The notes below the pieces were generated by a model, which worked only from the letters and a program-made list of their open reading frames with translations, was not told the origin of the DNA and did not search any database. Of a stretch of 64,000 bases of DNA, positions 1 to 64,000 are shown in pieces; within the stretch, counting starts at the first letter, position 1, and the number at the start of each line of letters is the position of its first letter. A program made the translations under genes and the position numbers. Location of the stretch: contig DAOUGD010000123.1 in assembly GCA_034429475.1 (NCBI GenBank), forward strand, positions 6,934 through 70,933, given 5' to 3'. The DNA comes from Anaerolineae bacterium. Lineage in GTDB: Bacteria; Chloroflexota; Anaerolineae; B4-G1; SLSP01.

Positions 1-2865
1 CATGGCGGTATTGGCGTACACGCTGAAATAGTTGTTGCCAATGGGGTTCGTGGGGACGTCCAGTGTGCCGCAGTTGACCAACATCACTTCACTGTCGGCG
101 TCAATCGTGAACGCGCTGGCGTCGTAGGTGATCTTGCCGCCGACGACGACCACCGTCGGGGCTACGGCACCCATATCGCCGATCAGCGGCGCAGGGCCGT
201 CGTTGTTCACACCGCCGGTCCAGCCGTTCTCGCTCCACAATTGCATCCCCATTCTGTCAATGCGCCCGGCAGACGGGAAGGCGGTCGTAGGACACTTGAT
301 TTGCTGGCAAACGCCGCTGCGCGTGGGGAACGTGTCGCCGGAGCAGGCCGTGATGCGCACGCGGTAGGTGAACGTGAGGTTGGCGACCTGGGGTGAACAG
401 AACTCCCCGCCGCCAAGACACGTATAGATCGTCATTTGCGGTCCCAGATAGGTCAGCGCCAGCGCGTAGGGGACGTACCCGGCGGTGAAGGTGCCGCTGG
501 TCAGCCGCACGCTGCCTTCGGGAATGGCCGTATCCGTCGGGTTCACGTTGCTCTTCACCGGCCTGAAGACGCCGCTCGCGCCCCGGTAAGCCGGCCCGGA
601 GAGGTACAACTGCCCCGCAAAGCCGCGCGCATAGTCGTAGGTGCCTGGAACGGGATTTCTCCCGTTATCCTGGTGATTGTGGTCCAGAATGTCAATGTCC
701 ACGCGGGCATGGCTCCCGGAGGGTAAGTTGATATTCCACAGGGTCAGCGGATTGTGAGTATCGAAGCCGTCGCCGTTCCAGTAGTAGGTGATCACGGTAC
801 TGCTGTTGATAGGAACGGAGAGGTCAGCCTTTTCGCCAACCAGGCGGATGTCGTAGCCGCTGGATGGGGCGCTGGTGGTATTGGGCGGGACGCGCAGCCG
901 GTATTCCTGTCCCGCTGCGTCGCGCCCGTTCAAGAGGATGTAGCTCAAGCCTCCGGCTTGAGGCGGATCCATCGTCTGCGCCGTATCCGTCGTGTCATAG
1001 AGGTCCAGCAGCACGCTGCCGCCCAGGTTCTGACCGTACAGGTCGTTGTAATTCGTCGGCGGGTTTGGCCCGAAAGTCCCGCCCAGACCGCGCGCCACCG
1101 CCGCCTGCCAGTGACTCGGCAGGGCTTGCAGGCGGTACTCGTGATCTACGTGGAAATAGGGATCGTTGCTGAGGGGATTGCTCAAGCCGCCGGCGATGCC
1201 GGTGATCAACTGCCCTTCGTTCAGGGTAGGCCCTGAATAGATCACCACCAGCCGGATACCGCCGCGCGGTGGGGGGGTGTACTCGCCGGTTTCCCCGGTG
1301 TAAAAGGCCTCGACGTCGCGCAGATCGTCTTTGGTGAACTGATCGGCCACGTAGAACCCGCCGCAATCCGGGCGCGACCAATCGCTGCAAAACTCGGTTG
1401 TCTGGCGTACGATGACGCCGTAATTGGTGCCGCCTGGGTTCAGTGCCGTCGGCGCCCAGGCCTGCGCCAGAGTGGTTACGTCCCACGTCACCGAGTCAAA
1501 GCTTTCCAGGTCGCCCCGGCTGTAGGAGAGCGTCGAGTCGCCGATGACGGAGAGCGCGGTGGCGTCATACTGCGGCGGCGTGGAGCCGCTGCTGATCCAG
1601 GTATCGTTGCTCAAGGCGTAGGCTGCCGCGCCTACGGTCATATAGTTGCGCGTGGTGTAGTTGATGTCGGTCGGCGCCAGCACCAGGTAGGCATTGTTGA
1701 TGACCGTGTTGGGCGGCATCATCGGCAGGGCGAACTTGACCATGATGCGCGCCACCCCGTCGAGGAACTGCCCCAGTTCCGGCGTGGTCACATTGTCGTT
1801 GCCCCAAAAGCTCCCGTCATTGTGATACCGGGCGCGCCGGACGACGGTGCCGGTGCGCACCTGGAACACCGGATCGAGCACGACCGGATACTGGCGGTCG
1901 GCGGCGGCGAGCCACTCGCAGGGGATGCGCGCCGCGAGTTCGACTGTACTGGCGTCGGCCCCGGCGGCCAGAGTGTAGCTGCCCTCGACGCGCGCGGCGG
2001 GGTTGCCTTCCTCGTAAGCCGACGGGGGTTGCAGCCAGAGCGTCTCGCCCTGCGCGTTCACAAAGGCCAGCTCGTCGCGGGTTTCCAGCGGCAGCTCCGC
2101 CGGATCGAGCGGCCGGCCGTTAAGCTGAAGCTGTGTGCCGGGGAAGAGGTGCAAGGTGACGCGCAAGTCCACAAACCCCGACCGGCTTCCGAACCCGGTC
2201 AGGGCTTTCGCTATTTTCAGGCTGTACGCCGCCTGCCCGTAGGCACTTTCCCACCGATCTTGCAGCGCGGTGTCGCTCCAACTGCCGGCATAAGTCACAG
2301 TGCGCGCGTCCGCGCTGAGTGTGCCGGTGAGCGCGTCCGCGTCGGGCAGCGGCGTCGCCAGGGACGTGACCTGCCCGGCGGCGTTCACAACTTCTAATGC
2401 ACGCGGTTCCCATCCCACGCCGGATTGATTTATCGTGAGGTTAGCCTTACTGCTGCGCGGCGACAGGCCGGTGTTGATGGCGTTGGTCGTGTTGACCCAG
2501 CCATTTGCGACGGCAGTAAAGGCGGGGTCAATGCGCTGCCACGCGCCGTCGGCATCCTGATAGTGCATCGGGTGTGAGTCCTGCACGACCATGGTGCGTC
2601 CGTCGCCCAGGTCGAAGGTGGCGCTGTCGGCGGTGCGGTCGGCTACTCTTTCGGTTGTGTCGGCGGCAGTGGCGGGCTGTGTGTCCGCCAGGGGTGCTTC
2701 GGAAATGGCGGTGGGCGATGCCGGAACAACGGTGGGTATCGGTTGAGGCGGTCCGGCGGAGATCAGCGGCGGGGACGCGGGTCGCGTTGCGGCGTCCCCG
2801 CCCGTCGCTGGCGCATAGGGCGCGCTGCTCGTCAAGAGGCCCAACGCCAGGATGAACTGGCTCAT
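1..2865 (-). CDS. large secreted protein, partial (C-terminus lies beyond window start); N-terminal signal peptide MSQFILALGLLTSSAPYAPA
   Basis: Own translation of the minus-strand frame (codon tops = 0 mod 3) is uninterrupted and protein-like from ATG at 2865-2863 down to position 1 (ends ...NNYFSVYANTAM at the edge). The minus-strand ORFs listed in the track here (995..1486, 1565..1807, 2120..2413) are Arg-rich alternate-frame artefacts. The track omits edge-truncated ORFs. Confidence 0.6.
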   Translation of the reverse strand, partial: MSQFILALGLLTSSAPYAPATGGDAATRPASPPLISAGPPQPIPTVVPASPTAISEAPLADTQPATAADTTERVADRTADSATFDLGDGRTMVVQDSHPMHYQDADGAWQRIDPAFTAVANGWVNTTNAINTGLSPRSSKANLTINQSGVGWEPRALEVVNAAGQVTSLATPLPDADALTGTLSADARTVTYAGSWSDTALQDRWESAYGQAAYSLKIAKALTGFGSRSGFVDLRVTLHLFPGTQLQLNGRPLDPAELPLETRDELAFVNAQGETLWLQPPSAYEEGNPAARVEGSYTLAAGADASTVELAARIPCEWLAAADRQYPVVLDPVFQVRTGTVVRRARYHNDGSFWGNDNVTTPELGQFLDGVARIMVKFALPMMPPNTVINNAYLVLAPTDINYTTRNYMTVGAAAYALSNDTWISSGSTPPQYDATALSVIGDSTLSYSRGDLESFDSVTWDVTTLAQAWAPTALNPGGTNYGVIVRQTTEFCSDWSRPDCGGFYVADQFTKDDLRDVEAFYTGETGEYTPPPRGGIRLVVIYSGPTLNEGQLITGIAGGLSNPLSNDPYFHVDHEYRLQALPSHWQAAVARGLGGTFGPNPPTNYNDLYGQNLGGSVLLDLYDTTDTAQTMDPPQAGGLSYILLNGRDAAGQEYRLRVPPNTTSAPSSGYDIRLVGEKADLSVPINSSTVITYYWNGDGFDTHNPLTLWNINLPSGSHARVDIDILDHNHQDNGRNPVPGTYDYARGFAGQLYLSGPAYRGASGVFRPVKSNVNPTDTAIPEGSVRLTSGTFTAGYVPYALALTYLGPQMTIYTCLGGGEFCSPQVANLTFTYRVRITACSGDTFPTRSGVCQQIKCPTTAFPSAGRIDRMGMQLWSENGWTGGVNNDGPAPLIGDMGAVAPTVVVVGGKITYDASAFTIDADSEVMLVNCGTLDVPTNPIGNNYFSVYANTAM

Positions 2866-3113
2866 TACTCGTAACCAATAACGCACGGGAAATGTTTGCT
2901 GAGTCAAGGTACCCTCCTTTGCTCATACAATAGGGGAACATGGGAAATAGGCGATAAAGGTTTTTTTTGCGTGCGCGACATAACCGCGCGCAAAAGGACT
3001 TCCTTATTCTCCTTCTTCAATCGTCAGACGGCAACCTGAGTTATGCAGATTAGTTTCTTAAAGTCCATTACTCAGCGGCTTTTGAGTGCTCATTGCAGCG
3101 ACTCCGGCTATGT

Positions 3114-3512
3114 CTACGGCGCAGGGAACAGGGCTTTTTCGATGGCATCGGTCATGCCAAAAAAGTACGGCATGATCCCACTAGGGGCAATGGTAAAGAC
3201 TTGTTTTTTACCTGCGGTATCGGGCGCTTTCAGACCAATACGGCGCAGCCGAACCCCTTCCAGTTTGACAGAACTGCGCGCATCATGCAAGACGTAACCG
3301 GCGCTGATGTTTGCTGGAAACAATTCTGGATACTTGGCGATCATTCCGTCCAGCCAGTTTCGGTAAGCTTGGCAATCATCCACGATTTCATTGTACTCCT
3401 CCGGTTCGATTGGCAGCGTTATTCTCTTTTGCGGTCGGGCGACTTTTGCCTTGATTTTGGGAGGCTCTCGTTGAGGTATCCTGGCTATTCTCCTGGCTGA
3501 GTTGTAACCCAA
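3114..3512 (-). CDS. hypothetical protein in a low-GC (about 50%) patch; possibly a foreign gene fragment
   Basis: 132-aa ORF with normal amino-acid composition and a basic N-terminus; surrounding 2.95-3.59 kb is markedly lower in GC than its neighbours. Confidence 0.4.
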   Translation of the reverse strand: MGYNSARRIARIPQREPPKIKAKVARPQKRITLPIEPEEYNEIVDDCQAYRNWLDGMIAKYPELFPANISAGYVLHDARSSVKLEGVRLRRIGLKAPDTAGKKQVFTIAPSGIMPYFFGMTDAIEKALFPAP

Positions 3513-3586
3513 TCATCCTCACTTTCTGTCAAACTACAAATTCCGTCAGAATCAGCATTTTGTATCTCCTTGTTTTTGCGGGCAAT

Positions 3587-4537
3587 TCACACCGTGATAA
3601 CGACGTTGCCTTTTTTATGTCCTTGCCCGACATAGCGGTGCGCTTCAGCGATCTGTTCGAGCGGATAGCATCTATCTATGACCGGTTTTATCTTCCCCGC
3701 TTCAATCAACTCTGTGAGGAAGTCCAGATCTTTGACCTTCGCACTTGACGGCCTCAAACCCGTTGCCGCAAACTTTACCTTTTTCCCGCCGCGTTTTGCA
3801 GTCCACAATGCTTGAAGCATCATTGCCGGCGTAGGGACCGTCGCAAGATAGATGCCTTCATCCGTCAGCGAATCTTTGCACGCCGCAAACGAACGCTTGC
3901 CGACCGTGTCAAAAATAATGTCGTAGGACTTGCCGTTTTCGGTAAAATCCTCCTGGGTGTAATCAATCACCTGATCGGCGCCCAAAGATTTGACCCATTC
4001 CAAATTCGCGGTACTGCATACTCCGGTCACCTCCGCCTCGTAGTATTTAGCCAGTTGTACCGCTGCAATGCCAACAGACCCAGAAGCGCCGTAGATCAGC
4101 ACGGTTTGTCCACTCTGGATCTTGCCCTTATCTCTCAGAAAAGGCAGTGCGGTTAAGGCTCCATTCGGAATGCTGGCGGCTTCGTCATAGCTCAGATTGA
4201 CTGGCTTGATAGCCAGCCCCCCATTTTCAGGCATACATTTGTATTCAGCATACGCGCCGAACGAGTCAATGCCGAATACCTGGTCGCCTGGTCGAAAGTG
4301 GGTCACGCGGCTGCCAACTGCTTCAATCACCCCGGCCAACTCTTGCCCCAGGATCGGATGTTTGGGTTTCAGGAATCCATTAAAACCTGGGGAAGCCCTC
4401 ATGTCTGGGTCTTCTTTTACGACGGTTGTCGCATGTATTTTTATCAGCACCTCATGCGCTTTAGGGGTGGGCTTTTCCACCTCTTGGAGTCGAAGAACCT
4501 CTGGCGGGCCAAATTTCGTGTAAACAACCGCTTTCAT
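3587..4537 (-). CDS. zinc-binding alcohol dehydrogenase / quinone oxidoreductase (MDR superfamily)
   Basis: 316 aa; start [15 protein letters not shown]; Rossmann motif [15 protein letters not shown]; typical MDR length and layout. Confidence 0.9.
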
Positions 4538-4638
4538 GTCATCCTCCAGGATTACTTTTTAAAATTAGGGGATTGAGAGTCAATCTCTCCAATACTCTTG
4601 CTTGCTGTTGAAACTTGAAGTCGAAGAGGTTGTAGGTA

Positions 4639-5298
4639 CTACGCTGCCCGGCTTGGATTACTGCGCAGCAACGCGATCCCTAGCCAGACAAACCAGACGA
4701 TCTGTCCCAGACCAAAGAGGCCGGTGAAATCGGTCATCGCAGGGATGATCGTGATGATGCCCACCGCGCCAACCAATAGGCCGAGGACATTCAAGGCTTT
4801 GGGAAACCCGCCAGACCGCAGCGCAGACAGACTGACCAACAGTGTCCAGATGCCGCCGAGGATTTCGCCGTTGGCATTGCCCAACCCGTTGGTCACGGCT
4901 TCAATGCCTTGCCAGGTCAACGCCGCCTGGACCGGGTCTTTAGCATAAAGTGGAACAATCATAGCCAGCCCGGCATTTGCGACCATGCCGCTGGCAATCA
5001 GCGAACCGGCCCAGATGATCCCAACCGCAGTTGCCACTTGCATGAGCGCCGGCGCGCCGGACTTCAGCCGGTCATACAACGCCAGCGAAAGGACGAGCAG
5101 CGCAAAGCCAAAAAAAACGTACATGAGCAGGTTGGTTGAAAAGATGACTGTCTGCTTTTCGACATTCAGGGTAACTTTTTGAGCCGGGTCGGTGAGGCTG
5201 AGATAGTCCAGGACGGCGATAAAAGTAATGATTCCGATCAGGTGAGCAATTGCCATGTACAGCGCGGCGAAACCGCCAAATTTTTGCAGGGTTTTCAT
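4639..5298 (-). CDS. DUF4386-like integral membrane protein
   Basis: Start refined to internal ATG (MKTLQKFGGF) preceded by GGAGAAAAC; multiple hydrophobic helices; ORF track gives a longer 4639..5526 version. Confidence 0.65.
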   Translation of the reverse strand: MKTLQKFGGFAALYMAIAHLIGIITFIAVLDYLSLTDPAQKVTLNVEKQTVIFSTNLLMYVFFGFALLVLSLALYDRLKSGAPALMQVATAVGIIWAGSLIASGMVANAGLAMIVPLYAKDPVQAALTWQGIEAVTNGLGNANGEILGGIWTLLVSLSALRSGGFPKALNVLGLLVGAVGIITIIPAMTDFTGLFGLGQIVWFVWLGIALLRSNPSRAA

Positions 5299-5494
5299 GT
5301 TTTCTCCATTTTCAAACGACATTGTGTTTTGTGTCATCGGTATTTTGTCCAATCTATTGTTTTGAGAAGCTAACCAATTCATGACAGTGCGAGAAACAAT
5401 AGTCCGATACAGAATTGACCAGAAAGAAGGTTGTGGGTTATCCATCATTTTTTCTATCCTTTCCGTCTCAATCAGACCGCGCCCAACTGTTTTA

Positions 5495-5905
5495 TCAGGC
5501 TTCAACGTTGCGCCATTTCCAGGCAAACCCGATGATCAGGAGCAGGCACAGGGTCTCGATGCTGGCGATGAAGATGTAGTGGGGATAGGACGACATTCCG
5601 CCCCAGATATAGGCAATGGTGACGAGGCTCACGATGATATTGGCCCAGCGATTGATGCCGTACTTCAACACACGGGACAGGATGATCATGGCAATGGCGA
5701 GATTCCCCATCACCGCGCCGATCAACATCAGCTGGGGAATGGATGCGCCAGCGCTGGCTGAGAATTTCGCCAATTCATCTGTCACGCCAGGGATGAACAG
5801 CGAAAGAATGTCCGCTTTCAGCATGTTGATCATGACAATGACCCACAGGGTTGAAAGCAAAGTCTTTATGTCGATTTTCTTGGCAGGATGTACTTCTGTG
5901 TTCAT
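5495..5905 (-). CDS. DUF6326-like small membrane protein
   Basis: 136 aa, 4 predicted TM helices; stop overlaps the start region of the upstream gene (operon). Confidence 0.6.
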   Translation of the reverse strand: MNTEVHPAKKIDIKTLLSTLWVIVMINMLKADILSLFIPGVTDELAKFSASAGASIPQLMLIGAVMGNLAIAMIILSRVLKYGINRWANIIVSLVTIAYIWGGMSSYPHYIFIASIETLCLLLIIGFAWKWRNVEA

Positions 5906-6159
5906 TATTCTCCTTTCTTTTGTTCCACTTGAATGATCGAAACCAATGGCATACCCAGGTCACGTATTTTTTTAAGCAGTCCATGCAATGCGGCCTGGTC
6001 AATCACCGGGCCGGTTAGCAATGTATCGCCGTCCGCTTCCAGCGTGATGGTCAGATCTTCAAACCAGTCTGCCCATTGGCTATCCAGATGGCCTTTGAGC
6101 CTGATCTGGTAGACCATAGGCTGAACTGAATCAGGCGGCGCAGTGAGTTTGCTTGACAT
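5905..6159 (-). CDS. conserved small hypothetical protein (MVYQIRLKGHLDSQWADWFEDL...)
   Basis: 84-aa ORF with protein-like composition; alternative start at internal ATG 6117; same operon as flanking membrane proteins. Confidence 0.5.
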   Translation of the reverse strand: MSSKLTAPPDSVQPMVYQIRLKGHLDSQWADWFEDLTITLEADGDTLLTGPVIDQAALHGLLKKIRDLGMPLVSIIQVEQKKGE

Positions 6160-6173
6160 TCGTTCGTGTCCGT

Positions 6174-6380
6174 TTAGGCGACGACATGCTTTGATATCAC
6201 CAAAGATAACGAAAAGAACACATTAATAGCCCGAACAGCGACTATTAACTCTGTCGCCTCGGCATCAATGTAAGAATACCAATTCCATGCTTGGGGAACG
6301 AAGAAATGCCATATACCAAAACCAATCGAAGCCGTGCTACCCATTGTTACTAGAACTTTAGCGAATTGATTCATCATCAC
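6174..6380 (-). CDS. small two-TM membrane protein
   Basis: 68 aa, two hydrophobic helices, low-GC patch directly downstream of the LuxR-family gene. Confidence 0.4.
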   Translation of the reverse strand: MMMNQFAKVLVTMGSTASIGFGIWHFFVPQAWNWYSYIDAEATELIVAVRAINVFFSLSLVISKHVVA

Positions 6381-6539
6381 ACATCCTGGAAAGATCTGTG
6401 TATGTCTAAGTCACTTGCTCAAGACACAAGTAATATACCAGCACCCCAGTGTTGTTGTATAGACACTTTGGTGTTGGTTGGAGGTGTTGTTTTTTTGAGT
6501 GAGTGAAGGGAAAATGTTGGGGAATACGAAAACTTGACG

Positions 6540-9185
6540 TTACAGCAAGCCCAGCTCGCGGGCGCGGGCGATGGCTTCGGTGCGGCGTTGCACCTGTAGT
6601 TTGTCGAAGATTCTGCGGTTGTGCCCTTTGACCGTGTCCAGGGCCAGGAAAAGCCGTTCGCCGATCTCCCGGTTTGAGAGTCCCCGGTCAATCAGCTTCA
6701 GTATTTCTAACTCGCGTTGGCTCAATGGCTCAAGCAGTGCGAGTTTTGGATCCCCAACTCTCGATGGTGGCGTGGTTGGCGGTGGCTCAAACGCGGCAAG
6801 GAGTTTATCCACATAACCGAGCCGTTTACGATCATAGCCGTGCAATTGCTTCTCAAGCACCAAGCGAAAATCAGAAATCATCAATCGCATTGGCTCGCCT
6901 TCATCCACAAAGAGGCGGATAAAGCCCCCCGGTTCCGCCAGTGCCAAGGCTTCGCCAAGCAAATCTAGGGCCTTTTTCTTGTCGCCACATACATAAAGTG
7001 CGACCGCCTGCAGAACTATCGCCTTTAGCTGCTCATCCACCCAACCGTGGGCTGCCATCTGTTGACGGTACGACTCCAACATCGCCAGCGCCGTAAAAGG
7101 ATCATCCTGGGCTATGAGCACGCGTGCCTGGGTGAGCGGGAGTTCATACTGCCGGGCCAATTGAGCAGCTACGGCCAGATTATCCTGGCGAAGCAAGATG
7201 CGCACCTGTAAAGTAACAATGTCATGTATTCTCTGTACAAAGTTTTGCTGGCGCGCGGATTGCTCAACCTTCTCCAATATGTCGGCTGCGCCAGAAATGT
7301 CTCCCCGGGCAAGTTTCAGGCGGGCAAGAAATACCTCACAGTTAACGAATCTATCAACTGTGCGATCGTACTGCCGCGCCAATTCAAGACTCTGTTGAGC
7401 GTAGTGTTCTGATGCGTCCAGATCGTTCCATTCGAAGTATATGCGGGCAAGGCCAATATACTCTTGATCAGCATTGGGAGGTCCCTGATCACTGAGCAGT
7501 TGCAAGGAGGAGCGGTAGCTTTCGGCTGCTTGGTAAAGTTGGTTTTCCGCTTCCTGTATGTTGCCCAGTCCGGTTATAGCCGACACAGTGAGATGGATAT
7601 TCCCGGGTGCCTGCCTGATAGAACTGGCTTTGGCATAGGCCTGACGCGCATCGGTCCGATTTCCCTGAAGTTGGTAAGCAAACCCCAGCGTTCGGAGAGC
7701 TCTACTGCAGAAAGGCAGGTTTTCGGGGTGCAGATACTCCAAGGCTCGGCGCGCTTGGATGATTATGGCTTCTGGCTGGTATCGAGCAAGCGCCAACGTA
7801 GCTCTTAGAGCGGCAATTTGTCCCATCAGGTCGCGGGTATTGCCATCGGGATCAGTATTTTGTATGGCTTTTTCAGCCGCTTGAAGTTTCTCTTCGACAC
7901 CGGTTGTCTGTCCAGCGTTTAGTTCCAACAGGGCAGACATCACCCACAACCACGGTCTGGCATCCAATAAGGCCTTTGGTAACAGATCCAGCCAGTCGAG
8001 TACGGTGGTTACCGCGGCACGTGAGTGCAGGGGAATCTGGCCTCCTGTGATTAGGCGCTCGGCGCGCTCGACATCATTGGCAGCAGTGGCATGGTGAAAG
8101 GCTTCAAACCCCAGTCCATTGTCTTCATACCATTGGCTGGCACGAACGTGGAATACGGCCACGTCGCTATCCTGCTGCAAGCGTTGTCGGAGCAGATCGG
8201 CAAAGAGCTGATGATAGCGGTACCAACGCCGCGCGTTGTCCAGGGGCACAACGAACAGGTTGGCATGTTCGAGGTATTCCAGAGTTTCTTGACCTGGGGA
8301 ATCGGGAAAAACCGCTTCACACAGAGGGCCGCACAGGCGACCGAGGATAGATGTGCGCAACAGGAAAGCTTGAATATCTTCAGACTGTTGGGTTAAGACT
8401 TCTTCCATCAGATAATCCAGCACGAAACGGTGGCTTCCGGTGAACGAGTGGATGAAGCCGGCAGTATCTGAATGGCCCTGCATAGAAATCGCAGCCAATT
8501 GCAGGCCGGCAATCCAGCCTTCAGTGCGATTTTCCAACGCCGCAATCTCTGCGGCAGAGAGGTTGAGAGCCATCACCCGGTTGAGAAACTCGGCGGCTTC
8601 AGCGGGCGTGAAGCGCAGATCGGCGGCGCGCAGTTCGTTCAATTGGCCACGGGCGCGCAAGCGGGCCAACGAGAGACGTGGATCCTCACGGGTGGCGATG
8701 ACCAGGTGCATCTGCGATGGTTGGTGTTCGACGAGAAAGACCAGGGATCGATCAACTGGTTGAGAATCAATCGCGTGGTAGTCATCGAGGACGAGGAGAA
8801 AGGGATCGGAGATGACGGCAATGTCGTTGAGCAAGGAAGTCAAAACCGCTTCGGCGTGCAGCGGTTGAGGGGATTGGAGTGCGGGCAACAACCCTTCACC
8901 AATTCCCGCCTTGATCGTCTGTAACGCTGCGATCAGGTAAGCGAGGAAACGCGCCGGATCGCTGTCCCCTTCATCCAGCGACACCCAGGCAACCGGCCTG
9001 CCACAACCCGCGGTCCATTCGCTGACCAGTGTGGTTTTGCCAAAACCAGCAGCGGCGGAGATGAGCGTCAGCTTACAGCCCCGCGCCAGCCCTTCATTCA
9101 ACCGCTCGCTCAGGCGCGGGCGTGAGACAACGCCAGGCCGAGGCGAAGGGATATACAGTTTCGTGGCTAAAATCAGCGCAGGCAT
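6540..9185 (-). CDS. LuxR-family transcriptional regulator, large ATP-binding type (LAL / MalT-like)
   Basis: Start MPALILATKLYIPSPR typical of MalT-like proteins; Walker A AAGFGKTT; TPR-like middle region; C-terminal LuxR HTH (LSQRELEILKLIDRGLSNREIGERLFLALDTVKGH). Confidence 0.9.
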   Translation of the reverse strand: MPALILATKLYIPSPRPGVVSRPRLSERLNEGLARGCKLTLISAAAGFGKTTLVSEWTAGCGRPVAWVSLDEGDSDPARFLAYLIAALQTIKAGIGEGLLPALQSPQPLHAEAVLTSLLNDIAVISDPFLLVLDDYHAIDSQPVDRSLVFLVEHQPSQMHLVIATREDPRLSLARLRARGQLNELRAADLRFTPAEAAEFLNRVMALNLSAAEIAALENRTEGWIAGLQLAAISMQGHSDTAGFIHSFTGSHRFVLDYLMEEVLTQQSEDIQAFLLRTSILGRLCGPLCEAVFPDSPGQETLEYLEHANLFVVPLDNARRWYRYHQLFADLLRQRLQQDSDVAVFHVRASQWYEDNGLGFEAFHHATAANDVERAERLITGGQIPLHSRAAVTTVLDWLDLLPKALLDARPWLWVMSALLELNAGQTTGVEEKLQAAEKAIQNTDPDGNTRDLMGQIAALRATLALARYQPEAIIIQARRALEYLHPENLPFCSRALRTLGFAYQLQGNRTDARQAYAKASSIRQAPGNIHLTVSAITGLGNIQEAENQLYQAAESYRSSLQLLSDQGPPNADQEYIGLARIYFEWNDLDASEHYAQQSLELARQYDRTVDRFVNCEVFLARLKLARGDISGAADILEKVEQSARQQNFVQRIHDIVTLQVRILLRQDNLAVAAQLARQYELPLTQARVLIAQDDPFTALAMLESYRQQMAAHGWVDEQLKAIVLQAVALYVCGDKKKALDLLGEALALAEPGGFIRLFVDEGEPMRLMISDFRLVLEKQLHGYDRKRLGYVDKLLAAFEPPPTTPPSRVGDPKLALLEPLSQRELEILKLIDRGLSNREIGERLFLALDTVKGHNRRIFDKLQVQRRTEAIARARELGLL

Positions 9186-9325
9186 AGGGGCAAGTATATA
9201 GCACATCCCCAAAACGGCCAAACGTCACGCATTCTTTCGCGTAAAATGTTACCGAAGGTACTATGGTTCTACCAAAAGAGAATGTTACCGGAGGAGAGCC
9301 ATGAGCGACGAGGTACAAATGACGA

Positions 9326-10012
9326 TTGATGAACGAAAGTAACGGGGTAGAATCAGGTATGCCGCCATTTGTCATCCAACCTTTTCAGCCACAGCAGACC
9401 GACACCGTGCTGCGCATCGCGGCCGATACGGCGTTCTTTGGGGCACCGGTCGAAACTTTCCTGGAAGATCGGCGCTTGTTCTGCGATGCTTTTTACCGGT
9501 ACTATACGACTTTTGAAACGCCGTCCAGTTGGATGGCCCTGGCTGCTAATGATGTGGTGGGGTTTTTGATGGGGTGTCGCGATTCTCGCCGGCAAGCCCG
9601 CCGCTGGGTGCGCCACATTCTGCCAGTCGTCCTGAGCAACGCGCTGCGGGGGCGGTATCGCTTGGGAAGGCAAACCTGGCGCTATGTGCGGGGACTCGTC
9701 AATATGGGGCTCTGGGAGGGAATACCCCATGTGGATTTGACGCGTTACCCGGCGCACCTCCATATCAATGTGGCCGCCAACTGGCGGGGGCAAGGCATTG
9801 GCCGGCAGTTGCTCCAGGCTTACCTGGCACAGTTGCACCAGGAGCATTGTCCTGGGGTGCATTTGAATACCACCGATCACAACCGTGCCGCTTGTCATTT
9901 GTATGAGACCAGCGGTTTCCAACTGCTGGCAGCCGGCACAACGCACCTCTGGGCGCCTTGGGGCGCCGACCTAGTGGAGTTTCGGTGTTATGGATTACAA
10001 TTAAGCGTATGA
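9326..10012 (+). CDS. GNAT family N-acetyltransferase
   Basis: Acetyl-CoA binding-like segment NWRGQGIGRQLLQAYL; start uncertain (alternative ATG at 9359). Confidence 0.65.
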   Translation: MMNESNGVESGMPPFVIQPFQPQQTDTVLRIAADTAFFGAPVETFLEDRRLFCDAFYRYYTTFETPSSWMALAANDVVGFLMGCRDSRRQARRWVRHILPVVLSNALRGRYRLGRQTWRYVRGLVNMGLWEGIPHVDLTRYPAHLHINVAANWRGQGIGRQLLQAYLAQLHQEHCPGVHLNTTDHNRAACHLYETSGFQLLAAGTTHLWAPWGADLVEFRCYGLQLSV

Positions 10013-10491
10013 GCGGTTTCCTGGCCTTCTCATTCACCGTTTAGCGCCGCGCCGCCGCAAGGGCCGGGTAAGGAGTCGGCGATGTTCCAGGCGTCGTCGC
10101 CGCGTTGCTGCTGGCCTGCAAAAGTATACTGGTCACCATCCCTGGCAACCTTCTCAAAAAGAGGAAACGAATGAACAAGCGCCAACCTCTGACGATGATT
10201 TCGGCGGTAGGCGGCGTGTCCTACACTTCCAGAATCTCGGCCGAAAGCGGGAAGGCGAACACCATTAACCAGTGCTACCCGAGGTCAAATGCAACCCCCT
10301 GGCTATGTGCTGGAAGGGCGATAGTCACCCGCTGTAGGGTTGCATTTGCCTCAACCGGTTTTATACTCAAACCGTCGCAGAAAAACCGCGCGACTTTGTG
10401 GATCAGGAGGCAGAAATGAACTCATTATTCGGAAATCGGCGTAAGGTCAACCATTTAGCAAAGATATTTCTGGGTGTTGAAAGGACTGGAT

Positions 10492-11127
10492 ATGACTGTG
10501 ACTAATCAAGATTTCTATGAAGTCGTGGCCAGGCGCCGCTCCGTGAGAAGTTTCCAGGACCAGCCGGTGGAAGCGGAAAAGCTGCATCGCGTGCTCGCGG
10601 CAGGATTGAAAGCTCCTACCCACAATCATTTGCGCGAATGGCACTTTGTCTTTCTCCACGACCGGCAAAAGCGCCAGGCGGTTCTGGAATTGGGGGAGGC
10701 GTTCAGCCGTACCCCCGACCGGAGGTTTCTGGAAGAGACTCTGAACCAGATCACGAATCCCCATCAACGTGAAGTCTACTCCTACTCAGTTCCACTCCAA
10801 GAGAGGCTGCTGCTAACAGCCCCGGAGCTACTGGTGGTGTGTTTTCGTATGGAAAAACCTCTCGCCGAGTGTAAAACGCTCTTCGCGTTGAATAATTTTG
10901 CCTCAGTGTGGTTAGTCATAGAAAATATCCTGCTCGCGATGGCGGCTGAAGGGCTATATGGTGTCACAATGGTTCCTTTTAGAACAACAGGGGTCAAAAG
11001 GTTATTGAATATCCCTGACGACTACGAGGTCGCAACGTTTATTCCCCTCGGTTATCCCCAAAAAGAGCCGCGAGTTAGACAGGTTGAGATCAACTTGGAA
11101 GAGAGGACCCATACGGATACCTGGTGA
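10492..11127 (+). CDS. nitroreductase family protein
   Basis: RRSVRSF motif near the N-terminus and overall nitroreductase-like layout; start refined to MTVTNQDFYEVV. Confidence 0.8.
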   Translation: MTVTNQDFYEVVARRRSVRSFQDQPVEAEKLHRVLAAGLKAPTHNHLREWHFVFLHDRQKRQAVLELGEAFSRTPDRRFLEETLNQITNPHQREVYSYSVPLQERLLLTAPELLVVCFRMEKPLAECKTLFALNNFASVWLVIENILLAMAAEGLYGVTMVPFRTTGVKRLLNIPDDYEVATFIPLGYPQKEPRVRQVEINLEERTHTDTW

Positions 11128-11186
11128 CAAAGACAGGAACGGTCGGAACTGCACGAATATTCTTTGATAAAGTGGAGGTATCACTG

Positions 11187-11750
11187 ATGAATCTTCTCCG
11201 AAAATCACGGTGGGACGCCTATTTGCTGCTGGCATTGCTTTGCGGGGGATGGGTGTTGGCGGCGTGCGGCACGAAAGAACCCCTAAAGAGAATTGAGCCA
11301 AGTGACACGGTGGGCATCTACTCCGCCGTTATCCGGCAAATCTACGTTGCGGACGACACATTTGGGGGAACGCTCCAGCCACCCACGCTGTACATCATCC
11401 GGTATACCGACGACAAAGCCGGCAGCCCAATGGGAGAATCTGGTGAGTCGGTTTTGCTCGCGGAGTCGGCCCAATCCGAAGTGACGACGGCCCTGCAAGA
11501 CTTGCCCACGGAGATCGTATGGGTGGATGCCTTTGAGGATGTGGCGTTGGATGCCACGACTGGCAGTGTGGTCAATGGGGGGGCGATCATCACCCTCGGG
11601 AACATATATCCACAGGAAGATGGTTCCGTACAAGTGTCAGGGAGTATCTATGTAGCGAGTCTAGGAGCCGGTGGGCAAACCTACGTTCTGACCCAGATTG
11701 ACGGGGTCTGGGAAATAACCGGAACGACCGGCGGGCGGTGGATAAGCTGA
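11187..11750 (+). CDS. lipoprotein (lipobox LAAC)
   Basis: ATG at 11187 preceded by GGAGG; signal peptide MNLLRKSRWDAYLLLALLCGGWVLAACG. Confidence 0.6.
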   Translation: MNLLRKSRWDAYLLLALLCGGWVLAACGTKEPLKRIEPSDTVGIYSAVIRQIYVADDTFGGTLQPPTLYIIRYTDDKAGSPMGESGESVLLAESAQSEVTTALQDLPTEIVWVDAFEDVALDATTGSVVNGGAIITLGNIYPQEDGSVQVSGSIYVASLGAGGQTYVLTQIDGVWEITGTTGGRWIS

Positions 11751-11756
11751 TGGCGA

Positions 11757-12149
11757 ATGAATAGAAATACAGCCGAAACCTTAATCAGACAGTATTTTCA
11801 AGGCTGGCTCCAACAAGATGTGACGTTGGTCTTAAGTACCTTGTCGCCAAGTATTACGGTGGTGGAATGTTACGGGCCAGTTTACTGTGGGCTGACCGAG
11901 GTGAAACACTGGTTCCGTGATTGGCATACTGGGAAGGGGAAGGGCCAGGTAACCCGGTGGGATATCTTGAAAGTAATGTATGATGAACAGCAGCAGATGG
12001 CCGCAGTGGAATGGGATTTTGAGTGCCACTATGACGATCACTGGGGGTCATTCCTGGGTGCGAGCTGGGTCCGTTATGATGACGCCACGATCACCCGCAT
12101 TCAAGAGTACAAGATGGAGAAAGCACAGTATCGCCCCTACGGGCCTTGA
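11757..12149 (+). CDS. SnoaL-like / NTF2-fold protein
   Basis: 130 aa; pattern LIRQYFQGW...WGSFLGASWVRYDD typical of SnoaL-like polyketide-cyclase fold proteins. Confidence 0.55.
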   Translation: MNRNTAETLIRQYFQGWLQQDVTLVLSTLSPSITVVECYGPVYCGLTEVKHWFRDWHTGKGKGQVTRWDILKVMYDEQQQMAAVEWDFECHYDDHWGSFLGASWVRYDDATITRIQEYKMEKAQYRPYGP

Positions 12150-12227
12150 TCAAACCCCGATGGGCGTCGCAATACTCGTGGGATTCGGGACGCCGGAGTC
12201 GGTATGCCCGGGGATAAGGAGAATGCT

Positions 12228-12734
12228 ATGACCACAAAGCCCATTTCGATGATTGGCAACGCTCTGCTCAGACAACGCTCTGCGCCCATTGATTTCGCGA
12301 CCGATCCGGTCGCGCAGTACATTGCAGATCTCCAGGACACGCTGCGGCATTTCCAGCAAGCAAAAGGGATCGGGCGCGCCATTGCCGGGCCGCAAATTGG
12401 GTATCTCAAAAGCATCATCTATATGGAAACCGCCGGGCACAGGTTGGTGATGATTAACCCCACCGTCACCCACCGCAGTCCAGAAACCTTTGAGGTATGG
12501 GACAGTTGCTTTAGCGCCGATGTGGCCTTCTTTGGCAAGACCCGACGGCACCAGGCCATCACAGTCGCCTACGTGAATGAACGTCAGGAGCAGATTCACC
12601 AAGAGTTCGTCGGGGACTTCTCCGCGCTTTTCCAGCACGAGATAGATCACTTGGCAGGAATTCTCTTCACCGATCGCATCCTTGATCAGCAGATCATCAT
12701 GCGCAGTGAGTGGGAGAAACTATATCATCAGTGA
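12228..12734 (+). CDS. def: peptide deformylase
   Basis: Motifs GIGRAIAGPQIG (motif 1) and QHEIDHLAG (HEXXH); RBS AAGGAG upstream of ATG 12228. Confidence 0.85.
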   Translation: MTTKPISMIGNALLRQRSAPIDFATDPVAQYIADLQDTLRHFQQAKGIGRAIAGPQIGYLKSIIYMETAGHRLVMINPTVTHRSPETFEVWDSCFSADVAFFGKTRRHQAITVAYVNERQEQIHQEFVGDFSALFQHEIDHLAGILFTDRILDQQIIMRSEWEKLYHQ

Positions 12735-12905
12735 GAGTGGGGACTCTCCCTACAAATACAATGGATAATCCCGCGATGAGTTCCGCTAATACCACCGTGG
12801 TTGCGCCAGTATTCATATAGACAATCAGATAAAGTTTTGGACAAAGTTATGCTAAGTTGAGCGTAAAACCTAAGACAAGTGTCAAAATCATTATCTGAAC
12901 CTCTA

Positions 12906-13103
12906 TAGAACGCGAAGGGCAGATCCTGTTGGTTAAGTAGGTCTATGGTCCGCAGTATTGGTCTCTCCCTGGCGGCGGACAACGAGATCCTGGAGTGCGG
13001 CTACTTTGCCTATGATGGTCTGCCTGAACCAATTCGTGAGCATCTCCGCCAGCGGATTGAGGACTACTACCATTGCCCGAACGTCGTGATTCAGACTCAG
13101 TAA
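12906..13103 (+). pseudogene. NUDIX hydrolase gene remnant (in-frame TAG, frameshift, NUDIX box missing)
   Basis: Reads ...EREGQILLVK*VYGPQYWSLPGGG then shifts frame to ...LECGYFAYDGLPEPIREHLRQRIEDYYHCPNVVIQTQ*; low-GC spacer between def and the next gene. Confidence 0.45.
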
Positions 13104-13200
13104 GGTCAGAACGCGCGGGAAAGTCAGCGAAGTTTTATCACAGCGTATGCAGAATCAGACTTTGAGATGGTCCTTATCACTTTTATTCAAGGAGCACCCT

Positions 13201-13701
13201 ATGCAAGAAGATATCACGACCCTACAACGCGAAAACGAAGCGTTAAAAGACCTCAATAGACGGCTCGAATGGCGCTGGAATCACGCCCGATCGCAATACC
13301 TCACTTTTGTGGAAAAAGTCATTCCGTTGCTTGATCAAGAGCAACTCAGTGCGATATTTCAGGAATTGGGACGCAACTGCGCCCGTTCGCTTGGCTGGGC
13401 CCAGCGGTATATCGGGGATCCGGAAGGCTTTTTCCAGCACATGGAGCGCCATAGTGGAGAGCAGATCAGCTTTTCTGCCGACAGAAAAGTGATTACTGTA
13501 GTGACCCAAAATAGACCCTGTGATTGTCCCATTATGAAAGGCCGCTGTATTGCCGGCGCTTACTGTGACTGCTCCATCGGCTGGCAAACCGAGACCTATG
13601 AAACAATTTTGGGGAAAAAGGTGCGGGTGACCATCCAGGAAGCCGCCTTGAGAGGCTCCAATCGCTGTGTGTTTGAAGTGCAGATTGATGATGGACAATA
13701 A
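13201..13701 (+). CDS. hypothetical protein with N-terminal coiled coil and C-terminal Cys-rich module (CDCPIMKGRCIAGAYCDCSIGW)
   Basis: ATG 13201 preceded by AAGGAG; 3-prime end overlaps the downstream deaminase gene. Confidence 0.55.
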   Translation: MQEDITTLQRENEALKDLNRRLEWRWNHARSQYLTFVEKVIPLLDQEQLSAIFQELGRNCARSLGWAQRYIGDPEGFFQHMERHSGEQISFSADRKVITVVTQNRPCDCPIMKGRCIAGAYCDCSIGWQTETYETILGKKVRVTIQEAALRGSNRCVFEVQIDDGQ

Positions 13702-14227
13702 CAGCTACACCGAACAAGATCGGCATTTTATGACCCTGGCCCTGGCGGAAGCGCGGCAAGCCCTGGAAGCTGGCGACTATCCTGTAGGGGCAGCCCTGAC
13801 TCTCAACGGCGACTTGCTGGATACTGCCAGGAATTCGCTGTTCACCGACGCCCGTTGGACGGCCCACGCCGAACATAATCTGCTGGCGCGCCATTCAGGG
13901 CACCTGCTGGCTGCCTTCAGAAGTAGACAACCCTATGAGGTCTGTCTGTATACTACCCTGGAACCTTGCCTGATGTGTTTAGGGACCGCGCTCATCCATC
14001 GGGTTTCCCGCATCGTGGTAGCCTGTCCTGATCCGCACGGCGGCACGACGCGCCTTGAGCCTGAGCGCTTGGGGATTTTCTATCGGGAAGGATGGCCTGC
14101 GATTCAGACCGGCCTGTTCCGGGAAGAAACGTGTGAGTTGGTGGTGGAGTTCTTGCGGACGGGAAAGTTCATGTCATGGGAGACGATGTTGGCCGCCTTT
14201 GAGGCGCTGCGGAAAAGTTGGGAGTAG
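13688..14227 (+). CDS. cytidine/deoxycytidylate-type nucleoside deaminase family protein
   Basis: Zinc-binding motifs HAEHNLL and PCLMC; overlaps the upstream gene by 14 nt. Confidence 0.8.
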   Translation: MMDNNSYTEQDRHFMTLALAEARQALEAGDYPVGAALTLNGDLLDTARNSLFTDARWTAHAEHNLLARHSGHLLAAFRSRQPYEVCLYTTLEPCLMCLGTALIHRVSRIVVACPDPHGGTTRLEPERLGIFYREGWPAIQTGLFREETCELVVEFLRTGKFMSWETMLAAFEALRKSWE

Positions 14228-14268
14228 GGGATTGAGATCCCTCTGAAGTTGACTCAAGAATTCCATCG

Positions 14269-16008
14269 CTAATCTCCCGCGCTCACGGTCAGTTCCAGTT
14301 GGCGCTGGTAGAGCTGGCTATACAACCCACCCCGCGCCAGCAACTCTGGGTGACTGCCGATCTCGCGGATGCGCCCACCTTCCAGGGCGACGATCTTGTC
14401 GGCGTTGCGGATGGTGCTCAGGCGGTGCGCAATCACGAGCGCCGTGCGCCCCTTCAGCACCGCGTCGAGCGCCTGCTGGATCAGGTACTCCGCTTCGGCA
14501 TCCACCGACGACGTGGCTTCATCCAGGATCAGGATGCGCGGATCGGCGAGAATGGCGCGCGCCAAGGCCAACCGCTGCTTTTGCCCGCCGCTCAACTTCA
14601 CGCCGCGCTCGCCGATTTCGGTGGCGTAGCCCTGCGGGAGTTGCGCGATGAACTCGTGGGCATAGGCGGCGGTGGCGGCAGCGATGATCTCTTCGTCGGT
14701 GGCGGCGGGTTTGCCGTAGCACAGGTTCTCGCGCACGCTGGCGTTGAAGAGGAACGTATCCTGCAACACCACGGCGACGTGCCGGCGCAGCGACGCGACC
14801 TGCACATCCCGCAAATCGTGCCCATCCACCAGCACCCGCCCATGCACCGGATCGTAGAAGCGGCTCAGCAGGCGCGCGATGCTTGTCTTGCCCGCGCCGC
14901 TCGGCCCGACCAGGGCCACGACTTCGCCGGGCGTGATGTGGAAGTCTATGTCGTGCAGTACTTCCTCGCCGTCCTGGTAGCGGAAATGCACGTCGTCAAA
15001 CACCACGTCCCCCTCAATGGACTCCAGGGGGACCGCATTCGGCGCATCCTGGATGTCCGACACCTCGTCCATCAACTCGAAAATGCGCTCCCCGGCGGCG
15101 ACCGCCTGCTGGAGGATATTGTCAATCTCGGTCAGGCGGTTCAGCGGCTCGTAAAACGACGTGCTGTAGGCGAGAAACGCCACCAGCGTCCCCAGCGTGA
15201 CCTGCTCGTGCGCCACCATCCACGCGCCGAACCCCAACACCAACGCCGTCCCCAGCAGCGCCAGAAAACGCAACGCCGGGAAGCAGGTGCTCCACGCGCG
15301 GATGCTGCGCACCCGTTGGTAATAGTACTGCTGGCTGGCGTCACTGAAGCGCCGCAGTTCCGGCTCCTCCTGGACGAAGGCCTGCGTCACGCGGATGCCC
15401 GCCAGGTTGTCCTCCAGCCGGGCGTTGATGTCGCCCAACCGGTCGCGCACCTGCCGGTAGATGGGGCGCGCGTATTGGTTGAAATAGCGCAAGCCGAGCG
15501 CGATAAACGGCACCGGAATCAGCACGACAAGCGCCAACCGCCACTCCAGCGTCACCAGAATCGCCGAAGCGCCCAGCAGCCGCAGCAAATCCACCGCGGT
15601 CAGCGTGACCCCGTGCGTGACGAAGTTCTCCAGCGCCTCGACGTCGTTGGTGACCCGCGACATCAGTTCGCCGGTGGACGTCTGCTCGAAGAACGCGAGC
15701 GACAGCCGTTGCAGGTGCGCGTAAAGCCGCACGCGCAGGTCGAGGATGAAGCGTGCGCCCAGGACGTGGCGCACGTACTGTTCCACCATGCTGACCGCCT
15801 GCAAGAGCGCGTAAACGCCCACCAGCCCCGCGATCAACGGCCAAAGCGGGCGGGTGTCGCCCGTCGCCAGCACGCCATCAATGATGGCCCGCTGGAACAA
15901 CGGCGGCAGCAGGCTCAGCCCGGTGGCGAGCAGCATCGCTATGGCGGTGAGCAGCAGCGGTTTCCAATAGGGCTGTACGTAGGCAAAAAGACGTTTCAAG
16001 ATGCGCAC
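14269..16008 (-). CDS. ABC transporter ATP-binding/permease fusion (exporter type)
   Basis: N-terminal 6-TM domain; Walker A GPSGAGKTS; signature LSGGQKQRLALARA; Walker B ILILDEATS. The 586-aa + strand ORF 14299..16059 is an antisense artefact. Confidence 0.9.
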   Translation of the reverse strand: MRILKRLFAYVQPYWKPLLLTAIAMLLATGLSLLPPLFQRAIIDGVLATGDTRPLWPLIAGLVGVYALLQAVSMVEQYVRHVLGARFILDLRVRLYAHLQRLSLAFFEQTSTGELMSRVTNDVEALENFVTHGVTLTAVDLLRLLGASAILVTLEWRLALVVLIPVPFIALGLRYFNQYARPIYRQVRDRLGDINARLEDNLAGIRVTQAFVQEEPELRRFSDASQQYYYQRVRSIRAWSTCFPALRFLALLGTALVLGFGAWMVAHEQVTLGTLVAFLAYSTSFYEPLNRLTEIDNILQQAVAAGERIFELMDEVSDIQDAPNAVPLESIEGDVVFDDVHFRYQDGEEVLHDIDFHITPGEVVALVGPSGAGKTSIARLLSRFYDPVHGRVLVDGHDLRDVQVASLRRHVAVVLQDTFLFNASVRENLCYGKPAATDEEIIAAATAAYAHEFIAQLPQGYATEIGERGVKLSGGQKQRLALARAILADPRILILDEATSSVDAEAEYLIQQALDAVLKGRTALVIAHRLSTIRNADKIVALEGGRIREIGSHPELLARGGLYSQLYQRQLELTVSAGD

Positions 16009-16264
16009 AAAATCACCTCTGATTCAAAAGCTGGCGTTTGGTTGAAAACTGATCCGTGATACGCGATGGCCTTCTCACGCATCACGCATTATAACCTAAG
16101 CGTCTGTAAAAATATCACTTCCCGCTGCGGCCGGTCTCCGACCGCGCCACCACGGGGCATTGACCTGTCCGGCCAGCCAGCCTATAATCATAGGGCTGGC
16201 GCTTACCGACCTCGTGTGCGGGTGGGCGCCGACGGGAAGCATACAGAGCAAAAGAGGTGTAAAA

Positions 16265-16837
16265 GTGAATGCGCTTTGCTGGATCACCCTGGTCGCCGAG
16301 GTGTGTGCCGCACTGGCCGTGATGGTAAGCATCCTTTTTCCGCAGCGCAGAATTTGGCCGCCCTCTCGATCTCGCTCATGGATGGGGTATGGGATGTGGG
16401 GCCTGTTCATCATCTCCGCCATAGGGGTCATCGCGCTCGGCATGAGCGATTGGGGTTCGCTGAAACTGGCGCCGTGGGTGCGCTGGCTACTGGGCGCGCC
16501 CCTGTGGTTAGGCGGCAGTGGCCTGGCTTTGTGGGCGCTGATAGTTTTGGGGGTGGCTGCTAGTTTCGGGGATACCGGAACCCTGGTGCGCCGAGGCCCC
16601 TATCGTTTTTCGCGGAACCCGCAGTATGTGGGCTTTATCGCCGGATTGCTAGGCTGGGCCTTGGTGGCCAGTTCAGCCCAAGCCCTGATAGCCGCGGTGG
16701 TGGGGGTGCTCCCCCTGGCGTTGGTCCCTTTTGCCGAGGAACCGTGGCTGTTGGCCCGGTATGGCGCAGCCTATGCCGAATACCTGCAATCCGTGGCGCG
16801 TTTTGTCCCCCTGCCCCATTGCCGGGAAGTTGCATAG
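16265..16837 (+). CDS. isoprenylcysteine carboxyl methyltransferase (ICMT) / PEMT-family membrane methyltransferase
   Basis: Motif RRGPYRFSRNPQYVG; start set at GTG 16265; track has a longer ATG 16160 version. Confidence 0.65.
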   Translation: MNALCWITLVAEVCAALAVMVSILFPQRRIWPPSRSRSWMGYGMWGLFIISAIGVIALGMSDWGSLKLAPWVRWLLGAPLWLGGSGLALWALIVLGVAASFGDTGTLVRRGPYRFSRNPQYVGFIAGLLGWALVASSAQALIAAVVGVLPLALVPFAEEPWLLARYGAAYAEYLQSVARFVPLPHCREVA

Positions 16838-16846
16838 TGAGACCCG

Positions 16847-17386
16847 ATGCCTACCTTACTCGTATCCCCTACCCTATACATTTTTTCCGGGCTGCCGGGG
16901 ACCGGCAAAACCACCCTGGCCAAGGCGGTGGCCCGCCACCTCAAAGCCGCGTATTTCAGACTGGATACCATTGAACATGCTCTCCAAGAAGTGTGTAGCC
17001 TCCAGGTGCGGGGCGAAGGCTATCGCCTGACCCAGCGCCTCGTGGCCGACAATTTAGGCGTCGGCAACGATGTGGTCGTGGATTGCTGTAATCCCTGGGA
17101 ACTGACCCGCGCGGAATGGGAACGGGCGGCTACCGAGAACGGCGGCGATTTCATCAATATCGAGGTTATTTGTACGGATCAATCCGAACATCAAGCGCGC
17201 GTCGCACAGCGGGAAAGCGACATCGCCGGCTTCACCTTGCCCACCTGGGCCGCAATACAAGCCAGAGAGTATCAAGCATGGCAGCGCGCCAGGATCGTCA
17301 TGGATACCAGCCACCGCGACAGCGCCGCTTGCATCGCCGAACTGCTCCAGAAATTGGCGGCAGAAAAAGGCCGGTTAACTGCCTGA
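16847..17386 (+). CDS. P-loop kinase-like AAA family ATPase
   Basis: Walker A GLPGTGKTTLAKA; about 180 aa, like small nucleotide/antibiotic kinases. Confidence 0.7.
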   Translation: MPTLLVSPTLYIFSGLPGTGKTTLAKAVARHLKAAYFRLDTIEHALQEVCSLQVRGEGYRLTQRLVADNLGVGNDVVVDCCNPWELTRAEWERAATENGGDFINIEVICTDQSEHQARVAQRESDIAGFTLPTWAAIQAREYQAWQRARIVMDTSHRDSAACIAELLQKLAAEKGRLTA

Positions 17387-17450
17387 CCGGCGCAGCGCGC
17401 CCTGGGCGGACCAGCGCGCCGGTATTCGGTTCTTCGAGGAGTTAGATAGT

Positions 17451-17939
17451 ATGAAGGAGTTTAGACGGCGCATTTATCGTAACTTACCGGAAATCGTGAC
17501 CGATCTGCGGAACATCCTGGCGCAACGCTCGCACATGAAAGTGTTGCTACGTGGGACGTCAATCAGCGCCGCGTTTCGGGAACGGTTGATGTTGGCGGTT
17601 ACGGGGGTCAATGCCTGCCGATACTGTTCGTATGTGCATACCCAGCAGGCCTTGAGCGAGGGGCTATCGCCAGAAGAAATCGCGGACTTGCAGGAAGGCG
17701 AGTTGGCCGGCAGTCCCCCAGCGGAACAGGCAGCGTTGCTCTATGCCCAACATTGGGCCGAGACGCGGGGGCAGCCGGCTGCTGAAGCCCGCCAACGGGT
17801 CCTTGCTCAGTATGGGGCCGAGCGCGGCGCGGCGATGGAATTGGCTCTGCGGGCGATTCAGATGTCGAACCTGCTAGGGAACACCTTTGACTACCTGTTG
17901 TATCGCGCATCGTTTGGCCGGTGGGGCGGAGCGCACTAA
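17451..17939 (+). CDS. carboxymuconolactone decarboxylase family protein (AhpD-like)
   Basis: CxxC-containing core NACRYCSYVH in an AhpD-like helical context. Confidence 0.7.
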   Translation: MKEFRRRIYRNLPEIVTDLRNILAQRSHMKVLLRGTSISAAFRERLMLAVTGVNACRYCSYVHTQQALSEGLSPEEIADLQEGELAGSPPAEQAALLYAQHWAETRGQPAAEARQRVLAQYGAERGAAMELALRAIQMSNLLGNTFDYLLYRASFGRWGGAH

Positions 17940-18015
17940 GTGCTGGCGCCTAGATCCGGAGGAGGGTTTGCTAGACGCGCCAAATGGGTTATCTATTTTC
18001 CATGAGGAGGAAGCT

Positions 18016-18936
18016 ATGGTCAATTTCACGAGTCATTCCCAAGATTCTATTGATGTTGCAGAACTCGCGGCATTCACGCACCGAGCCTATCAGCTACTGC
18101 CTATTCCTTACAGACACGGGGAGACTCCGGCAGAGCTTGAAAACTTCCTGCAACAGCGTTGTCCTGATTTCATTGTGTTGGCGCGTGCGGCGGACGCGCT
18201 GCTGGGATGGGCCGGATTGTATCTTGGAAACTGGCAGGCCAACCTGCTCAGTTGGCATCCCCTGGTTATCCCGCCCAACCCGACCATCTCCCAACAGTTG
18301 GTGTGCCAGTGTATCCAGCACGCCGCCGCCTCTGGCAGAGAGCGGATGGAAGTGTTGCTACTGAATCTGACCCCAGAGTACCAGGACTATGCGGCGCAGT
18401 GTGGGACGATCTATCAGGCGGCGGGAATGGCGCGCGGGATGGAGTGGCAGTCTATGGAAGCTGGCTTGCAGTCGTTTGATTTTGCCCTCCGGGATATTCC
18501 GGAGACGTTGATGCTTCGCCCTCTAACCGAGATGGCCAAAGACGCCCTCTGGCCATGTTTTGATGCGGCCTTCGCCACGCAGCAATCCGCAGCGCAACGA
18601 TGGGAGAATTTTGAGGCATTTTTCTGCCAATTGACGTCCCTGGATGCCGACGCTTCCCTGGCGGTGGTTGACGGTGAGACCATCGTGGGGTTTGTCGCGA
18701 TAGGCGTGACGGCGGAAGAGGCGTATGTGAGCGGCATTGGGGTCATCCCCACGTACCGGAGACGGGGATTAGCCAGATATATGTTGGGGACGAGTATGCG
18801 GCGCTTGGCGGCGAACCACTACCGGAAGATGATCCTTCAGGTGGATCGCGAGAATCAGGCGGCGCTGGGATTATACCGGAACCTGGGATTCCAGAACGTC
18901 AACCACGGTTGGGTAAGCTACTTCTGGGAAAAGTAG
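18016..18936 (+). CDS. GNAT family N-acetyltransferase (two-lobed)
   Basis: ATG 18016 preceded by AGGAGG; C-terminal GNAT motif IGVIPTYRRRGLARYMLG. Confidence 0.7.
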   Translation: MVNFTSHSQDSIDVAELAAFTHRAYQLLPIPYRHGETPAELENFLQQRCPDFIVLARAADALLGWAGLYLGNWQANLLSWHPLVIPPNPTISQQLVCQCIQHAAASGRERMEVLLLNLTPEYQDYAAQCGTIYQAAGMARGMEWQSMEAGLQSFDFALRDIPETLMLRPLTEMAKDALWPCFDAAFATQQSAAQRWENFEAFFCQLTSLDADASLAVVDGETIVGFVAIGVTAEEAYVSGIGVIPTYRRRGLARYMLGTSMRRLAANHYRKMILQVDRENQAALGLYRNLGFQNVNHGWVSYFWEK

Positions 18937-19177
18937 CGCCCTACAAACGACGGCAAGTCCAGTCGTTTCCAGAACGGAAAGACTTCTAACCCCACCGCAG
19001 GTGCCACCCATAGGATAATCACCGTACCGTCGAACGGTGTCTGGCCAGCAGCATCTCCGCCGGGGGGATACACACGCCGCGCGTATCCGTGTCGCTCTCC
19101 GGCGTGTCCAAGCCATACGCCCGGCTGCCGGCGACAACACGGTAGATCAGGTGGGTCTCCCAAAAGGGGTCAGGCAT
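18918..19177 (-). pseudogene. nucleotidyltransferase (PF10127-like) N-terminal fragment, frameshifted and truncated
   Basis: MPDPFWETHLIYRVVAGSRAYGLDTPESDTDTRGVCIPPAEMLL then frame switches; only about 85 codons in total. Confidence 0.45.
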
Positions 19178-19403
19178 GGGCGACTCCTAATCGCACGCGG
19201 AGCAGAAAATCGTTGAGCAGGGACTTTCTATCCCGATACTGCAACCACAAGGGCACTGTTTGCCAGTCATCATACGCCGCACTCTGATCTCCAGTTGCGG
19301 TTAAGCCTTCGATTTCGCCATCGCTCATCCTGATAGTTACATCACTTCTTTAATTGGCTCGTCGCCCCTGGTCGTCCACGATGAGCTCGCCGCCTACACC
19401 GAT

Positions 19404-20633
19404 ATCAATGTCATTAAGTTAACGGGCCGACTTGTAGCACATTGAGAAGCGCTTGCGTCGCGCCCCTTTCCGGCGGGGGAACTTCCGCCCGGGGCGTACC
19501 GGTTCGGTGGTGTGAATCATAGCTTGCCAGAGTGCTTCCAACAGGTCACTGATTAGGCTACGCTGCAAGAGCAACACAACAGTGTCTTTCAAGATGGCCA
19601 AAGCATAGGCGCAGTTGACGCGATAGGCGTAGCATTTCGTTTGGCTCTGCTGCGTGACCTGCGTTTGGGCGGGCTGTGTCAAGATCACGGTGAGATTGGT
19701 GGTGAAGAGCGTGGCATAGAAGTCCTGCTGGACAGCGAGGGTGGACTTGCCCGACCAATTCTCGACCTCCACGCGGAGTTTGATGACCTTGTAGTCTTCT
19801 TCCACCGGCCAGCGCTGGTGGTAGAGTTCTTTGAAAAGGGCAAGGGGATAGGTGGCATTATCCAACACCGAGGTCGCCCCATTGTCCGAGGGGCATCCGG
19901 GCGCAGAAGTGCGCCCCGGTGCTGAGGATCAGCACGAACAACCAAAAGGCCGGATAGCCCCGATCCAAGAGCAGCAGGTCGCCGGGCTGGATATGTGCCA
20001 GGTGGTGGGCCGCGCATTCCCGTTCATCGCGTGTCTTGGGGCTGATCCAGGTGTCCAGCGTCAGTTGGTTCAACACGTCGAACAACTGCGAGACCCGCGC
20101 CAACGGTTTGTCGCCCCAGAGGCCGAAGTGCGCGATAATATCGGCGGTGACGGGTAATTCCGCCGTCGAGCCATCCATTCCCAACAACCGTCAGCCATGC
20201 CCGGTCTGGTAAGGAAAGTGCTGATAGAAATACGGTATTTGCACCGTGTTCAGTTCCACAAAGGCGCTGGCCCGCAGTTTCTGACGCGCCTGACAGAAGG
20301 CGCTCTTCGTGACGATCCGTTCTGCCACCACGGCGTGGCGGTCCAGGTTGAAGTAGGCGTCCAGTTCATCCTGGAGCGCCTGTTTGACCAGATTCACCAG
20401 GAACAGCACCACCAGCACAAACGGCAACGCTCGCTGGCGCGTGAACGCGCTCGGGGACTGGCGATGGCGCTCCATAAACGCCCTACTTCCCAAACGGCTC
20501 TGCAAGGTCGTGAGCAAATCGGCACACAAGGTTTGGGTATCTACGGACATAGTTATCCTCCTGGAATCAGCACTCATACGGAGGACATGATATCCCATTT
20601 GCATTCGTCTATCCTTAACTTAATGACATTGAT
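19404..20633 (-). mobile_element. IS4-family-like insertion sequence (1230 bp) with perfect 19-bp terminal inverted repeats ATCAATGTCATTAAGTTAA
   Basis: IR-L 19404-19422 and IR-R 20615-20633 are exact reverse complements; transposase lies between them. Confidence 0.7.
19419..20550 (-). pseudogene. DDE transposase (IS4 family, Y-x2-R-x3-E-x6-K signature YHQRWPVEEDYKVIK), inactivated
   Basis: Three collinear ORF pieces (20191..20604, 19858..20187, 19419..19868); in-frame TGA at 20191-20193 and a frameshift near 19858-19868; ATG 20550 preceded by GGAGGA. Confidence 0.7.
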
Positions 20634-20810
20634 GGCATCCTGTCTACTCAAGAGATCGCCAAGCGGATTCCGCAGCTTTCTGGTCAGCAACTCAGTAAGG
20701 AGGAATTAAGTGCCGAAGCGCTGGCCCTGGCGCAGTTCATTATTGAAGAGTTAAGGAAGGAGAAATAAAAAAATGTCCGATCTATTGTATTTAGACAATA
20801 AAATCAGACA

Positions 20811-20849
20811 TTTTTTATGTGTCGGGGCAGAGCGATTTGAACGCTCGAC
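20811..20849 (-). other. tRNA 3-prime fragment (variable region + T-arm GAGCG-TTCAAAT-CGCTC + acceptor 3-prime strand TGCCCCG-A) with no 5-prime half; putative att-site remnant
   Basis: Reverse complement reads CATTGAAGAGGTCGAGCGTTCAAATCGCTCTGCCCCGACA; no CGGGGCA partner for the acceptor stem within 100 nt. Confidence 0.5.
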
Positions 20850-20994
20850 CTCTTCAATGTCCGGGCATGTTAGCTCATCCTACATAGATTTTCCCCTATT
20901 CCCTCACCTAGTATATAACCATTCCGACGCGCCGCAACAGGCTTAGCAGGTCTGTCGCGGCGCTATTTTGTATTTCATCCTATGGAGGTTTCCA

Positions 20995-21285
20995 ATGAAT
21001 GTAACCAATCCTAATCCCCACACGCATATTGTTTTTCGCGGCGACCGCTTGCGCGCGTTGCGTCAACAACTGCATATCTCAGTGGATCGCATTGCCCGCG
21101 CTACCGAGTTGACCACTCACCACATCTATCGCCTGGAACACAACGACCGCTTCAAAGTATGAGGCATCACAATTGCCAAATTAGCCCTGGCCCTCAACAC
21201 CAGTTGTGATTACCTCCTCAATCTTACCGACGACCCGCGCCCCCACAACACTCCTATGCCCATAGAGACTACACTCGACCTATGA
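20995..21285 (+). pseudogene. XRE-family HTH regulator interrupted by an in-frame TGA (21160-21162)
   Basis: MNVTNPNPHTHIVFRGDRLRALRQQLHISVDRIARATELTTHHIYRLEHNDRFKV*GITIAKLALALNTSCDYLLNLTDD. The conserved HTH C-terminal half continues in frame after the stop. RBS GGAGG before ATG 20995. Confidence 0.55.
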
Positions 21286-21434
21286 CCCTACCATCAGCGG
21301 ACCACTCTCTATGGGATACCGCCGGTACGGCATCGCGACGAAGAAATATATCTTCTAATGAAAACTCCGCAATGCTATGAGAGAAACCCATGGCCACATC
21401 CTGCCCCTGGTCACCGCCACCGGGAGGCCTAGCC

Positions 21435-21869
21435 ATGATGCCATTCGATCTGCGTCAATACTGCGACCTGAGCGACAGTGACTTGGCAGTATTACTCAAT
21501 CCTGGCAGTGCCTCGGCAGCGCAACGCCTGGTACTTAGCCAGGAAGGATGGCTCGAATTACCCACCTTGGCCCTGACTGCCGCTGGCGCACAACTCCGGA
21601 CACGAGCGCTCCGGTTGATACAGCGCGAGGAAACCTTACCACAACCGCTAAGCCTGCCCGACTTACCACATGGTAGCCTCTCAACCCAGGTCGCTTGCCT
21701 GCGCTATGTCGCAACCCATCCGGGCGCGGCCTGGCGGTATCTGACCCAGTTGTTTGGCCGCGAGGTGGTGGAACAGTGTCATCACGCCGGTTGGTTGACC
21801 GGTGAATTACGCCGGGGTGCGCCGCAGGAATTGACGCAGTTGGGTATCCGGTACGTGCAGGGAAACTGA
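21435..21869 (+). CDS. hypothetical protein (island)
   Basis: ATG preceded by GGGAGG; protein-like composition; no recognisable motif. Confidence 0.45.
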   Translation: MMPFDLRQYCDLSDSDLAVLLNPGSASAAQRLVLSQEGWLELPTLALTAAGAQLRTRALRLIQREETLPQPLSLPDLPHGSLSTQVACLRYVATHPGAAWRYLTQLFGREVVEQCHHAGWLTGELRRGAPQELTQLGIRYVQGN

Positions 21870-21880
21870 GGAGGAGCGCT

Positions 21881-23524
21881 ATGGACACCGTCGAATCACT
21901 CAAGGATCGCCGTCGCATGTATTTGAGCGCCGCGCGGGAAAAGCTGTGCTTGTTGGCTCGCGCCGCCCTGAACGTCACATTGGACCCAATCAGGGATGTC
22001 CGCCTCATCGCCGGGCCACGAGCCGGGGCGCTACTGATTGACGCCGGGGTGGCGGGGGGCGCCCTCATGAACTATCTCCGCGCCGACGAGTGCGCGAACG
22101 CGCGCCAGATTGTGCGGTGGGAATTCACCGGGGACCCCACCGTCGGGATGGATGGAGTGTACGTGCGCCTGGAAGCCAATTGGCCCGCCGACCTGGCCGA
22201 TACCGCGATTGAACTCCGGGCCGTCAGCCGGCATCCCCTGGGTTACGGACGCTGGATCGCCGCGCAGAACGAAAACGGCGTCACTATCAACGGCATTTTC
22301 GATGACCAGACCCCCCATTGGTTGATCGGCGGCACGTCGGGGTCGGGCAAGACTACCGCGATCCTGTCGTTGGTCTACCAGTTGTCGCGCAGGGTTTCCC
22401 CGAAGACCCGCCGGGAGCGGGAACAAAAAGAACGCGACCACGAAGCGGAAATGGCTAAAAAGCACGGGCGCGCGCCCCGGGAGATTGTTCCGGAAAACCC
22501 AGATACCCGGTTAGTCCTGATTGATGGGCGCAACGGCGCCGGCCTGGCGGTGCTACAGAGGTTACCCCACCTGGTCGGCCCCCTGGCCACCGACATTGAC
22601 AGCGCCACACTGGCTCTGGCCTGGGTAGACGCGGAGATCGACCGGCGTAATCGTCTCATCGTAGCGCAGGGCGCGGCTGCGGTACGGGCGCTGCCCCGGA
22701 TTGTCGTGGTCATTGATGAATTTCAAGAGCTGTTTCAGGATCCGACCGTGCGGGAACTGGCCCGGAAGGGGTTAGCCACCGGGCGGGCCGTCCGGGTCAG
22801 CTTTGTACTGGCAACCCAAAGTCCCGCGATGGCCGCGTTCGGCGACGACACGTCGATGCGGCGGAACCTGAGTGGGCGGATCGCCTTGCGCGTTACCGAT
22901 GGTGATGCCAGTCGGGTCGTAATGGGCAACTCCGACTTCCACGCCGAACGGTTGGCGGGGCAGGGCGACTGCTACATCCTCACCCCGGAACGCACGCAGC
23001 GCGCGCAAATCTGCTACCTGGATCCGGAAGACATCGCGGAGGAACCGCAGTATGAACCAGAACTGGCCGAGTGGCCAGAACCGGCGCAAACCCTGCCTGG
23101 CCAAAGCCAGATGACCAACTACGCCTTCTCCGGGACGGAACTGGCCCACGCGCTCCACGCTGTTACGCAAGGCTGGGGGCGCAATCGGCTGGGAGATACA
23201 ATGGTTGCCGCCGGTCTGGGTCGTCCAGGGGGAGCGCGGGGGCCGCGGTTACTCAAGGTGGGACGTGAACTGCAAGACACCCTGGAAACGTTGGGGCTGA
23301 TCGTCGTAGTCGCCCCGACCACAGACTCCGACCTGGAGGCCGCAGACCCTGAGCAGGAGGCCGTAGATTCCGCGCCGGAAACCGCCAGGACCGAGCCAGT
23401 CCCGGCATTTTCCCCGACGGACGGGGAATGGGCCGAGATAGATCCTGACCGGGTCACCCCTACACCGCGCCGCGGGCGCGCCAGTGGGAAGCGCCGGGGC
23501 AATGGCAATGGGGGGCAACCGTGA
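21881..23524 (+). CDS. FtsK/SpoIIIE-family DNA translocase (TraB/TraSA-like conjugative transfer ATPase)
   Basis: Walker A GGTSGSGKTTAIL; Walker B VVVIDEFQELF; C-terminal Pro/Arg-rich tail. Confidence 0.85.
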   Translation: MDTVESLKDRRRMYLSAAREKLCLLARAALNVTLDPIRDVRLIAGPRAGALLIDAGVAGGALMNYLRADECANARQIVRWEFTGDPTVGMDGVYVRLEANWPADLADTAIELRAVSRHPLGYGRWIAAQNENGVTINGIFDDQTPHWLIGGTSGSGKTTAILSLVYQLSRRVSPKTRREREQKERDHEAEMAKKHGRAPREIVPENPDTRLVLIDGRNGAGLAVLQRLPHLVGPLATDIDSATLALAWVDAEIDRRNRLIVAQGAAAVRALPRIVVVIDEFQELFQDPTVRELARKGLATGRAVRVSFVLATQSPAMAAFGDDTSMRRNLSGRIALRVTDGDASRVVMGNSDFHAERLAGQGDCYILTPERTQRAQICYLDPEDIAEEPQYEPELAEWPEPAQTLPGQSQMTNYAFSGTELAHALHAVTQGWGRNRLGDTMVAAGLGRPGGARGPRLLKVGRELQDTLETLGLIVVVAPTTDSDLEAADPEQEAVDSAPETARTEPVPAFSPTDGEWAEIDPDRVTPTPRRGRASGKRRGNGNGGQP

Positions 23525-23775
23525 CTGTCGTTTTGGCGCTGGGATTAGCCGTAACGGCGTTTGGGTCCGGGCTGCTGCTCGCGCTGGGCGCCACCGTAGT
23601 GCTCCCCAGGACGATCAACATTCGGGAATCCCGGCACAGCCTGAGCCTGATCCTCGCCGCGATCTTCTGCGGACTGCTGTTGGGGGCGCAGGTGCGTGAC
23701 CCGGAAATCTGGGCCGTGACCGTGTTGATCTTAGGGGGCTTCTTTAGTTATTTAGAACAATATGCTCGTCATTAA
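23521..23775 (+). CDS. small membrane protein (GTG start overlapping the FtsK-like stop)
   Basis: 84 aa, two TM helices; translational coupling (ccGTGActg). Confidence 0.5.
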   Translation: MTVVLALGLAVTAFGSGLLLALGATVVLPRTINIRESRHSLSLILAAIFCGLLLGAQVRDPEIWAVTVLILGGFFSYLEQYARH

Positions 23776-23776
23776 C

Positions 23777-23874
23777 TGCCTGCCTGCCTGCCTACCTGGG
23801 GTGGCCCCGGCACGGGCGGAATTTTCCGGGCATTCCGGGGCGACGGGGGCACAGACAGGGTAGGCAGGCAGGCA
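23777..23874. repeat. long inverted repeat: 17-19-bp arms CTGCCTGCCTGCCTACCTGG / CAGGGTAGGCAGGCAGGCA enclosing about 60 bp with nested palindromes
   Basis: Arms are reverse complements (one mismatch); inner sequence has GCCCCG...CGGGGC and GGAAT...ATTCC sub-palindromes. Confidence 0.65.
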
Positions 23875-23896
23875 CAAACACTGCAAGGAGGGGTCA

Positions 23897-24382
23897 ATGA
23901 CTAAGAAAGGTAGTCCACACAAAACCGTCACAACCTACGCCACGCCCGCACCGACCGGAGATGAACTCCGCCAGCGCCTAATCCTCATCGGCGTCGGACT
24001 GGCCGGCGCGCTGACGCTCGCCCTGTTAGGGGGCATCGTCTACTGGCTCTTCACGGCCACTCTGAGTACGCTGCGCTGGTGGGCGGGATTGGCGACTGTC
24101 GGGGCCGCGCTGCTCCCCTTCCTGGGATATTTTCTGGGGACATCTACCAGCCGGGCGCATCAGGAAGGCTTGGCCGCCGGGGTACAAACTGCTCAGGATA
24201 TTATGCAGACCGGCGTCGCCACCACTATGCGGGCCGCGGCCGACACGGCGGAGGTCCGGATCACGACCGCGCACGCCTTACGCCCGCCCGCCGCTGCCGG
24301 CAAGCTGACGCTGGATGAGTTAAATCGGCTTGTCCGCACCTTGCCGTCAACCACGGCGGACGGAGAACGCTATCAGGGATAG
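23897..24382 (+). CDS. membrane protein (island; Spd-like candidate)
   Basis: MTKK start after AAGGAGGGG; two TM helices then an Ala-rich soluble part. Confidence 0.5.
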   Translation: MTKKGSPHKTVTTYATPAPTGDELRQRLILIGVGLAGALTLALLGGIVYWLFTATLSTLRWWAGLATVGAALLPFLGYFLGTSTSRAHQEGLAAGVQTAQDIMQTGVATTMRAAADTAEVRITTAHALRPPAAAGKLTLDELNRLVRTLPSTTADGERYQG

Positions 24383-24399
24383 ATCAAGGAGAAAAGACC

Positions 24400-24987
24400 A
24401 TGACTAAGAAATCGCTGATTCAGTCCATTACTTCAAGGCCGGCGTCTAGCGAGGGAGGCCGTCCTGGTGACCAAACTATGACCTGGCAGGTGTCCGCCCC
24501 CGCCGTGCTGGCCGTAGCACAACCGGCCACCGTCCCAGCTCTGACGCGCCCGGAGTTGTTGACCTGGCTGTACACGGCGCCAGCCCGCCGATCAGATACC
24601 ACGCTGGCTGCCGACCTGGATACAGGCCTGGTGACGATTCTCGTGGCGCACACTCTGCAATACCCTGTGACCTGGGCCGAGCCAATGGGCCAGGTGGGCC
24701 GCTTTGTGCAGGCCGCCTACCAGCAACGGGACTACCCCGATCCGGACTTGATCGTGGCGCTGACCACGGACGCCACAGCGTTTCAAGCCGCGATGCGCCG
24801 CTTCCAGATGGTACGTCTGAAGCCACACCGGGGTTGGGGTAAGTGGTATCAAGCCATAATGGCCGCCGCCCGCGACCTGGTCGCCCCCTTGCAGGCGCTG
24901 CGCCCCACAGCGGACGAAGCCCGGTTTGTGCTGCGGTGGGCGGCTCTGGTCGCAGCCACTGGCAGCCAGTACGGCGTGGTGGAATAG
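24400..24987 (+). CDS. hypothetical protein (island)
   Basis: MTKK start with AAGGAG RBS; protein-like composition. Confidence 0.5.
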   Translation: MTKKSLIQSITSRPASSEGGRPGDQTMTWQVSAPAVLAVAQPATVPALTRPELLTWLYTAPARRSDTTLAADLDTGLVTILVAHTLQYPVTWAEPMGQVGRFVQAAYQQRDYPDPDLIVALTTDATAFQAAMRRFQMVRLKPHRGWGKWYQAIMAAARDLVAPLQALRPTADEARFVLRWAALVAATGSQYGVVE

Positions 24988-24997
24988 GGGCGGAGCG

Positions 24998-25300
24998 ATG
25001 AAACGCATGGTGGGGATCATGGGGGCGCTGACCTGGATTGGCGTCTTCTTCGCCCTGGCGGTGGGCAACGCCGCCGGCGATGACATCGCCGCCGCGCTCA
25101 ATCGGCTGGCCGACGCCTGGCAACCCACACCTACCCCAACACCCATGCGGGTAGTGACCATGAGCGTAAGCCACGCCGCCGGCGACTCGCCGGTGCTGGT
25201 CTTTCTGGTCCTGGCCGGGCTGTTGCTCGGTGGGATCGGCCTGTGCGTGTGGCTCCGGCGGCGCGCCCACCCCCACTTACTCCCGGAGGAAACCGCGTGA
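24998..25300 (+). CDS. small secreted/membrane protein with PTPTPTP linker
   Basis: Signal-like N-terminus MKRMVGIMGALTWIGVFFALAVGNAAG and C-terminal TM. Confidence 0.5.
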   Translation: MKRMVGIMGALTWIGVFFALAVGNAAGDDIAAALNRLADAWQPTPTPTPMRVVTMSVSHAAGDSPVLVFLVLAGLLLGGIGLCVWLRRRAHPHLLPEETA

Positions 25301-25499
25301 ACGCGGCCATCGGGATTTCAATCGTCGAGGGCGCGGCGCTGTGGGATATGCCCCAGCCTGCTGCGTCACTGGCTCAAACAAGGCGTGATTCCCAGCGATT
25401 GGCTGGGGAATAAGGTTGTGTAGTTGACGCTGGCCGCACTGGTCACGCTCAGTAAATGGAAATGGTAAGGTTATTCAACCAGAAACGGAGGACGCACTG

Positions 25500-26735
25500 A
25501 TGGATGCTAATTTGGTCACGACACCGACAATGAACACCGACACCCAGCCCCAGTTCCAGGTCGTGGGCCTGGACGAAGGCGCGGGCGCCGTCAAAATCTA
25601 CACCGCATTCGGCGCAACGGAGTTTAACTCCCAGATCGCCCACAACGGGACGGACGCGCCGGGCGCGGTCGCCGGGCTGGAAACCCTGACCCCGCCCCTG
25701 CAAATCACCTTCACCGGCGGCACGTTCTACACCGGTCCCGGCGCGCACGCCTGGGGCCGCCCGGTGGAGAACCTGGACTTCGGCCGCTTCGCCGGCAGCC
25801 CGGAGATGGCGGCCATCCTCTACGGGGCCTTTACCCGCCATGTCGAAACCTATGGTACACTCGCCCCACTACGGCTCAAGGTCGGCCTGCCGCAGCAGGC
25901 GTTGGCCGGCGAGGCGGGCAAGGAAATCATCCCCGGCGTGAAAAGTTGGCTGACCGGCGCCCATCAGTGGGCGGCGCAGAACGGCCACGTCCCACCCGCG
26001 GCGCGTGCAGCGGCGCGCGAGCACCTGGAACGCTTCGCGGCAACCGCCAGCAAGGACGATCTCATTGCCCGTGCTGCGCAAGAAGGACTGACGCTGGCCC
26101 GCTCCTGGCACAAGGCCCAGATGGTGGACGCCATGCTGGACAATGCCGATCTCGTTGTCAGTTTTGGCGGCGGTACGCTCCACACGGATTACAGCCTGGA
26201 GGTGCGCGATGTGCAGGTGACCTCACAGCCGGTGGGGGCGTGGTTCGACTTCCTGTTGGACGAGGCCGGCAGTTTCCTCCCGGCGCGCAAGCCGCTGTAC
26301 GCCCAGGAAATCGGCGTCATCTCCATCGGTATGAGCACCGTGGAACTGTTGGTCGTACAGCAGGGCAAGGCCAGCCCCCGGTTCACCCGCGGCGAGACTG
26401 AAGGCGTGCAGCGACTGTTGGCCCTGGCGAATCCCCGCAATCACTACTCCCGCGGCGAGATGGACGCCCGGCTGCGCAGCGGAGCGCTCAACACCGAACT
26501 GCCCACCTTGTTGCCGATGTGGTGGCCGGACATCAACGGCCTGATCAATCAGGTATGGGAAAGCACCTGGGAGCGGTTTGGCGCAGTGATCATCGTCGGC
26601 GGTGGGGCGATCTTGTTGGGCGACTACCTGCGGCGCAAGTTCCGCGAGAAGGCCGTCATCCCAGATAGCCCCGTGCTGGCCGTGGCGCGGGGGCTGTACA
26701 AGTTCGGCGTGATGCAGACGCGGCAGGGGAAATGA
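25500..26735 (+). CDS. ParM/StbA-like actin-fold ATPase (plasmid segregation protein)
   Basis: Phosphate-1 like VVGLDEGAGAVKIY and a second phosphate loop ISIGMSTVELLVV; 411 aa. Confidence 0.6.
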   Translation: MDANLVTTPTMNTDTQPQFQVVGLDEGAGAVKIYTAFGATEFNSQIAHNGTDAPGAVAGLETLTPPLQITFTGGTFYTGPGAHAWGRPVENLDFGRFAGSPEMAAILYGAFTRHVETYGTLAPLRLKVGLPQQALAGEAGKEIIPGVKSWLTGAHQWAAQNGHVPPAARAAAREHLERFAATASKDDLIARAAQEGLTLARSWHKAQMVDAMLDNADLVVSFGGGTLHTDYSLEVRDVQVTSQPVGAWFDFLLDEAGSFLPARKPLYAQEIGVISIGMSTVELLVVQQGKASPRFTRGETEGVQRLLALANPRNHYSRGEMDARLRSGALNTELPTLLPMWWPDINGLINQVWESTWERFGAVIIVGGGAILLGDYLRRKFREKAVIPDSPVLAVARGLYKFGVMQTRQGK

Positions 26736-26740
26736 GCGTG

Positions 26741-26789
26741 AATTCTTTGACGTAAAGAATTATCGCTAAATTCTTTACGTCAAAGAATT
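26741..26789. promoter_or_regulatory. two inverted copies of a 21-bp near-palindrome AATTCTTTGACGTAAAGAATT / AATTCTTTACGTCAAAGAATT (centromere-like or operator site)
   Basis: Copies at 26741-26761 and 26769-26789 are exact reverse complements. They lie between the parM-like stop and the next small gene. Confidence 0.65.
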
Positions 26790-26809
26790 TCCGACCTTTG
26801 AGGTGCAAG

Positions 26810-27049
26810 ATGGCGCGTATTTCTAAAACTGAACGCCCCCAGCGCATCAATGTCTCTTTGTTGCTCTATCCGAGTCGGCATCAGGCCGTGATGGATTATC
26901 TGGGCCGCGCGGATGGCCTGAGCCGCGCGGCCAAAGTCATCAACGCCATCACGGTCGCCCTTACCGGCGGCGCGCTCGCCACCTCCCAGGAGGTGTCTCC
27001 GGATGAAGTCGCCACCATGTTGGCCGATATGGAAGGCTTGTTTAGTTAG
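26810..27049 (+). CDS. small protein downstream of the ParM-like gene (candidate ParR-type adaptor / DNA-binding protein)
   Basis: MARISKTERPQRINVSLLLYP... 80 aa; position analogous to parR; no motif proof. Confidence 0.45.
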   Translation: MARISKTERPQRINVSLLLYPSRHQAVMDYLGRADGLSRAAKVINAITVALTGGALATSQEVSPDEVATMLADMEGLFS

Positions 27050-27236
27050 TCTGACGGGGAGTCCCGCGTTTTCCAGGAGAACATTGATGACGCCCATTAC
27101 CTTTGCACACTACGCGGCCCTGGTCTCACCGGCCGACGCCCTGGCTGGCGTCCTCCGTCCAGGATGTCGGCCGGTGAAGCCCGCGCCGCGCCGGTGGCTG
27201 TTGTTCCCATTAATCTTTCACCAACAAGGAGAGCCG

Positions 27237-27578
27237 ATGTCAACATATCTCGATCAACTCACCCGGCGGCTGGCGGATCTATCCGCTATCAGCGCCATTC
27301 ACGGCGCAGAAAACACCGTTAGTTTCACCAGTCAGGGACAGGTCTGGCAACTCGTGGGCGACCCGGACAACGACTGTATCCACTTGCTCCAAGCGGACGG
27401 GGGCGAAAAACTGTCCTGGTCCTGGACGCAGTACGTGGCGCTGCCGGTAGATGTGCTGCTCATAGACCTGCTGCCAGCGTTGGGGTTGGCTAGTCTGACC
27501 TCTGTGCTGCAAATCGCAGACGGTCTTTTAGGTCAGCGCCGGGGGGAGCAGCGGTCGGCGCAACCCCTTTGGAGGTAG
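27237..27578 (+). CDS. hypothetical protein (island)
   Basis: ATG preceded by AAGGAGAG; the longer ORF in the track has an Arg/Pro-rich N-extension. Confidence 0.45.
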   Translation: MSTYLDQLTRRLADLSAISAIHGAENTVSFTSQGQVWQLVGDPDNDCIHLLQADGGEKLSWSWTQYVALPVDVLLIDLLPALGLASLTSVLQIADGLLGQRRGEQRSAQPLWR

Positions 27579-27585
27579 GTAACCG

Positions 27586-27981
27586 ATGCACAGTCAACCA
27601 CAGCCCATAAAAATCACCTTTACCGTGCCGCCAGAAATGGCGCGCATCTTAACGGAGCTGGTGAGTGCGCCCGCGCGCCAGCAACGCCATTTGGCCGAAG
27701 TGTTGATCGCCGAAGCCATGCAGCTCAACCAGGTCGCGGAAAAGTGCCGCGAAGCCACCGCCCCAAACAACCTGGATAACCCCCAGCAGCTAGCTTCTGT
27801 GCTCGAACAGCAGTCAGAATGGCTAACCCATTTAGCGCGCTGGCTATGGAATGTTAGTCAAGGCAGCAATGTCGCGGCTGAGGACTATCAAAACTCTGCC
27901 CCTATCCCGCTGGCAGTCAATGTGCAGCGCGAGTTAGATCGGGGACAAGCGGCGGGAGCTACCCGCGATGGCGACCAATAA
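27586..27981 (+). CDS. hypothetical protein (island), possible RHH-like N-terminus
   Basis: GGAGG RBS; IKITFTVPPEMARILTEL. Confidence 0.45.
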   Translation: MHSQPQPIKITFTVPPEMARILTELVSAPARQQRHLAEVLIAEAMQLNQVAEKCREATAPNNLDNPQQLASVLEQQSEWLTHLARWLWNVSQGSNVAAEDYQNSAPIPLAVNVQRELDRGQAAGATRDGDQ

Positions 27982-28110
27982 CCCCGCCGTAAGGCGGACC
28001 CTGGCCGCGCCGGCGGTCGCCGATGCGTAGCCGTTCCTCTCAACCGGGGGGCTACCGCGGCGCTCGGCGCTGGGCTACCTGGGGGGGCGAGTTAGGGAAA
28101 GGAACTCAGG

Positions 28111-28941
28111 ATGAGCTTTCGCTACTACGGCAGTAAGAAAAGTCTGGCCGCGTGGATTACGGAAATGTTGCCGCGCCACGTCTGCTACGTCGAACCCTAC
28201 GGCGGCAGCGCGGCGGTGTTGCTGCATCGCAATCCACCCGCGCCCCGCGAGGTGTACAACGACCTCGACGACCAGGTCGTGACGCTGTTCCGCGTGCTGC
28301 GTGAGCGTCCAGCGGAGTTGGCCGCGCAGGTTGCCTTCACCCCCTACGCCCGCCGCGAGGTGGAAACCGCCCGCCAGCCGCTGGCTCCCACCCACCCGGA
28401 CTATGACCTGGAAGTGGCCCGCCGTTTCCTGATCCGCGCCGGGCAGACCCGCGCGGGGGCCTCACGGCGGGATGTCCATTGGATCTGGCAAAAGGCAGGG
28501 AATCGGGGCGGCTACTACCCGGCGGAATGGGCCGAGTTGCCGGCGGAACTCCTGCGCATCGCCGCGCGCCTCAAGCACGTCCAGATCGAGCACACGGACG
28601 CGCTGACGGCGATTGTGCGCTACGACAGCCCGCAGACCTGCTTCTACCTCGACCCGCCGTATCTGTTTCCGCACAAGCAGCGCGCCGGGACGTACCGCTG
28701 CGAAATGACGCCGGACGATCATCGGGAACTAGCGCAGCTCCTTCACGACATCAAAGGCATGGCGCTCATCAGCGGCGTGCCGGGCGAGTACGACCAGTTG
28801 TACGGCGACTGGCGGCGCGAATGTCTACCGGCGCTCACCAGCAGTCACACGGTCACGCCGGAATGTGTGTGGCTCTCGCCGGCGGCGCAACGGTACGCCC
28901 CTCAACCGCGCCTGTGGGCCGAGGCCGGCGATGCCCTTTAA
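28111..28941 (+). CDS. DNA adenine methyltransferase, D12 class (Dam-like)
   Basis: N-terminal FRYYGSKKSLAAWI and catalytic DPPY (CFYLDPPYLFP). Confidence 0.85.
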   Translation: MSFRYYGSKKSLAAWITEMLPRHVCYVEPYGGSAAVLLHRNPPAPREVYNDLDDQVVTLFRVLRERPAELAAQVAFTPYARREVETARQPLAPTHPDYDLEVARRFLIRAGQTRAGASRRDVHWIWQKAGNRGGYYPAEWAELPAELLRIAARLKHVQIEHTDALTAIVRYDSPQTCFYLDPPYLFPHKQRAGTYRCEMTPDDHRELAQLLHDIKGMALISGVPGEYDQLYGDWRRECLPALTSSHTVTPECVWLSPAAQRYAPQPRLWAEAGDAL

Positions 28942-29245
28942 GCGTTGGCTGTATCCACGCAATTGGAAAGCGATTGCGGCGCGGATCAAGACGGCGGCGG
29001 GCTGGCGGTGTGAACAATGCGGCCATCCGCACGACCCGGTGGGGTACTATGTCCTGGCAGTGCATCACATTGATGGCGACCGGGCGAACAACGCGGACGA
29101 AAACCTGGTGGCGTTGTGCCAACGCTGTCACCTGGCGCTGCACGCGCGGAAGCTGGTCGGGCAACGGATGTTCGAGTTTGCCTGGCCCACCTGGTGGCGC
29201 AAACGCCAGCCGCCGGCGGAACACGCCGGGGAAAAACACGACTGA
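28931..29245 (+). CDS. HNH endonuclease
   Basis: HNH motif HHIDGDRANNADENLVALCQRCH plus CEQCG zinc knuckle; ATG overlaps the Dam stop by 11 nt. Confidence 0.8.
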   Translation: MPFKRWLYPRNWKAIAARIKTAAGWRCEQCGHPHDPVGYYVLAVHHIDGDRANNADENLVALCQRCHLALHARKLVGQRMFEFAWPTWWRKRQPPAEHAGEKHD

Positions 29246-29266
29246 TTTCGCACAACGGAGGAACCG

Positions 29267-29908
29267 ATGGAAGTGGATAACACATTTATTCCAGATAGAT
29301 TTGCAGATTTGATCGCTGCGGGGCTGATGTGCCCCTATTGTCATATTCCGCTGGTGGCAACTAACTTAGTTCCCCTACACAGATTAGCCATAGGAGTACA
29401 CGCGGGGCGGCCCTGGATCGGGACCACTCATACCCACGCCACTGGCGAACTGACTCACATTTACTGTGAACAGTGCGGCTACCCCGAAATCGTCTGGACA
29501 GAAGCAGAGCAGGTCGCGCTGCGCCAATACGAGATACAAGCCCTGGCTGTGTTCGAGCAGTACCCCGAACAGTTCCCGGTGTATATCTATCGCCAGGATG
29601 ATGGGTTACAGTTTAGCTTGGTTGAAACTGGCGCAAAATTACTCAAAACCATCTATCCGCTTTACCGCGTAATGAGCCGCTCAACATCTCAACCAACGCA
29701 TGTATGGGAGTCGGCGGGAAACGCATTTCACACCCCGGACGCCGCGGCGGCACAGTGTCATTCATTTGGCATTTACGAACAATGGGTCACACCCTTGCGT
29801 CTCTACACGGTGTGGCCATGGGAAGATCGGATATGGATACTACAACCGTTGCATGAAGAGGACTTGTGCAACTACCCGGAGTACCTGACGCCGCAGAGGG
29901 CAAGATAA
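29267..29908 (+). CDS. hypothetical protein with zinc-ribbon Cys pairs (CPYC...CEQC)
   Basis: GGAGG RBS; 213 aa. Confidence 0.5.
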   Translation: MEVDNTFIPDRFADLIAAGLMCPYCHIPLVATNLVPLHRLAIGVHAGRPWIGTTHTHATGELTHIYCEQCGYPEIVWTEAEQVALRQYEIQALAVFEQYPEQFPVYIYRQDDGLQFSLVETGAKLLKTIYPLYRVMSRSTSQPTHVWESAGNAFHTPDAAAAQCHSFGIYEQWVTPLRLYTVWPWEDRIWILQPLHEEDLCNYPEYLTPQRAR

Positions 29909-30949
29909 ATGATCCTGGCATTACCTATCTATACCTGGGGCGCCGCCCCGGAAAACCTGAAAACGCGCCGTCAACTGGCCGAAATGGGCTTACGGCCCGG
30001 CGGCCCGGAAGTGGCGCGCGTGGAGTGGTTCCGGCAGGGGACACCCAGGTTTGCCCGACTGTATGACGTGGCCCAGGCCGTGCCGAAGTCGCCGGCCACG
30101 TCTACGCAGTTAGCCGCACTGGCAAAAGCACGGCTGAAGCGGCAACAATGCCCGGTCTGCGGCTATGCCCTGGGACATATACCGGGTCGGCGTTTCTATC
30201 CACCCACCGATTGCCCACAATGCTGCGCCCGCCAACGCCAGGCAGACCGCGCGCGGGCGACCCAGCGCGCGCAACAGGCATTGGCGAATCCGCAAGCCGT
30301 CATCCTGGACACCGAAACGACTGACCTTGACGGCTACCTTGTCCAGATCGCCGTGTTGAGCGGGGACGGAACGGTGCTGCTGGACACGCGGCTCAACCCG
30401 GGGGCCGCCATCAGCCCGGACGCCCAGGCCATCCACGGAATTACCGCCGAGATGGTGGCAGCTGCGCCCAGGTTTCAGGACATGGAAGCCGAGCTACAAG
30501 CCCTGCTCACTGATCGGCCGGTGTGGATTTACCACGCCGATTTCGACATCGGGGTCCTGGATCGGGAAGTGGAGCGGGCACACCCCCGCGACCGCCACGC
30601 GCCGGGGGAGTGGACGCCAGCGTGGCCGAGTGCGCTGCACCACTATTGCGCGATGGAACTGTACGCGGCGTGGGTAGGCGAGTGGAGCGACTATTACCGC
30701 AACTATCGCTGGCAGCGCCTGCCGGGTGGGGATCACACGGCGCTGGGCGACTGTCAGGCGACATTGGCGGTACTCAAAGCTATGGCCACCGGCGGGAAAC
30801 CAGATGCCGGCTTTCAAACAATGGGCACTGATTGCCAATATTGCCCTACCTGCGCCCGATTTGTCTGGGTGGTGGGGTGCAACGCCGCCGGGCAATTCAT
30901 CTGCCCGGATTGTGGGGCAGTGACGCAGGAACAGGAGTTACCGTTTTGA
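29909..30949 (+). CDS. DEDDh 3-prime-5-prime exonuclease (DnaQ-like) fused to zinc-finger modules
   Basis: Exo I ILDTETTD, Exo II IYHADFDIGVLD, Exo III HTALGDCQATLAVLK; CPVCG and CPDCG zinc fingers. Confidence 0.75.
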   Translation: MILALPIYTWGAAPENLKTRRQLAEMGLRPGGPEVARVEWFRQGTPRFARLYDVAQAVPKSPATSTQLAALAKARLKRQQCPVCGYALGHIPGRRFYPPTDCPQCCARQRQADRARATQRAQQALANPQAVILDTETTDLDGYLVQIAVLSGDGTVLLDTRLNPGAAISPDAQAIHGITAEMVAAAPRFQDMEAELQALLTDRPVWIYHADFDIGVLDREVERAHPRDRHAPGEWTPAWPSALHHYCAMELYAAWVGEWSDYYRNYRWQRLPGGDHTALGDCQATLAVLKAMATGGKPDAGFQTMGTDCQYCPTCARFVWVVGCNAAGQFICPDCGAVTQEQELPF

Positions 30950-31383
30950 TGGACGAGGTCTGGCCTGGCGGGCGCGCTGGCGATCCGCGCGCTCTGGCGT
31001 TGTACCGGCGGCATTACTCGTGCTATCAGTATCGGGACGGCCGCCGCCCTACGCGCTTTGCCGGACCAGGGGACCGCCTGGTGCTGCTCACACCGGAATG
31101 CAATGCCCTGTTGGTATGGCGCAAATTCCGCGATGCCCGCGGGCAGGTCGGCGTGACCTGCGCCGTGTTCCGCAACGCAGGGCCGCGGTTGTCCCGCGAT
31201 TTGCTGCGCGCCGGGATGGCGCGGGTCTGGACGCGCTGGCCAGGCGCACGGTTATATACCTGCGTCAACCCATACCGGATTCGCAGCACCAATCCGGGCT
31301 ACTGTTTTCGAATGGCGGGATGGCGCAAATGCGGGCGCACGCAGGCGCGGCGACTGGTGATTTTGGAGGCATATCCAGATTGA
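30949..31383 (+). CDS. conserved hypothetical plasmid/phage protein
   Basis: ATG overlaps the upstream stop (TGATGG); ALYRRHYSCYQY...NPGYCFRMAGW. Confidence 0.5.
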   Translation: MDEVWPGGRAGDPRALALYRRHYSCYQYRDGRRPTRFAGPGDRLVLLTPECNALLVWRKFRDARGQVGVTCAVFRNAGPRLSRDLLRAGMARVWTRWPGARLYTCVNPYRIRSTNPGYCFRMAGWRKCGRTQARRLVILEAYPD

Positions 31384-31411
31384 GAGTAATGCTGTGAAAC
31401 AAGGACGAGCA

Positions 31412-31783
31412 ATGACCACCAACTCAGACTTCAAAGCCTGGTTATTAACCCAAATCCAGCCGCGTGGTTGGCGACTGGCCGACCTGGCGCGGCACAGTGG
31501 AGTACGCTACACTACCCTCAACCGTATCTTCAGTGGCACGCGGGGCATCGGCCCGGATGTCTGCCGGGCATTGGCACACGCCCTCGGGCTGCCCGCCGAA
31601 ATGGTATTCCGGCAAGCCGGGTTACTCCCGGCGGCGCCCGATCTGACCGCCATCCCGGAACTGCTGGCTGTGGCCCTGGCTATGCTCACCGCGCTGCCGC
31701 CATCCGAGCAGCAATTGATCGGCGAGTTCATTCAATGGCGCTACACCCGCCAGCCATTGGAAAACGCACAGGGGAAACGATGA
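31412..31783 (+). CDS. XRE-family HTH transcriptional regulator (repressor-like)
   Basis: LADLARHSGVRYTTLNRIFSGTRGIGPDVCRALAHALG. Confidence 0.6.
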   Translation: MTTNSDFKAWLLTQIQPRGWRLADLARHSGVRYTTLNRIFSGTRGIGPDVCRALAHALGLPAEMVFRQAGLLPAAPDLTAIPELLAVALAMLTALPPSEQQLIGEFIQWRYTRQPLENAQGKR

Positions 31784-32184
31784 CTGAGAGCCAGGTAGAT
31801 TTCACCGAATTGTCGCATGGCGCGCAACGCCGGATCATGCGCCGCCCCACTGTAGCAGTATTGGCACGGGTCAGTAGGGGCCGGGGCTGGAGCTTGATAT
31901 GGCCGCACAATGCGGCTCACCGGGAAGCATTGCTCATGCAAGGCTACCATCCCATTGGCAATATCCCGGATAAAGCGACGTGGTCCGCGCAACCCCCGCC
32001 CCAGTACGTGGTGCAGTGCGGACGCTGGGGCGTGCAGGTACACGCTGACGGGACGTATACCCTGCGCCGTACGGACTGCCCGATCACCCTGCGACTGACA
32101 GGGCCAGATTTGACCGACGCCACGAACGCGCTGGTGCAGGTCGAGGTTGCCCGCCAACCGGTATTACGGTCCGTTTCAGAATGA
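31780..32184 (+). CDS. hypothetical protein (island)
   Basis: ATG overlaps the upstream stop; the 5-prime part of track ORF 31468..32184 is an out-of-frame overlap. Confidence 0.45.
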   Translation: MTESQVDFTELSHGAQRRIMRRPTVAVLARVSRGRGWSLIWPHNAAHREALLMQGYHPIGNIPDKATWSAQPPPQYVVQCGRWGVQVHADGTYTLRRTDCPITLRLTGPDLTDATNALVQVEVARQPVLRSVSE

Positions 32185-32247
32185 GGCTGGAAAGCATGGC
32201 ACTTATGGTGGGAAATCTTATCAATAGCGTAGGAGTCGTTATACATC

Positions 32248-32592
32248 ATGCGGAATTTGTCTACATGGCTACTGGAGCAGCTGGAACAGCGGCGCTGGGA
32301 TGTTGGCGAATTGGCGCGGCGCAGCTACCTATCGGAACAAACAATTTACTCGCTGCTCAACCCCAAGACCCCCAACGTCAGATCGGATACCCTGCTCAAA
32401 CTGATCCGCACCCTCAAAATTTCGTTAGTCACCTTTGCGGTGCAGCTTAGCGGAATGCCCGAATATCGCCAGCCCGAAACGCTGGAAATCGCCGATCTGT
32501 GCGATTTGTTGGGGGATGACGAACGGCGCGTCATTCTGGGTATCGTACGCTCACTATTCTCTGAGGCGAAAGATGATCCAGACGAGATATGA
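32248..32592 (+). CDS. XRE-family HTH transcriptional regulator
   Basis: VGELARRSYLSEQTIYSLLNPKTPNVRSDTLLKLIRTLKISLVTF. Confidence 0.55.
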   Translation: MRNLSTWLLEQLEQRRWDVGELARRSYLSEQTIYSLLNPKTPNVRSDTLLKLIRTLKISLVTFAVQLSGMPEYRQPETLEIADLCDLLGDDERRVILGIVRSLFSEAKDDPDEI

Positions 32593-32814
32593 GCAGCGTG
32601 GGACAGCCGGCCAGCGGAGACTGGCCGGTAGAAATCCCGACCACGCACTGGGCGCGGTGGCTGGAACAGGCGCGGCAGGTATAACAGCCGCTACGCCCGG
32701 TTGAAAATCGGGCCGACGGCCCAAGCCTCGTTCATCGTGACCGTGCAGTTAACGCTAGACGAGTTGGGTGAGATTCTGGCCAGGGCAATACGCAATGGAG
32801 ATAGGGTGGTGAAA

Positions 32815-33663
32815 ATGGAAACGAAAGCCTTCGATGGCGCCCGCGTGTGGCAAGCGGCGCTGGGGGAACTGCAATTGCAGATGACCAGCGCCACCTATCA
32901 TACGTGGCTGAGTGATACGCGCTGGGTGGCGACGGATACCGACAGTGAGACACTGATCATCGCGGTGAAGAATGGCTATGCCGTGGAGTGGCTCTCCAAC
33001 CGGCTGTACCCGGTCGTCGAGCGCACCCTCAAGCGCATCACTGGCAACGGTTGGGCAGCGCAGTTCGTTGTTCAGGAGCCTACCCCCATCCAGCGCCCGG
33101 AGTGGTTGGCGACTGAAGTCGCATGGCGCGCCCCGGACTTTGATCCGAGCGACCCCAAGAAAGTGGCCGGGTGGGTACCGGTGCCGGAGTACGGGCAACT
33201 GTTCTGGGCGCCCTTGTTGGGGCCGATTGCCTGGCGGGTGTGGGAGATCGTGCGGCGTACCGACCATCAGGGCGCACCTCACGATTGGACACCGCGTGTG
33301 CGTTACAGCGCACCGGAACTGGCCCGGCTCGTGCCGTGCGGCAAGCAGGCCTTGACCGGGCGCAACCGGCAGTGTGATCCCGATACCCCTGGGGCGCAAG
33401 AAATGACGCTGACGCCACTGGGCCAGGCCGCCATGACGACTTGGGCGCGGCACAACCCTGGTGCGTTTGACCGGTTGCAGCAGTATGATTTGGCCGAGAT
33501 CACTGTCAGTGGCAGTGGCCGGCGCCAGGTCTATACGCTGAGTGTGCGTTGGCGGTTGCCATTGCTACACCCCACCGAGGTCGCGGAACTCAGCGCTGAG
33601 CTACAAATCCGCCATGACCAGTGGGTACTGGAACACGGCATGGATCCGGAGTTGTGGGCATAA
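32815..33663 (+). CDS. putative replication initiator with DnaA N-terminal-like domain
   Basis: ARVWQAALGELQLQMTSATYHTWLSDTRWVATDTDSETLIIAVKNGYAVEWLSNRLYPVVERTL resembles the DnaA_N fold pattern; followed immediately by iterons. Confidence 0.5.
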   Translation: METKAFDGARVWQAALGELQLQMTSATYHTWLSDTRWVATDTDSETLIIAVKNGYAVEWLSNRLYPVVERTLKRITGNGWAAQFVVQEPTPIQRPEWLATEVAWRAPDFDPSDPKKVAGWVPVPEYGQLFWAPLLGPIAWRVWEIVRRTDHQGAPHDWTPRVRYSAPELARLVPCGKQALTGRNRQCDPDTPGAQEMTLTPLGQAAMTTWARHNPGAFDRLQQYDLAEITVSGSGRRQVYTLSVRWRLPLLHPTEVAELSAELQIRHDQWVLEHGMDPELWA

Positions 33664-34207
33664 AACCACGATACGGTGCAAATGCACCGAATATATGATG
33701 CAAATGCACCGATAATGTAACGAGCAGGTGATTGCGTCCAGAGATCAGTACAGGAAGATTGCAGGAAGCGAGTTATGTTCACTCTGTCAGTGACGTGCGC
33801 CAATCCTACAGATTTGGGAAATAGCGCGGCGTTGATTGTGGTCTGTCTCCATAACCAAGGTCTCGCGTGCCGCTGGAACCCGCGAAGCCCGGTTGCCGGG
33901 GGCAACTTGCGGTCAGACAGTTTTACGTTCTGTTTGCCGGATATGGTAAAGGTGGGCGCCGAAACCGCCGATCAACTACGCCACCTTACCTGGAATTTAC
34001 ATAACACGGCTGAGATGATAGACACCGAAATTGCGGCATTTGAGCATGGCTGCCACTCCGCGACCACCACTGTCCGGTGGAATGGGATCGTCCGGAGGCC
34101 GATCAATCCCCGTTTTCGCTGCAAATGCACCGAATATCCGATGCAAATGCACCGATAATGATGCAGCAAACTGTCTAAAGAGTAATATCGCACACAAAAA
34201 ATTACTC

Positions 34208-34244
34208 GCCACCGTCCCCCAGGAGCACTCCTGGGGGCGGTGGC
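34208..34244. other. strong hairpin: GCCACCGTCCCCCAGGA-GCAC-TCCTGGGGGCGGTGGC, followed by CCTTTTAAAGG
   Basis: 16-bp stem with one bulge; within the iteron region. Confidence 0.6.
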
Positions 34245-34320
34245 CTTTTAAAGGGGTTGCCAGAGGCTGGAAAACCAGGCTACGGTCCCCGGGGCATAGC
34301 GGGGCCAGCCGCGCGATTTA

Positions 34321-34359
34321 GCCGCGCATATCCGAGGTTTTGCCCCGGATATGCGCGGC
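34321..34359. other. strong hairpin: 14-bp perfect stem GCCGCGCATATCCG / CGGATATGCGCGGC, loop AGGTTTTGCCC
   Basis: Perfect complementarity read directly. Confidence 0.6.
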
Positions 34360-34758
34360 ACTGTAACTCCGAACGCATCTGGCATTCGGTGCATTTGCAC
34401 CGACCCCAGGGAGACAAGATAAGAATTAAAGATAAAACAAGAAGCCATCTGGTTCTTTATCTTATGTATGAGTCTGGCGCGCGCAGGCGCACTGCCGGGC
34501 CCTTCTCTCCAGAAAAGCTCTGTAATAGTTTTGTTGCCATTCGCCGGTTAGAAAATGTTCTAGTATTGTGGACTGGCAGTCAAAGGGATTGGAACAAAAA
34601 ACAGGCAGATTGGCACGATTTAGCTAGAAAGTTATGTTATCATAATCCCCGATGCAGCGGGATTTTTAATTAGAATCCAGCCTAAAAAACGTCTCGTGAC
34701 CGGCGCTAACTGCGGAGGCGTTTTTTGGGTGTCAATTTTACTGTGGGGAATAAGCAAA

Positions 34759-34932
34759 ATGAAACCTAAGCAACAAGCCGCTGTTTTACGTCAAGTCGCC
34801 GCCGAACTCGAACAAGGAAAATGCTCTCAGGGATTACTTTCCGCCATCCTGACCGGGTTATTTGGTAGCTCAGAACCGTCCGCCACGCGCGGCAGTGGTA
34901 AAAAATCGACCACCAACAAAAAGAAGCGGTAA
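34759..34932 (+). CDS. small protein with Lys-rich C-terminal tail (SGKKSTTNKKKR)
   Basis: 57 aa; weak. Confidence 0.3.
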   Translation: MKPKQQAAVLRQVAAELEQGKCSQGLLSAILTGLFGSSEPSATRGSGKKSTTNKKKR

Positions 34933-34937
34933 TAAAT

Positions 34938-35249
34938 ATGCTCACATTGTTGACGACCGCGCTCACGATCAGTTTGCTTTCCATTGGCTTGCTCCTGCTG
35001 CGTTTGCGGCGCAATGTCGCTGAAGAAGCCCTGGGCAGCGCGTTGTTGGGCCTCGGCGGTATTCTGCTGATTTCCCTGACGCTGGCCGACGCGGTGTTTG
35101 CGCAGTTGTTGGGTGGGCAACTCCCCGTATATTTCTGCATCGGTCTGGGCAGCCTGACTGGTCTGGTCGGCGTCGGACTGACCCTGGCGAAATTCCGGGC
35201 CTATCGCCGCACGCGCCGCGAATTGACGCAGCGGTGTACGCAACTCTAG
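34938..35249 (+). CDS. small membrane protein
   Basis: 103 aa, three hydrophobic segments. Confidence 0.4.
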   Translation: MLTLLTTALTISLLSIGLLLLRLRRNVAEEALGSALLGLGGILLISLTLADAVFAQLLGGQLPVYFCIGLGSLTGLVGVGLTLAKFRAYRRTRRELTQRCTQL

Positions 35250-35300
35250 CTCGAGCACAGTCCCCGTCGGCTAACTGTCCCAGCCCATTGGATACCCCGT

Positions 35301-36404
35301 TTGATGAAAACCCGATTAGCCTATCTGGATAATCTAAAAGTGCTGTTGACCGTACTGGTGATCATTTTACACGCCAGCGCGGCCTATGGCGGCCCGACGA
35401 ATTTCAGCGTGGCTCAGGCGGCTGACAGCGCCCTGGCCCGGCTGGTTTTCGCCGCCATTGCCGTGCGCTGTCAGCCTTTCGTGCTCGGCTGTTACTTTTT
35501 CATCGCCGGATACCTGACACCGCCGGCGCAGGCCGGCCACGGAACGCAGTTTCTGCGGCGGCGACTGCGGCAATTAGGCCTCCCACTCCTGGCTTACGAT
35601 CTTCTGGGTGAACGGTTAATTGCGGCCGAAATCGCCCTGGCGGAGCAGGGTTGGCCAGCGGCGCGCACTGCATTCTGGGCCACGCCGCTGGTTATCGGCT
35701 CCGGGCCGCTGTGGTTTGTGGAGCGGCTGCTCTGCTTGACGCTGCTGTGGGTGTTGGCGGAAAAATGGCTCGCGCCGGTTTTGGTGCGGCTCCGGCTAAC
35801 CGCTCCCACGATAGGCTGGCTTTGTGGTGGTTTGGGGCTGGTGTCGTTTGCGGTGCGGATCGTCTGGCCGTTCCAGCGGGAACTGCAATTCTTAAGCATA
35901 GATTTCCCCTGGTTACCCCTGCAATACCCCGCGTACTTTCTCCTGGGAATCGCCGCGTACCGTAACCAGGAATTGGCCCGGCTAGATCGGCGCGCCGCAC
36001 TACACTGGTTGTTATCTGCCTGGGTCGTGTTGGGCTTTTTCGGCGGACTGTATGTCTACGGAGGCGGATTGGACCACCCGCTGTTATTCGCCGGCGGACT
36101 GCGCTGGCAGAGTCTCGCCGCCGCGCTGTTTGAGCAATACTTTGGTCTGGCGCTGACCCTGGGCCTGTTGGGAGTATTTCAGCAGTGGGGCAACCGCCCC
36201 TGGCCAGCCTGGTTGGCGCGCCCCACCTTCTGGGTGTACGGGCTGCACGCGCCGCTCCTGGTAGCCGTGTGGCTGCTACTGCGCCGGTGGACGCTCCCTT
36301 CACTGGTCGCCTTTGGTCTCACCAGCGTGACGACGGTGGGAGTCAGTTGGGGTCTGGCGCTGGTAATCCTGGAGGCTAAAAAACGATGGATGCCGCGAGT
36401 TTAG
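35301..36404 (+). CDS. acyltransferase family 3 (OpgC/OatA-like) membrane protein
   Basis: N-terminus RLAYLDNLKVLLTVLVIILHASAAYGG; about 10 TM helices. Confidence 0.8.
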   Translation: MMKTRLAYLDNLKVLLTVLVIILHASAAYGGPTNFSVAQAADSALARLVFAAIAVRCQPFVLGCYFFIAGYLTPPAQAGHGTQFLRRRLRQLGLPLLAYDLLGERLIAAEIALAEQGWPAARTAFWATPLVIGSGPLWFVERLLCLTLLWVLAEKWLAPVLVRLRLTAPTIGWLCGGLGLVSFAVRIVWPFQRELQFLSIDFPWLPLQYPAYFLLGIAAYRNQELARLDRRAALHWLLSAWVVLGFFGGLYVYGGGLDHPLLFAGGLRWQSLAAALFEQYFGLALTLGLLGVFQQWGNRPWPAWLARPTFWVYGLHAPLLVAVWLLLRRWTLPSLVAFGLTSVTTVGVSWGLALVILEAKKRWMPRV

Positions 36405-36631
36405 TCGGGATATTGGCCGGGACACCCTTGGAGGAACAATCCGGGGTTTTGCGCGCCGCCCTGGCGACTGTGTGGCAGGCGCAACTGGAGATCCGTTTGG
36501 ATTTCTGGGCGCAGGATGTCCTGGCGCAGGTACGCGCCAGTAGCGACATTGCCAGCGCGGTACAAGCCGTCGCGCCGCTCCTCGACGCGGATGTGTGGAT
36601 TAGCCCGGAGTGGCCGGATGCCGGAGACTGA
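36386..36631 (+). CDS. small hypothetical protein, translationally coupled between the acyltransferase and the kinase
   Basis: ATG overlaps the upstream stop; its stop overlaps the kinase ATG. Confidence 0.4.
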
Positions 36632-38525
36632 CATAGCGGCACTGACCGCACAAGTGGCGCAGCTGAAGCGGCGACTGGCCGACGCCATAGTGACGATGCA
36701 ACAAACCGAGCGGATGTATGCGGGGGTGCTGCAACACATCCCCGGCGCGATCCTGCTGATGCAGAGCGTGGATGGGCGATATTGGTTCGTGAATCAAGCC
36801 TTCTGCGAGCTGTATGGGGTGGCGGAAAACCACGTCATCGGGCGGGTGGCGGCAGAAGTGGACATAGACATAGACTTGTTCCGGCTCGGCCTGCGAACCG
36901 TACAAGCCCGTGGGCAGGTGTACCAGAGCGAGCACCAGCACGGAGAGCGCTACTTCTGGGTGCGATGCTTTCCGGTGCTGGACACCCACCAGTTTTCCGC
37001 CACCTGCGGGGAGATGTACGCCGTGGGCGGCATCGCCCTCGACATCACGGCGCGCAAGGTGGCCGAACTGGAACTGGACGCCTATCGCCAGCACCTGGAA
37101 GACCTGGTGGCCGAGCGCACGCGCGAACTGGAACAGGCGCGCGCTGCCGCAGAAGCCGCGAACCGCGCCAAGAGTGGGTTTCTGGCGAGTATGAGCCACG
37201 AACTGCGCACGCCGCTCAACGGCATTTTGGGGTACGCCCAATTGCTGCGGCAAAGCCAGGATATGACACCAGCGCAAGAGACCGGTTTACGCATCATCCA
37301 GCGCAGCGGTGAGCACTTGTTGACGCTGATCACCGACATTCTGGACATGGCGAAGATCGAGGCGGGGAAGGTGGCCGTGCAGACCGCGCCGGTACACCTG
37401 CCAGAGTTCCTGGCCGATATCGCCGCCATCATCCACATTCGGGCGCAGGAGAAGGGCCTCCGGTTTGCGCACATTTTTCCCGACCACTTGCCGGCGGCGG
37501 TGCAGACGGATGAAAAGCGGTTGCGGCAGGTACTGCTCAACTTATTGAGCAACGCGGTGAAATTCACCGAAACCGGCAGCGTCACGCTGACGACCAGTGT
37601 GATCGCCTCCACACCGACGACCATGACCCTGCGGTTTGGAGTGCAGGACACCGGGCCAGGCATCGCGGCGGCGCAGTTGCCGCGGCTGTTCCAGCCCTTC
37701 GAGCGCGCCGGGGACGCGACGTTCCAGCAGCAGCACGAGGGCACCGGTCTGGGCCTGGCGGTGAGCCAGCAGTTGGTCAAGTTGTTGGGCGGCGATGAGT
37801 TGCACGTCGTGAGCGAGGTTGGCGTCGGGAGCCAGTTCTGGTTCACCCTGACGTTGCCTATGACAACGGCGCAGCGTGGCGGGACGCAGCCCTTGCGTTG
37901 GCCTAGCGGCTACCCCGGCCCTCGGCGTACGATTCTGGTAGCCGACGACAAGGATGATAACCGGCAATTCCTGGTAGACGCCTTGACGCCCTTGGGCTTT
38001 ACCATAGTCGCGGCGCGGGACGGACGGGAGTGTGTGAACCTGGCGCACGCGACGCATCCCGATGTCATCCTGATGGATTTGGTAATGCCGGGCCTGACCG
38101 GCTTTGAGGCGACGCAGCAATTGCGGGCAGACCCGGCCTGGCGCAGTTTGATCATCATTGCCACGACGGCGAGTGTCTTCGACCTGGATCACGCGCCGGA
38201 CAGCACCGGACGACTGGCGGGCTGCGACGGCTTCCTGGCGAAGCCCATTGACCTGCCCGCGCTCCTGGGGCTGCTGGCGGAGAATCTGGGGCTGGCCTGG
38301 GAATACGCTCCGGAACGTCCAGCAGTGGCCCCGGAGGTGCTAACCGCACCCCCAGCGGACGTGCGGACGGAGTTACAGACATTGGTGTTGGCCGGCGACC
38401 TGCTTACCGCCGCGGAACAGGCGGGGAACTTGCTGGGGGAGTACGCCGCTTGGACGGCGGAGTTTCGCCGGCGCGTGGCGGATTTTGATGAAACGGGGCT
38501 ACTGGCCCTGCTCACGGAGGGCTGA
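36618..38525 (+). CDS. hybrid sensor histidine kinase (PAS - HisKA - HATPase_c - REC)
   Basis: H-box [18 protein letters not shown]; G-boxes [10 protein letters not shown]; C-terminal receiver [14 protein letters not shown]...[16 protein letters not shown]. Confidence 0.9.
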
Positions 38526-38528
38526 GAT

Positions 38529-39800
38529 TTGCAGACATTGGACTACAGCGCGCATACCGTGCTGATCGTGGATGACAATCCGCAGAACCTGCAACTGCTG
38601 GCCGACTTCCTGCGCGCCTGGAAATTGCGGGTGTTGATCGCCCGCAACGGGCCAGACGCCCTCAAACGCGCGGCGCAACAACTGCCAGATCTGATCCTGC
38701 TGGACGTGATGATGCCAGAGATGGACGGGTTCACCGTCTGCCGTCAGTTGCAGAAAGACGCCGCCACGGCCGCCATTCCGGTGATCTTTATGACCGCGCT
38801 GGCCGATGGCGACAACAAGGTGCGCGGCTTCGAGGCCGGCGGCGTGGATTACATCACCAAACCGTTCCACCAGCCGGAGGTGTTGGCGCGCGTCACGGCG
38901 CAATTGCGCATCCATCAACTGACGCGGGCGCTGCAAGCCGCCAACGCCGACCTCGAGGCCAAAGTGGCCGAACGCACCGCTGCCCTGGAAAAGGCGCTGG
39001 AGACCGCGCGGATCCTGGATGCCCGGAAGAACGACTTCATTGACATTATCAGCCACGAGCTGCGCACGCCATTGACGGTCATCCAGGGCTATGCCCAGAT
39101 TTTGCACCAGATGGTGACGCTACCGGCGGACAGCGCCGCGCCCCTCGCGGCCATCAATACCGCTACACAGCAATTGGCGAGTGTGGTGGACATGGTGGTG
39201 GAAGTGGCCCGGTTAAATGGCGACAGCCTGACACTGACGCCCACCTGGGGCAACGTCAATGACGTGTTACAGCGTGTCACCCGGATATACGCTGCGGAAA
39301 CCGCCCGGCGGCGGTTGACCGTGACTCTGCAACTGGGGGAACTGCCGGTGGCGTGGATGGATACCCAGGCGCTGTATCAGGCATTGGAGCACGTTTTCCG
39401 CAACGCCATCAAGTACACGCCCGACGGTGGGACGATCACGGTCAGCAGCGCCACGTATGCGGATACCGGCAAGCAGTACGTAGAGCTGGTCATCCGCGAC
39501 ACCGGGATCGGGATCGCGCCGGCCGAGCAGCGGCTAATCTTCGAGCAGTTCTATCGCGTCGGCCCGGTGGCGCACCACTCCACCGGCAAAACCAAGTTCA
39601 AGGGTGGCGGCCCGGGCCTGGGGTTGACCCTCGCGCGGGGCATCGTGGAGGCGCACGGCGGCCGCATCTGGGTCGAAAGTCCGGGGTACGACGAAACCGC
39701 CTGCCCCGGCAGTCAGTTTTTCATCATTTTGCCAGTGCAGGCGCTGGCTTCCCCAGAATCAGTGGGAGGAGCTACGCCGGCAGAGACGGCGATACTTTAG
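38529..39800 (+). CDS. response-regulator receiver / histidine kinase fusion (REC - HisKA - HATPase_c)
   Basis: VLIVDDNPQNLQLL...DLILLDVMMPEMDGF; [17 protein letters not shown]; GPGLGLTLARGIVEAHGG; TTG start as in track. Confidence 0.85.
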   Translation: MQTLDYSAHTVLIVDDNPQNLQLLADFLRAWKLRVLIARNGPDALKRAAQQLPDLILLDVMMPEMDGFTVCRQLQKDAATAAIPVIFMTALADGDNKVRGFEAGGVDYITKPFHQPEVLARVTAQLRIHQLTRALQAANADLEAKVAERTAALEKALETARILDARKNDFIDIISHELRTPLTVIQGYAQILHQMVTLPADSAAPLAAINTATQQLASVVDMVVEVARLNGDSLTLTPTWGNVNDVLQRVTRIYAAETARRRLTVTLQLGELPVAWMDTQALYQALEHVFRNAIKYTPDGGTITVSSATYADTGKQYVELVIRDTGIGIAPAEQRLIFEQFYRVGPVAHHSTGKTKFKGGGPGLGLTLARGIVEAHGGRIWVESPGYDETACPGSQFFIILPVQALASPESVGGATPAETAIL

Positions 39801-39818
39801 TAGATAGGGGAGGATAGT

Positions 39819-42800
39819 GTGAAAGGTAAAAGCTTACGGATATTACTCAGTGTGATCCTGGCATTCCTGGTGGGAACTAGCGCAGTAGGGGCCGCGCCGC
39901 CGCCCCCGTATCTGACATATCAGGGGCACTTATACGATAGCACCGGGTTGCCGGTCGCGGATGGGGCGTATGAATTTGCGTTCAGTCTGTGGGCTACCGG
40001 AATGGCCGGCACGCGGCTGTGGGGGCCAGAGACACAGACCTTGACCGTGCGGCAGGGTTACTTCGCGGCCACGCTGGGTCAGCAAACACCGTTGCCGGCG
40101 TTGTCCAGTACGGTGTATTTGGAAATTACGGTCAATGGGGAAACCCTGACGCCGCGCCAGCCGCTGCAATCGGTGGCCTTCGCGCTCAACGCGGAGGTGG
40201 CGGAAACCGCGCAAGACAGCGTGACGTTGGCCGGGCAGGGGGCAGACTACTATCGGGACTGGCAATATACCCTCAATGTCCCAGCCGGGTTCGCCGATGG
40301 GGTAGACAACGACACGATCTATACTGACGCTGACGCGCTAGCGGCCGTCGCGGCGGCGGGGTATCTGACCCAAACCGGTGCGTTCACCGATGCGCAAATG
40401 CTCAATGGGCAACCAGGCAGTTATTACCTGAATTGGGACCACCTGACCGGAATGCCGGCCGGCTTCGCGGATGGCGTGGACCATGACACCGTATATACCG
40501 ATGCCCAGGCTCTGACTGCCGTGGCCAGCGCCGGCTATCTCAACGTCAGTGACGTGATCACCGTGATGCAGATCGCCGGTTACGTCTCGCAAACGCAGGT
40601 AGAAAACTTGATCGGCGCCGCGGACATCGGCTGGGGCCAACTGAGTGGCGTGCCGACCGGCTTCGCCGATGGGCGGGACAATGACACGACCTACACGGCC
40701 GGCAGGGGCTTATCCCTGTCCGGCACAGAGTTCACCGTGGTCAGCGCGCCCTGGAGTGGCCTGACTGGCATGCCGGCGGGTTTTGCCGATGGGATAGATG
40801 ACAACACGGTGTACACCGATGCTGACGCCCTGAATGCTGTGACCGGGGCTGGCTATGTTACCACGACTCAGGTACAAACCCTGATCGGTGCAGCCGATGT
40901 GGCCTGGGGGCAACTGAGCGGCGTCCCGGCGGGTTTTGCCGATGGGGTAGACAACGACACGCGGTACACCGATGCGGACGCCATACAGGCCGTAGCCGAC
41001 GCGGGCTATCTGCTGGCTACACAGGTGATCTCCACGGTGGCGGCGGCCGGGTATACCACGGCTGACCAGGTGATCACGATCATCACCGGGACGGGGGCGT
41101 TGACGTTGACCGTCAGTCAGGCGGAAAACGCGGATCTGTTGGACGGCCAGGACAGTCTCTACTACCTGGATGCCGGCCACCTCAATGCCGGGACGATGGG
41201 TACCGCGTACTATTCGGCGGCCGGCGATCTGGCCGCCGAGGGCTATCTGGACAACAACGCCGGCACGGACTTACTGACCCAGGCGCAGGCCGATGGCCGG
41301 TTCCTCAACCCGGGCGAAGCCAACAGCGTGACCGGCGCGATGCTGGTAGACGGTACGGTCGCCGCCGGCGATTTGCAGGACGGCGCGGCCCTCGCGGAAC
41401 TGGCTGACGATGACGGGGTGGGCAGTGGGCTGGATAGCGACCTGCTCGATGGGCAGTCCAGCGCGTACTACCTGGCCTGGGCGAATCAGACTGGCGTGCC
41501 GGCCGGGTTTGCGGATGGCACGGATAACGACACCCAATACACGGCCGGGACGGGGCTAAGCCTGAGCGGAACGCAATTCGGCGCCGACACCACGTACCTG
41601 CAACGCCGCGTGAGCAGCACTTGCGCGGCGGGCAGCAGCATCCGCGCGATTGCGCCGGACGGCACGGTGACGTGCGAAACCGACGATAATGGCGGCGGCG
41701 ACATTACCGGCGTGACGGCAGGAACCGGACTGACGGGTGGGGGGATATCCGGGGATGTGACTGTGAGTGCGGACACCACCTATCTGCAACGCCGCGTGAG
41801 TAGCACCTGTACCGCCGGTAGCAGTATCCGGGCGATTGCCGCCGATGGCACGGTGACGTGCGAAGCCGACGACAATACCACCTACACGGCCGGCGCCGGC
41901 TTAGGGCTGACCGGAGCGCAATTCAGCATCGCCAGCCCTTACCAGTTGCCGCAAACCTGCACCGGCGGCCAAATCCCCGAATGGAACGGCACGGCCTGGC
42001 TGTGCGGCGCGGATGACAACGCCGGCGGCGACATCACCGGCGTCACGGCCGGGACCGGACTCTCCGGCGGGGGAACGACCGGCGCGGTGACGGTCAGCGC
42101 CGATACCACCTACTTACAGCGGCGCGTCAGCAGTCCGTGCGCGGTGGGCAACACCATTCGCGCCATCAATGCCGATGGTACAGTGAGCTGTGAGGCCAAT
42201 CTTACCCACCGCGGTGCCCCTGGCAGCAACACCAGCACGGTCGTGGATAACACCGGCTCTACCAATTCCTTCACCATTGGTGCGGATGGGTTGGGCTTGC
42301 TCAGTTACTACACCGGCAGCGCCCTGCGCGTGTTGCACTGTGGCAATGCCGCCTGTACCAGCGGCAATGTGATCACCACCCTGGGCGCCGGCGGGCGCGA
42401 CCCGGCTATCATACTTGGGCCAGATGGCCTGGGTCTGATCAGTCATTACGACCCGACCAATGGCGATCTGGCGGTGACGCACTGCACCAATATTACCTGC
42501 ACTACGAGTACGACCGCGGCCCTGGACAGCACCGGGAGCGTAGGCCGGTACACCTCCCTGATGCTGGGGGCGGATGGGCTGGCCCTGATCAGCTACTACG
42601 ATGTGACCAATGGCGACTTGAAGGTCGCACATTGTTCCAACACCAACTGTACGGCCGCCACGATCACCATGCTGGACAGCACCGGCGATGTGGGGCAATC
42701 CACCTCCATCGCGCTGGGCGGCGACGGCTTAGGCTTGATCAGCTACTACGATGCCACCAATGGCGACCTGAAGGTGGCGCACTGCTCCAACACCAACTGC

Positions 42801-43265
42801 ACCGCTGCCACCCTCACCACCGTAGACAGTCACGCCACGTACAACCTGGGGAACTACAATGCCCTGGCGGTGGGCGCGGATGGCTTAGGCCTCATTGCCT
42901 ATCGCGTGGACAACCTGGGGGTGCGCGTCCTGCATTGTGGCAATGCTCTGTGCAACAGCGGCAATACGATCACCCCCCTCGACACGACCAACCTGTATCC
43001 GACCAGTCTCTCCCTCACCATAGATGCTGCTGGGTTAGGCATCGTGAGTTACGGGGCCAATGGCCTGGTACGGGTGATCCGCTGCGGCAACGTGGCCTGC
43101 ACCACCGGTACGCTCGTACCCCTGGCGGGCGCTGGCGCCCTCGGTCACACGTCGGTCACACTGGGCACGGATGGGCTACCCCTCCTCAGCTACTCAGATG
43201 GGACCAACCTGCGCGTCGCCCACTGCGTGAACGAGTTCTGCATGGCGTACTTCCGCCGCCGCTAG
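39819..43265 (+). CDS. giant cell-surface protein with three tandem-repeat classes
   Basis: Signal peptide [25 protein letters not shown]; about 8 copies of G(M/V)PAGFADGxDNDTxYTDAxAL; 3 copies of [34 protein letters not shown]; about 8 copies of a 48-aa Cys-containing unit [29 protein letters not shown]. Confidence 0.8.
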
Positions 43266-43275
43266 GAGGCTGCTG

Positions 43276-44445
43276 ATGAGAATTTGGGGCCTGATGGCGA
43301 GTTTATGGCTACTGATCCTGAGTGGGCTTTGTGCTTCCCCGGTAGCTGCCCAAAGCGGCGGCTACCAGGTAGGGGGTGCTACCTACGCGGCCAACACCGG
43401 CGGCGTTCTGACCAGCGCCAGCTACCAGGTGCAAGGCACATTGGGGCAACCGGCGGTGGACATCTCTTTGGGGGAAAACTATGGCGTCACCGGCGGGATC
43501 TGGTCAGGGGTGCAGACTGCCGAAACCCTGGTGCTGGCGAAGGAAGCCCGCAGCAATAACGCGGCAGTCAACCGCGCCGAGGCCGGCGCGGCCCTGACCT
43601 ACATCCTGGCCGTCACCAACAATGGCCTCCGCGCGCAGGAATATGTGACCATTACCGATATTCTGCCCGCAGGGTTAACTTTGCTGCCGGACAGTCTGCA
43701 ATCTAAGTGGGGTGTCTTTGGTGTCGCAGGTGAGGCCCCCTATCGCGTGACCTGGACCATCCCCACGTTGCCGGCCAACGAGATCGCCGTGTTGACCTAC
43801 CAGGCGTATCCCCTGACCGGCACGGAAGGACTGACGCTGACCAACATGGCGGTCGGCGTGAGCGCGAGCGCCGGCCCGGTGACGGCGACGGCCAGCATCC
43901 GGGTCTATCGGCCTAACCGGCTATACCTGCCGCTCATCATGCGTGGCTATCCGCCGCTGGTTACACCGGTCGAGCCGGTATTACACCCCCTGGCCGACGC
44001 GCCGGCACAATGCGTGGGCGCAGCGGCAGTAGTGATCAGCGACATCTACCAAGATGACTTTGCCACGGCGAATGACAACGACTGGTATCAGTTCACGGCG
44101 ACGGCGTCAGGCTATATCCTGGAAACGAGCACCCTCGGCGCGCGCGCGGACACGCTCCTGTACCTGTATGCCCCCGCCGATTGCGTGAATCCTATCGCCG
44201 CGAACGACGACATCAGTTACCCCGGCAATCGCGCCTCGCGGATCGTCGCGGCGCTGCCGCCGGGCATGTACTACGCGATGGTGCGCAATTGGGATTGGCA
44301 GGTGTACGGCGTGGACACGGGGTATCGGCTCACGGTGGAAGTGGACGGGCCGCTCTCCGGCGACGGGGTCCGCCTGGCGCCCGCGCCGGTCGGCAATATC
44401 AAACCCACGCCGCCACCCACGCCCACCGTCGGAGACGCACGATGA
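43276..44445 (+). CDS. secreted protein with DUF11-like conserved repeat and pre-peptidase C-terminal (PPC)-like domain
   Basis: Signal peptide; ALTYILAVTNNG (DUF11-like); DNDWYQFTATASGY (PPC-like). Confidence 0.55.
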   Translation: MRIWGLMASLWLLILSGLCASPVAAQSGGYQVGGATYAANTGGVLTSASYQVQGTLGQPAVDISLGENYGVTGGIWSGVQTAETLVLAKEARSNNAAVNRAEAGAALTYILAVTNNGLRAQEYVTITDILPAGLTLLPDSLQSKWGVFGVAGEAPYRVTWTIPTLPANEIAVLTYQAYPLTGTEGLTLTNMAVGVSASAGPVTATASIRVYRPNRLYLPLIMRGYPPLVTPVEPVLHPLADAPAQCVGAAAVVISDIYQDDFATANDNDWYQFTATASGYILETSTLGARADTLLYLYAPADCVNPIAANDDISYPGNRASRIVAALPPGMYYAMVRNWDWQVYGVDTGYRLTVEVDGPLSGDGVRLAPAPVGNIKPTPPPTPTVGDAR

Positions 44446-45788
44446 ACCGGCGCCGGATGACCATCCTCGTAGCGGCGACCGTAGGGGGGCTGTTGCTTTG
44501 CTGCACCCTGGCATGCGTCGTGGGCGTCTTGACCGGTGTCATTCGGCCGTATGGGAACACTGACATAGCGCGCGGCTATGCCCCGGCCACACCGGCGGTA
44601 GCCAGCGCTGCTACTCCGCGTCGTCCGGCGCCCACTGTCGCTGAGGCCACCCCGCAACTGGCGGCCGGCGCTCCAGCATCGCCCACCGCTACGCCCGCGT
44701 ATCCCACGGCGCAACAGGGCGAGATCGTCCTGACGGTGCGCAATCTCAGCCCGCGCGTCATCTGTGAGGTGGTGGTATCGCCTACTGAAAGCGGAACGTG
44801 GGGGGAGCGCAATTTGTTGCTCGCGCCCCTGGCAGCGGCGGATTCCATCACGGTCCGCTTCGCCGCAACCGAGTTGTACGATGTGTTGCTGGTGGGCTGC
44901 GATGAAACCCCTATGGGCAGTTTCGCGGAACTCGCTACTGGCCAGAGCTACACGCTGAACGTGGGAGAGGTGGGTGATGAAGCGCAAATCCGGCTGGTTA
45001 ATCAAGGCCCGGTGGATGTCTGTGTCGTCATCATTGTGCCGGCCGGAATGGATATAACTAATGCGCACACCGCCGATCTGCTTGGCCGCAGTGAAGTGGT
45101 CGCCGCTGGGGACGCGCGCTGGCTGTTCGTCCCACCGGGGACGAAGGATATGCTGGCGCTGGATTGTGACGGCAACCCCCTCTCCCGACGACAAGGGCGG
45201 GAACTGGCCGCTCAGGGATATACCTGGTACGTGCCGGATGCGGATAGTCACACGCCGGCGGCAACAACCCGCCCGGCCGTCGGGGACAGCCAGAGGCGGG
45301 GGCCGGGCCATCCGGCCCCGCTGCCTCAGAAGGAGACGCCGCCTCCGACGCCAGTGAAACCTACGCCACCACCCACGCCGGGCTTACCAGAGCCCACCGC
45401 GCCGTCCACCGCCGTACCGGCTACGACCGCGCCGCACCCGGCCGCACCTACCAGCAATGAACCGCCCCCTACGCCGACCACGCCGGTAGTGATTTTACTA
45501 CCAGAAACGGGTTATGGGACGACGGGTGGGGACATCCGCGATCCCTGGCTGCTGCTGGCGCCCATCGGGTTACTGGGCCTGGGGCTGGTGTTGAGCGGTC
45601 TGGGCGGCATTTTACGCCTGCACCCGTACTGCTGGCTTGGTTTCCACGAGTGGGTCGCGCAACCGGACGGGCGGCGCCGTGAGGGGCAATATGTGGATGT
45701 GCCGCATACCTGCCTGGCTTGCGGGCGCCACCGGACGTTCCGGCTGCGCGCGCCGGCGGACAGCCAGGAAGGGTCTGAGGACGAATGA
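44442..45788 (+). CDS. membrane-anchored Pro/Thr-rich protein with C-terminal TM and CxxC zinc-ribbon-like tail
   Basis: ATG overlaps the upstream stop; the N-terminal extension in track ORF 44181.. is an out-of-frame overlap. Confidence 0.5.
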   Translation: MNRRRMTILVAATVGGLLLCCTLACVVGVLTGVIRPYGNTDIARGYAPATPAVASAATPRRPAPTVAEATPQLAAGAPASPTATPAYPTAQQGEIVLTVRNLSPRVICEVVVSPTESGTWGERNLLLAPLAAADSITVRFAATELYDVLLVGCDETPMGSFAELATGQSYTLNVGEVGDEAQIRLVNQGPVDVCVVIIVPAGMDITNAHTADLLGRSEVVAAGDARWLFVPPGTKDMLALDCDGNPLSRRQGRELAAQGYTWYVPDADSHTPAATTRPAVGDSQRRGPGHPAPLPQKETPPPTPVKPTPPPTPGLPEPTAPSTAVPATTAPHPAAPTSNEPPPTPTTPVVILLPETGYGTTGGDIRDPWLLLAPIGLLGLGLVLSGLGGILRLHPYCWLGFHEWVAQPDGRRREGQYVDVPHTCLACGRHRTFRLRAPADSQEGSEDE

Positions 45789-45822
45789 GCTGCCACCAGC
45801 GGCTAGACAGGTAGGGACCAGG

Positions 45823-46848
45823 ATGAAGGCACATCGTTGGTTATGTAGTTTAGGACTGTTGATCGTGTGTAATGTAGGGTTGCCGGTGGGCGCCCAAAAA
45901 GGTACGCCGCCGCCGACCCCCGCGCCAGCTACGGTGGCGCCGATTTACCCGACGGCGGAGCCGAAGCCCACAGACGTGCCGGTGGAAAAGCCCCCGGCGC
46001 TGCCCACGCCGACACCGGAGCCGCCCACCGCCACGCCAGAACCGCCGACTATGACGCCGGCGCCCTTGCCTGTTCCGGTGGCGCTGGACACGGCTACCCC
46101 GGCGGCGGCGCCGCCAGATACGGCTACACCAGAGTCGCCGACCGCCGCCCCGCTGAAAGCCACACCGGAACCACTGTTGGCTTTACCGACCGCGACGGCG
46201 ACGCTGACCGTCACAGAAGTTATCACGACTACCACAGTGATCACGCGCCCGCATCCGGTACAAGTCGTCGTCCAGCAAGTCCAGGAACGCATCGCGGCCC
46301 TTCCCGTCTGGGCGCAAGTCGGCGGGGCGCTCGTCGGCGCGCTGTTATGCGTCGGCGGCCTGGGATTGGCATGGCGTCTCGTCCACTACACGCGCCAGGA
46401 CTTGGCGCTGAAACGGCGTCAACTGACGGAAGATGAATCGGCGCGCGTGGCGGCGCAACGGCGCGAGGTGGAGGGGCGGTTAGCGGCCGATGCCCAGGCC
46501 TGGCGACCGTTCCTGGCTCAAATCATCACCGATACCCTGGGTACGGCGGTGCGCCTTGTCCCGAACGTGGCTGCTACTCTGAGCACCGATCCACCGGAGT
46601 TCCGCGTGACCGATGTAGTAACGCAGGCCGTCTATCAGTTCACCCCGACCGCGCCGGGCAAGAAGCTGGCGGCGGGAGAAAAGGTCTATCCTCTGACCGA
46701 TCCCCAAACGCGGGTCGAAGTGTTAGCCGTGTGGAATCATCTGGTACAACAGCAGCTCAACGGCGTCGCGCCGGCAATTCCCCGGCAAGCGTCCTGGACG
46801 TTGCACTATCTCCCCCCTGCTACATCACCCACCTTGAAGGTACGGTAA
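45823..46848 (+). CDS. Pro/Thr-rich secreted / membrane protein
   Basis: Signal peptide MKAHRWLCSLGLLIVCNVGLPVGA; long PTPxP linker; central TM. Confidence 0.5.
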   Translation: MKAHRWLCSLGLLIVCNVGLPVGAQKGTPPPTPAPATVAPIYPTAEPKPTDVPVEKPPALPTPTPEPPTATPEPPTMTPAPLPVPVALDTATPAAAPPDTATPESPTAAPLKATPEPLLALPTATATLTVTEVITTTTVITRPHPVQVVVQQVQERIAALPVWAQVGGALVGALLCVGGLGLAWRLVHYTRQDLALKRRQLTEDESARVAAQRREVEGRLAADAQAWRPFLAQIITDTLGTAVRLVPNVAATLSTDPPEFRVTDVVTQAVYQFTPTAPGKKLAAGEKVYPLTDPQTRVEVLAVWNHLVQQQLNGVAPAIPRQASWTLHYLPPATSPTLKVR

Positions 46849-46852
46849 AGGT

Positions 46853-47344
46853 ATGAGAATGGAACGCAAGGTTTTACAGCCACCATGGATCGAGGTTAGC
46901 GAGGTCACGCCCTTGGCAAAGGTATTCGGCCCGGAGTGGCGCGCTACGCCGCCCCCGCCCCGGTCAGATGTCCGCTGGCGCGTGGTGTTTGGCTATGACA
47001 CCCTGGCGAGCCGGGTGATCAACTATGTGGTCAATCTGGCGAACGCGCAGACACTGACGACATTAGGAGCGCTGACGGAGGCGCTGCGCGCCACGTATTT
47101 CGCTGACCTGCGGTTCGGCAAAGGCATCGGAGCACTCGGCACGGCGTATCTGTTGACGGCATTGGAGATCATTCCGCCGTCGTCGCCGCCGGCTACCGCC
47201 GCCACCGCCGGCGCACTCCGCCGGGCGGCGCGGCAGTTACGGGTCGTAGCCGCCAGCGTCCAGGAGCAGGTTACGCCGGATACCCTGGCGGCGTTGGGGC
47301 GCATCCAGCAAACCTTGCGCGAGCTATGTACCCCTGCGGTCTAA
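46853..47344 (+). CDS. hypothetical protein
   Basis: 163 aa, protein-like. Confidence 0.45.
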   Translation: MRMERKVLQPPWIEVSEVTPLAKVFGPEWRATPPPPRSDVRWRVVFGYDTLASRVINYVVNLANAQTLTTLGALTEALRATYFADLRFGKGIGALGTAYLLTALEIIPPSSPPATAATAGALRRAARQLRVVAASVQEQVTPDTLAALGRIQQTLRELCTPAV

Positions 47345-47346
47345 AA

Positions 47347-47446
47347 GTTAGAAAAACAGGTTCAACCGGTTCATAGGTTAGAAAAACAGGTTCGACAGGT
47401 TCAGCAGGTTCACGGGTTAGAAAAACAGGTTCAGCAGGTATCAGGA
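47347..47446. repeat. tandem array: 3 x GTTAGAAAAACAGGTTC units (30/39/30 bp) holding about 8 CAGGTTC(A/G) sub-repeats
   Basis: Read directly; intergenic, upstream of the SSB operon. Confidence 0.75.
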
Positions 47447-47548
47447 CATATACGTGGGTTTCCCCTGGTATTTAACCGGGGGGACTGACATGGGATGATC
47501 GCAGTGAATAGTATAGGTGATCCAGGGCCAGAAAAAGGGTAAAAACAC

Positions 47549-47983
47549 ATGGGGATAACGGAACGAGGCACGGGTAAAAACCACGGGCACGGGAAAGCCG
47601 GGCGCGCGGGGGAAGCCGGAACGGTGCGCCTGATTCGCTTCCTGGTAGCGTTGGCGGGCGGCGATCCGCGCCAATGCCAGTTACCGCCGTTGAAACGGCC
47701 CTTGCGGGTGACGGTGCAGCGGGGAGATACGGACGAATTACGGTACATCGTCATTGCGCCGGCGGGCCGCGCCGTAGCGGGGAACTTTGTGCATATTGCC
47801 GGGCCGGTGGTTGCGGTGAACGCTACTACGGTGCAAGTGCAGGGGAATAGCGAGGCTGCACCGGTGTCCGTGACGTTGGCCGGCGCCGGGAACGTGCCGC
47901 AGTTGGGGCAATGGTTGGCGGGTTGTGGACAGTTGCAGGGCCAAGCCATCGTCATTGAACAGTGGGAGGTCAAAGATGTTTAA
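47549..47983 (+). CDS. hypothetical protein, translationally coupled to the ssb-like gene (start uncertain)
   Basis: Its stop TAA overlaps the SSB ATG; Val/Gly-rich, possible beta-rich fold. Confidence 0.35.
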   Translation: MGITERGTGKNHGHGKAGRAGEAGTVRLIRFLVALAGGDPRQCQLPPLKRPLRVTVQRGDTDELRYIVIAPAGRAVAGNFVHIAGPVVAVNATTVQVQGNSEAAPVSVTLAGAGNVPQLGQWLAGCGQLQGQAIVIEQWEVKDV

Positions 47984-48383
47984 CCAGGTGTTTTTGATCG
48001 GCCGCATCGGGCGGTTGGAGGTGCGCCCGGTAAGTGAGAGCGGGCGACAGCAGACCCGCGCGCGGCTGGCGACGGTGCGCAAGTGGCGCGATTTGGCCGG
48101 GGCGCTGCAAGACAAGACCACCTGGCATACGGTGGTGGGGTGGGAAGCGAACGCCGCGTTGCTGGCCGAAGTGCAGGTGGGTGACACCGTATTCATCGCC
48201 GGGTACATTGACAATGACGACAGCGGTGCGACGTTTCACAGTTCCGTCGTCGCGCAGAAGGTACTGCGACTCGGCGGCAAAGCGGCGGAGTTGGATAGGC
48301 AACGCCTGGCCGAGCAGGTAGCGACCATGGATGTGGCGACGCAGAACTGGCTACGGAAACTGTTGCAAGTGTCGGAGAACTGA
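47976..48383 (+). CDS. ssb: single-stranded DNA-binding protein (SSB-like OB fold)
   Basis: MFNQVFLIGRIGRLEVRPVSESGRQQTRARLATVRKWRD...WHTVVGWEANAALLAEVQVGDTVFIAGYIDNDD matches the SSB N-terminal pattern; RBS GGGAGG. Confidence 0.65.
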   Translation: MFNQVFLIGRIGRLEVRPVSESGRQQTRARLATVRKWRDLAGALQDKTTWHTVVGWEANAALLAEVQVGDTVFIAGYIDNDDSGATFHSSVVAQKVLRLGGKAAELDRQRLAEQVATMDVATQNWLRKLLQVSEN

Positions 48384-48660
48384 GGGAGCGCATAGCGCCG
48401 CTGCGGCCAGTCGCTCTGACCCGGCACAACGACCTGGTGGTTGCGCGCGCCTCACCGGGAGTCGCTCGGCCTGGACTGCCCGGTATCCGCCTTGGTCCAG
48501 CATAACGCCCCGGACCTGGCGGTTACCCCCGACTAACCCGGGAGTTATCCGGCCTGACTACCCGGTATCCGCCTCGGCCCGGCACAACGACCCCGCGGCT
48601 TGTCCCGGTACGGGGGCTACGGCGGTACGCTGGCAGGCAAGCCGGGGCGAGACAACAAAA

Positions 48661-48690
48661 AAGAGAAGTCCGGGGGACTTCTCCTTTGGA
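48661..48690 (+). terminator. hairpin GAGAAGTCC-GGG-GGACTTCTC followed by CTTTGG
   Basis: 9-bp perfect stem read directly; downstream of ssb. Confidence 0.4.
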
Positions 48691-48781
48691 ACGGCGACCT
48701 CTCCCGGTAAGCTTTCATACCAGGCCACTATCCCTGGAAACGTGCTCCGCGCGGGTGATCTAACTAAACTATAACACGGAG

Positions 48782-49315
48782 ATGAAAATGCGCAACTGGC
48801 TTATTGCCCTCATTGCCGGGCTGCTCTTGATTGTCCCGCCGCTCGTCGGCTACGCCACCGCGCCGTGCGACTCATTGACGGCGCAGCCCCTGGTATTGTC
48901 CCCGTATCGGCTGGCGCAGCAACGGTATCTGACCCGCGCCGCCGCCGCGTTAACCGAAATGGCGGCCATCGCGCCAGAACTCCAGGCCCTCGCGGCGCAA
49001 ACCGCGCCGGTCAGCAGCGCAGAGGCGTTTCGCCGCGCCGGGCGCGCGACCGACCTCGCCACCCGGTTGGAACAAATCGCCTTGCCGGACCCGCCCGCCG
49101 TCTATACCCTGTTAGGGGAACGGTTGGCCCAGGTGCGTGATACCTACATTCTGGCTGCCGAAGATTTGCTGGCCTACCTGGGCAACCATGACCTGGCGCA
49201 ACTCCAGGCCGCCGGCGAGGCGTTGACCCTGGCGGATACCGTACGCGCCGAATTGGAGGAGGCCGTCGTCGGCCTGCACTATCCATTGTGCCGCGAGGTG
49301 TGGCGCAATGAGTGA
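48782..49315 (+). CDS. secreted hypothetical protein
   Basis: Signal peptide MRNWLIALIAGLLLIVPPLVGYATA. Confidence 0.5.
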   Translation: MKMRNWLIALIAGLLLIVPPLVGYATAPCDSLTAQPLVLSPYRLAQQRYLTRAAAALTEMAAIAPELQALAAQTAPVSSAEAFRRAGRATDLATRLEQIALPDPPAVYTLLGERLAQVRDTYILAAEDLLAYLGNHDLAQLQAAGEALTLADTVRAELEEAVVGLHYPLCREVWRNE

Positions 49316-50993
49316 AGCATTTGCCGAAAATGCCATCATCCAACTGCTGCGGGCGCAACTGGCGCACGACCAGGAGCAATTGGCCACCGCCACTTATCGG
49401 CAGAAACGCGCCGAAGAACTGCTGGGCAAATACCTGACCACGCTCTTTTCGGTAGCCTGGGGACAGGCGACCGCCGCCCGCGCCGACGTCCTGCGCTATG
49501 CCGAAGAAATGTTAGGGACGCTATCCGGCGCAGGCGGGCGCGCGCCGGACACGGCTGCCGCCATGACGGTGCTGCGCCAATACCTGGAAATTTTCGGCGT
49601 AACCTCCGCACCCGATGCCGCGCCCTCTGCCGTGATCGCGCTGGCCCAGCAGCACTTACCAACTATCACGCAGCAGTGGTCTACGCGGGCAAACGGGGAA
49701 GCGGCGGGCACCGCACCGGAGGCCGCACCCGCGATCACGCCGGACGTTGCGGGTGTCAGCGCCGTACTGCGTGCATACCTGACAGCCCTGAATGTGCCGT
49801 TCTCTGGCGCAGCCAGTCTGGTCAACCTGGCGGAACTGGCCCGGCAACAATTGCCACGGCTGAATCAACGGGTGGCCGCAGCCCCGCCACCGGTGGCGCT
49901 CCCTACGCCGCCGTCACCCGCCGTCGCGCCCCCCCCGCCGGTCGTGACGCCGGTGAGCAATCCTCTAGTATCCCTGCCTGGCTCCACCCTGCCGGATGCT
50001 GCCATCGAAGCCTGGCGCATCATTGGACGGGAACCCGCTTGGGAAAAAGCCGAGCCAGCCTTTGTGCAAGCCACCGGCCACTCGCCGGCAATGTTCCGGG
50101 ATATGGTAGAAGTACTGATGCAGCAGCACCTGTTAGGCTTGTACAAGGCGCCGGTCACCCCGCGGCACGCGGGGTTTTGCAATCCCCGGCTATTACAGAT
50201 CGGGGTTGCCGGCGCCGCGCAGTATCGCGCGCGCTTCGGGTGTGATCCGGTTCCCCTCAAAGAGTTTCTGGGCAAATACCACGTTACGGAGGCCTCCGCA
50301 CTTACCTGGTGGTTGATCCGCGCCACCCGCAATGTCATCCTCAATGGGCAACTGTTACCGGAGAACCCCTTTACTATCGAAGTGTTTGATCTGGCTGAAG
50401 GTATCCCGGACGGCTATCAGCGTGAATATGGCGAATGCCGGAATCCCAACAAGGCGGGTGATGAAAAATGCAGCGTACCGGATTTGTTTGTGGAACTCCA
50501 ACCACGCGGGGGGCCGCTAACCCGCGTGTGTGTGGAATGCGAGCGGGGCCGGTATGCCAATCAAGCCCTGAAACAGAAGTTGCGCTGGACCATGCACAAT
50601 TACGCGCAAGCTGGTTTTGCCGGGGTGTACTATGTCGCGCCGTCCGCAACCGAAGCGCGGCTGTTACACCGCGCCCTAGCAAAGCTGGCCGCCGATTTAC
50701 GGCAGACCCCGCAGATGGTGGAGCGCGGGATGCTGGCGCTCTTCACCTTTGACGCGCTGGTAGACCACTGGCTGCCGTCGCCAGCGATGGTGGATCGCTG
50801 GGCTGGTGACGCTGGTTTCCCGGCAGCAGAGGGATCGAACGCCGCAGATGCGGCGGCTGTAGCTGTGCCAACTGAAGGCGAAGTTAATAAGGCGGGAGGG
50901 GAACCGCCGACTGCGGCCCACGCTATCTGCCGGCTGAAACACCGGCAACGGCCGGGCAATGCAAACCGTGCGGTGCGCCCTACAGGAGAATAA
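49308..50993 (+). CDS. hypothetical 561-aa protein: N-terminal internal helical repeats, Pro-rich linker, C-terminal Cys-containing nuclease-like domain
   Basis: C-terminal region ...GYQREYGECRNPNKAGDEKCSVPDLFVELQPRGGPLTRVCVECERGRYANQALKQKLRWTMHNY...; loosely resembles the PD-(D/E)xK / Hjc layout (E ... PD ... ExE/K), low certainty. Confidence 0.55.
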   Translation: MSEAFAENAIIQLLRAQLAHDQEQLATATYRQKRAEELLGKYLTTLFSVAWGQATAARADVLRYAEEMLGTLSGAGGRAPDTAAAMTVLRQYLEIFGVTSAPDAAPSAVIALAQQHLPTITQQWSTRANGEAAGTAPEAAPAITPDVAGVSAVLRAYLTALNVPFSGAASLVNLAELARQQLPRLNQRVAAAPPPVALPTPPSPAVAPPPPVVTPVSNPLVSLPGSTLPDAAIEAWRIIGREPAWEKAEPAFVQATGHSPAMFRDMVEVLMQQHLLGLYKAPVTPRHAGFCNPRLLQIGVAGAAQYRARFGCDPVPLKEFLGKYHVTEASALTWWLIRATRNVILNGQLLPENPFTIEVFDLAEGIPDGYQREYGECRNPNKAGDEKCSVPDLFVELQPRGGPLTRVCVECERGRYANQALKQKLRWTMHNYAQAGFAGVYYVAPSATEARLLHRALAKLAADLRQTPQMVERGMLALFTFDALVDHWLPSPAMVDRWAGDAGFPAAEGSNAADAAAVAVPTEGEVNKAGGEPPTAAHAICRLKHRQRPGNANRAVRPTGE

Positions 50994-51188
50994 ATGATGG
51001 AAATTTGGATTACCCGCCTGGCATTGCTCTGGTTGGATGGTAGTATCTTGCTCCTGGCCGCGTTACTATCTGTCGGCCCGTATGTACTGGCCCTAGCTGG
51101 CGCGGGGTTGCTGGCTGGAAGGCCACGCTATCGCCGGCAACGAGCGCCGGGACGAACAGCGCCGCCGCAGCGATTCACGCTGCGGTAA
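50994..51188 (+). CDS. small 2-TM protein (MEIWITRLALLWLDGSILLLAALLSVGPYVLALAG...)
   Basis: Immediately follows the upstream stop; a paralog sits at 51942..52133. Confidence 0.5.
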   Translation: MMEIWITRLALLWLDGSILLLAALLSVGPYVLALAGAGLLAGRPRYRRQRAPGRTAPPQRFTLR

Positions 51189-51261
51189 GCGACGACATGG
51201 AGCCGCTCAGCCCGTCTGCGCGCTCCGACTAAGCCTGCTTGCGTAGTTGTGATAGCAACAG

Positions 51262-51942
51262 TTGCATCCCTGGCTCAGACACCCCCGGCAACAGCAGAGC
51301 AAATATCACATCACCGTCGCCTCGCCCATCACCTGGTGGCTGATCCGCGCCACGCGCAATGCCCTCCTCAATGGCCGGCTTTTGCCGGATAACCCTTTTG
51401 CAATCGAAGTGTTTGACCTGGCTGAGGGTATCCCCGAAGGCTATCAGCGGGAATACGGCGAGTGCCGGAGCGCCGACAAAGTGGGGGATGAAAAATGCAG
51501 CGTACCGGATTTGTTCGTGGAATTGCAAGCGCGCGGCGGACCGCTGACCCGGCTGTGCGTGGAGTGCGAACGCGGGCGATACGCCAATCAGGCCTTGAAG
51601 CAAAAGCTGCGCTGGACAATGCACAACTACGGCCAGGCTGGCTTCGCCGGGGTGTACTACGTCGCGCCGGCCGCGCCGGAAGCCCGGCTGTTACAACGGG
51701 CGCTGGGCAAACTGGCCGCCGACTTGCGGCAGACGCCGACGCTGGTGGAGAAAGGGTTGCTGGCGATCTTCACGTTTGACGCCCTGATAGACCACTGGCT
51801 ACCGTCGCCGGCGATGGTAGACCGCTGGGGGAGCGGCATCCCGGCGGAGGAAATCCCGGCCACTGCCGCGCGCGCCGTATGCCGGCTCAAGCATCGGCAA
51901 CGCGCCGGGAATACGCAACCATTGCCTGGAGGAGAAGAGTGA
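51262..51942 (+). CDS. stand-alone paralog of the C-terminal nuclease-like domain of the 49308..50993 protein
   Basis: About 85% identical to the first copy at protein and DNA level from ITWWLIRATRN onward; N-terminal 25 aa unrelated (start uncertain). Confidence 0.55.
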   Translation: MHPWLRHPRQQQSKYHITVASPITWWLIRATRNALLNGRLLPDNPFAIEVFDLAEGIPEGYQREYGECRSADKVGDEKCSVPDLFVELQARGGPLTRLCVECERGRYANQALKQKLRWTMHNYGQAGFAGVYYVAPAAPEARLLQRALGKLAADLRQTPTLVEKGLLAIFTFDALIDHWLPSPAMVDRWGSGIPAEEIPATAARAVCRLKHRQRAGNTQPLPGGEE

Positions 51943-52133
51943 TGGAGATTTGGCTGACGCGGATTGCATTATTGTGGTTGGATGGGAGCATTTTGTTGCT
52001 GGCGGCGCTGGTGTCTGTCGGGCCGTATGCGTTGGCGCTGATCGGGGCGACTTTGTTGATAAATTGGCCACGCAAGCCACAGAGGCGACAATCGGAGCGC
52101 GCGCTGGCACCACCACGGTTCACACTGCGCTAA
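51942..52133 (+). CDS. small 2-TM protein, paralog of 50994..51188
   Basis: MEIWLTRIALLWLDGSILLLAALVSVGPYALALIGA; ATG overlaps the upstream stop. Confidence 0.5.
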   Translation: MEIWLTRIALLWLDGSILLLAALVSVGPYALALIGATLLINWPRKPQRRQSERALAPPRFTLR

Positions 52134-52666
52134 AAACCCAGCGCAGAAGGTGGTACCAATTTCTCCCGCCGATGGCTGGGATACTACGACTAGTGCTTCT
52201 GAATGGCGCTGACGTCATTGCCATACAGCTCCGCTACTCACAATCCGAGGTAGAGTGATCCAAGACGAATTTGGCGGGTATTCTGGTTTCCTATGGTAAC
52301 GTTCCACCGCTGACGATATACTCTGACATCTCAACATGAACATAGTATGTGTGGGCGCAATACCCCCTACTTACGCAGTTTGACGGCCAGGGGCCCCCAC
52401 CCGCTACGGCTGGCATGGCTACCATACCAGCTATACTGCACAAAATCTTATGAGAAGCAGCGATCAGATTTCAAAGGGACATATTCCACCTCCGCTGCCC
52501 GACAATGTTGACCGCTACCGTCCATGGCATACCTCAATTGTGGGTTGATTTCAATTCCATTCTCCCAACCCAGGTCTCGGACTATCCATTATTGATAAAT
52601 GGAGTATCAACCAAGGTTAAAGAGGATGATTTTTGCCATAGGGTGGGCGTCAAAGTTTCGCAAGAC

Positions 52667-52769
52667 TCAAGACTACAAAAGTCTTAGCGGACAGTTGGGG
52701 GGACGACGATGCTACGTTGACCTCGGTTTTAGCTTGGCAGTGGGACTACGTTAGACTTTTGTAGTCTTG
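52667..52769. promoter_or_regulatory. inverted repeat TCAAGACTACAAAAGTCTTAG ... TTAGACTTTTGTAGTCTTG flanking about 63 bp, upstream of a PadR gene
   Basis: 19-bp arms are reverse complements (52667-52687, 52751-52769). Confidence 0.5.
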
Positions 52770-52858
52770 TTCGCGAAAAAGCGACGGACACCCTTTGCCA
52801 TACACTCTATTGAAAAAATGTCATTAGATGATATACTGTGGGCGGAGGTGAGAGACCT

Positions 52859-53248
52859 ATGCAAAATCGTGGACGACGTTGCGGAGGACGCGGCTGCGCC
52901 CGGCGGATGGGGCAATTCCTGGACCCCACCCTGCTTTTATTGCTCAAGGCCGCCCCGGCGCACGGCTATACCTTGTTGGGGCGGATGGCCGAGTTCGGCC
53001 TGGACTTTCTGGACGCTACGGTGATCTACCGCACCCTGCGCGAGATGGAGGAGCATGGTTGGGTGACTTCGACCTGGGATGAAGCCGCGACGCAAGGGCC
53101 GCCGCGTCGCGTCTATACCCTCACCCCCCTGGGCGCTGAGGTGTTGGCGTGCTGCGTTTCTCAACTGGAAACCACGCAAGCCACCATTCACCACTTTCTC
53201 GATCTGTATCAAGGAAGCGAATCAGCGAGTGAGCGGATCAGCGAGTAA
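52859..53248 (+). CDS. PadR-family transcriptional regulator
   Basis: LLLLLKAAPAHGYTLLGRMAEFGL...TVIYRTLREMEEHGWVTSTWD...RRVYTLTPLG; the 3-prime end carries 3 tandem 16-bp repeats (53218-53267) spanning the stop. Confidence 0.8.
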   Translation: MQNRGRRCGGRGCARRMGQFLDPTLLLLLKAAPAHGYTLLGRMAEFGLDFLDATVIYRTLREMEEHGWVTSTWDEAATQGPPRRVYTLTPLGAEVLACCVSQLETTQATIHHFLDLYQGSESASERISE

Positions 53249-53310
53249 ACGGATCAGCGAGTGAGAGCACTCAGCACTCAGTCCTCAGCCCTATCTAAGG
53301 AGGTTTGTCT

Positions 53311-53697
53311 ATGCAAATCGTCATTCCGGCCAACGGCGCCGATCTGGACGCCCCCGCCAGCCCGGTTTTCGGGCGTTGTCAGACGTTCATTTTTGTTGAC
53401 CCTGAGACATTAGCCTTCACAGTCTTGCCCAATCCGGCGCTTGACGCGCCCGGCGGCGCGGGGGTGCAAGCTGCCCAGACCGTGGTGCAACGCGGCGTGG
53501 CCGCTGTCATCGCGCCGAGCCTGGGACCGAACGCCTTCCGCGTCATCCAGGCGGCCGGCATCCCGGTTTATCAACAACAAGGCGCGACCGTGCGTGACGT
53601 GCTCAACGCCTTCAACACTGGTCAATTACCTCGCCTCGAAGCCCCCGGCGCCGACCACATGGGACTCGGCGGCGGGCATCATCGCGGGCACGCCTGA
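53311..53697 (+). CDS. NifX/NifB-like dinitrogenase FeMo-cofactor-binding domain protein (DUF134-type)
   Basis: MQIVIPANGADLDAPASPVFGRCQTFIFVD...VAAVIAPSLGPNAF...AAGIPVY; RBS AAGGAGG. Confidence 0.7.
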   Translation: MQIVIPANGADLDAPASPVFGRCQTFIFVDPETLAFTVLPNPALDAPGGAGVQAAQTVVQRGVAAVIAPSLGPNAFRVIQAAGIPVYQQQGATVRDVLNAFNTGQLPRLEAPGADHMGLGGGHHRGHA

Positions 53698-53783
53698 TTT
53701 TGGATTTCTCGTCACCTCTCAAACCATTCGACTGACGACTATTCGACTAACGACTACCCAACCATCTTTAAGGAGAGACTTCA

Positions 53784-54161
53784 ATGACTAAAATTGCGCT
53801 TGCCGTATTAGATGCCAATGGCCTGGACGCTCAAATCAGCCCGCACTTTGGACGTTGCCCGTACTTCATCCTGGTGGACGCCGAAGGGCAAGAAGTGCGC
53901 GCCGTCGAGACCGTCGCCAACCCGTATTACCCCGATCACGAGCCGGGACAGGTTCCCGCTTTCATCCACAGCCTGGGCGCGCAGGTGATGCTCGCCGGCG
54001 GAATGGGCGGCCGCGCCGTGGCTTTCTTCCAGCAGTACGGCATTGAGCCGGCGACCGGCGCAGCCGGCACGGTGCGCGAATCGCTGACCCGCTATCTGGG
54101 TGGAGAATTGCAAGGGGCTGCCCCGTGTGCGGAGAGTGTGGCACACGGGCACGCGCATTGA
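53784..54161 (+). CDS. NifX/NifB-like FeMo-cofactor-binding domain protein, second copy
   Basis: MTKIALAVLDANGLDAQISPHFGRCPYFILVD...QVMLAGGMGGRAVAFFQQYGIEP. Confidence 0.7.
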   Translation: MTKIALAVLDANGLDAQISPHFGRCPYFILVDAEGQEVRAVETVANPYYPDHEPGQVPAFIHSLGAQVMLAGGMGGRAVAFFQQYGIEPATGAAGTVRESLTRYLGGELQGAAPCAESVAHGHAH

Positions 54162-55012
54162 AACTCGCTATTGCCAGCGGCAAGGGCGGCACCGGCAAGA
54201 CAACGGTGGCCGTGAGTCTGGCCCTCAGTCTGGCCGCTGCCGCCCCCCTGTTGTTGGATTGCGACGTCGAAGAACCCAACGCCGCCTTGTTTTTGCGTCC
54301 GACAATGACGGCGCGGCGCGAGGTAGGTGTGCTGATCCCCGTGGTAGACGCAGCGCGCTGCACCCTCTGCGGGCGCTGCGCCGCAGTTTGCCAGTATCAC
54401 GCCATCACCGTCATTGGAAAACAAGTGCTGGTTTTCCCGGAACTGTGCCACGGTTGCGGCAGTTGTACGCGCCAATGCCCGGTGGCTGCGATCCGTGAAG
54501 AATTGAATGTGATGGGAACGTTAGAAACAGGGCGCGCGGGATCGGTAGAATTTTGCCAGGGAACGCTCAACGTAGGCGCGGCGATGGCCGTGCCGGTGAT
54601 CCGTCAGCTTAAGCAGTGGGCGATTCCGCCAGACGCCGCCGACCGACCCGTCATCCTCGACGCGCCGCCGGGTGCTTCGTGCCCCGTCGTCGAAACCCTA
54701 CGCGACGCCGACGCGGTGCTGCTCGTCACCGAGCCGACGCCCTTCGGCCGGCACGATCTGCGGGTGGCCGTGCAGGTCGCCCGCGACGAACTCGACCTGC
54801 CCGTCGCCGTCGTCGTCAACCGTGACGGCGTGGGCGACGCGGGCGTGGACGCCTACTGCGCCGCCGAGGGGCTGCCCATCCTGCTGCGCATCCCGCTGGA
54901 TCGCGCTATTGCGGAAGGAATCGCCAACGGGGCCCCCCTCATCGCCATCCGGCCAGAATATCAGCCACGTCTTGTCACATTGTGGGGAGAAATCCAGACT
55001 CTCGCTGCTTGA
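54158..55012 (+). CDS. MinD/Mrp(NBP35)-family P-loop ATPase with inserted 4Fe-4S ferredoxin-like Cys motifs
   Basis: KLAIASGKGGTGKTTVAV; CTLCGRCAAVCQYHA and CHGCGSCTRQCP; start taken as TTG 54158 (alternative ATG 54125). Confidence 0.7.
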   Translation: MKLAIASGKGGTGKTTVAVSLALSLAAAAPLLLDCDVEEPNAALFLRPTMTARREVGVLIPVVDAARCTLCGRCAAVCQYHAITVIGKQVLVFPELCHGCGSCTRQCPVAAIREELNVMGTLETGRAGSVEFCQGTLNVGAAMAVPVIRQLKQWAIPPDAADRPVILDAPPGASCPVVETLRDADAVLLVTEPTPFGRHDLRVAVQVARDELDLPVAVVVNRDGVGDAGVDAYCAAEGLPILLRIPLDRAIAEGIANGAPLIAIRPEYQPRLVTLWGEIQTLAA

Positions 55013-55030
55013 TTTGGCGTTAGGAGGAAC

Positions 55031-55992
55031 GTGTACCGGCAACTTTGGCTCATCGGGTTGGCTCTGTGGCTGGTGGGATGTGCGTCGCACGCAGTCCCTA
55101 CGGCGCCACCACCCACGCTCACGTCCGTGACGCCGCCTGCGGCATCTGCCACGCTCCCGCCGACGTCCACGGCGACGCCCACCCTGGCGCCGACCGCGAC
55201 TACCATTCCGTCCACGGCGCCGCCGGCGCCATTCACAGTGACGCCTGATAGTCAACCTATGGAGGTCAGAACGATGCTCACCATCACCGTATTGTACGAC
55301 AACGTGGCCCACGACGCGCGCCTGCAGACCGATTGGGGCCTCGCGTGTCTGGTAGAGGGCCTGGAACAACCGCTGCTCTTCGATACCGGTGGCAAGGGCG
55401 ACATCCTCCTGCGGAATATGCGCGCGCTGGGACTGGACCCGCAGGCGGTGCGCACCGTCGTCCTCTCCCACGCCCACGGCGATCACACCGGCGGGTGGCG
55501 GGATTCCTGGCCGAAAATCCTGACGTCACCGTCTATCTGCTCGCCTCCTTCCCCGCCGGGATCAAAGACACCGTTCGGCAAGCCGGCGCGACACTGGTGG
55601 AAGTGACCGGACCGCAAGCGATCGACGCGGCGGCGTATACCACCGGCGAACTCGGCGACCAGATTCGGGAGCAGGCGTTGGTGTTGGAGACGCCGCGCGG
55701 TCTGGTGGTCATCACCGGCTGCGCGCATCCTGGCATCGCCGCGATGGTGCGCCAGGCGCAGGCGACGGCGGCGGGCGACGTGACCCTGACGCTCGGCGGC
55801 TTCCATCTGCGCGACGCTAACGCCGCGTCCTTCGCCGCCACGATTGCCGAGTTGCAAGACCTGGGCGTCCAGCGCATCGCGCCGAGTCACTGCACCGGGG
55901 ATGCGGCACGCCGCGCCTTTACGGAAGCGTTCGGTGCAGATTACCTGGAGAGTGGCGTGGGGCAAGTCTTTGGCATCGCGGACGAAGAGTAA
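55031..55992 (+). pseudogene. MBL-fold metallo-hydrolase lipoprotein with a -1 frameshift at about 55495
   Basis: Lipobox LALWLVGCAS; Pro/Thr linker; frame A ends ...VLSHAHGDHTGG, frame C continues (V)AGFLAENPDVTVYLLASFPAG... One base shared or missing inside GGCGGGTGGCGGG. Confidence 0.6.
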
Positions 55993-56000
55993 TCCCGGCT

Positions 56001-56498
56001 ATGTCTGACGCACCGCTCATCCAGTATCGGCCCATCGGCGTCCTCCACACCCCATTCCAGGATATCGCCGGGATGCCCATCCAGCCGGCGGGCGCGGCGG
56101 GAGTAGGCGGTACGGCGGAAATTTTCCCCGAATTTGTTCCCGGTCTGCAAAACCTGGAAGACTTCTCACACGTCATCGTACTGTACCACTTTCACCGCGC
56201 GCCCGCGCCCCGGTTGTTGGTCACGCCGTTTCTGGACACCGAGCCGCGCGGCGTCTTCGCCACCCGCGCCCCGGCGCGGCCTAATCCCATCGGGCTTTCG
56301 GTGGTGCGGCTGCTGGTGCGCGAAGGGCCTATCCTATACCTGGAAAATGTGGACATGCTGGATGGTACGCCTCTGCTCGACCTCAAGCCCTATGTCCCGG
56401 CCTTTGACGGCGGCGCGGCAGATCGGGTGGGCTGGTTAGAACCCGCGCAAGCGCGGGTTCATAGTCATCAGTCCGATAGGAGATTTGATGAAACATGA
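56001..56498 (+). CDS. trmO: tRNA (N6-threonylcarbamoyladenosine37) methyltransferase TrmO/TsaA family
   Basis: YRPIGVLHTPF...NPIGLSVVRLL...DMLDGTPLLDLKPYVP. Confidence 0.8.
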   Translation: MSDAPLIQYRPIGVLHTPFQDIAGMPIQPAGAAGVGGTAEIFPEFVPGLQNLEDFSHVIVLYHFHRAPAPRLLVTPFLDTEPRGVFATRAPARPNPIGLSVVRLLVREGPILYLENVDMLDGTPLLDLKPYVPAFDGGAADRVGWLEPAQARVHSHQSDRRFDET

Positions 56499-57187
56499 AG
56501 AAATACCTAAACGCCTTACGTTTTCTCATTGGCACATTGTTGATTTACCTTGTCCCTGTGCTGTTGGGCTGGGGGTTAGGTGACTTGCCAGGCTTTTTCG
56601 CCAACGCGCCGCGCGCGGGGTATGCTGCGGTGGTACTATCGTTGGGACTGGGCGTCGTTTACCAGGCTCTTACCGCGCCGGAGGGGATTCACGGGGGGAA
56701 AGAGGAAACCGGACAGCGTGTGGCGCGGCAAACGGTCGTCAAGATCGTGATCATTCTGGTGATGTATGCCGCGCTGATTCTCTTGCCCTTCGCCGACCGC
56801 CGCAACCTGGGCGCGTGGAGCAACGGTGAAGCCTTACGTTGGGTGGGACTGTTGAGTGTGGCGTTGGGCTTCGGCCTGGTGCTCTGGTCAGGCATCGCAT
56901 TGGGGCGCTTTTACAGCGCCGACGTGACGCTGCAAAAAGACCACCGCCTGATCACCACCGGGCTGTACGGCGTCCTGCGCCATCCACGCTACCTGGGTGT
57001 TCTGCTGACGACGCTCGGAATGGCGCTGTTGTTTCGCTCATGGGTGGGTCTGCTGGCCTTCATCCCTATGCTCGGCGTGCTCCTGTTCCGCATCCACGAC
57101 GAAGAGGCGCTATTGCACCAAACCTTTGGCGCGGAGTGGGAAACCTACTGCCAACACTCCAAGCGTCTGCTGCCCTATATTTACTAG
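56495..57187 (+). CDS. ICMT/PEMT-family membrane methyltransferase
   Basis: ITTGLYGVLRHPRYLG...EEALLHQTFGAEWETY; ATG overlaps the trmO stop. Confidence 0.75.
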   Translation: MKKYLNALRFLIGTLLIYLVPVLLGWGLGDLPGFFANAPRAGYAAVVLSLGLGVVYQALTAPEGIHGGKEETGQRVARQTVVKIVIILVMYAALILLPFADRRNLGAWSNGEALRWVGLLSVALGFGLVLWSGIALGRFYSADVTLQKDHRLITTGLYGVLRHPRYLGVLLTTLGMALLFRSWVGLLAFIPMLGVLLFRIHDEEALLHQTFGAEWETYCQHSKRLLPYIY

Positions 57188-57200
57188 AGCGGCCCTCTGC

Positions 57201-57235
57201 GTAATTCGTAATTCGCAATTCGCAATTCGCAATTC
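57201..57235. repeat. heptanucleotide tandem repeat (GTAATTC)2(GCAATTC)3
   Basis: Read directly in the intergenic region upstream of the 57257 gene. Confidence 0.85.
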
Positions 57236-57256
57236 CCCACCCACTCGGGAGGTATC

Positions 57257-57733
57257 ATGCCCAGTTTACATCCCGGCTTGCCCGGCACGAAAGAAGCCTA
57301 TGGCCTCAGCCTCATCCGTGAAGACGGCCGGGTGGTTCTGCCGCCCCAAGCCATCGCGCATTACGGCCTGGTGGATGGCGATCAGGTCTTGTTGATCACC
57401 ACCCATCGCGGCGAGGGTGGCTTTGCCGTTTCACGGCAGCAGACGGCGGCGCAGTCCGTCTTTGCGCCATTCATGGTCCAACTCAGCGCGCTTGATACGG
57501 TGGCCTGGTTCCATGCGAAAGCCTACGCCTTGACGACTTTCGCGGCCGGCGGGATTCACCTGACGCCGGAACTGTTGGATGCCTACCACATCGCCGTGGG
57601 GCAGCGCCTGATGATCGTCAAAAGCACCACGGTGGCGATGAGTTGCACACCGGTCGAAATCTGGGAGCGCAAATTCGCCCAGCGGGGACTGGCAGTCGCC
57701 GTCGAGAACATGCAAAAACTGGAGGTGTATTGA
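57257..57733 (+). CDS. hypothetical protein with SpoVT/AbrB-like N-terminal swapped-hairpin signature
   Basis: EDGRVVLPPQAIAHYGLVDGDQVLLIT. Confidence 0.45.
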   Translation: MPSLHPGLPGTKEAYGLSLIREDGRVVLPPQAIAHYGLVDGDQVLLITTHRGEGGFAVSRQQTAAQSVFAPFMVQLSALDTVAWFHAKAYALTTFAAGGIHLTPELLDAYHIAVGQRLMIVKSTTVAMSCTPVEIWERKFAQRGLAVAVENMQKLEVY

Positions 57734-57740
57734 GTCATCC

Positions 57741-57780
57741 TTGACAAGCCTTGAAAATAGTTGTATAATCCAATTATTGG
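57741..57780 (+). promoter_or_regulatory. consensus sigma70-type promoter TTGACA-17-TATAAT followed by palindrome CCAATTATTGG (probable MarR operator)
   Basis: TTGACA 57741-46, 17-nt spacer, TATAAT 57764-69, palindrome 57770-80; 35 nt upstream of marR-like ATG. Confidence 0.6.
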
Positions 57781-57814
57781 ATAATCAAACTAATCTCGAT
57801 GAGGATGATGATGG

Positions 57815-58261
57815 ATGACGCTTCCCGATAAAGCCTACCTTCAGATCAACCAGGCCTTGTTCAGCCTGACGCACGCTTACGAAGCCCGGATGGCCGCCGA
57901 GGCCAGCATTGAGAACGACCTGAGCCTGGCCGATTGCTCGGTGCTGCTGGTGCTGCACCAGTTCGCGCCCACGACGGCGGCGCGCCTGGCTGAGATGATG
58001 GACATCAACCCCGGCACCATCTCGGTCTACATTCAGCGGTTGGCAAAGAAGGGATTAGTGCGACGGGTACAGGACGCCGACGATTTGCGCACCTGGTGGC
58101 TGACATTCACCGACGCCGGCCGTCCGGTGGCCGAGGGGATTGTGGCGGGCGCAGCAGCCTACACTCGCGATTTCCTGGCGGCGTTGGACGACGAGGAACA
58201 ACAAACGCTGCACCGGCTGCTGTTGAAGGCTTCCCACAGCCTGGGATTCGACTGGCAGTAA
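57815..58261 (+). CDS. MarR-family transcriptional regulator
   Basis: LSLADCSVLLVLHQFAPTTAARLAEMMDINPGTISVYIQRLAKKGLVRR. Confidence 0.8.
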   Translation: MTLPDKAYLQINQALFSLTHAYEARMAAEASIENDLSLADCSVLLVLHQFAPTTAARLAEMMDINPGTISVYIQRLAKKGLVRRVQDADDLRTWWLTFTDAGRPVAEGIVAGAAAYTRDFLAALDDEEQQTLHRLLLKASHSLGFDWQ

Positions 58262-58264
58262 GCG

Positions 58265-59569
58265 ATGAATCCTACAACGACAACCCAGCCGCTTCAGGGA
58301 GGGCAATTCGTCGTGTGGTTGGCCTCGCAATACCATCCGATCAATTTTGCTTTCATGGCCCGGATTCGCGGGGACTTCACGCTCCAACAGGCTCAGCAGG
58401 CGCTCGACAAGTTGCGGGTCAAATATCCTCCCCTATCCATGCGCGCGGTCAGAGAATCCGATGGGAGTGTCCACTGGATTTCCGATCCGGCTTTGGAACT
58501 TCCCATGCGCAGCATCGCCCGCGACCATACGGAGCGGTGGATAGCAGAAGTCACCTCCGAATTAAGCCAGGCTTTTGACCTGTTTACCCAACCTCCCATG
58601 CGCCTCGTCTTGCTCCAGGACGAGGAACTTTCAGAGATCCTCTTTGTCTGTCCTCACGTCCTGGCGGATGGCCTGGCTGTCGCCTATCTGGTGCGTGATT
58701 TTTTGACTTTTCTGGGCAATCCTGCGGCTGAGGGAGTCGCTATGCCGCTCACGCCGCCCATGAGTACGTTGATCCCTGATTTTCCAGGGAAACGCAGGGT
58801 CATCTGGCAGGCAAAACTAAAGGCCGGATTATTCAAGCTCGTGCTGCGCCCCAGCTCAAAACCTGATGAGGCCAAGACAGAGGCAGCGCATCGCGCCGCC
58901 CCTCCATATCACTTGTGTCCCTGGGTGTTGACCGCCGAACAAACCGCTGCTCTGGCGGCGCGGAGTCGCGCTGAGAGTACGACCGTCCATGCCGCCCTGT
59001 GCGCCGTTTTTTTGCGCGCCTTCGGCGAATGGTACGGTGATGGATGGCGGCGCACCATCCAAAGCCCGGTCAACCTGCGCGAGCGCCTGCGCAGCCCCGT
59101 GGGCGAGTCTTTTGGGCTGTTCGTCAACCTGGTGGAGTTCCGCGTCAACTGCGCGCCTGAACGCAATTTTTGGGCGGTCGCCCGCGCCATCAAACAGGGC
59201 TTCACCCGGCGCAGCGAGGATAAATACATCTTCAATTCTTTGGTCGAGGCCAACGTCGCCATGCCCAAACTGCGCGAAGTCATCACTCCCCAAATCGTGG
59301 CCCAAACTTTTATGGCGGTGAAGCATGATCTTTCGATCAGCAATCTGGGCCGCCTGGACCTCCCGATGCAATACGGCTCGCTGTATCTGGAAGCGCTCTT
59401 CGGTCCCATTCTCGGCGGCGATCCGGAGGATGTCGTGTTGGGGGTCGTCACCCTCGGAGACACTATGCACTTGAGCCTGTCCTTCACCGATTTGAAACTC
59501 AGCCCATCGCAGGCGGAACAGATCGCCGCAATCGCTATGCGGGAGTTGGTCGGGGCTGCAAACTGGTAA
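58265..59569 (+). CDS. condensation-domain protein (HHxxxDG-type acyltransferase; NRPS C-domain / WS-DGAT-like)
   Basis: CPHVLADGLA active-site motif; 434 aa stand-alone. Confidence 0.65.
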   Translation: MNPTTTTQPLQGGQFVVWLASQYHPINFAFMARIRGDFTLQQAQQALDKLRVKYPPLSMRAVRESDGSVHWISDPALELPMRSIARDHTERWIAEVTSELSQAFDLFTQPPMRLVLLQDEELSEILFVCPHVLADGLAVAYLVRDFLTFLGNPAAEGVAMPLTPPMSTLIPDFPGKRRVIWQAKLKAGLFKLVLRPSSKPDEAKTEAAHRAAPPYHLCPWVLTAEQTAALAARSRAESTTVHAALCAVFLRAFGEWYGDGWRRTIQSPVNLRERLRSPVGESFGLFVNLVEFRVNCAPERNFWAVARAIKQGFTRRSEDKYIFNSLVEANVAMPKLREVITPQIVAQTFMAVKHDLSISNLGRLDLPMQYGSLYLEALFGPILGGDPEDVVLGVVTLGDTMHLSLSFTDLKLSPSQAEQIAAIAMRELVGAANW

Positions 59570-59635
59570 TCCTGCCCAGGTTGATTTTTTTAGCAAAATA
59601 GTTGGGTTATCAAACTATTTAAAGGAGAGTTTCTC

Positions 59636-60931
59636 ATGTCTACAGAATGGGATTCCAAATCCGCAAAAACGTATTGGCCGCGGCCGTTTTTCACGCTGTG
59701 GAGTAGTCAGGCGTTGGCGATGCTGACCAGTGAAGTGCTCCAGTTCGCCTTGATTTGGTGGCTGACCGCCTCCTTCGGCTCGGCGACGGTGGTGGGGATG
59801 GCGACGATGACGGCGCTGCTCCCGCGCGCGCTGCTGGGGCCTTTCATGGGTGCGCTGGTAGATCGGTGGAGTCGGCGGGCGGTGCTGCTCACCAGCCACG
59901 GTGTCATCATCCTCTCGCTGCTCTGTTTGGGGTATCTTTTCTGGACAGGAACCCCACCGCTGGCCGTGGTCTACCTGATCATTCTGGTGCGCGCGTGCGG
60001 CAAGAGCTTCCAGATGCCAGCCATGCTGGCGACCACGGCCTTAATGGCGCCGGAGAAACACCTCGCGCGCATCGCCGGGCTGAACCAAATGCTCCAGGGC
60101 CTCGTTCTCGTCGTTTCGCCGGTGTTGGGCGCTGTACTGGTGTCTGCCCTGCCGTTGCCGGCCATTGTCGCCGTGGACATCGCCGGCGCGCTGTTGGCCG
60201 TTGCCGTGCTGGCTTTCGTCGCCCTGCCCAATCCGCCGCGCGGCGAGACTTTGACCGGATGGGGGGCGCTGTGGGCAGATGTACGCGCCGGCGTGCGGTA
60301 CGTATGGGACTGGCAAGGCGCGCCGGAGATGCTCGGTATCTCCACTGCCATGAATTTCCTCTCCGCGCCGGCTTTTATGCTGACCTCGATCCTGGTCATC
60401 CGGCATTTCGGCGGGGTAGAGCGTGAGTTCGGCATCATCGGCGCGGCGGTCGGCCTGGGGATGATCGGCGGCGGGATGGGCTTGAGCGTGTGGAGTGGAT
60501 TCCGCCGTCCGATGCAGACCTCGCTGGTGGGCATCCTGGGGATGGGGTGCGCCATTCTGACCGCCGGGCTGGCGCCGGCATCCGCCTTCTGGCTGGCAGT
60601 CGGGAGCATGGCCGTCGGCGGCTTGATGATGCCGGTGTGCATGGCCCCCATCCAGGCGTTGGTGCAAAAGAGCGTGACGCCGACGATGCAGGGGCGCGTG
60701 CTGTCGCTGTTCGATAGCATCTCGACGGCTATTGCACCCGTGAGCGTCGCCATCGCCGGGCCGGTATTTAACGCGCTGGGGCCGCAGGTCTGGTATATCG
60801 GGGCCGGCGCGCTGGCCCTGCTCATCGGCGTGAAGGGATTTGCCACGCCGCGCGTGCTGAATTTGGGGACGCCGGCGCCCGCCAGGGGGGATACTCTGCC
60901 GCCATCTCCGGTTTCGGTGACGCAATGGTAA
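59636..60931 (+). CDS. MFS transporter (efflux type)
   Basis: 12-TM layout; motif A-like GALVDRWSRRAVLL. Confidence 0.85.
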   Translation: MSTEWDSKSAKTYWPRPFFTLWSSQALAMLTSEVLQFALIWWLTASFGSATVVGMATMTALLPRALLGPFMGALVDRWSRRAVLLTSHGVIILSLLCLGYLFWTGTPPLAVVYLIILVRACGKSFQMPAMLATTALMAPEKHLARIAGLNQMLQGLVLVVSPVLGAVLVSALPLPAIVAVDIAGALLAVAVLAFVALPNPPRGETLTGWGALWADVRAGVRYVWDWQGAPEMLGISTAMNFLSAPAFMLTSILVIRHFGGVEREFGIIGAAVGLGMIGGGMGLSVWSGFRRPMQTSLVGILGMGCAILTAGLAPASAFWLAVGSMAVGGLMMPVCMAPIQALVQKSVTPTMQGRVLSLFDSISTAIAPVSVAIAGPVFNALGPQVWYIGAGALALLIGVKGFATPRVLNLGTPAPARGDTLPPSPVSVTQW

Positions 60932-61061
60932 CTGCAAAAACGTCTGGCTGATTGATCGGGTGTTTTGCTTGCCCCAATGCCGGTTCATTTCTGGTTCCTA
61001 CAGGTGTATAATCGTAGGAAGATACATTCCCAGATGGTCACCCATCCCTGGAGTATTTTGA

Positions 61062-61925
61062 ATGAAACAACTGGTCATCCTCAGCGGCAAAGGCGGGACG
61101 GGCAAAACGACGGTGACGGCGGCGCTGGCGCATTTGGCGGCGCAGACCTGCTCGATGGTGCTGGCCGATGCGGACGTGGACGCGGCCAATCTGGGGCTGG
61201 TGCTCGCGCCCGTCACGCAGGAGACGCACGACTTCACCGGCGGCGCGGTGGCGGTGGTGGACGCGGCGCGCTGTGTCGCCTGCGGGCGCTGCGCCGAGGT
61301 CTGCCGCTTCGACGCGATGCGCGCCGGCGACAGCTATCGCGTGGATCCGCTTGCCTGCGAGGGCTGCGCCGCCTGCGTCTACGAATGTCCGGCGGACGCG
61401 CTGGCGATGCAGCCGCAGCGCGCCGGGCAGTGGTTTGTGGCGACAACGCGCTATGGGCCGCTTCATCACGCCCATCTTTTCGCCGGACAGGAGAACTCCG
61501 GCAAGCTGGTCACGCTGGTCAAGCAAATGGCGCGCAGCCGCGCCATTGACGACAATGCCGACCTGCTGCTGATTGACGGGCCGCCGGGCATCGGCTGCCC
61601 CGTCATCGCCGCACTCTCCGGCGCTGACCTGGCCCTCATCGTCGCCGAACCGACGGTCTCCGGGGCGCACGATCTGGAGCGCATCCTGGGGCTGGCGGCG
61701 CACTTCAACATCCCAGCGGCAGTGCTGCTCAACAAGGCCGATCTCAGTCCGGCGCAGGCGGAAGCCATCGCGACCTATTGCGCAGCGCAGGACATCCCGT
61801 TGGTGGGACGCCTTCCCTACGATCCAACGGTGACAAAATCGTTGGTGCACGGCGAACCGGTCACGGCCACCGCCGGCCCGGTAAGCGCGGCCTTACAGGA
61901 AATATGGGCTAGATTACAGACATAG
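61062..61925 (+). CDS. MinD/Mrp-family P-loop ATPase with 4Fe-4S ferredoxin-like insert, paralog of 54158..55012
   Basis: MKQLVILSGKGGTGKTTVTAA; CVACGRCAEVCRFDA and CEGCAACVYECP; upstream inverted repeat CCTAC...GTAGG overlaps TATAAT. Confidence 0.75.
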   Translation: MKQLVILSGKGGTGKTTVTAALAHLAAQTCSMVLADADVDAANLGLVLAPVTQETHDFTGGAVAVVDAARCVACGRCAEVCRFDAMRAGDSYRVDPLACEGCAACVYECPADALAMQPQRAGQWFVATTRYGPLHHAHLFAGQENSGKLVTLVKQMARSRAIDDNADLLLIDGPPGIGCPVIAALSGADLALIVAEPTVSGAHDLERILGLAAHFNIPAAVLLNKADLSPAQAEAIATYCAAQDIPLVGRLPYDPTVTKSLVHGEPVTATAGPVSAALQEIWARLQT

Positions 61926-62069
61926 CGGGAATGACTACCAGACTATTGAAGGGTTTCGCCCACCCACATGGGCAAAAATGCTTACGCCGGATCATAATCC
62001 GGCGTTGGGGGAACGGCGGATTGTGATCCGCCCAAAGCATTGAAGTAAGGTTTTCGGAGGAGGGAAACG

Positions 62070-62630
62070 ATGGAACTTTTTCCAGAACTTAAATTGGGGT
62101 GGTTCAATGGCTGGGTTTTTCTGGCGTTGTTAAGTCTGACCGAGGGTGTCTGCTTCCTCATTTTCCCCAGAGCGGTGGTCACACGGCTCTTCGACCGCTC
62201 CGGCTGGAGTCAAAAGCAGGTAGTTTTCACTGTGATCGGCAAAGTGTGCGCGGTGGTGTGCCTGTTTTTGCTGGTTTTCACTCCCCTGAAACTCGGCAGT
62301 CCGGTCTTCGCCGTTGGCGCGGGGGTGGGAGCTTTGGGATTGCTGGGGGTGGTGGTCGCCCTCTTCAACTACCGGAACACGCCCTTCGATCAACCGGTGA
62401 CGCAGGGACTTTACCGCATCTCCCGCCACCCCCAAATCGTGATGGCGTCGGCAGTGTTGCTGGGCGGCGGCATCGCGGTTGGCTCATGGGCGGTCCTGGC
62501 CGCCCTCGCCGTCGCCAGAATTCTCAACCACTTTGGGATTCTGGCGGAGGAAGAAGTCTGCTTGAAGCAGTATGGGGACTCGTATCGAGCTTATCTACAG
62601 CGTGTGCCCCGGTATTTTGTATTCTTTTAG
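62070..62630 (+). CDS. ICMT/PEMT-family membrane methyltransferase-like protein
   Basis: VTQGLYRISRHPQIV...EEEVCLKQYGDSYRAYLQRVP. Confidence 0.65.
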   Translation: MELFPELKLGWFNGWVFLALLSLTEGVCFLIFPRAVVTRLFDRSGWSQKQVVFTVIGKVCAVVCLFLLVFTPLKLGSPVFAVGAGVGALGLLGVVVALFNYRNTPFDQPVTQGLYRISRHPQIVMASAVLLGGGIAVGSWAVLAALAVARILNHFGILAEEEVCLKQYGDSYRAYLQRVPRYFVFF

Positions 62631-62687
62631 TGAGCTGCCCACAGAGGGCAGTGCCAACCTGACATCATCAACACGGAGGTGTAGGCT

Positions 62688-63248
62688 ATGCAGTTATTTC
62701 CTGAACTCCATATCGGTCTGTGGAACGGCTGGATTTTCCTGTTGATCTATGGCCTTGTCTTTGGCGGCGTGGTCAGATCGTTTCCTAAAGATGTCATCGC
62801 GCGGTTGTATGACACCTCCCACTGGACGCCAACGCAGAAAACTTTCAGCCGCATTGTCAAGGTGTTCGCCCTGGGCATCTTCGTGCTGGTGGCGCTCACC
62901 CCGCTAAATGCGGGGACGGTGGCTTTCTGGTTGGGAAGCGGCATCTTTATCCTGGGGATGATCGGCGTGGTCATTGCCCTGTTCAACTTTCGTCACACGC
63001 CCATAGACCAACCGGCCACCCAGGGATTGTACAAGCTCTCCCGCAATCCCCAATGGGTGATGCTGGTAGTGGTTTTCCTGGGGACGTGCATCGCCATTGG
63101 CTCGTGGACGGCCTGTCTGCTGTTGGGCATCGGCGTCGGCTGCGCCCATTTCCGCATCCTGGCCGAAGAAAAGGCGTGCCTGGCGCAGTATGGCGAGGCT
63201 TACCGGGCCTACATGCGGCAGATCCCCCGGTATTTTGTCTTCTTTTAG
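62688..63248 (+). CDS. ICMT/PEMT-family membrane methyltransferase-like protein, tandem paralog
   Basis: ATQGLYKLSRNPQWV...EEKACLAQYGEAYRAYMRQIP; about 50% identical to 62070..62630. Confidence 0.65.
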   Translation: MQLFPELHIGLWNGWIFLLIYGLVFGGVVRSFPKDVIARLYDTSHWTPTQKTFSRIVKVFALGIFVLVALTPLNAGTVAFWLGSGIFILGMIGVVIALFNFRHTPIDQPATQGLYKLSRNPQWVMLVVVFLGTCIAIGSWTACLLLGIGVGCAHFRILAEEKACLAQYGEAYRAYMRQIPRYFVFF

Positions 63249-63507
63249 GTGGCCCAAATGAGCGTGCCTCGCCGCAACGCATCGCACACCTCTTCACCAA
63301 ACCTCCCAGGCTGATTTCCTGGATTGCGAGGCTCTTTTTTCTGGATTGCCCAGGGCAATCGCATTAGGGGTATTTTTGGGGCCAAAGTGGGGAATGCAGC
63401 CTTCATACGCCCCTGAAGTGGCGGCAGTAGTCGCCATCATAGCCATCATGTTGCCCCTCAGTGGGGTGAAAATATCCAAATGCGATTGCCCTGCTGGATT
63501 GCCCCCT

Positions 63508-63541
63508 TGACAAGGGTTTAATTCCACATATAATATACAAT
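63508..63541 (+). promoter_or_regulatory. sigma70-type promoter TTGACA-16-TATAAT upstream of PadR gene
   Basis: CTTGACAAGGGTTTAATTCCACATATAATAT; RBS AAAGGAGA then TTG start. Confidence 0.5.
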
Positions 63542-63567
63542 ATATAATATTAAAGGAGATAATAACT

Positions 63568-64000
63568 TTGACAACCCGACTGGTCATTTTGGGACTGCTG
63601 CGCGACCGGCCTCTGTATGGCTACGAACTCAAGCATATCATCGAGGATCACATGGGCGACTGGACGGCCATCGCCTTCGGCTCCATCTACTACGCGCTGG
63701 ATAAACTGGCCGGCGAGGGCTGCGTCGAGCAGGTTGGCGTCGAGCAGGAGGGCGCGCGACCGGCGCGCACGGTCTATCAGATCACCGAGGCCGGGCGGGC
63801 CGAGTTTCTGCGTCTGCTGCGCGAAGTATGGGCCTCGTTTGAGCGGCAATACTTCGCCATAGATGTGGGACTGGCCTTTATGAACGCCTTGCCGGTCGAA
63901 GAGGTCAAGCAATATCTCCACCAGCGTGTGGCCATGCTGGAAGAGATTTTGCAGCACATCCAGGAGCATCAGGCAGAGCAGATGGCGACCCCGGACATTC
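63568..64000 (+). CDS. PadR-family transcriptional regulator, partial (runs past window end)
   Basis: LTTRLVILGLLRDRPLYGYELKHIIEDHMGDWTAIAFGSIYYALDKLAGEGCVE...PARTVYQITEAGR; TTG start after AAAGGAGAT; absent from track because edge-truncated. Confidence 0.75.
   Translation, partial: MTTRLVILGLLRDRPLYGYELKHIIEDHMGDWTAIAFGSIYYALDKLAGEGCVEQVGVEQEGARPARTVYQITEAGRAEFLRLLREVWASFERQYFAIDVGLAFMNALPVEEVKQYLHQRVAMLEEILQHIQEHQAEQMATPDI

Follow-up and report, generated by a model that had tools for sequence, protein, structure and literature searches.

The window, by which we mean the whole stretch of 64,000 nucleotides analyzed here, carries on its minus strand an orphan piece of a proline tRNA gene that is probably the fossil of an internal joint between mobile elements. 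The piece is a genuine 3' fragment of tRNA-Pro(GGG) and stands between a plasmid-like element, here called element A, on its right and an arm with the remnant of a tyrosine integrase gene on its left. The whole would be a dead joint of a tandem array, or of an accretion product, formed by tyrosine-integrase elements that target tRNA-Pro(GGG). This reading builds on what is seen directly in the DNA, namely the identity of the fragment, the breakpoints at both of its ends, the integrase remnant, the insertion sequence (IS) next to it and, in a sister strain, a different flank at the core.

The fragment, listed here as the attachment-site core (20820-20857, minus strand), is identical at 38 of 38 nt to the 3' part of tRNA-Pro(GGG) in related assemblies of Anaerolineae and Chloroflexota. 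The block consists of 36 nt of the tRNA, from anticodon-loop position 38 to the discriminator A73, followed by CA, and comprises nt 38, TGAAG as the 3' strand of the anticodon stem, AGGTC as the variable loop, the T arm, and the acceptor's 3' strand with the discriminator A. Over 20811-20860 the minus strand reads ...GGACATTGAAGAGGTCGAGCGTTCAAATCGCTCTGCCCCGACACATAAAAAA. The 31-mer GGTCGAGCG...CCCCGACA occurs a single time in the window (20820-20850, minus strand) and has zero matches in shuffled versions of the window. The parent tRNA was found by scanning public collections for the 25-mer GAGCGTTCAAATCGCTCTGCCCCGA. Carriers of the 25-mer with an intact tRNA-Pro(GGG) were the metagenome contig L004, the Chloroflexota MAG L007 (JAKQHY010000191.1) and the Anaerolineae MAG L008. 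An intact tRNA-Pro(GGG) with an identical 3' part is present in these three and in L016, and the block is also identical in L021-L025. The CCA end is unencoded in the intact tRNA-Pro(GGG) genes as well. An archaeal tRNA-Tyr that also matched the 25-mer was taken as a chance match.

Regarding the missing remainder of the gene, ARAGORN reported no tRNA gene in the 64-kb window, Rfam gave nothing at gathering thresholds, and the region 20300-21300 gave no tRNA match at E<=10. Sub-threshold Rfam matches (mir-190, Plastid-ycf2 and others) were set aside as mere reflections of the T arm and of the hairpin described below. The best match in the window to the 5' half of tRNA-Pro (40 nt) had 15 mismatches, which is the chance level. 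The window contains neither a second copy of the core nor a copy of the flank that replaces the integrase arm in the sister strain. The search for an intact tRNA was extended by 9 kb past the right end of the window using the JGI contig Ga0226655_10000152 (107,317 bp, reversed), which includes the window, and none was found between 20.8 kb and window coordinate 73,248.

An earlier interpretation of this DNA, made from the letters alone and hereafter called the sequence-only reading, had recognized the fragment and is upheld in most of its description. Its quotation of the minus-strand letters agrees with ours, and its statements that the fragment is an orphan lacking its 5' half and that the window holds no intact tRNA were confirmed by the searches just described. 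It had named two findings that would speak against it, a complete tRNA overlapping the site and a 3' segment matching no tRNA of the genome; the searches returned nothing of the first kind, and as to the second, the 38/38 match to related assemblies identifies the parent that it had left unnamed as tRNA-Pro(GGG). Its description of a T arm plus acceptor strand holds in that the 3' segment is canonical, but the real block is slightly longer on the 5' side.

Left of the core lies an AT-rich hairpin (20768-20816; about 21 bp) with an A run on one side and a T run on the other, which was recognized by its fold and by its retention in relatives. The fold of the 103-nt stretch holding it has an energy of -32.3 kcal/mol (z = -6.0). 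A simple terminator scan overlooks the hairpin because it contains few G-C pairs; it is likely a bidirectional terminator for the restored tRNA gene and a convergent integrase gene. It recurs behind the intact tRNA-Pro of L004, L007 and L016, and also in L027, where it separates the core from an integrase gene whose product is only 65% identical. The hairpin adjoins the 3' remnant of a tyrosine integrase gene (20634-20768, plus strand), identified by tblastn and translation, which comprises 44 codons (GILSTQEIAKRIPQLSGQQLSKEELSAEALALAQFIIEELRKEK) and a stop. Using residues 333-380 of the integrase of L007 as the query, tblastn matched window positions 20622-20765. The full-length relatives P0001, which contains the Pfam domain Phage_integrase, and P0129 read ...TTDSIY/GVLSAQEIAKR... 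(the slash marks the breakpoint in the window), and the window remnant starts right after the position of the catalytic Tyr. A full-length copy of the window-type integrase variant was not found in the protein collection. Altogether, 231 nt comprising the core, the hairpin and the integrase 3' end (20627/20628-20857) match the DNA at the intact tRNA-Pro of L004, L007 and L016 with 95-96% identity.

The gene is cut directly after the codon aligned with the catalytic Tyr (...SIY/GVLS in P0001 and P0129) by an IS4-like insertion sequence of 1230 bp (19404-20633, minus strand), whose ends are inverted repeats of 19 nt without a mismatch (19404-19422 and 20615-20633). The transposase is spread over three ORFs (20191-20604, 19858-20187 and 19419-19868) and is probably defective. 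The Pfam matches of the IS are weak and below cutoff (DDE_Tnp_1, 3.5e-3; Nterm_IS4, 2.2e-3), and no clear target duplication is visible. On its left follows a breakpoint zone of non-integrase debris (18939-19403), delimited by comparison with the sister strain, with which homology ends at 18938; it includes a 52-aa fragment of an RlaP-type nucleotidyltransferase gene on the minus strand. As this truncated RlaP-type gene stands on the left flank of the IS in place of any continuation of the integrase, the IS is tied to a deletion or rearrangement. The sequence-only reading had correctly noted an IS end nearby, the right inverted repeat stopping at 20633, 186 nt from the fragment; it had missed that the IS is no incidental neighbor, being inserted in the integrase gene. 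Since the arm is retained in L027 next to a 65% identical integrase and different cargo, the hairpin and the integrase arm are element DNA and not host DNA. By this comparison the left flank is recognizable as the integrase-proximal arm of an integrative element, not as native chromosome.

Right of the core, gene content delimits the plasmid-like integrative element A (20858-34700, plus strand; about 13.8-14 kb, the right limit being approximate). A mobile element on this side had been foretold from the orientation of the fragment. All genes of element A, from 20858 to about 34.7 kb, are on the plus strand. They encode, in this order, an XRE-type HTH protein, a 144-aa ORF, an FtsK/SpoIIIE protein of 547 aa, several ORFs lacking matches, a ParM-like protein of 411 aa, a Dam-type methyltransferase, an HNH protein, an RNase T-type exonuclease, two HTH proteins and a DnaA_N protein of 320 aa. 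The first gene beside the core, the XRE-type HTH regulator (20995-21285, plus strand; Pfam HTH_25, HTH_19 and HTH_31), is a pseudogene in which a TGG-to-TGA change at 21160-21162 turns W56 into a stop; the sister strain encodes an intact protein of 96 aa (L005, 5686-5976). The DNA translocase of the FtsK/SpoIIIE family (21881-23524, plus strand; Pfam FtsK_SpoIIIE 2.2e-15, phrog_1358 8.7e-31, FtsK motor domain in the PDB 1e-16) is a candidate for the transfer protein of element A. The ParM/actin-like partition protein (25500-26735, plus strand) matches phrog_691 'partition protein' (2.6e-23), and weakly the Pfam family MreB-like_C; its match to the NCBIfam ParM model (3e-10) is below the curated cutoff. 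The DnaA_N-domain protein (32701-33663, plus strand; Pfam DnaA_N 1.4e-7, N-terminal part of the NCBIfam DnaA model 3e-6) is the candidate replication initiator, hereafter Rep. Iteron-like repeats of the form GATGCAAATGCACCGA(A/T)AAT at 33674-34402 constitute a candidate origin of element A; the copies at 33674-33717 and 34117-34160 are direct, the one at 34375-34402 is inverted. The repeats flank a 127-aa ORF just 3' of the DnaA_N gene, and the sister strain has a 200-bp deletion in that ORF (33782-33982).

Among all ORFs between 20.8 and 73 kb, none matched a recombinase or Phage_integrase, and element A encodes no ATPase of VirB4 size. An interpretation of element A as a prophage was rejected: capsid, portal and tail matches were absent, and a 'terminase' match reflects the FtsK-like ATPase fold only. 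In the viral collections the core was absent, FtsK had no relative, and Rep had just two distant relatives, both without tRNAs. The plasmid collection contained only remote homologs of FtsK (25-31% identity). Past element A follow the genes of a small membrane protein and an acyltransferase, along with hybrid histidine kinase genes and other accessory genes.

The sister strain is represented by the contigs L005 and L019 from sample Ga0116144, which overlap by 61 nt. It is 97-98% identical to the window over element A and the genes to its right, and the right-hand junction is common to both. In L005 the end of element A and the core are followed by a different terminator and an McrBC defense cassette, with no integrase arm. 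The divergence between window and sister strain starts exactly after ...CCCCGACA at the core edge. At the other edge, the arm of element A is exchanged for the 5' half of the tRNA exactly at T38, and this 5' breakpoint is at the identical nucleotide in the two strains, which differ by 2-3%. As the two breakpoints match both ends of the block identical to the tRNA, they argue for site-specific recombination at an att core and against random deletion. The core is thus characterized, from the alignment of its flanks, as the joint of a site-specific recombination. The arrangement of the window was seen in at least nine long contigs from different samples and in the MAG GCA_964465495.1. In addition, the contig L003 from an unrelated run (SRR21710570) extends from the IS through the integrase remnant and the core to FtsK in one piece and crosses the core without a graph branch.

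Some Logan short-read contigs (L002, which starts at window position 20828, L026 and L027) stop exactly 30 nt into the core from either side. Ends at this distance would be expected from a branch of the 31-mer graph caused by other core-bearing sequences in those samples.

The flank of the core in L005 was also considered as the conserved native neighbor of tRNA-Pro, which seems doubtful: the McrB homolog in a more distant genome does not adjoin a tRNA, and the sequence next to the core, here called 'flank93', is a repeat that brackets the McrBC cassette. Copies of this repeat of about 90 nt (...GAAGCAATAAATAGCGCA...TTTGCGC...GTTTGAG...) are found at L005 6221-6310, L032 4535-4624 and L016/L021 5696-5788. 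Those on either side of the McrBC cassette are direct repeats with 89% identity, and a copy with 77% identity is located at an intact tRNA-Pro locus between the integrase module and the Fic-type defense genes. The repeat may mark cassette boundaries within a defense island.

The intact loci of the relatives (L007/L021, L016 and L022-L025) have a common organization, in which a lycopene cyclase gene is followed by tRNA-Pro, the hairpin and a convergent gene for an integrase of 375-380 aa. Beyond the integrase gene lie a 153-aa gene, HTH genes, a 442-aa gene and defense genes (Fic and others). The HTH regulators of this integrase-proximal module and of element A are paralogous, with 43% identity. 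A second copy of the core was not present within 10 kb downstream of the integrase gene in L016, L021 or L027. A degenerate attR candidate downstream of the integrase gene in L016 ('ATAGCTCCGCCCCG') was discarded, as its score was no better than that of shuffled sequence. In L021, the part beyond the integrase module (1-5700, JAKQHY010000191.1) has a G+C content of 40-46%, compared with about 61% for the chromosome; it is a low-GC defense island with Fic, HATPase and Prok-E2/ThiF/JAB genes, and a distal att copy was not detected within 10 kb.

The MAG GCA_035340735.1 of the sister strain includes the chromosomal GNAT/CMD contig L028 and the contig L024 with lycopene cyclase, tRNA-Pro and integrase. 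The proteins of element A appear to belong to this MAG, too, as its accession range brackets them. In the bin of the sister strain, an integrase-bearing unit accordingly occupies the intact tRNA-Pro(GGG), which lies beside lycopene cyclase, and the orphan core with element A would be elsewhere. Among the 120 integrase clusters of this family that were listed (of 148 matches), no longest contig equals the 107-kb contig in size, which argues against a close integrase homolog anywhere on the 107 kb.

The probable reading of the site as the joint of an array or accretion product implies the following course. [quoted passage not shown] The 5' side of the core, on the right in the window, would be the end of element A, and the 3' side, on the left, the integrase-proximal arm of a second unit; the layout of A arm, core and integrase arm would stem from two units that were arranged head to tail at one tRNA site. 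Inactivation would be due to the IS4-like element landing directly after the catalytic Tyr codon of the integrase gene, the DNA upstream of the integrase remnant would have been exchanged for unrelated DNA, and the HTH regulator of element A would have gained its nonsense mutation, leaving the remainder as a fossil. We infer this order of events, and the catalysis of the recombination at the core by this integrase family, from the sequence comparisons. An att core between the distal arm of element A and an integrase-proximal arm is present in the window, the former arm occurring also in L005 and the latter in L004, L007, L016 and L027. The array or accretion joint is favored because element A and the integrase-proximal module have separate, paralogous HTH regulators and because both sides of the joint are decayed. 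As for the anchoring of such an array, there is no second core in the window or within 10 kb of the integrase in L016, L021 and L027, and no tRNA at the Rep end of element A. This counts against the array: at the Rep-side end of element A it would need an intact tRNA-Pro, usually accompanied by an integrase, and the window and the sister strain both lack these there; element A runs into the membrane-protein, acyltransferase and histidine kinase genes instead. A further deletion or rearrangement in the common ancestor has to be assumed, or else an 'island' of more than 80 kb. Moreover, complete and bounded units of this integrase-element family were not seen, as the reference loci have no second core within 10 kb.

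The joint might instead be the attP of one large composite element or episome (the contig of at least 107 kb carries Rep, iterons and ParM), which would be plasmid-like or excised and unable to integrate any more, the IS having destroyed its integrase. We regard this as a serious rival to the array joint, albeit an unlikely one. The same element would be integrated in the sister strain, attL being represented by lycopene cyclase-tRNA-Pro-integrase and attR by the A arm, the core and the McrBC flank. The succession of integrase, core and first element gene is the exact layout of an attP, and no extra deletion is needed to explain why the tRNA 5' half and the integrase are absent at the Rep side of element A in both strains. 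In agreement with this, GCA_035340735.1 holds the attL-type contig L024 and its accession ranges imply contigs of the A/attR type, the protein collection is devoid of the full-length window-type integrase, and genes for replication and partition are present in the window, where no clear core housekeeping gene was seen. However, the integrase-proximal genes of the integrated form (153-aa, HTH and 442-aa genes, followed by Fic and others) bear no relation to the DNA left of the IS, so that a rearrangement is needed in this case, too. The paralogous HTH regulators suggest two related units instead of one, there are no signs of circularity or of a difference in coverage, and the element would need to be very large.

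According to the sequence-only reading, the fragment is the distal scar (attR) of one element that lies to the right, with native chromosome on the left and an intact tRNA at the far right end. The core is or once was an attachment site, as that reading proposed, but it probably forms an internal joint, and in the simple form given we consider the distal-scar model very improbable. The model correctly predicts how the fragment is oriented with respect to element A, the sister strain has an attR-like succession of A arm, core and other flank, and the contig continues for 36 kb past the window, 9 kb of which were examined. Nevertheless, the predicted intact tRNA did not appear up to 73,248, and neither an integrase nor any other recombinase gene was found in the same interval. 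The left flank, which would have to lie outside the island, consists of the hairpin and the integrase remnant; this arm is found beside the intact tRNA-Pro elsewhere, downstream of it in conspecific genomes, and is kept across integrases of 65% identity. That no longest contig among the listed integrase-family clusters has the size of the 107-kb contig also speaks against the model. Scarcely credible, finally, is an origin of the fragment that involves no att site, either as a tRNA-Pro pseudogene whose 5' half was lost through a deletion, random or caused by an IS, or as a chimera of metagenome assembly in which a shared tRNA sequence formed the joint. An IS and several truncated genes do occur nearby, the data are metagenome assemblies, and the short-read contig L002 breaks within the core. 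Yet the IS is on the 3' side of the fragment, whereas it is the 5' side that is missing, and the 5' breakpoint shared by the two strains is in the anticodon loop, a classic sublocation of crossovers (PMC4383910). A chimeric joint is opposed by the recurrence of the arrangement across at least nine long contigs of separate samples and an NCBI MAG, and by L003, which spans the joint.

The tDNA islands cataloged by Islander are characterized by a tyrosine integrase, a regenerated tRNA gene and a displaced 3' fragment, and Islander recognizes both tandem arrays at tDNAs and a crossover class centered on the anticodon, class 'A' (PMC4383910). The site in the window resembles these islands in that its 3' fragment is identical to the cognate tRNA, a tyrosine integrase is located beside the intact tDNA in related genomes and the 3' end is supplied by the element. 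The identity sets in with tRNA nucleotide 38, in the 3' part of the anticodon loop, as in class 'A' (PMC4383910). Unlike in these islands, an intact cognate tDNA or integrase is absent from the fragment up to 73 kb, and all that there is of an integrase, a stump of 44 codons, stands on its 'wrong' side. Given its filters (integrase within the interval, tDNA on the same replicon), Islander would call no island here. In function the core would be a standard tDNA attachment site of the anticodon-centered class.

Regarding gene content, the AICEs (actinomycete integrative and conjugative elements) are among the closest known systems. These elements are plasmid-like and 10-25 kb in size, with a replication module, a single transfer protein with an FtsK/SpoIIIE domain and HTH regulators (PMC2440964); element A shares these traits, its translocase being a candidate for the transfer protein. 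Integration at tRNA 3' ends, a short att copy left between units by tandem insertion and the frequency of decayed remnants are further likenesses (PMC2440964): pSAM2 targets tRNA-Pro, and the tandem AICEs of S. avermitilis have a 44-bp att site between units (PMC2440964). In contrast, the host of element A is an uncultured member of the Anaerolineae (Chloroflexota) and not an actinomycete. The Rep of element A matches only DnaA_N, with no detected relation to RepSA, RepAM or prim-pol. Element A also differs in having a ParM-like partition gene and no int/xis inside, and neither a Nudix/Pif protein nor a Kor protein of the GntR type was detected in it; the integrase beside it is incomplete and could be part of a different unit. 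By analogy, element A is to be regarded as AICE-like in function, not as a member of the AICE family. It is conceivable, though doubtful, that element A represents a counterpart of the AICEs in filamentous Anaerolineae, that is, a self-replicating and partitioned element with transfer of double-stranded DNA by a translocase of the FtsK/TraB type and docking at tRNA-Pro by way of this core. If so, the integrase would have been active recently in a natural population, as recorded by flanks of the core that differ between two co-occurring strains, and the element of the window strain, or a much larger episome, would have been locked by the IS at the catalytic tyrosine of the integrase.

Two further systems invite comparison. 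A published account of Dehalococcoides (PMC3146451) describes tandem site-specific islands at the tmRNA gene ssrA in this genus of the Chloroflexota. These islands share with the present site the phylum, the repeated insertion at one small-RNA gene and the direct repeats of its 3' end between units, and they differ in the target (ssrA versus tRNA-Pro) as well as in integrase and cargo. Also known are the accretion of elements and, beside ICEs or IMEs, cis-mobilizable elements without an integrase (CIMEs; PMC5704250). Element A is like a CIME or accretion product in having an att core and no integrase of its own and in adjoining an integrase-bearing unit; however, a CIME has two bounding att sites (PMC5704250), and only one was found for element A.

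The site illustrates that an orphan tDNA fragment can be an internal joint, since the flank that looks like host DNA is here the stump of an integrase; island boundaries called from the orientation of the fragment alone would therefore be wrong. It also points to tRNA-Pro(GGG) as an integration hot spot in uncultured Anaerolineae, used by an integrase family with variable defense cargo and by a plasmid-like element with FtsK, ParM and Rep. The mobile elements of the Chloroflexota are poorly described. The current understanding of site-specific integration is not challenged by these findings, the joint being ordinary debris of mobile elements.

Several repeats and paralogous genes were observed elsewhere in the window. 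Three copies of a 30-39 nt repeat (ACAGGTTCA...GGTTAGAAAAACAGGTTCA) at 47326-47433, between a 163-aa ORF and a divergent 180-aa ORF/SSB gene (47925-48383), might mark a second mobile module, as its origin or as a regulatory region. Two pairs of repeats, 50272-50571/51299-51598 (300 nt, 81% identity) and 50995-51113/51940-52058 (119 nt, 71% identity), have a spacing of 945-1027 nt and, as sequence repeats, indicate a tandem duplication of a gene pair without family matches. An ORF of 1148 aa (39819-43265) is composed of several internal repeat families with units of 52-124 nt, for which Pfam gave a faint match to DUF1936 only; it is followed by a gene for a CLIPPER/PPC-domain protein. Four paralogous methyltransferases of the PEMT/ICMT family are encoded at 16160-16837, 56495-57187, 62099-62662 and 62688-63248, the last two of which form an adjacent pair with 71% identity over 103 nt.

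Follow-up and report, generated by a model that had tools for sequence, protein, structure and literature searches.

A plasmid-like island with an FtsK-type motor gene and no recombinase gene in the chromosome of a filamentous Anaerolineae bacterium

What is the 13.7-kb block of genes at positions ~20,822 to 34,500 of the window (the whole 64,000-nucleotide stretch of DNA analyzed here) on the chromosome of a filamentous, uncultured member of the Anaerolineae (Chloroflexota), and could it move between cells? A sequence-only reading had taken it for an integrated plasmid-like island with a TraB-type conjugation system. The block consists of 21 co-directional, often overlapping genes, and the gene calls agreed with the arrangement previously described, lying on the + strand throughout from 20,995 to 33,663 with start/stop overlaps at 23521/23524, 28931/28941, 29908/29909, 30949, 31780/31783, and 32589/32592. 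The right end, which had been put at 34.7 kb, was corrected to about 34.4 to 34.53 kb. Pfam and related scans of the window detected no T4SS, relaxase, or virion genes in or beside the island, PADLOC detected no known defense system in it, and no circular contig was found. On balance, and with modest confidence, we favor the reading that a small plasmid-like mobile element, with a proposed AICE-like life cycle, has integrated here.

The island was compared with related contigs. A diverged sister element (L054/L139) shares DNA with the window across 21421 to 33626 only, its flanks being unrelated, and its proteins are 57 to 90% identical to those of the island; it begins with a large serine recombinase gene and an excisionase-like HTH_17 gene and ends with iterons. 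A closer variant (L147 to L150) is 97% identical from exactly 20820 and has an McrB-like gene on the left instead. Another relative (L138) carries the small gene, the membrane protein gene, and the acyltransferase gene of the right flank without the island. The sister carries this core between unrelated flanks, the 97% variant has another left flank, and L138 has the right-flank genes alone; the comparison indicates that the island is a mobile unit in the evolutionary sense. Its description as an integrated plasmid-like island was upheld. Contigs L148 and L137 may derive from different genomes.

The edges of the island contain the following features.

19406 to 20632, - strand: IS4-type insertion sequence in the flank, outside the island, with degenerate transposase reading frames
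20822 to 20866, - strand: tRNA 3'-end-like fragment of 45 nt (variable loop, T arm, acceptor 3' strand, and discriminator)
20995 to 21285, + strand: XRE-family regulator gene of 96 codons, with HTH_25/19/31 matches below the Pfam cutoffs
34404 to 34530, no strand: right-end zone of the island; similarity to relative L138 begins at ~34527 to 34660

The insertion sequence and tRNA 3' fragment that had been reported at the left edge were both located there. The insertion sequence has perfect 17-bp terminal inverted repeats (CAATGTCATTAAGTTAA / TTAACTTAATGACATTG) and a frameshifted transposase gene that runs through more than one frame and is interrupted by a stop codon; the transposase carries a Y-x2-R-x3-E-x6-K motif (YHQRWPVEEDYKVIK), which we take to be the signature of the IS4 family. 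In the fragment, a T stem (GAGCG/CGCTC) and loop (TTCAAAT) are directly readable, a truncated Rfam tRNA match reached 11.6 bits (E 2.9, ending at model position 71/71), and ARAGORN called no tRNA; its tRNA identity is only weakly supported. The identity shared with the 97% variant contigs begins at this fragment, with unrelated sequence leftward, and Logan contig L002 begins at 20828; these comparisons make the fragment the left end of the island, an att-like site. The 6 kb left of the window and the 9 kb right of it contain no tRNA, and the intact tRNA and integrase expected at the right end are absent.

Pfam scans, the precomputed Pfam annotation of the gene calls, and tblastn with four serine recombinases detected no recombinase in the window, in keeping with the absence of tyrosine and serine recombinases noted earlier. 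The accompanying suggestion that the integration module lies elsewhere did not hold, since relatives carry it within the element: members of the motor family described below adjoin serine recombinase genes in L054, L057, L058, and L061 and tyrosine recombinase genes in L004 and L006. The island copy has therefore either lost its recombinase or never received one. Because it has no recombinase and its left end is a tRNA-3'-like att remnant, this copy is predicted to be unable to excise or integrate alone and would depend on a recombinase acting in trans.

Whether the element is also immobilized or decaying, as had been proposed, received a mixed answer. There are some signs of immobilization: the leftmost XRE gene has acquired a stop codon (TGG to TGA at 21160 to 21162), and the insertion sequence next door is degenerate. 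Three independent assemblies share the TGA, the L147 copy of the gene is intact with a weak precomputed HTH_19 match, and the gene is a pseudogene through recent nonsense mutation; of the three XRE regulators originally listed, all three loci were thus found, but the first is not intact. Decay is only part of the picture: most genes, including those for the motor, ParM, Dam, and the initiator, had dN/dS values of 0.02 to 0.25 against the variant copies, which shows purifying selection on them.

The motor gene and its neighbors are as follows.

21435 to 21869, + strand: conserved 144-aa protein preceding the motor gene, with no Pfam, PHROG, or PADLOC match; 75% identical in L054
21881 to 23524, + strand: soluble FtsK-type alpha-beta motor ATPase of 547 aa (Pfam FtsK_SpoIIIE, 2.2e-15)
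23521 to 23775, + strand: 84-aa membrane protein with two hydrophobic segments, its start overlapping the motor stop; 58% identical in L054
23897 to 24382, + strand: 161-aa protein with two predicted membrane helices (cluster C1), a conserved motor partner
24400 to 24987, + strand: 195-aa soluble protein with no Pfam, PHROG, or PADLOC family match; 67% identical in L054
25007 to 25300, + strand: 97-aa protein with two membrane helices and a PT-rich linker (gene call, hydropathy); 68% identical in L054

An FtsK/SpoIIIE translocase followed by small membrane proteins, as described before, is indeed encoded here. The motor family profile matched the FtsK motor in the PDB at 3e-40, and the Walker A (G151-K157) and Walker B (D279-E280) motifs are invariant across 30 relatives. 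With an AF2 model of the motor (pLDDT 85.7), the best Foldseek matches were FtsK motor structures (TM 0.69), followed by TcpA, and the model predicts a full FtsK alpha-beta fold; the protein also has a lineage-specific insert at about residues 168 to 208, and it ends in a small three-helix domain followed by a disordered tail. Its assignment to the TraB type was not sustained: the family profile scored 52 to 59 bits to Streptomyces plasmid Tra-type proteins versus 135 to 150 bits to chromosomal FtsK, hydropathy gave no membrane helix in the motor, and no gamma/wHTH domain was recognizable in it, the C-terminal helical domain lacking similarity to FtsK gamma. The motor shares with chromosomal FtsK/SpoIIIE the alpha and beta motor domains, the Walker A/B motifs, and the overall fold but has no N-terminal 4TM domain, linker, or gamma domain. 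Its family is distinct, with members at 275 to 650 bits and the next best proteins below 180 bits, and clustering at 50% identity divides it into at least 130 clusters, most of them from Chloroflexota metagenomes; members are 420 to 550 aa long, compared to 750 to 850 aa for chromosomal FtsK, and, unlike the latter, always occur in mobile-element contexts. A 1-2-helix membrane protein directly follows the motor gene in 10 of 12 loci; in 6 loci the gene right after the motor gene encodes a C1 homologue, and in another 3 this place is taken by C5, an analogous 1-2-helix protein. These profile and neighborhood comparisons place the island in a large uncharacterized element family centered on a small membrane protein paired with a soluble FtsK alpha-beta motor.

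The remainder of the island carries partition, DNA modification, regulatory, and replication features.

25500 to 26735, + strand: ParM-like actin-family partition ATPase (phrog_691 "partition protein," 2.6e-23)
26741 to 26789, no strand: two 21-bp palindromic sites, AATTCTTTGACGTAAAGAATT and its complement, with 100% complementary arms 7 nt apart
26810 to 27049, + strand: 79-aa protein, a gene call without Pfam match; 62% identical in L054
27087 to 27981, + strand: two genes of 163 and 131 aa without family matches
28111 to 28941, + strand: D12-class N6-adenine DNA methyltransferase (Dam; Pfam, 1.8e-15), kept in L054
28931 to 29245, + strand: HNH endonuclease overlapping the Dam gene (Pfam, 1.3e-06), kept in L054
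29267 to 29908, + strand: 213-aa Cys-rich protein without family matches
29909 to 30949, + strand: DEDDh (RNase T / DnaQ-like) exonuclease (RNase_T, 4.3e-12; phrog_192, 8e-38; PADLOC DEDDh, 8.5e-23)
30949 to 32684, + strand: regulatory block of a 144-aa protein (phrog_24928), an XRE protein, a 134-aa protein, an XRE protein, and a 31-codon ORF
31412 to 31783 and 32248 to 32592, + strand: XRE genes of the regulatory block (Pfam, gene calls)
32701 to 33663, + strand: initiator-like protein (DnaA_N, 1.4e-07; PDB DnaA domain I, 7e-07)
33671 to 34403, no strand: five copies of the near-palindrome CGGTGCAAATGCACCG, two pairs 22 bp apart and one inverted copy

Several earlier assignments were corroborated in this region: the ParM-like ATPase with its palindromic site (PHROG match, NCBI cluster name, and perfect 21-nt arms), Dam with an overlapping HNH nuclease (Pfam), the DEDDh exonuclease (Pfam, PHROG, and PADLOC), and a Rep-like protein with a DnaA-N-like domain followed by iterons (Pfam, PDB, and repeat search). 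The ParM-like protein has a weak MreB-like_C match and PDB ParM matches at E 0.02 to 0.07, its 90% cluster is named ParM/StbA by NCBI, and it is 89.5% identical in L054. The palindromic site, between the parM-like gene and the next small gene, is a candidate centromere or operator, and the 79-aa protein, from its position and N-terminal sequence, is a candidate ParR-type adaptor. The segment from 27087 to 27981 is the most variable of the island, with 70 to 82% DNA identity in 97% variants or absent from them. The exonuclease has an N-terminal extension and a C-terminal zinc ribbon. In the initiator-like protein, which is 77% identical in L054, a DnaA domain I at about residues 48 to 125 is fused to an unrelated C-terminal part; this domain is 54 to 64% identical to domain I of Anaerolineae chromosomal DnaA, and the similarity indicates that it was copied from a host DnaA. 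The 8-mers of the CGGTGCAAATGCACCG repeat are the most over-represented in the island, and the repeats are candidates for an origin or iterons; an ORF among them (33775 to 34158) is probably not a gene, and variant L137 lacks 200 bp of this region (33782 to 33982). The sister element has 6 to 8 copies of GGTGCAAAAGCACC in the equivalent position, and initiator and repeats co-vary between the two elements.

From this gene content, the architecture is AICE-like, combining a translocase and small membrane proteins with replication and regulation modules, and we infer a life cycle in which each biochemical step, and most of all the passage of DNA between cells, is a proposal. A site-specific recombinase would excise the element (the large serine recombinase and excisionase-like helper in the sister, a tyrosine recombinase in others). 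The circle would replicate from the iteron region, the initiator binding the palindromic repeats and its copied DnaA domain I recruiting the host replication machinery, and a ParM-like filament would partition the copies via the palindromic site. The FtsK-type hexameric pump would then transfer double-stranded element DNA to a neighboring cell, anchored at the membrane or septum by the small co-encoded membrane proteins, by analogy with TraB and the Spd proteins of actinomycete plasmids and AICEs, while the XRE regulators would hold the element quiet. Conjugation by the motor is put forward as a hypothesis and not as a finding, because the motor family also occurs in two tailed-phage contexts. 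A conjugation pump would be unexpected in a tailed phage, and family members that have this membrane partner lie next to a tail-fibre-like gene (L004/L156) and upstream of a large terminase gene (L152); the motor also has no membrane anchor of its own, is nearer to cellular FtsK, and is accompanied by no clt-like repeat cluster, none having been found in the island besides the iterons by repeat and k-mer searches.

An ordinary chromosomal gene cluster, immobile and with a chromosomal paralogue as its FtsK-like gene, would agree with the G+C content (0.56 to 0.67 per kb, resembling the flanks) and with the fact that all exact-sequence copies found sit at one and the same locus, but it is contradicted by the sister, with its serine recombinase and unrelated flanks, and by the left flank of the 97% variant. 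The relative with the right flank but without the block and a gene set made up of plasmid functions also oppose it, and we regard it as highly improbable. A nontransmissible integrative plasmid, moving only passively and using the motor and its partners for maintenance (septal clearing/segregation or multimer resolution), is a less remote but still unlikely explanation. The motor is most like cellular FtsK, which clears DNA from the septum and resolves dimers, several loci link the motor to ParM and an initiator, clt-like repeats were not found, and the presence of the motor pair in phage genomes would fit a housekeeping role for any replicon in these hosts. However, the host has its own FtsK, as matches to Anaerolineae chromosomal FtsK indicate, so a second motor needs a reason; the tightly conserved membrane partner and further membrane proteins resemble transfer/spread modules, and the wide distribution of the family, in many contexts, argues for efficient horizontal movement.

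The phage contexts raise the further possibility, which we also consider doubtful, that the island is a satellite or surviving early region of a temperate phage lineage, spread in helper or parent virions, with the motor and membrane partner serving exclusion of incoming DNA, genome processing, or within-filament spread instead of conjugation. The motor and membrane-protein pair lies beside tail/terminase genes in two relatives: L152 has the order Phage_rep_O, motor, MT-A70, ten small genes, and large terminase (phrog_38, 2.5e-86), and L004/L156 encodes a tail-fibre-J-like protein, a CI-like gene, a tyrosine integrase, a primase, the motor, and a C1 membrane protein, although the L004 contig could be two adjoining elements. 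Three close relatives are in IMG/VR, four island proteins match PHROGs (FtsK-like, partition, exonuclease subunit, and phrog_24928), and the island has Dam, HNH, exonuclease, and XRE genes, which are frequent in phage early regions. Conversely, terminase, portal, capsid, tail, and lysis genes are all absent from the island, from the sister element, and from the DNA beside them, there was no DNA match to any sequenced phage, and phage protein matches were confined to the motor at 33% identity or less. The ParM, initiator, and iterons point to a plasmid state, and the two diverged copies end alike after the iterons in different chromosomal contexts, which would not be expected from independent late-region deletions.

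[quoted passage not shown] What defines an AICE is the set of Int, Rep, and an FtsK-like Tra, and in 13% of them the recombinase is of the serine type (PMC3429521); integration, often into a tRNA 3' end, is by a tyrosine recombinase or more rarely by a serine one (PMC3429521, PMC2440964). The island resembles these elements in size (10 to 17 kb), in one FtsK-domain ATPase gene followed by small membrane protein genes with no T4SS or relaxase, in having its own replication initiator and repressor-type regulators, and in a multicellular filamentous host, and its family resembles them in integration by a tyrosine or serine recombinase. It differs in its host phylum, Chloroflexota, in a motor outside the Tra/TraB sequence group with no membrane domain or demonstrable wHTH, in a DnaA-domain-I-fusion initiator with palindromic iterons in place of RepSA, RepAM, or Prim-Pol, in having a ParM partition module and no Nudix (Pif) or GntR (Kor) genes, and, for this copy, in the missing integrase. 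Outside Actinomycetota, ICEth1 of Thermus thermophilus is a 14.9-kb T4SS-less ICE flanked by 47-bp tRNA 3' repeats that carries methylase and nuclease genes and in which one FtsK-HerA superfamily ring ATPase (TdtA, transjugation) pushes DNA out of the donor (PMC5365140). The island shares this T4SS-less integrative organization, a tRNA 3'-like end, the methylase/nuclease genes, and a single, presumably ring-forming ATPase, but TdtA is HerA-like whereas the island motor is of the FtsK alpha-beta fold, the island has an initiator, iterons, and ParM, and uptake in Thermus is through natural competence. TcpA of Clostridium perfringens pCW3, the second-best structural match, is an FtsK-like ATPase for conjugation in a monoderm but works with a multiprotein Tcp transfer apparatus and relaxase, genes for which the island does not have. 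CIMEs (cis-mobilizable elements derived from ICEs), such as those related to the Streptococcus ICESt elements, are integrated, keep an att-like end, have no recombinase, and could move only with the recombinase of another element; in classical CIMEs both att sites remain, while the genes for transfer and replication have been lost as well. The island is like them in having an att-like end without its own recombinase, but its transfer-type and replication modules are intact and only one such end is recognizable.

The window sequence was found within a 107-kb metagenomic contig (JGI 3300021561 Ga0226655_10000152) and also in the NCBI MAG GCA_964465495.1. The island proteins are named "Anaerolineae bacterium" in public sources, and relatives of these proteins occur in MAGs assigned to Chloroflexota, Anaerolineales, and Thermoflexales. 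Between 20,995 and 33,663, 21 genes were called, all on the + strand, and at six gene junctions the start overlapped or abutted the preceding stop. The functions assigned by an earlier sequence-only reading (FtsK, membrane proteins, ParM with palindromes, Dam/HNH, DEDDh, XRE, and DnaA_N with iterons) were confirmed, and the features of the island and its left edge were as follows.

Features of the island and its left edge
19406-20632: insertion sequence left of the island; its 17-bp inverted ends are perfect, and a stop and a frameshift interrupt its transposase
20822-20866, minus strand: tRNA 3'-like fragment (variable loop, T stem GAGCG/CGCTC, loop TTCAAAT, acceptor strand, and discriminator), then a terminator hairpin
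21881-23524, + strand: FtsK_SpoIIIE-domain motor gene (Pfam, 2.2e-15)
Downstream of the motor gene: three small proteins with predicted membrane helices
25500-26735: ParM-like actin-like ATPase (phrog_691, 2.6e-23; weak matches to PDB ParM; NCBI name ParM/StbA)
26741-26789: two palindromic sites of 21 nt, perfectly complementary, after the ParM-like gene
In the island: Dam methyltransferase gene and HNH gene, overlapping by 11 nt
In the island: DEDDh exonuclease with a zinc ribbon
In the island: XRE genes
32701-33663: 320-aa protein with a DnaA N-terminal domain (the candidate initiator), then iterons
33671-34403: near-palindrome CGGTGCAAATGCACCG in five copies, after the initiator gene

The 79-aa gene downstream of the ParM-like gene and its palindromes had no family match, and no RNA genes were reported in the window by ARAGORN or by Rfam at gathering thresholds. 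The G+C content of the island (0.56 to 0.67 per kb) was in the range of the flanks, and this comparison, proposed in the sequence-only reading as a check, gave no contrast. That reading had also claimed that no tyrosine or serine recombinase was present; in the whole window, no recombinase of any kind was detected, nor was any recombinase remnant found there by tblastn with four large serine recombinases. Between the genes for the 84-aa and 161-aa membrane proteins lies a (TGCC)n-type run with a perfect 16-nt complement 62 nt later (23777-23874).

Both edges of the island were located by comparison with related contigs. Four variant contigs (L147 to L150) matched the window at 97.3% identity to the right of a point lying exactly at 20820; to the left of it they were unrelated to the window and carried another terminator and an McrB-like gene. 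Because this identity begins exactly at 20820, the role of the tRNA-like fragment as a boundary is settled. The 3' end of the corresponding tRNA would be GGTCGAGCGTTCAAATCGCTCTGCCCCGA, and the identity of the fragment as tRNA was weakly supported by a match of 11.6 bits (E of 2.9) that was obtained solely when the search was cut at the fragment. On the right, the iteron repeats extended to 34403, and a relative (L138; acyltransferase 65% identical) that contained the small gene, membrane protein, and acyltransferase of the right flank without the island became similar to the window at approximately 34527 to 34660. Taken together, the left switch in L147 to L150, the end of the repeats at 34403, and the start of the L138 similarity place the island at 20,822 to approximately 34,450 to 34,530, a length of approximately 13.7 kb. 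Comparison with related genomes, as the sequence-only reading had suggested, thus yielded different flanks and both edges, but a true empty site was not recovered: a metagenome scan with the flanking acyltransferase turned up nothing beyond a 96% copy that has the island and the 65% relative with another upstream region, which fixed the right boundary. The search for circular forms found that the exact-copy contigs were all collinear with the window and that no contig had a terminal overlap.

A further contig with the same right flank (L137) diverged from the window by 2 to 5% through the island and on to approximately 36.5 kb (10.6% in 36.0 to 36.5 kb) and then by 0 to 0.4% (36500 to 41247). 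Because the divergence persists to approximately 36.5 kb, the recombined or exchanged tract is approximately 2 kb longer than the island. It is uncertain that L137, which covers the right part, and L148, which covers the left part, come from one genome; their 61-nt overlap was only 95% identical.

A 45-nt tRNA 3' piece with a terminator is what insertion by a tyrosine integrase leaves at the far end of an element, and a piece on the minus strand predicts that the element lies on its right, which matches the placement of the island. The intact tRNA and integrase expected at the right end were absent, as was a tRNA 5' half, and L138 also lacked a tRNA at the corresponding place. No intact tRNA matching the fragment was found by ARAGORN and Rfam in the window or, along the same contig, in the 6 kb on its left and the 9 kb on its right, and an exact search of IMG/VR with the 25-nt T-arm/acceptor returned nothing. 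Possible histories are that the integrase-tRNA end was deleted, that the att copies were rearranged, or that the fragment was captured by the element. Immediately to the left, the degenerate insertion sequence, which we take to belong to the IS4 family since its YHQRWPVEEDYKVIK stretch fits the Y-R-E-K signature, appears to interrupt a + strand gene of which the C-terminal end alone is left (20634-20770), and a bidirectional terminator follows this remnant (20760-20819). At the same place, positions 1 to 3535 of L147 encode, on the minus strand and adjoining the tRNA-like fragment, an 830-aa protein with an McrB-like AAA motif recognized by eye and a 242-aa partner. With the insertion sequence and gene remnant of the window standing where L147 has the McrB-like pair, this junction looks like an insertion hot spot.

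The mobility of the block was indicated by a diverged sister element (present in L054, in L139 to L143, and in a Chloroflexota MAG), which shared DNA with the window only across 21421 to 33626, with the same gene order, protein identities of 57 to 90%, and unrelated flanks. The sister element starts with a large serine recombinase of 495 to 511 aa and an HTH_17 excisionase-like gene and ends with palindromic repeats directly after the initiator gene (core GGTGCAAAAGCACC, 6 to 8 copies, 31-bp spacing). That two diverged copies stop alike in different chromosomal surroundings favors a natural element end over two independent deletions of a larger prophage. We are highly confident that the island is a plasmid-type mobile element.

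The leftmost XRE gene of the island has TGA in place of TGG at 21160 in three independent assemblies, and the 97% variant retains TGG and an intact gene of 96 codons. Relative to the variant copies, dN/dS was 0.10 for the motor, 0.15 for ParM, 0.02 for Dam, and 0.17 for the initiator and was near or above 1 only for a 144-aa protein and one XRE gene; by this measure, most island genes look functional. Two parts varied between copies, a segment at 27.0 to 28.1 kb and a 200-bp stretch among the repeats. The suggestion of the sequence-only reading that the element was immobilized or decaying is partly supported by the missing recombinase and the nonsense codon, but not by the dN/dS values of most of its genes. 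This copy is non-autonomous for excision and integration and slightly damaged, but it is not an old wreck.

No initiator of the RepSA, RepAM, or Prim-Pol type was found in the island, and the sole candidate is the DnaA_N-domain protein with its iterons. This protein belongs to a family of approximately 36 members of 260 to 320 aa, all from similar metagenomes, and its residues ~48 to 125 are 54 to 64% identical to domain I of Anaerolineae chromosomal DnaA, which looks like a recent capture of the domain from the host. Domain I of the E. coli and B. subtilis DnaA proteins contacts the replicative helicase and regulators. A copy of this domain joined to a different DNA-binding part beside iterons is best read as a device that would recruit host replication factors to the origin of the element. 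As in iteron plasmids, the initiator gene adjoins repeated candidate binding sites, five in the island and 6 to 8, with a related core and at the same position, in the sister element. The initiators of the two elements share 77% identity and their repeat cores show slight differences, which fits an initiator and putative binding sites that change together.

Homologues of the motor were sought among 5.8 billion proteins. Approximately 78 relatives were found at an E value of ≤1e-33, and the next proteins, chromosomal FtsK, came only at approximately 1e-12. In an exhaustive profile search, the full-length clusters at 50% identity numbered more than 130, with proteins typically of 420 to 500 aa. 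Walker A (G151-K157) and Walker B (D279-E280) were invariant in an alignment of 30 motors. The AlphaFold model (pLDDT of 85.7) matched the complete FtsK alpha-beta motor (Foldseek E of 5e-22, target TM of 0.69, approximately 400 aligned columns), and the next matches were the pCW3 coupling protein TcpA and then EccC/EssC. Pfam found neither the 4TM (PF13491) nor the gamma (PF09397) domain in the motor and found both in chromosomal FtsK hits; a predicted three-helix C-terminal domain (residues 418 to 470) showed no detectable relationship to FtsK gamma in hhalign (probability of 7.5%). The motor has no hydrophobic segment outside the ATPase core and no membrane helix. In 10 of the 12 loci with downstream sequence, its gene was followed immediately by that of a protein of approximately 150 aa with one or two membrane helices and often by more membrane proteins, and from this neighborhood we infer a split design in which a soluble ring motor would be held by an adjacently encoded membrane anchor. 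The genomic contexts of the family were variable, unlike the conserved position of chromosomal FtsK.

Among the relatives, ParM-like genes were near the motor in six loci, DnaA_N initiators in three, and large serine recombinases in four (L054, L057, L058, and L061), with the recombinase at the element end adjoining tRNA-Lys or tRNA-Gly in L057 and L058; tyrosine recombinases were found in L004 and L006. A distant member (L154) was accompanied by Prim-Pol/DUF927 with HTH_17 and by ParM. In L152 (6179-14663), Phage_rep_O, the motor, MT-A70, and ten small genes preceded a large terminase (phrog_38, 2.5e-86), and in L004 and L156 (L004, 5024-11746; L156, 151-2760), a tail-fibre-J-like protein lay upstream of a CI-like gene, a tyrosine integrase, a primase, the motor, and a homologue of the 161-aa membrane protein. 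These contexts show that the motor and membrane-protein pair is common to at least some tailed temperate phages.

The island was then compared with known systems. AICEs are defined by Int, Rep, and an FtsK-domain Tra, 13% of them have serine recombinases, and tRNA 3' ends are common sites of their integration (PMC3429521); single-protein FtsK-driven transfer of double-stranded DNA has been treated as essentially confined to mycelial actinomycetes (PMC3429521). The island resembles AICEs in architecture, size, and its FtsK/SpoIIIE-domain protein, and the mix of recombinase, Rep, and FtsK-like motor among the motor-family relatives is what the AICE definition requires, but the island itself has no integrase, which relatives do have, its initiator is non-canonical, and its host lies outside the Actinomycetales. 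The interpretation offered in the sequence-only reading was partly supported. A plasmid-like mobile element stood, and the TraB-type assignment did not: the motor-family profile scored chromosomal FtsK at 135 to 150 bits versus 52 to 59 bits for the Streptomyces TraB-size proteins L127 to L133, whose relatives are located on small Streptomyces and Pseudonocardia plasmids. Because these scores are far nearer chromosomal FtsK, the motor family is a separate offshoot of FtsK motors outside the TraB group, and it also differs from TraB in that the motor is not itself membrane associated and the membrane proteins are encoded beside it. TraB translocases of Streptomyces plasmids read 8-bp clt repeats with a C-terminal winged helix; a search for clt-like clustered 8-mers in the island brought out only the iterons and the parM-side palindromes. 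Conversely, the motor differs from chromosomal FtsK in having no 4TM domain, gamma domain, or fixed chromosomal position. No close homologue was found in sequenced plasmids or phages, where identity was at most 33% and over the motor only. Likeness to ParMRC lies in the actin-like ATPase, with the two 21-bp palindromes nearby as a candidate centromere. The island also resembles ICEth1 of Thermus, a 14.9-kb T4SS-less element with 47-bp tRNA 3' repeats at its ends in which one FtsK-HerA-family ring ATPase pushes DNA out of the donor (PMC5365140); the island likewise is small, has no recognized T4SS genes, is bounded on the left by a tRNA 3'-like fragment, and encodes one putative ring ATPase of this superfamily.

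A prophage had been suspected from the + strand open reading frames at 35 to 51 kb and at 58 to 61 kb, where terminase or portal genes were looked for. Pfam and PHROGs instead assigned to 35 to 64 kb an acyltransferase, two hybrid histidine kinases, secreted proteins, and metabolic genes, which is not a phage late region; no terminase, portal, capsid, or tail genes were found in the window from 20 to 64 kb, and none of 50,697 phage records matched at the DNA level. Pfam families for a relaxase, VirB4, or a coupling protein with a mating-pore apparatus, as in a T4SS-type ICE, were not found in the island, where several small proteins have no assignment. In PADLOC, the matches were limited to generic FtsK-domain ones (SspH and mad8, approximately 66 bits) and a DEDDh one; the partner proteins were unmatched, the motor and partner proteins together fit no single system, and a defense role was not supported. 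The island therefore falls outside the AICEs, the TraB group, chromosomal FtsK, tailed prophages, T4SS-type ICEs, and known defense systems. The best explanation, which we hold with moderate confidence, is that it is an integrated, integrase-less copy of a family of Chloroflexota plasmid-like elements.

Movement of element DNA through membranes or septa is the probable work of the FtsK-type motor and its membrane partners. That they also carry it from cell to cell is a tentative proposal, which we rate somewhat below an even chance, and confidence in conjugation as the task of the motor was lowered because the pair also occurs in tailed temperate phages. Should the motor prove to carry DNA from one cell to another, this kind of conjugation would have evolved or spread beyond Actinomycetota and would be a major unrecognized route of gene flow in the Anaerolineae, which are abundant in digesters and sediments. 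A more far-reaching and unlikely idea is that filamentous Chloroflexota independently recruited their own single-motor system for the transfer of double-stranded DNA between cells, with a small membrane protein as the dock for a soluble FtsK alpha-beta ring, and that integrative plasmids and temperate phages would both use this system to spread along or between filaments. If this is true, multicellular monoderm-like bacteria would have arrived at TraB-style conjugation repeatedly, and actinomycetes would not be peculiar in having it. Our incomplete literature search found no report linking FtsK-type conjugative elements with Chloroflexota, which is not proof of novelty. The motor family (>130 clusters at 50% identity) shows that small integrative elements of another filamentous phylum form a large, so far unannotated family. 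These elements have the module logic of AICEs but differ in their initiator, in a motor that is FtsK-proximal, and in having a ParM module. Since the window copy is a non-autonomous, slightly damaged member, it is valuable mainly as an entry point to this family.

Several other features of the window were observed. A run of twelve + strand genes (39819-52133) could be another mobile or cell-surface module. It encodes a 1148-aa protein and several proteins of 340 to 450 aa with signal-peptide-like N termini (one with CLIPPER/DUF11 and PPC), an SSB (47976-48383), a 561-aa protein, and two near-identical membrane proteins of 63 to 64 aa (50994-51188 and 51942-52133); its large proteins had no Pfam or PHROG matches, and the block did not co-occur with FtsK-family loci. 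Inside the gene for the 1148-aa secreted protein (40278-41012), internal repeats of approximately 90 to 96 nt and 77 to 78% identity were seen as multiple cross-matches to L137. The region at 3000 to 14000, with a G+C content of 0.49 to 0.57 versus 0.60 to 0.67 elsewhere and genes for a MalT-like regulator, a nitroreductase, a dehydrogenase, and DUF4386/DUF6326 proteins, may be another acquired region. The 64-kb window also contains four paralogues of PEMT/ICMT-family membrane methyltransferases (16160-16837, 56495-57187, 62070-62630, and 62688-63248) and two CbiA/ParA-like proteins with 4Fe-4S domains (54125-55012 and 61062-61925).

Follow-up and report, generated by a model that had tools for sequence, protein, structure and literature searches.

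A conserved non-coding module that directly follows a putative initiator (rep) gene in the 64-kb window (the whole stretch of 64,000 nucleotides of Anaerolineae DNA analysed here) is probably the vegetative origin, running from 33664 to about 34470, of an integrated, plasmid-like and possibly conjugative Anaerolineae element, with the gene at 32815-33663 coding for its initiator. This reading, which draws on comparative and structural computation, is the most likely one because the module always follows a gene in which DnaA domain I is joined to a new domain, pointing to an origin that belongs to a family of integrated, plasmid-like elements not described so far. About 40 related loci (denoted by L numbers) carry the same module directly after a homologous rep gene, their proteins being 28-97% identical, and rep is the only gene of the window that is common to all 65 loci. 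The original prediction had placed a theta-type iteron origin beside an initiator gene. Its origin reading is the best supported one, but the repeats prove to be dyad-symmetric boxes and the replicon belongs to an integrated element. The predicted interval, 33664-34700, does contain the module, but approximately 130 bases of it (about 34570-34700) extend beyond the similarity to the sister element L001 and are probably host flank.

Five exact copies of TGCAAATGCACCGA are present in the 64-kb window, all within 33677-34403, with starts at 33677, 33699, 34120 and 34142 on the plus strand and the fifth copy at 34386-34399 on the minus strand. Allowing up to two mismatches yields only a sixth match, which is the opposite strand of the fifth site, and these six matches compare with 0.78 expected by chance in the window, none of 100 shuffled sequences having reached six. 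The five predicted repeats are thus real, and the direct pairs lie where they had been placed, but the "inverted copy" falls away as a separate feature: the motif is itself a palindrome, CGGTGCA-AA-TGCACCG, so that this copy is one more site of the same dyad symmetry, and none of the sites is a directional iteron. They are palindromes of 14-16 bp (7+2+7) arranged as two pairs and one single site (Table 1). Copies 1 and 5 have arms of 7 bp, and the left arm of copies 2-4 is weaker. The boxes of each pair are 22 bp apart, start to start, the first pair is reached 11 nt after the rep stop codon, and the 44-nt units that hold the pairs (33674-33717 and 34117-34160) share 93% identity at a distance of 443 bp. 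Strain L060, which is 97% identical, keeps the 14-nt box core of pair A unchanged and differs in bases of the flank and spacer. Box 5 may have a degenerate partner about 22 bp upstream, around 34364-34377. At the place of box 5, the 29 loci that could be aligned show two boxes with 8 nt between them, right before the GC cluster. Host DnaA boxes (TTATCCACA, up to one mismatch) do not occur between 29281 and 35323, and the module boxes are unrelated to TTATCCACA. Scanning IMG/VR with the bare 14-mer gave mostly single, chance-like matches and was uninformative.

Table 1. Coordinates of the element, its genes and the parts of the putative origin module (window positions).
Feature	Positions	Strand	Description
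Mobile element, approximate extent	21410-34570	+	Block syntenic with L001
FtsK/SpoIIIE gene	21881-23524		Pfam FtsK_SpoIIIE, E 2.2e-15
ParM-like gene	25500-26735		
Dam-type methyltransferase gene	28111-28941		
RNase T-type exonuclease gene	29909-30949		
XRE HTH gene	31394-31783		
Putative initiator (rep) gene	32815-33663	+	282 aa from ATG at 32815
Proximal box pair A	33674-33712		Box 1 GGTGCAAATGCACC, 33675-33688; box 2 GATGCAAATGCACC, 33697-33710
Lineage-specific insert	33717-34116		Between the duplicated box pairs, ~400 bp
Proximal box pair B	34117-34155		Box 3, 34118-34131; box 4, 34140-34153
Hairpin 1	34208-34250 (fold 34208-34244)	+	GC-rich, then TTTT
Hairpin 2	34321-34359		14-bp perfect stem plus 3 inner pairs
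Distal box 5	34386-34403		TCGGTGCATTTGCACCGA, full 7+2+7 palindrome
GC cluster CCCCAGGGAG	34404-34413	+	From alignment of 29 loci; family consensus (T)CACCCAGGGGGT
Purine-rich, A-rich tract	34408-34443	+	83% purine, 61% A
Pyrimidine run TTCTTTATCTTAT	34453-34465	+	Complements part of the purine tract imperfectly

In the related loci that carry it, the module begins with at least two boxes, followed by a terminator hairpin and a spacer, then one to three further boxes, a CCCAGGGGG cluster and a purine-rich tract of ~40 nt. Repeated dyad-symmetric boxes are present in nearly all loci whose sequence extends 300 nt or more past the homologous gene, where they begin within tens of nucleotides of its stop codon or beyond one or two small ORFs; they form pairs 21-23 bp apart, and essentially none are found elsewhere in each locus. 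Alignment is possible for 29 loci over the succession box, 8 nt, box, CACCCAGGGGGT, purine tract and short palindrome. The family box consensus, nGTG[CT]AAAT[GA]CACn, varies with protein clade, the commonest sequence being GTGCAAATGCAC, with GTGCAAAAGCAC in L001, L068 and L070, GTGTAAATACAC in the L072-L083 clade, GTGCTTAAGCAC in L079, and TGTCAAAATTGACA accompanying the most divergent proteins (L002 and L108). From adjacency and from this clade-level co-variation, which is confounded by phylogeny, we infer that the rep product binds the boxes.

The base composition points to a second component of the module. A GC content of 0.51 for 34001-35000, compared with about 0.60-0.65 around it, bears out the claim that the region is AT-richer than its surroundings, and the regional minimum (0.30 at 34410-34469) falls on the purine tract directly after box 5. 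Most loci have a comparable tract (81-97% purine) in the same place after the last box, and we propose this tract as a candidate DNA-unwinding element. Its DnaA-trio periodicity does not rise above what composition provides, the run length being 3.10 as against 2.96 in shuffled sequences, 114 of 500 of which reach the observed value. The pyrimidine run that follows is a sequence feature and not a stable structure, because its fold is no better than shuffled (z -0.27); relatives have a short palindrome, such as AAGAGATATCTCTCTT, at this position. The likely unwinding region after the fifth box did not figure in the original prediction.

Two hairpins lie between the box sets. Hairpin 1 has the predicted 16 pairs (7+9; -36.7 kcal/mol, z = -4.8) but includes one bulged T, and so is not strictly perfect, while the 14-bp perfect stem of hairpin 2 is confirmed by folding (-38.1 kcal/mol, z = -4.0) and is identical in sequence in L060. 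Six relatives (L001, L063, L064, L079, L108 and L110) carry a GC hairpin followed by a run of 6-9 T between the proximal and distal boxes, and we propose that hairpin 1 sits at this conserved position of the rep intrinsic terminator and ends rep transcription; a consensus terminator scan did not call it, its T-run being only four long. Given this position, hairpin 1 does not serve as evidence for either role first suggested for the hairpins, in single-strand initiation or as an antisense RNA. Some hairpin is present in the spacer that holds hairpin 2 in many relatives (L087, L107, L109, L079, L101 and L097), with no conservation of sequence. Rfam gave nothing at gathering thresholds in the window, and only chance-level matches (E 0.56-0.93) within 33600-34800.

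The insert that separates the two proximal pairs is missing from L001, in which the boxes are contiguous, and is partly deleted in L060, where 33783-33984 (202 bp, a length not divisible by three) are missing. We therefore read it as an accident of this lineage, and the 443-bp spacing as something other than a designed distance. As had been predicted, the non-coding region holds only composition-poor ORFs. Its one sizeable ORF, 33775-34158 (127 aa), finds only itself among 5.8 billion proteins, has weak codon-position GC (0.52/0.49/0.63, compared with 0.65/0.50/0.75 in neighbouring genes) and, in addition to suffering the out-of-frame deletion in L060, has its ATG replaced there by GTG; we reject it as a real gene, and it is probably not functional.

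Another proposal is that the repeat pairs, 443 bp apart, are arm-type sites at the right end of the element, bound by a site-specific recombinase or by an excision directionality factor. The module does lie within a few hundred base pairs of the end of synteny in both the window and L001, and a tyrosine integrase gene follows it in L119. In L121, however, it is internal to the element, with parA, FtsK and 20 further genes after it, and the boxes are palindromic, unlike the asymmetric arm sites of a lambda-type attP. Moreover, neither an integrase nor att direct repeats were found in the window, and the box consensus does not change between loci that have different recombinases and loci that have none. 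Because the module tracks rep whichever recombinase, if any, is present, arm-type sites are unsupported, and we regard them as highly improbable.

Although an upstream TTG at 32701 would give a rep product of 320 aa, homologues begin at the position matching the ATG at 32815. The protein comprises DnaA domain I (residues ~10-90), a linker, and a C-terminal domain of ~170 aa that is a putative origin-binding domain. By both sequence and fold, the N-terminal domain is DnaA domain I: Pfam DnaA_N is matched with an E value of 1.1e-7, Foldseek pairs it with domain I of Bacillus subtilis DnaA (4tps; E 8e-7, rmsd 0.9 Å over 79 columns), the family profile matches only DnaA N-termini among solved structures, and identity to domain I of Anaerolineae chromosomal DnaA averages 57% with a maximum of 64%. 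AAA+ domain III and the DnaA-box-binding domain IV are absent from the 282-aa protein, in which only residues ~10-90 match DnaA. DnaA domain I recruits DnaB and mediates contacts of DnaA with itself and with adaptors (reviewed in PMC5448010). The C-terminal domain, which is modelled with a pLDDT of 88.9 and a pTM of 0.81, matches no PDB fold with E < 0.2, and its sole significant neighbour is a "putative replicon initiation protein" of a phage, the best match among predicted viral structures (E 8e-4). Replisome organisers, the N-terminal part of GpO and HTH proteins are weak structural neighbours (E about 0.5-1.1, not significant), and a winged-helix-like topology may be read from the order of secondary-structure elements in the model.

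Searches of Pfam, NCBIfam and PHROGs with the rep protein returned DnaA_N only, so that Rep_3, RepA and Phage_rep_O are not matched; rolling-circle replication is unsupported, these databases having given no rolling-circle Rep family. Plasmid reference collections contain no full-length relative, their single match being a dnaA N-terminus, and phage reference collections yield no match at all. In distant relatives the DNA-binding domain and DnaA_N are fused in the reverse order (P0093, P0103, P0140 and P0141 versus the rest), and the existence of both fusion orders argues that the two domains work together. A mobile-element initiator carrying DnaA domain I was not found in the literature searched, which, coverage being incomplete, is weak evidence of novelty.

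We envisage that initiator dimers would bind the dyad-symmetric boxes through the winged-helix-like C-terminal domain; because the paired boxes are 22 bp, or two helical turns, apart, the dimers would lie on one face of the DNA and be able to cooperate. The rep terminator and a structured spacer would lie between the proximal and distal box sets, which looping may bring into contact. The complex at the distal box, beside the GC cluster, would destabilise the neighbouring A-rich purine tract, and the close copy of the host's DnaA domain I would recruit either the replicative helicase of the host or its DnaA together with the adaptors. In DnaA, domain I is the hub of helicase recruitment and self-interaction. 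If it recruits the host helicase or DnaA here, the element would consequently get by without an AAA+ initiator or helicase loader of its own. Transcription of rep would be stopped at hairpin 1, and box binding may add feedback control. Going further, we suggest tentatively, as a conjecture on the doubtful side, that this initiator family arose by capture of the host DnaA domain I, fused in either order to an undescribed origin-binding fold, and that it impersonates the helicase-recruiting face of DnaA at palindromic boxes beside a GC-cluster/purine-tract element, without an AAA+ initiator or dedicated loader.

The module can also be read as a transcriptional control region instead of an origin, in which a dimeric repressor or activator, either the DnaA_N protein or a different protein of the element, has paired operators that flank the rep terminator and overlap the promoter of the downstream operon, with looping between the sets. 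Dyad-symmetric site pairs 22 bp apart are classic operators, and a layout of paired palindromes that surround a terminator and precede the next operon is typical of repressor operators; the module is intergenic, with the terminator on one side and the next transcription unit on the other. Sigma-70-like promoters follow the module in L087, L101, L081 and L068, and the window has a weak promoter of this kind at 34610-34638. In L075 and L121, where parA begins about 70 nt past the purine tract, a promoter must be contained in the distal part as well. On the other hand, no properly spaced -35/-10 pair is evident by eye in the conserved core of the 29-locus alignment, and the GC cluster and ~40-nt purine tract persist whether parA, an integrase gene, small ORFs or, at an element end, host DNA comes next. 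Regulation alone, moreover, leaves unexplained why the binding protein should carry a close copy of DnaA domain I and why both fusion orders exist. We consider this alternative unlikely, although regulation and origin function are not mutually exclusive.

Returning to the origin reading, the element to which the module belongs is ~13 kb in size and carries FtsK/SpoIIIE-like and rep genes. Its extent follows from blastn and tblastx synteny, in which L001 1540-10830 is the counterpart of window positions 21410-33665, with non-coding similarity running on to about 34570, and ordinary host genes lie on both sides. Related elements contain ParA, ParB-like and tyrosine integrase genes, L119 and L121 each encoding a tyrosine integrase and a member of the FtsK/SpoIIIE family, and all relatives come from Chloroflexota/Anaerolineae assemblies. 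The best reading is therefore an integrated mobile element of these bacteria, plasmid-like or ICE-like, and not a free theta plasmid. Comparison of the element ends gave no att repeat of 10 nt or longer, whether direct or inverted. We also found no integrase or excisionase in the window, including the left flank, which holds ordinary host genes only, and no helicase/primase gene for the window element, which may for these reasons be a non-replicating remnant. The reading of a protein fragment at the left of L001 (3-602) as a serine recombinase C-terminus is withdrawn, the fragment having no Pfam match. No tRNA genes are present in the window, L001, L002 or L059. The absence of a GC-skew switch at the module is uninformative because the element is only 13 kb and co-oriented.

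The element encodes a ParM-like protein, and the boxes might be a centromere-like partition site for this system, or for ParA in relatives, used with a centromere-binding adaptor. The module is directly upstream of parA in L075, L121 and L122, the usual place of a type Ib centromere/operator. In the window, however, the ParM-like gene is 7 kb away and has directly 3' of it a perfect 21-nt inverted repeat (26741-26789) that differs from the boxes, while in L119 parA is 4 kb upstream of rep and an integrase gene comes after the module. Since the box consensus is unchanged in the company of ParM, ParA or neither, and the boxes follow rep in every locus, we judge a partition site very unlikely.

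As an origin, the module would combine traits of several known systems. Theta-type origins consist of initiator-binding repeats and an adjoining AT-rich region (PMC2440964). Iteron origins of the RepA/Rep_3 type (pPS10, R6K, RK2) resemble the module in that the initiator gene adjoins its repeats, in the 22-bp spacing, in the AT-rich region beside the last site, and in repeat binding by the initiator that probably doubles as autoregulation. They have 3-7 tandem direct iterons, however, where the module has palindromic pairs and lacks a set of at least three same-orientation repeats of 17-22 bp; the module is also without host DnaA boxes, and its initiator carries DnaA domain I and has no match to the WH1-WH2 family (Rep_3/RepA). 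The lambda origin likewise has several ~18-bp dyad-symmetric initiator sites, bound by dimers, and an adjoining A+T-rich region, and O protein is also a two-part initiator with an origin-binding domain and a part that brings in the host helicase; the GpO N-terminal part (E 1.1) and replisome organizer proteins are among the non-significant neighbours of the C-terminal domain. In contrast to lambda, whose origin lies inside the initiator gene, the putative origin has its first boxes 11 nt past the stop codon, and the boxes form two sets, proximal and distal, with the terminator between them; in addition, the helicase-recruiting part is a DnaA domain I copy instead of a region that binds a P-type loader, and the rep protein has no Phage_rep_O sequence homology.

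Chromosomal DnaA has the N-terminal domain I in common with the rep protein, and the succession of box, GC-rich cluster and A-rich tract in the module resembles the layout of oriC, but the initiator here has neither the AAA+ domain III nor domain IV, and the module has no DnaA boxes and no DnaA-trio periodicity above composition. AICEs are small integrated elements (10-25 kb) in which a Rep and its ori are joined by an FtsK/SpoIIIE-type translocase and a recombinase, and the element in the window resembles them in its size of ~13 kb and in its FtsK/SpoIIIE-like and rep genes. In pMEA300, a hairpin and the repeats bound by Rep are situated where the rep gene ends, on its 3' side (PMC2440964). 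Unlike AICEs, however, the element resides in Chloroflexota and not in an actinomycete, its Rep is unrelated to RepSA, RepAM and Prim-Pol, it offers no nicking-site evidence for rolling-circle replication, it has ParM/ParA partition genes, and integrase and excisionase are not found in the window copy, tyrosine integrases being present in L119 and L121.

Anaerolineae and other Chloroflexota are abundant in sludge, sediments and soils, yet to our knowledge they are currently without plasmids and vectors, in a phylum with almost no genetic tools. If the module works as an origin, the ~1.7-kb rep plus ori cassette (32.7-34.5 kb) would be a candidate minimal replicon for these bacteria. DnaA domain I would then be able to recruit helicase as a portable module attached to a DNA-binding domain that is not from DnaA, which would bear on helicase recruitment in bacteria that lack DnaC or DnaI, and domain I capture, if true, would be a third route into bacterial helicase loading besides iteron Rep and lambda O/P. 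The signature of box consensus, CCCAGGGGG and purine tract offers a simple metagenome search for such elements, and about 125 clusters of "hypothetical" proteins could gain annotation.

We consider that the non-coding stretch 3' of the rep gene (hereafter the module) is probably a replication origin, built around five sites, or boxes. A search of all 64 kb of the window places five exact copies of TGCAAATGCACCGA in the module and none outside it. When as many as two mismatches are allowed, 0.78 matches are expected by chance, and the observed count was reached by no shuffle. The repeat motif of the original prediction, with two pairs and an inverted site, is borne out by these searches as confined to these positions in the window. 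Each box is dyad-symmetric (CGGTGCA-AA-TGCACCG, copies 1 and 5 having both 7-bp arms complete), so that the supposed inverted copy exists but has no separate orientation, being a fifth palindromic box, and iteron, which denotes a directional repeat, is the wrong term. Boxes within a pair are spaced by 22 bp, and the two pairs form 44-nt units of 93% identity, offset by 443 bp.

Coordinates of the module and of other features in the window
Feature	Position	Strand	Remarks
Rep gene	32815-33663	+
Module	33664 to ~34470
Boxes 1 and 2 (pair A)	33674-33712	+	exact copies at 33677, 33699
Boxes 3 and 4 (pair B)	34117-34155	+	exact copies at 34120, 34142
Box 5 (distal)	34386-34403	-	exact copy 34386-34399
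Segment missing from L060	33783-33984		202 bp
Hairpin 1	34208-34244		16 pairs; -36.7 kcal/mol, z -4.8
Hairpin 2	34321-34359		14+3 pairs; -38.1 kcal/mol, z -4.0
Purine tract	34408-34443
GC minimum	34410-34469		0.30
Flank hairpin	34681-34729		-25.8 kcal/mol, z -4.0
Block syntenic with L001	~21410 to ~34570
FtsK/SpoIIIE-type ATPase			in syntenic block
ParM-like protein	25500-26735		below NCBIfam cut-off
Dam-type methyltransferase			in syntenic block
RNase T-type exonuclease			in syntenic block
XRE regulator			in syntenic block
ORF fragments	19419-19868, 19858-20187, 20191-20604	-	different frames
tRNA-like fragment	20821-20880	-	L001 ~985-1050
Short ORF	20968-21162		64 aa
Inverted repeat	26741-26789		21-nt arms
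Segment missing from L001	29222-30769		~1.5 kb
Seven DnaA-box-like 9-mers	6805-13316

The 443-bp separation of the pairs, mentioned in the original prediction, has no meaning across the family. In the sister element L001, whose protein is 77% identical, the proximal boxes are contiguous and the 400-bp insert is missing; part of it is also missing from L060, a copy that is 97% identical and occupies the same chromosomal site. A 127-aa ORF was rejected as a gene subject to regulation, since a search of 5.8 billion proteins returned no relative but the ORF itself, its codon signal is weak, and L060 carries the deletion together with GTG in place of its ATG. Together these observations argue that the segment between the box pairs is a lineage-specific insertion or duplication. 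L060 and the window agree in the 14-nt cores of the boxes, in both hairpins and in the purine tract; they differ in the box flanks.

Loci with full-length rep relatives were drawn from genomes (L001, L002), metagenomes (L060-L096), IMG/VR (L097-L111) and an exact look-up (L119-L122). Nearly all those with enough downstream sequence have the same series of elements 3' of the rep stop codon, in some cases after one or two small ORFs: at least two dyad-symmetric boxes, a GC hairpin with a T-run, a spacer of variable length that often holds an additional hairpin, one to three more boxes, a GC cluster with the consensus (T)CACCCAGGGGGT, a purine-rich, A-rich tract of 35-45 nt (AAnAAAAGAAAAAGAAAG), and a short palindrome or pyrimidine run. 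The distal core can be aligned in 29 loci, and the tract is 81-97% purine in most. Family boxes are paired, with 21-23 bp between members, and follow the consensus nGTG[CT]AAAT[GA]CACn in loci whose rep proteins are 28-100% identical. Their variants track protein clades, the most divergent box (TGTCAAAATTGACA) occurring with the most divergent proteins (L002, L108); such co-variation would be expected of a cognate protein-site pair and is confounded by descent. Boxes are concentrated in the module, the other 2-20 kb per locus holding 0-2 stray 8-mer matches, and rep is the sole gene, among 20 window ORFs tested, that is common to all 65 loci. The module's distribution is a poor fit both to a centromere, which we regard as improbable, and to arm-type binding sites of a recombinase, an alternative in the original prediction that is barely credible.

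Both of the long hairpins foreseen as perfect do fold strongly, the stem of hairpin 1 being interrupted by one bulge, and the expected AT-richness relative to the surroundings is seen as a sharp GC minimum. Hairpin 1 occupies the position at which relatives have an obvious intrinsic terminator; it was not called in a terminator scan of the window because the T-run here is short. Hairpin 2 has counterparts in relatives by position and none by sequence. At L075:4190-4265 and L121:8998-9241, parA starts ~70 nt 3' of the purine tract, and the predicted parA promoter must therefore lie within or overlap the distal part of the module in these loci.

Residues 10-68 of the rep product match DnaA_N (Pfam, E 1.1e-7), and its predicted structure (pLDDT 87) superposes on domain I of B. 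subtilis DnaA at 0.9 Å over 79 columns. Scanning a genome collection with the rep protein gave 59 loci, 57 of which are ~445-aa chromosomal DnaA proteins of Anaerolineae and other Chloroflexota that match only over the N-terminal ~85 residues (45-66% identity). Domain I has a mean identity of 57% to these DnaA domains (maximum 64%), against 24% to the B. subtilis structure. The C-terminal ~180 residues are modeled confidently (pLDDT 88.9, pTM 0.81), with a predicted winged-helix-like order of secondary structure. A fold search of this domain against the PDB gave no match with E < 0.2; among predicted viral structures the single significant neighbor is a Brevibacillus phage 'putative replicon initiation protein' (E 8e-4, TM 0.52), followed by non-significant replisome-organizer, GpO-N-terminal and HTH proteins. 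With this domain as query, a word-indexed search returned 35 clusters, none named, and exhaustive phmmer 125. DnaA_N mostly precedes the DNA-binding domain, the order being reversed in the distant relatives P0093, P0103, P0140 and P0141, and fusion in either order argues that the two domains function jointly. In P0094 the DNA-binding domain is joined to a MUG113/T5orf172 domain, and in P0048 and P0057 several separate stretches matching the DNA-binding domain lie C-terminal to DnaA_N.

What is established is how the module is organized and conserved, which domains rep contains and that the boxes are linked to the gene; from this we infer how such an origin might operate. Dimers of the rep C-terminal domain would occupy the boxes, adjacent ones lying on the same helix face owing to the 22-bp phasing; the complex, beside the GC cluster, would melt the A-rich tract; and domain I would bring in either the helicase of the host or its DnaA and adaptors. 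In DnaA itself, domain I plays this recruiting part (PMC5448010). The main rival, which we think unlikely, casts the module chiefly as a set of operators governing the downstream promoter and the termination of rep; a dual role would be consistent with that reading, which however leaves DnaA domain I and the invariant purine tract unexplained.

As an origin, the module has its closest working likeness in lambda O/ori-lambda and iteron plasmids, yet it departs from both in defining features. Unlike those of iteron plasmids, its sites are not directional and its initiator falls outside the Rep_3 family; no DnaA boxes were found in the module. In contrast to lambda O, the initiator is outside the GpO family and the origin lies beyond the gene, whereas relative to oriC, rep lacks an AAA+ domain and domain IV, and the module lacks DnaA-trios. 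Actinomycete integrative conjugative elements (PMC2440964) are nearest in gene set, although here the host belongs to Chloroflexota and the Rep differs. No initiator combining DnaA domain I with a separate origin-binding domain was found in the published literature, of which coverage was incomplete; the module and rep may form a new initiator/origin family.

Beyond the syntenic block the window and L001 are unrelated. Ordinary host genes flank the element on the left (ABC transporter, nitroreductase, deaminase) and on the right (acyltransferase, histidine kinases). Relatives encode ParA, a large ParB-like protein, FtsK/SpoIIIE and tyrosine integrases, and several are 30-55 kb 'viral' contigs in IMG/VR. 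Neither an integrase nor att repeats came up in the window for its copy of the element, which may be a remnant or may have lost its recombinase beside frameshifted ORF fragments. These three successive fragments adjoin the element's left side and read like a single frameshifted gene, possibly a transposase. Just left of the block, in both the window and L001, lies a tRNA-like fragment (T-arm-like GAGCGATTTGAACGCTC), which neither ARAGORN nor Rfam called as a tRNA and which may be the remnant of an integration target. The short ORF nearby looks like the opening part of an XRE-type HTH protein, perhaps a regulator that was truncated at the left end of the element. The segment shared by the window and L060 and missing from L001 takes in a 213-aa ORF, along with the part of the RNase T-type exonuclease gene that encodes the N-terminus. 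Six nt after the ParM-like stop codon, the arms AATTCTTTGACGTAAAGAATT and AATTCTTTACGTCAAAGAATT are perfect complements, each nearly palindromic, and could terminate transcription of that gene or form a centromere/ParR-type site. A hairpin with 15-bp arms between A6 and T6 (CCTAAAAAACGTCTC...GAGGCGTTTTTTGGG), located in the presumed host flank shortly 5' of a small ORF at 34750, looks like a bidirectional terminator. The window contains 17 DnaA-box-like 9-mers (TTATCCACA, at most one mismatch), where 8.2 would be expected; seven lie between 6.8 and 13.3 kb, in its lower-GC part.
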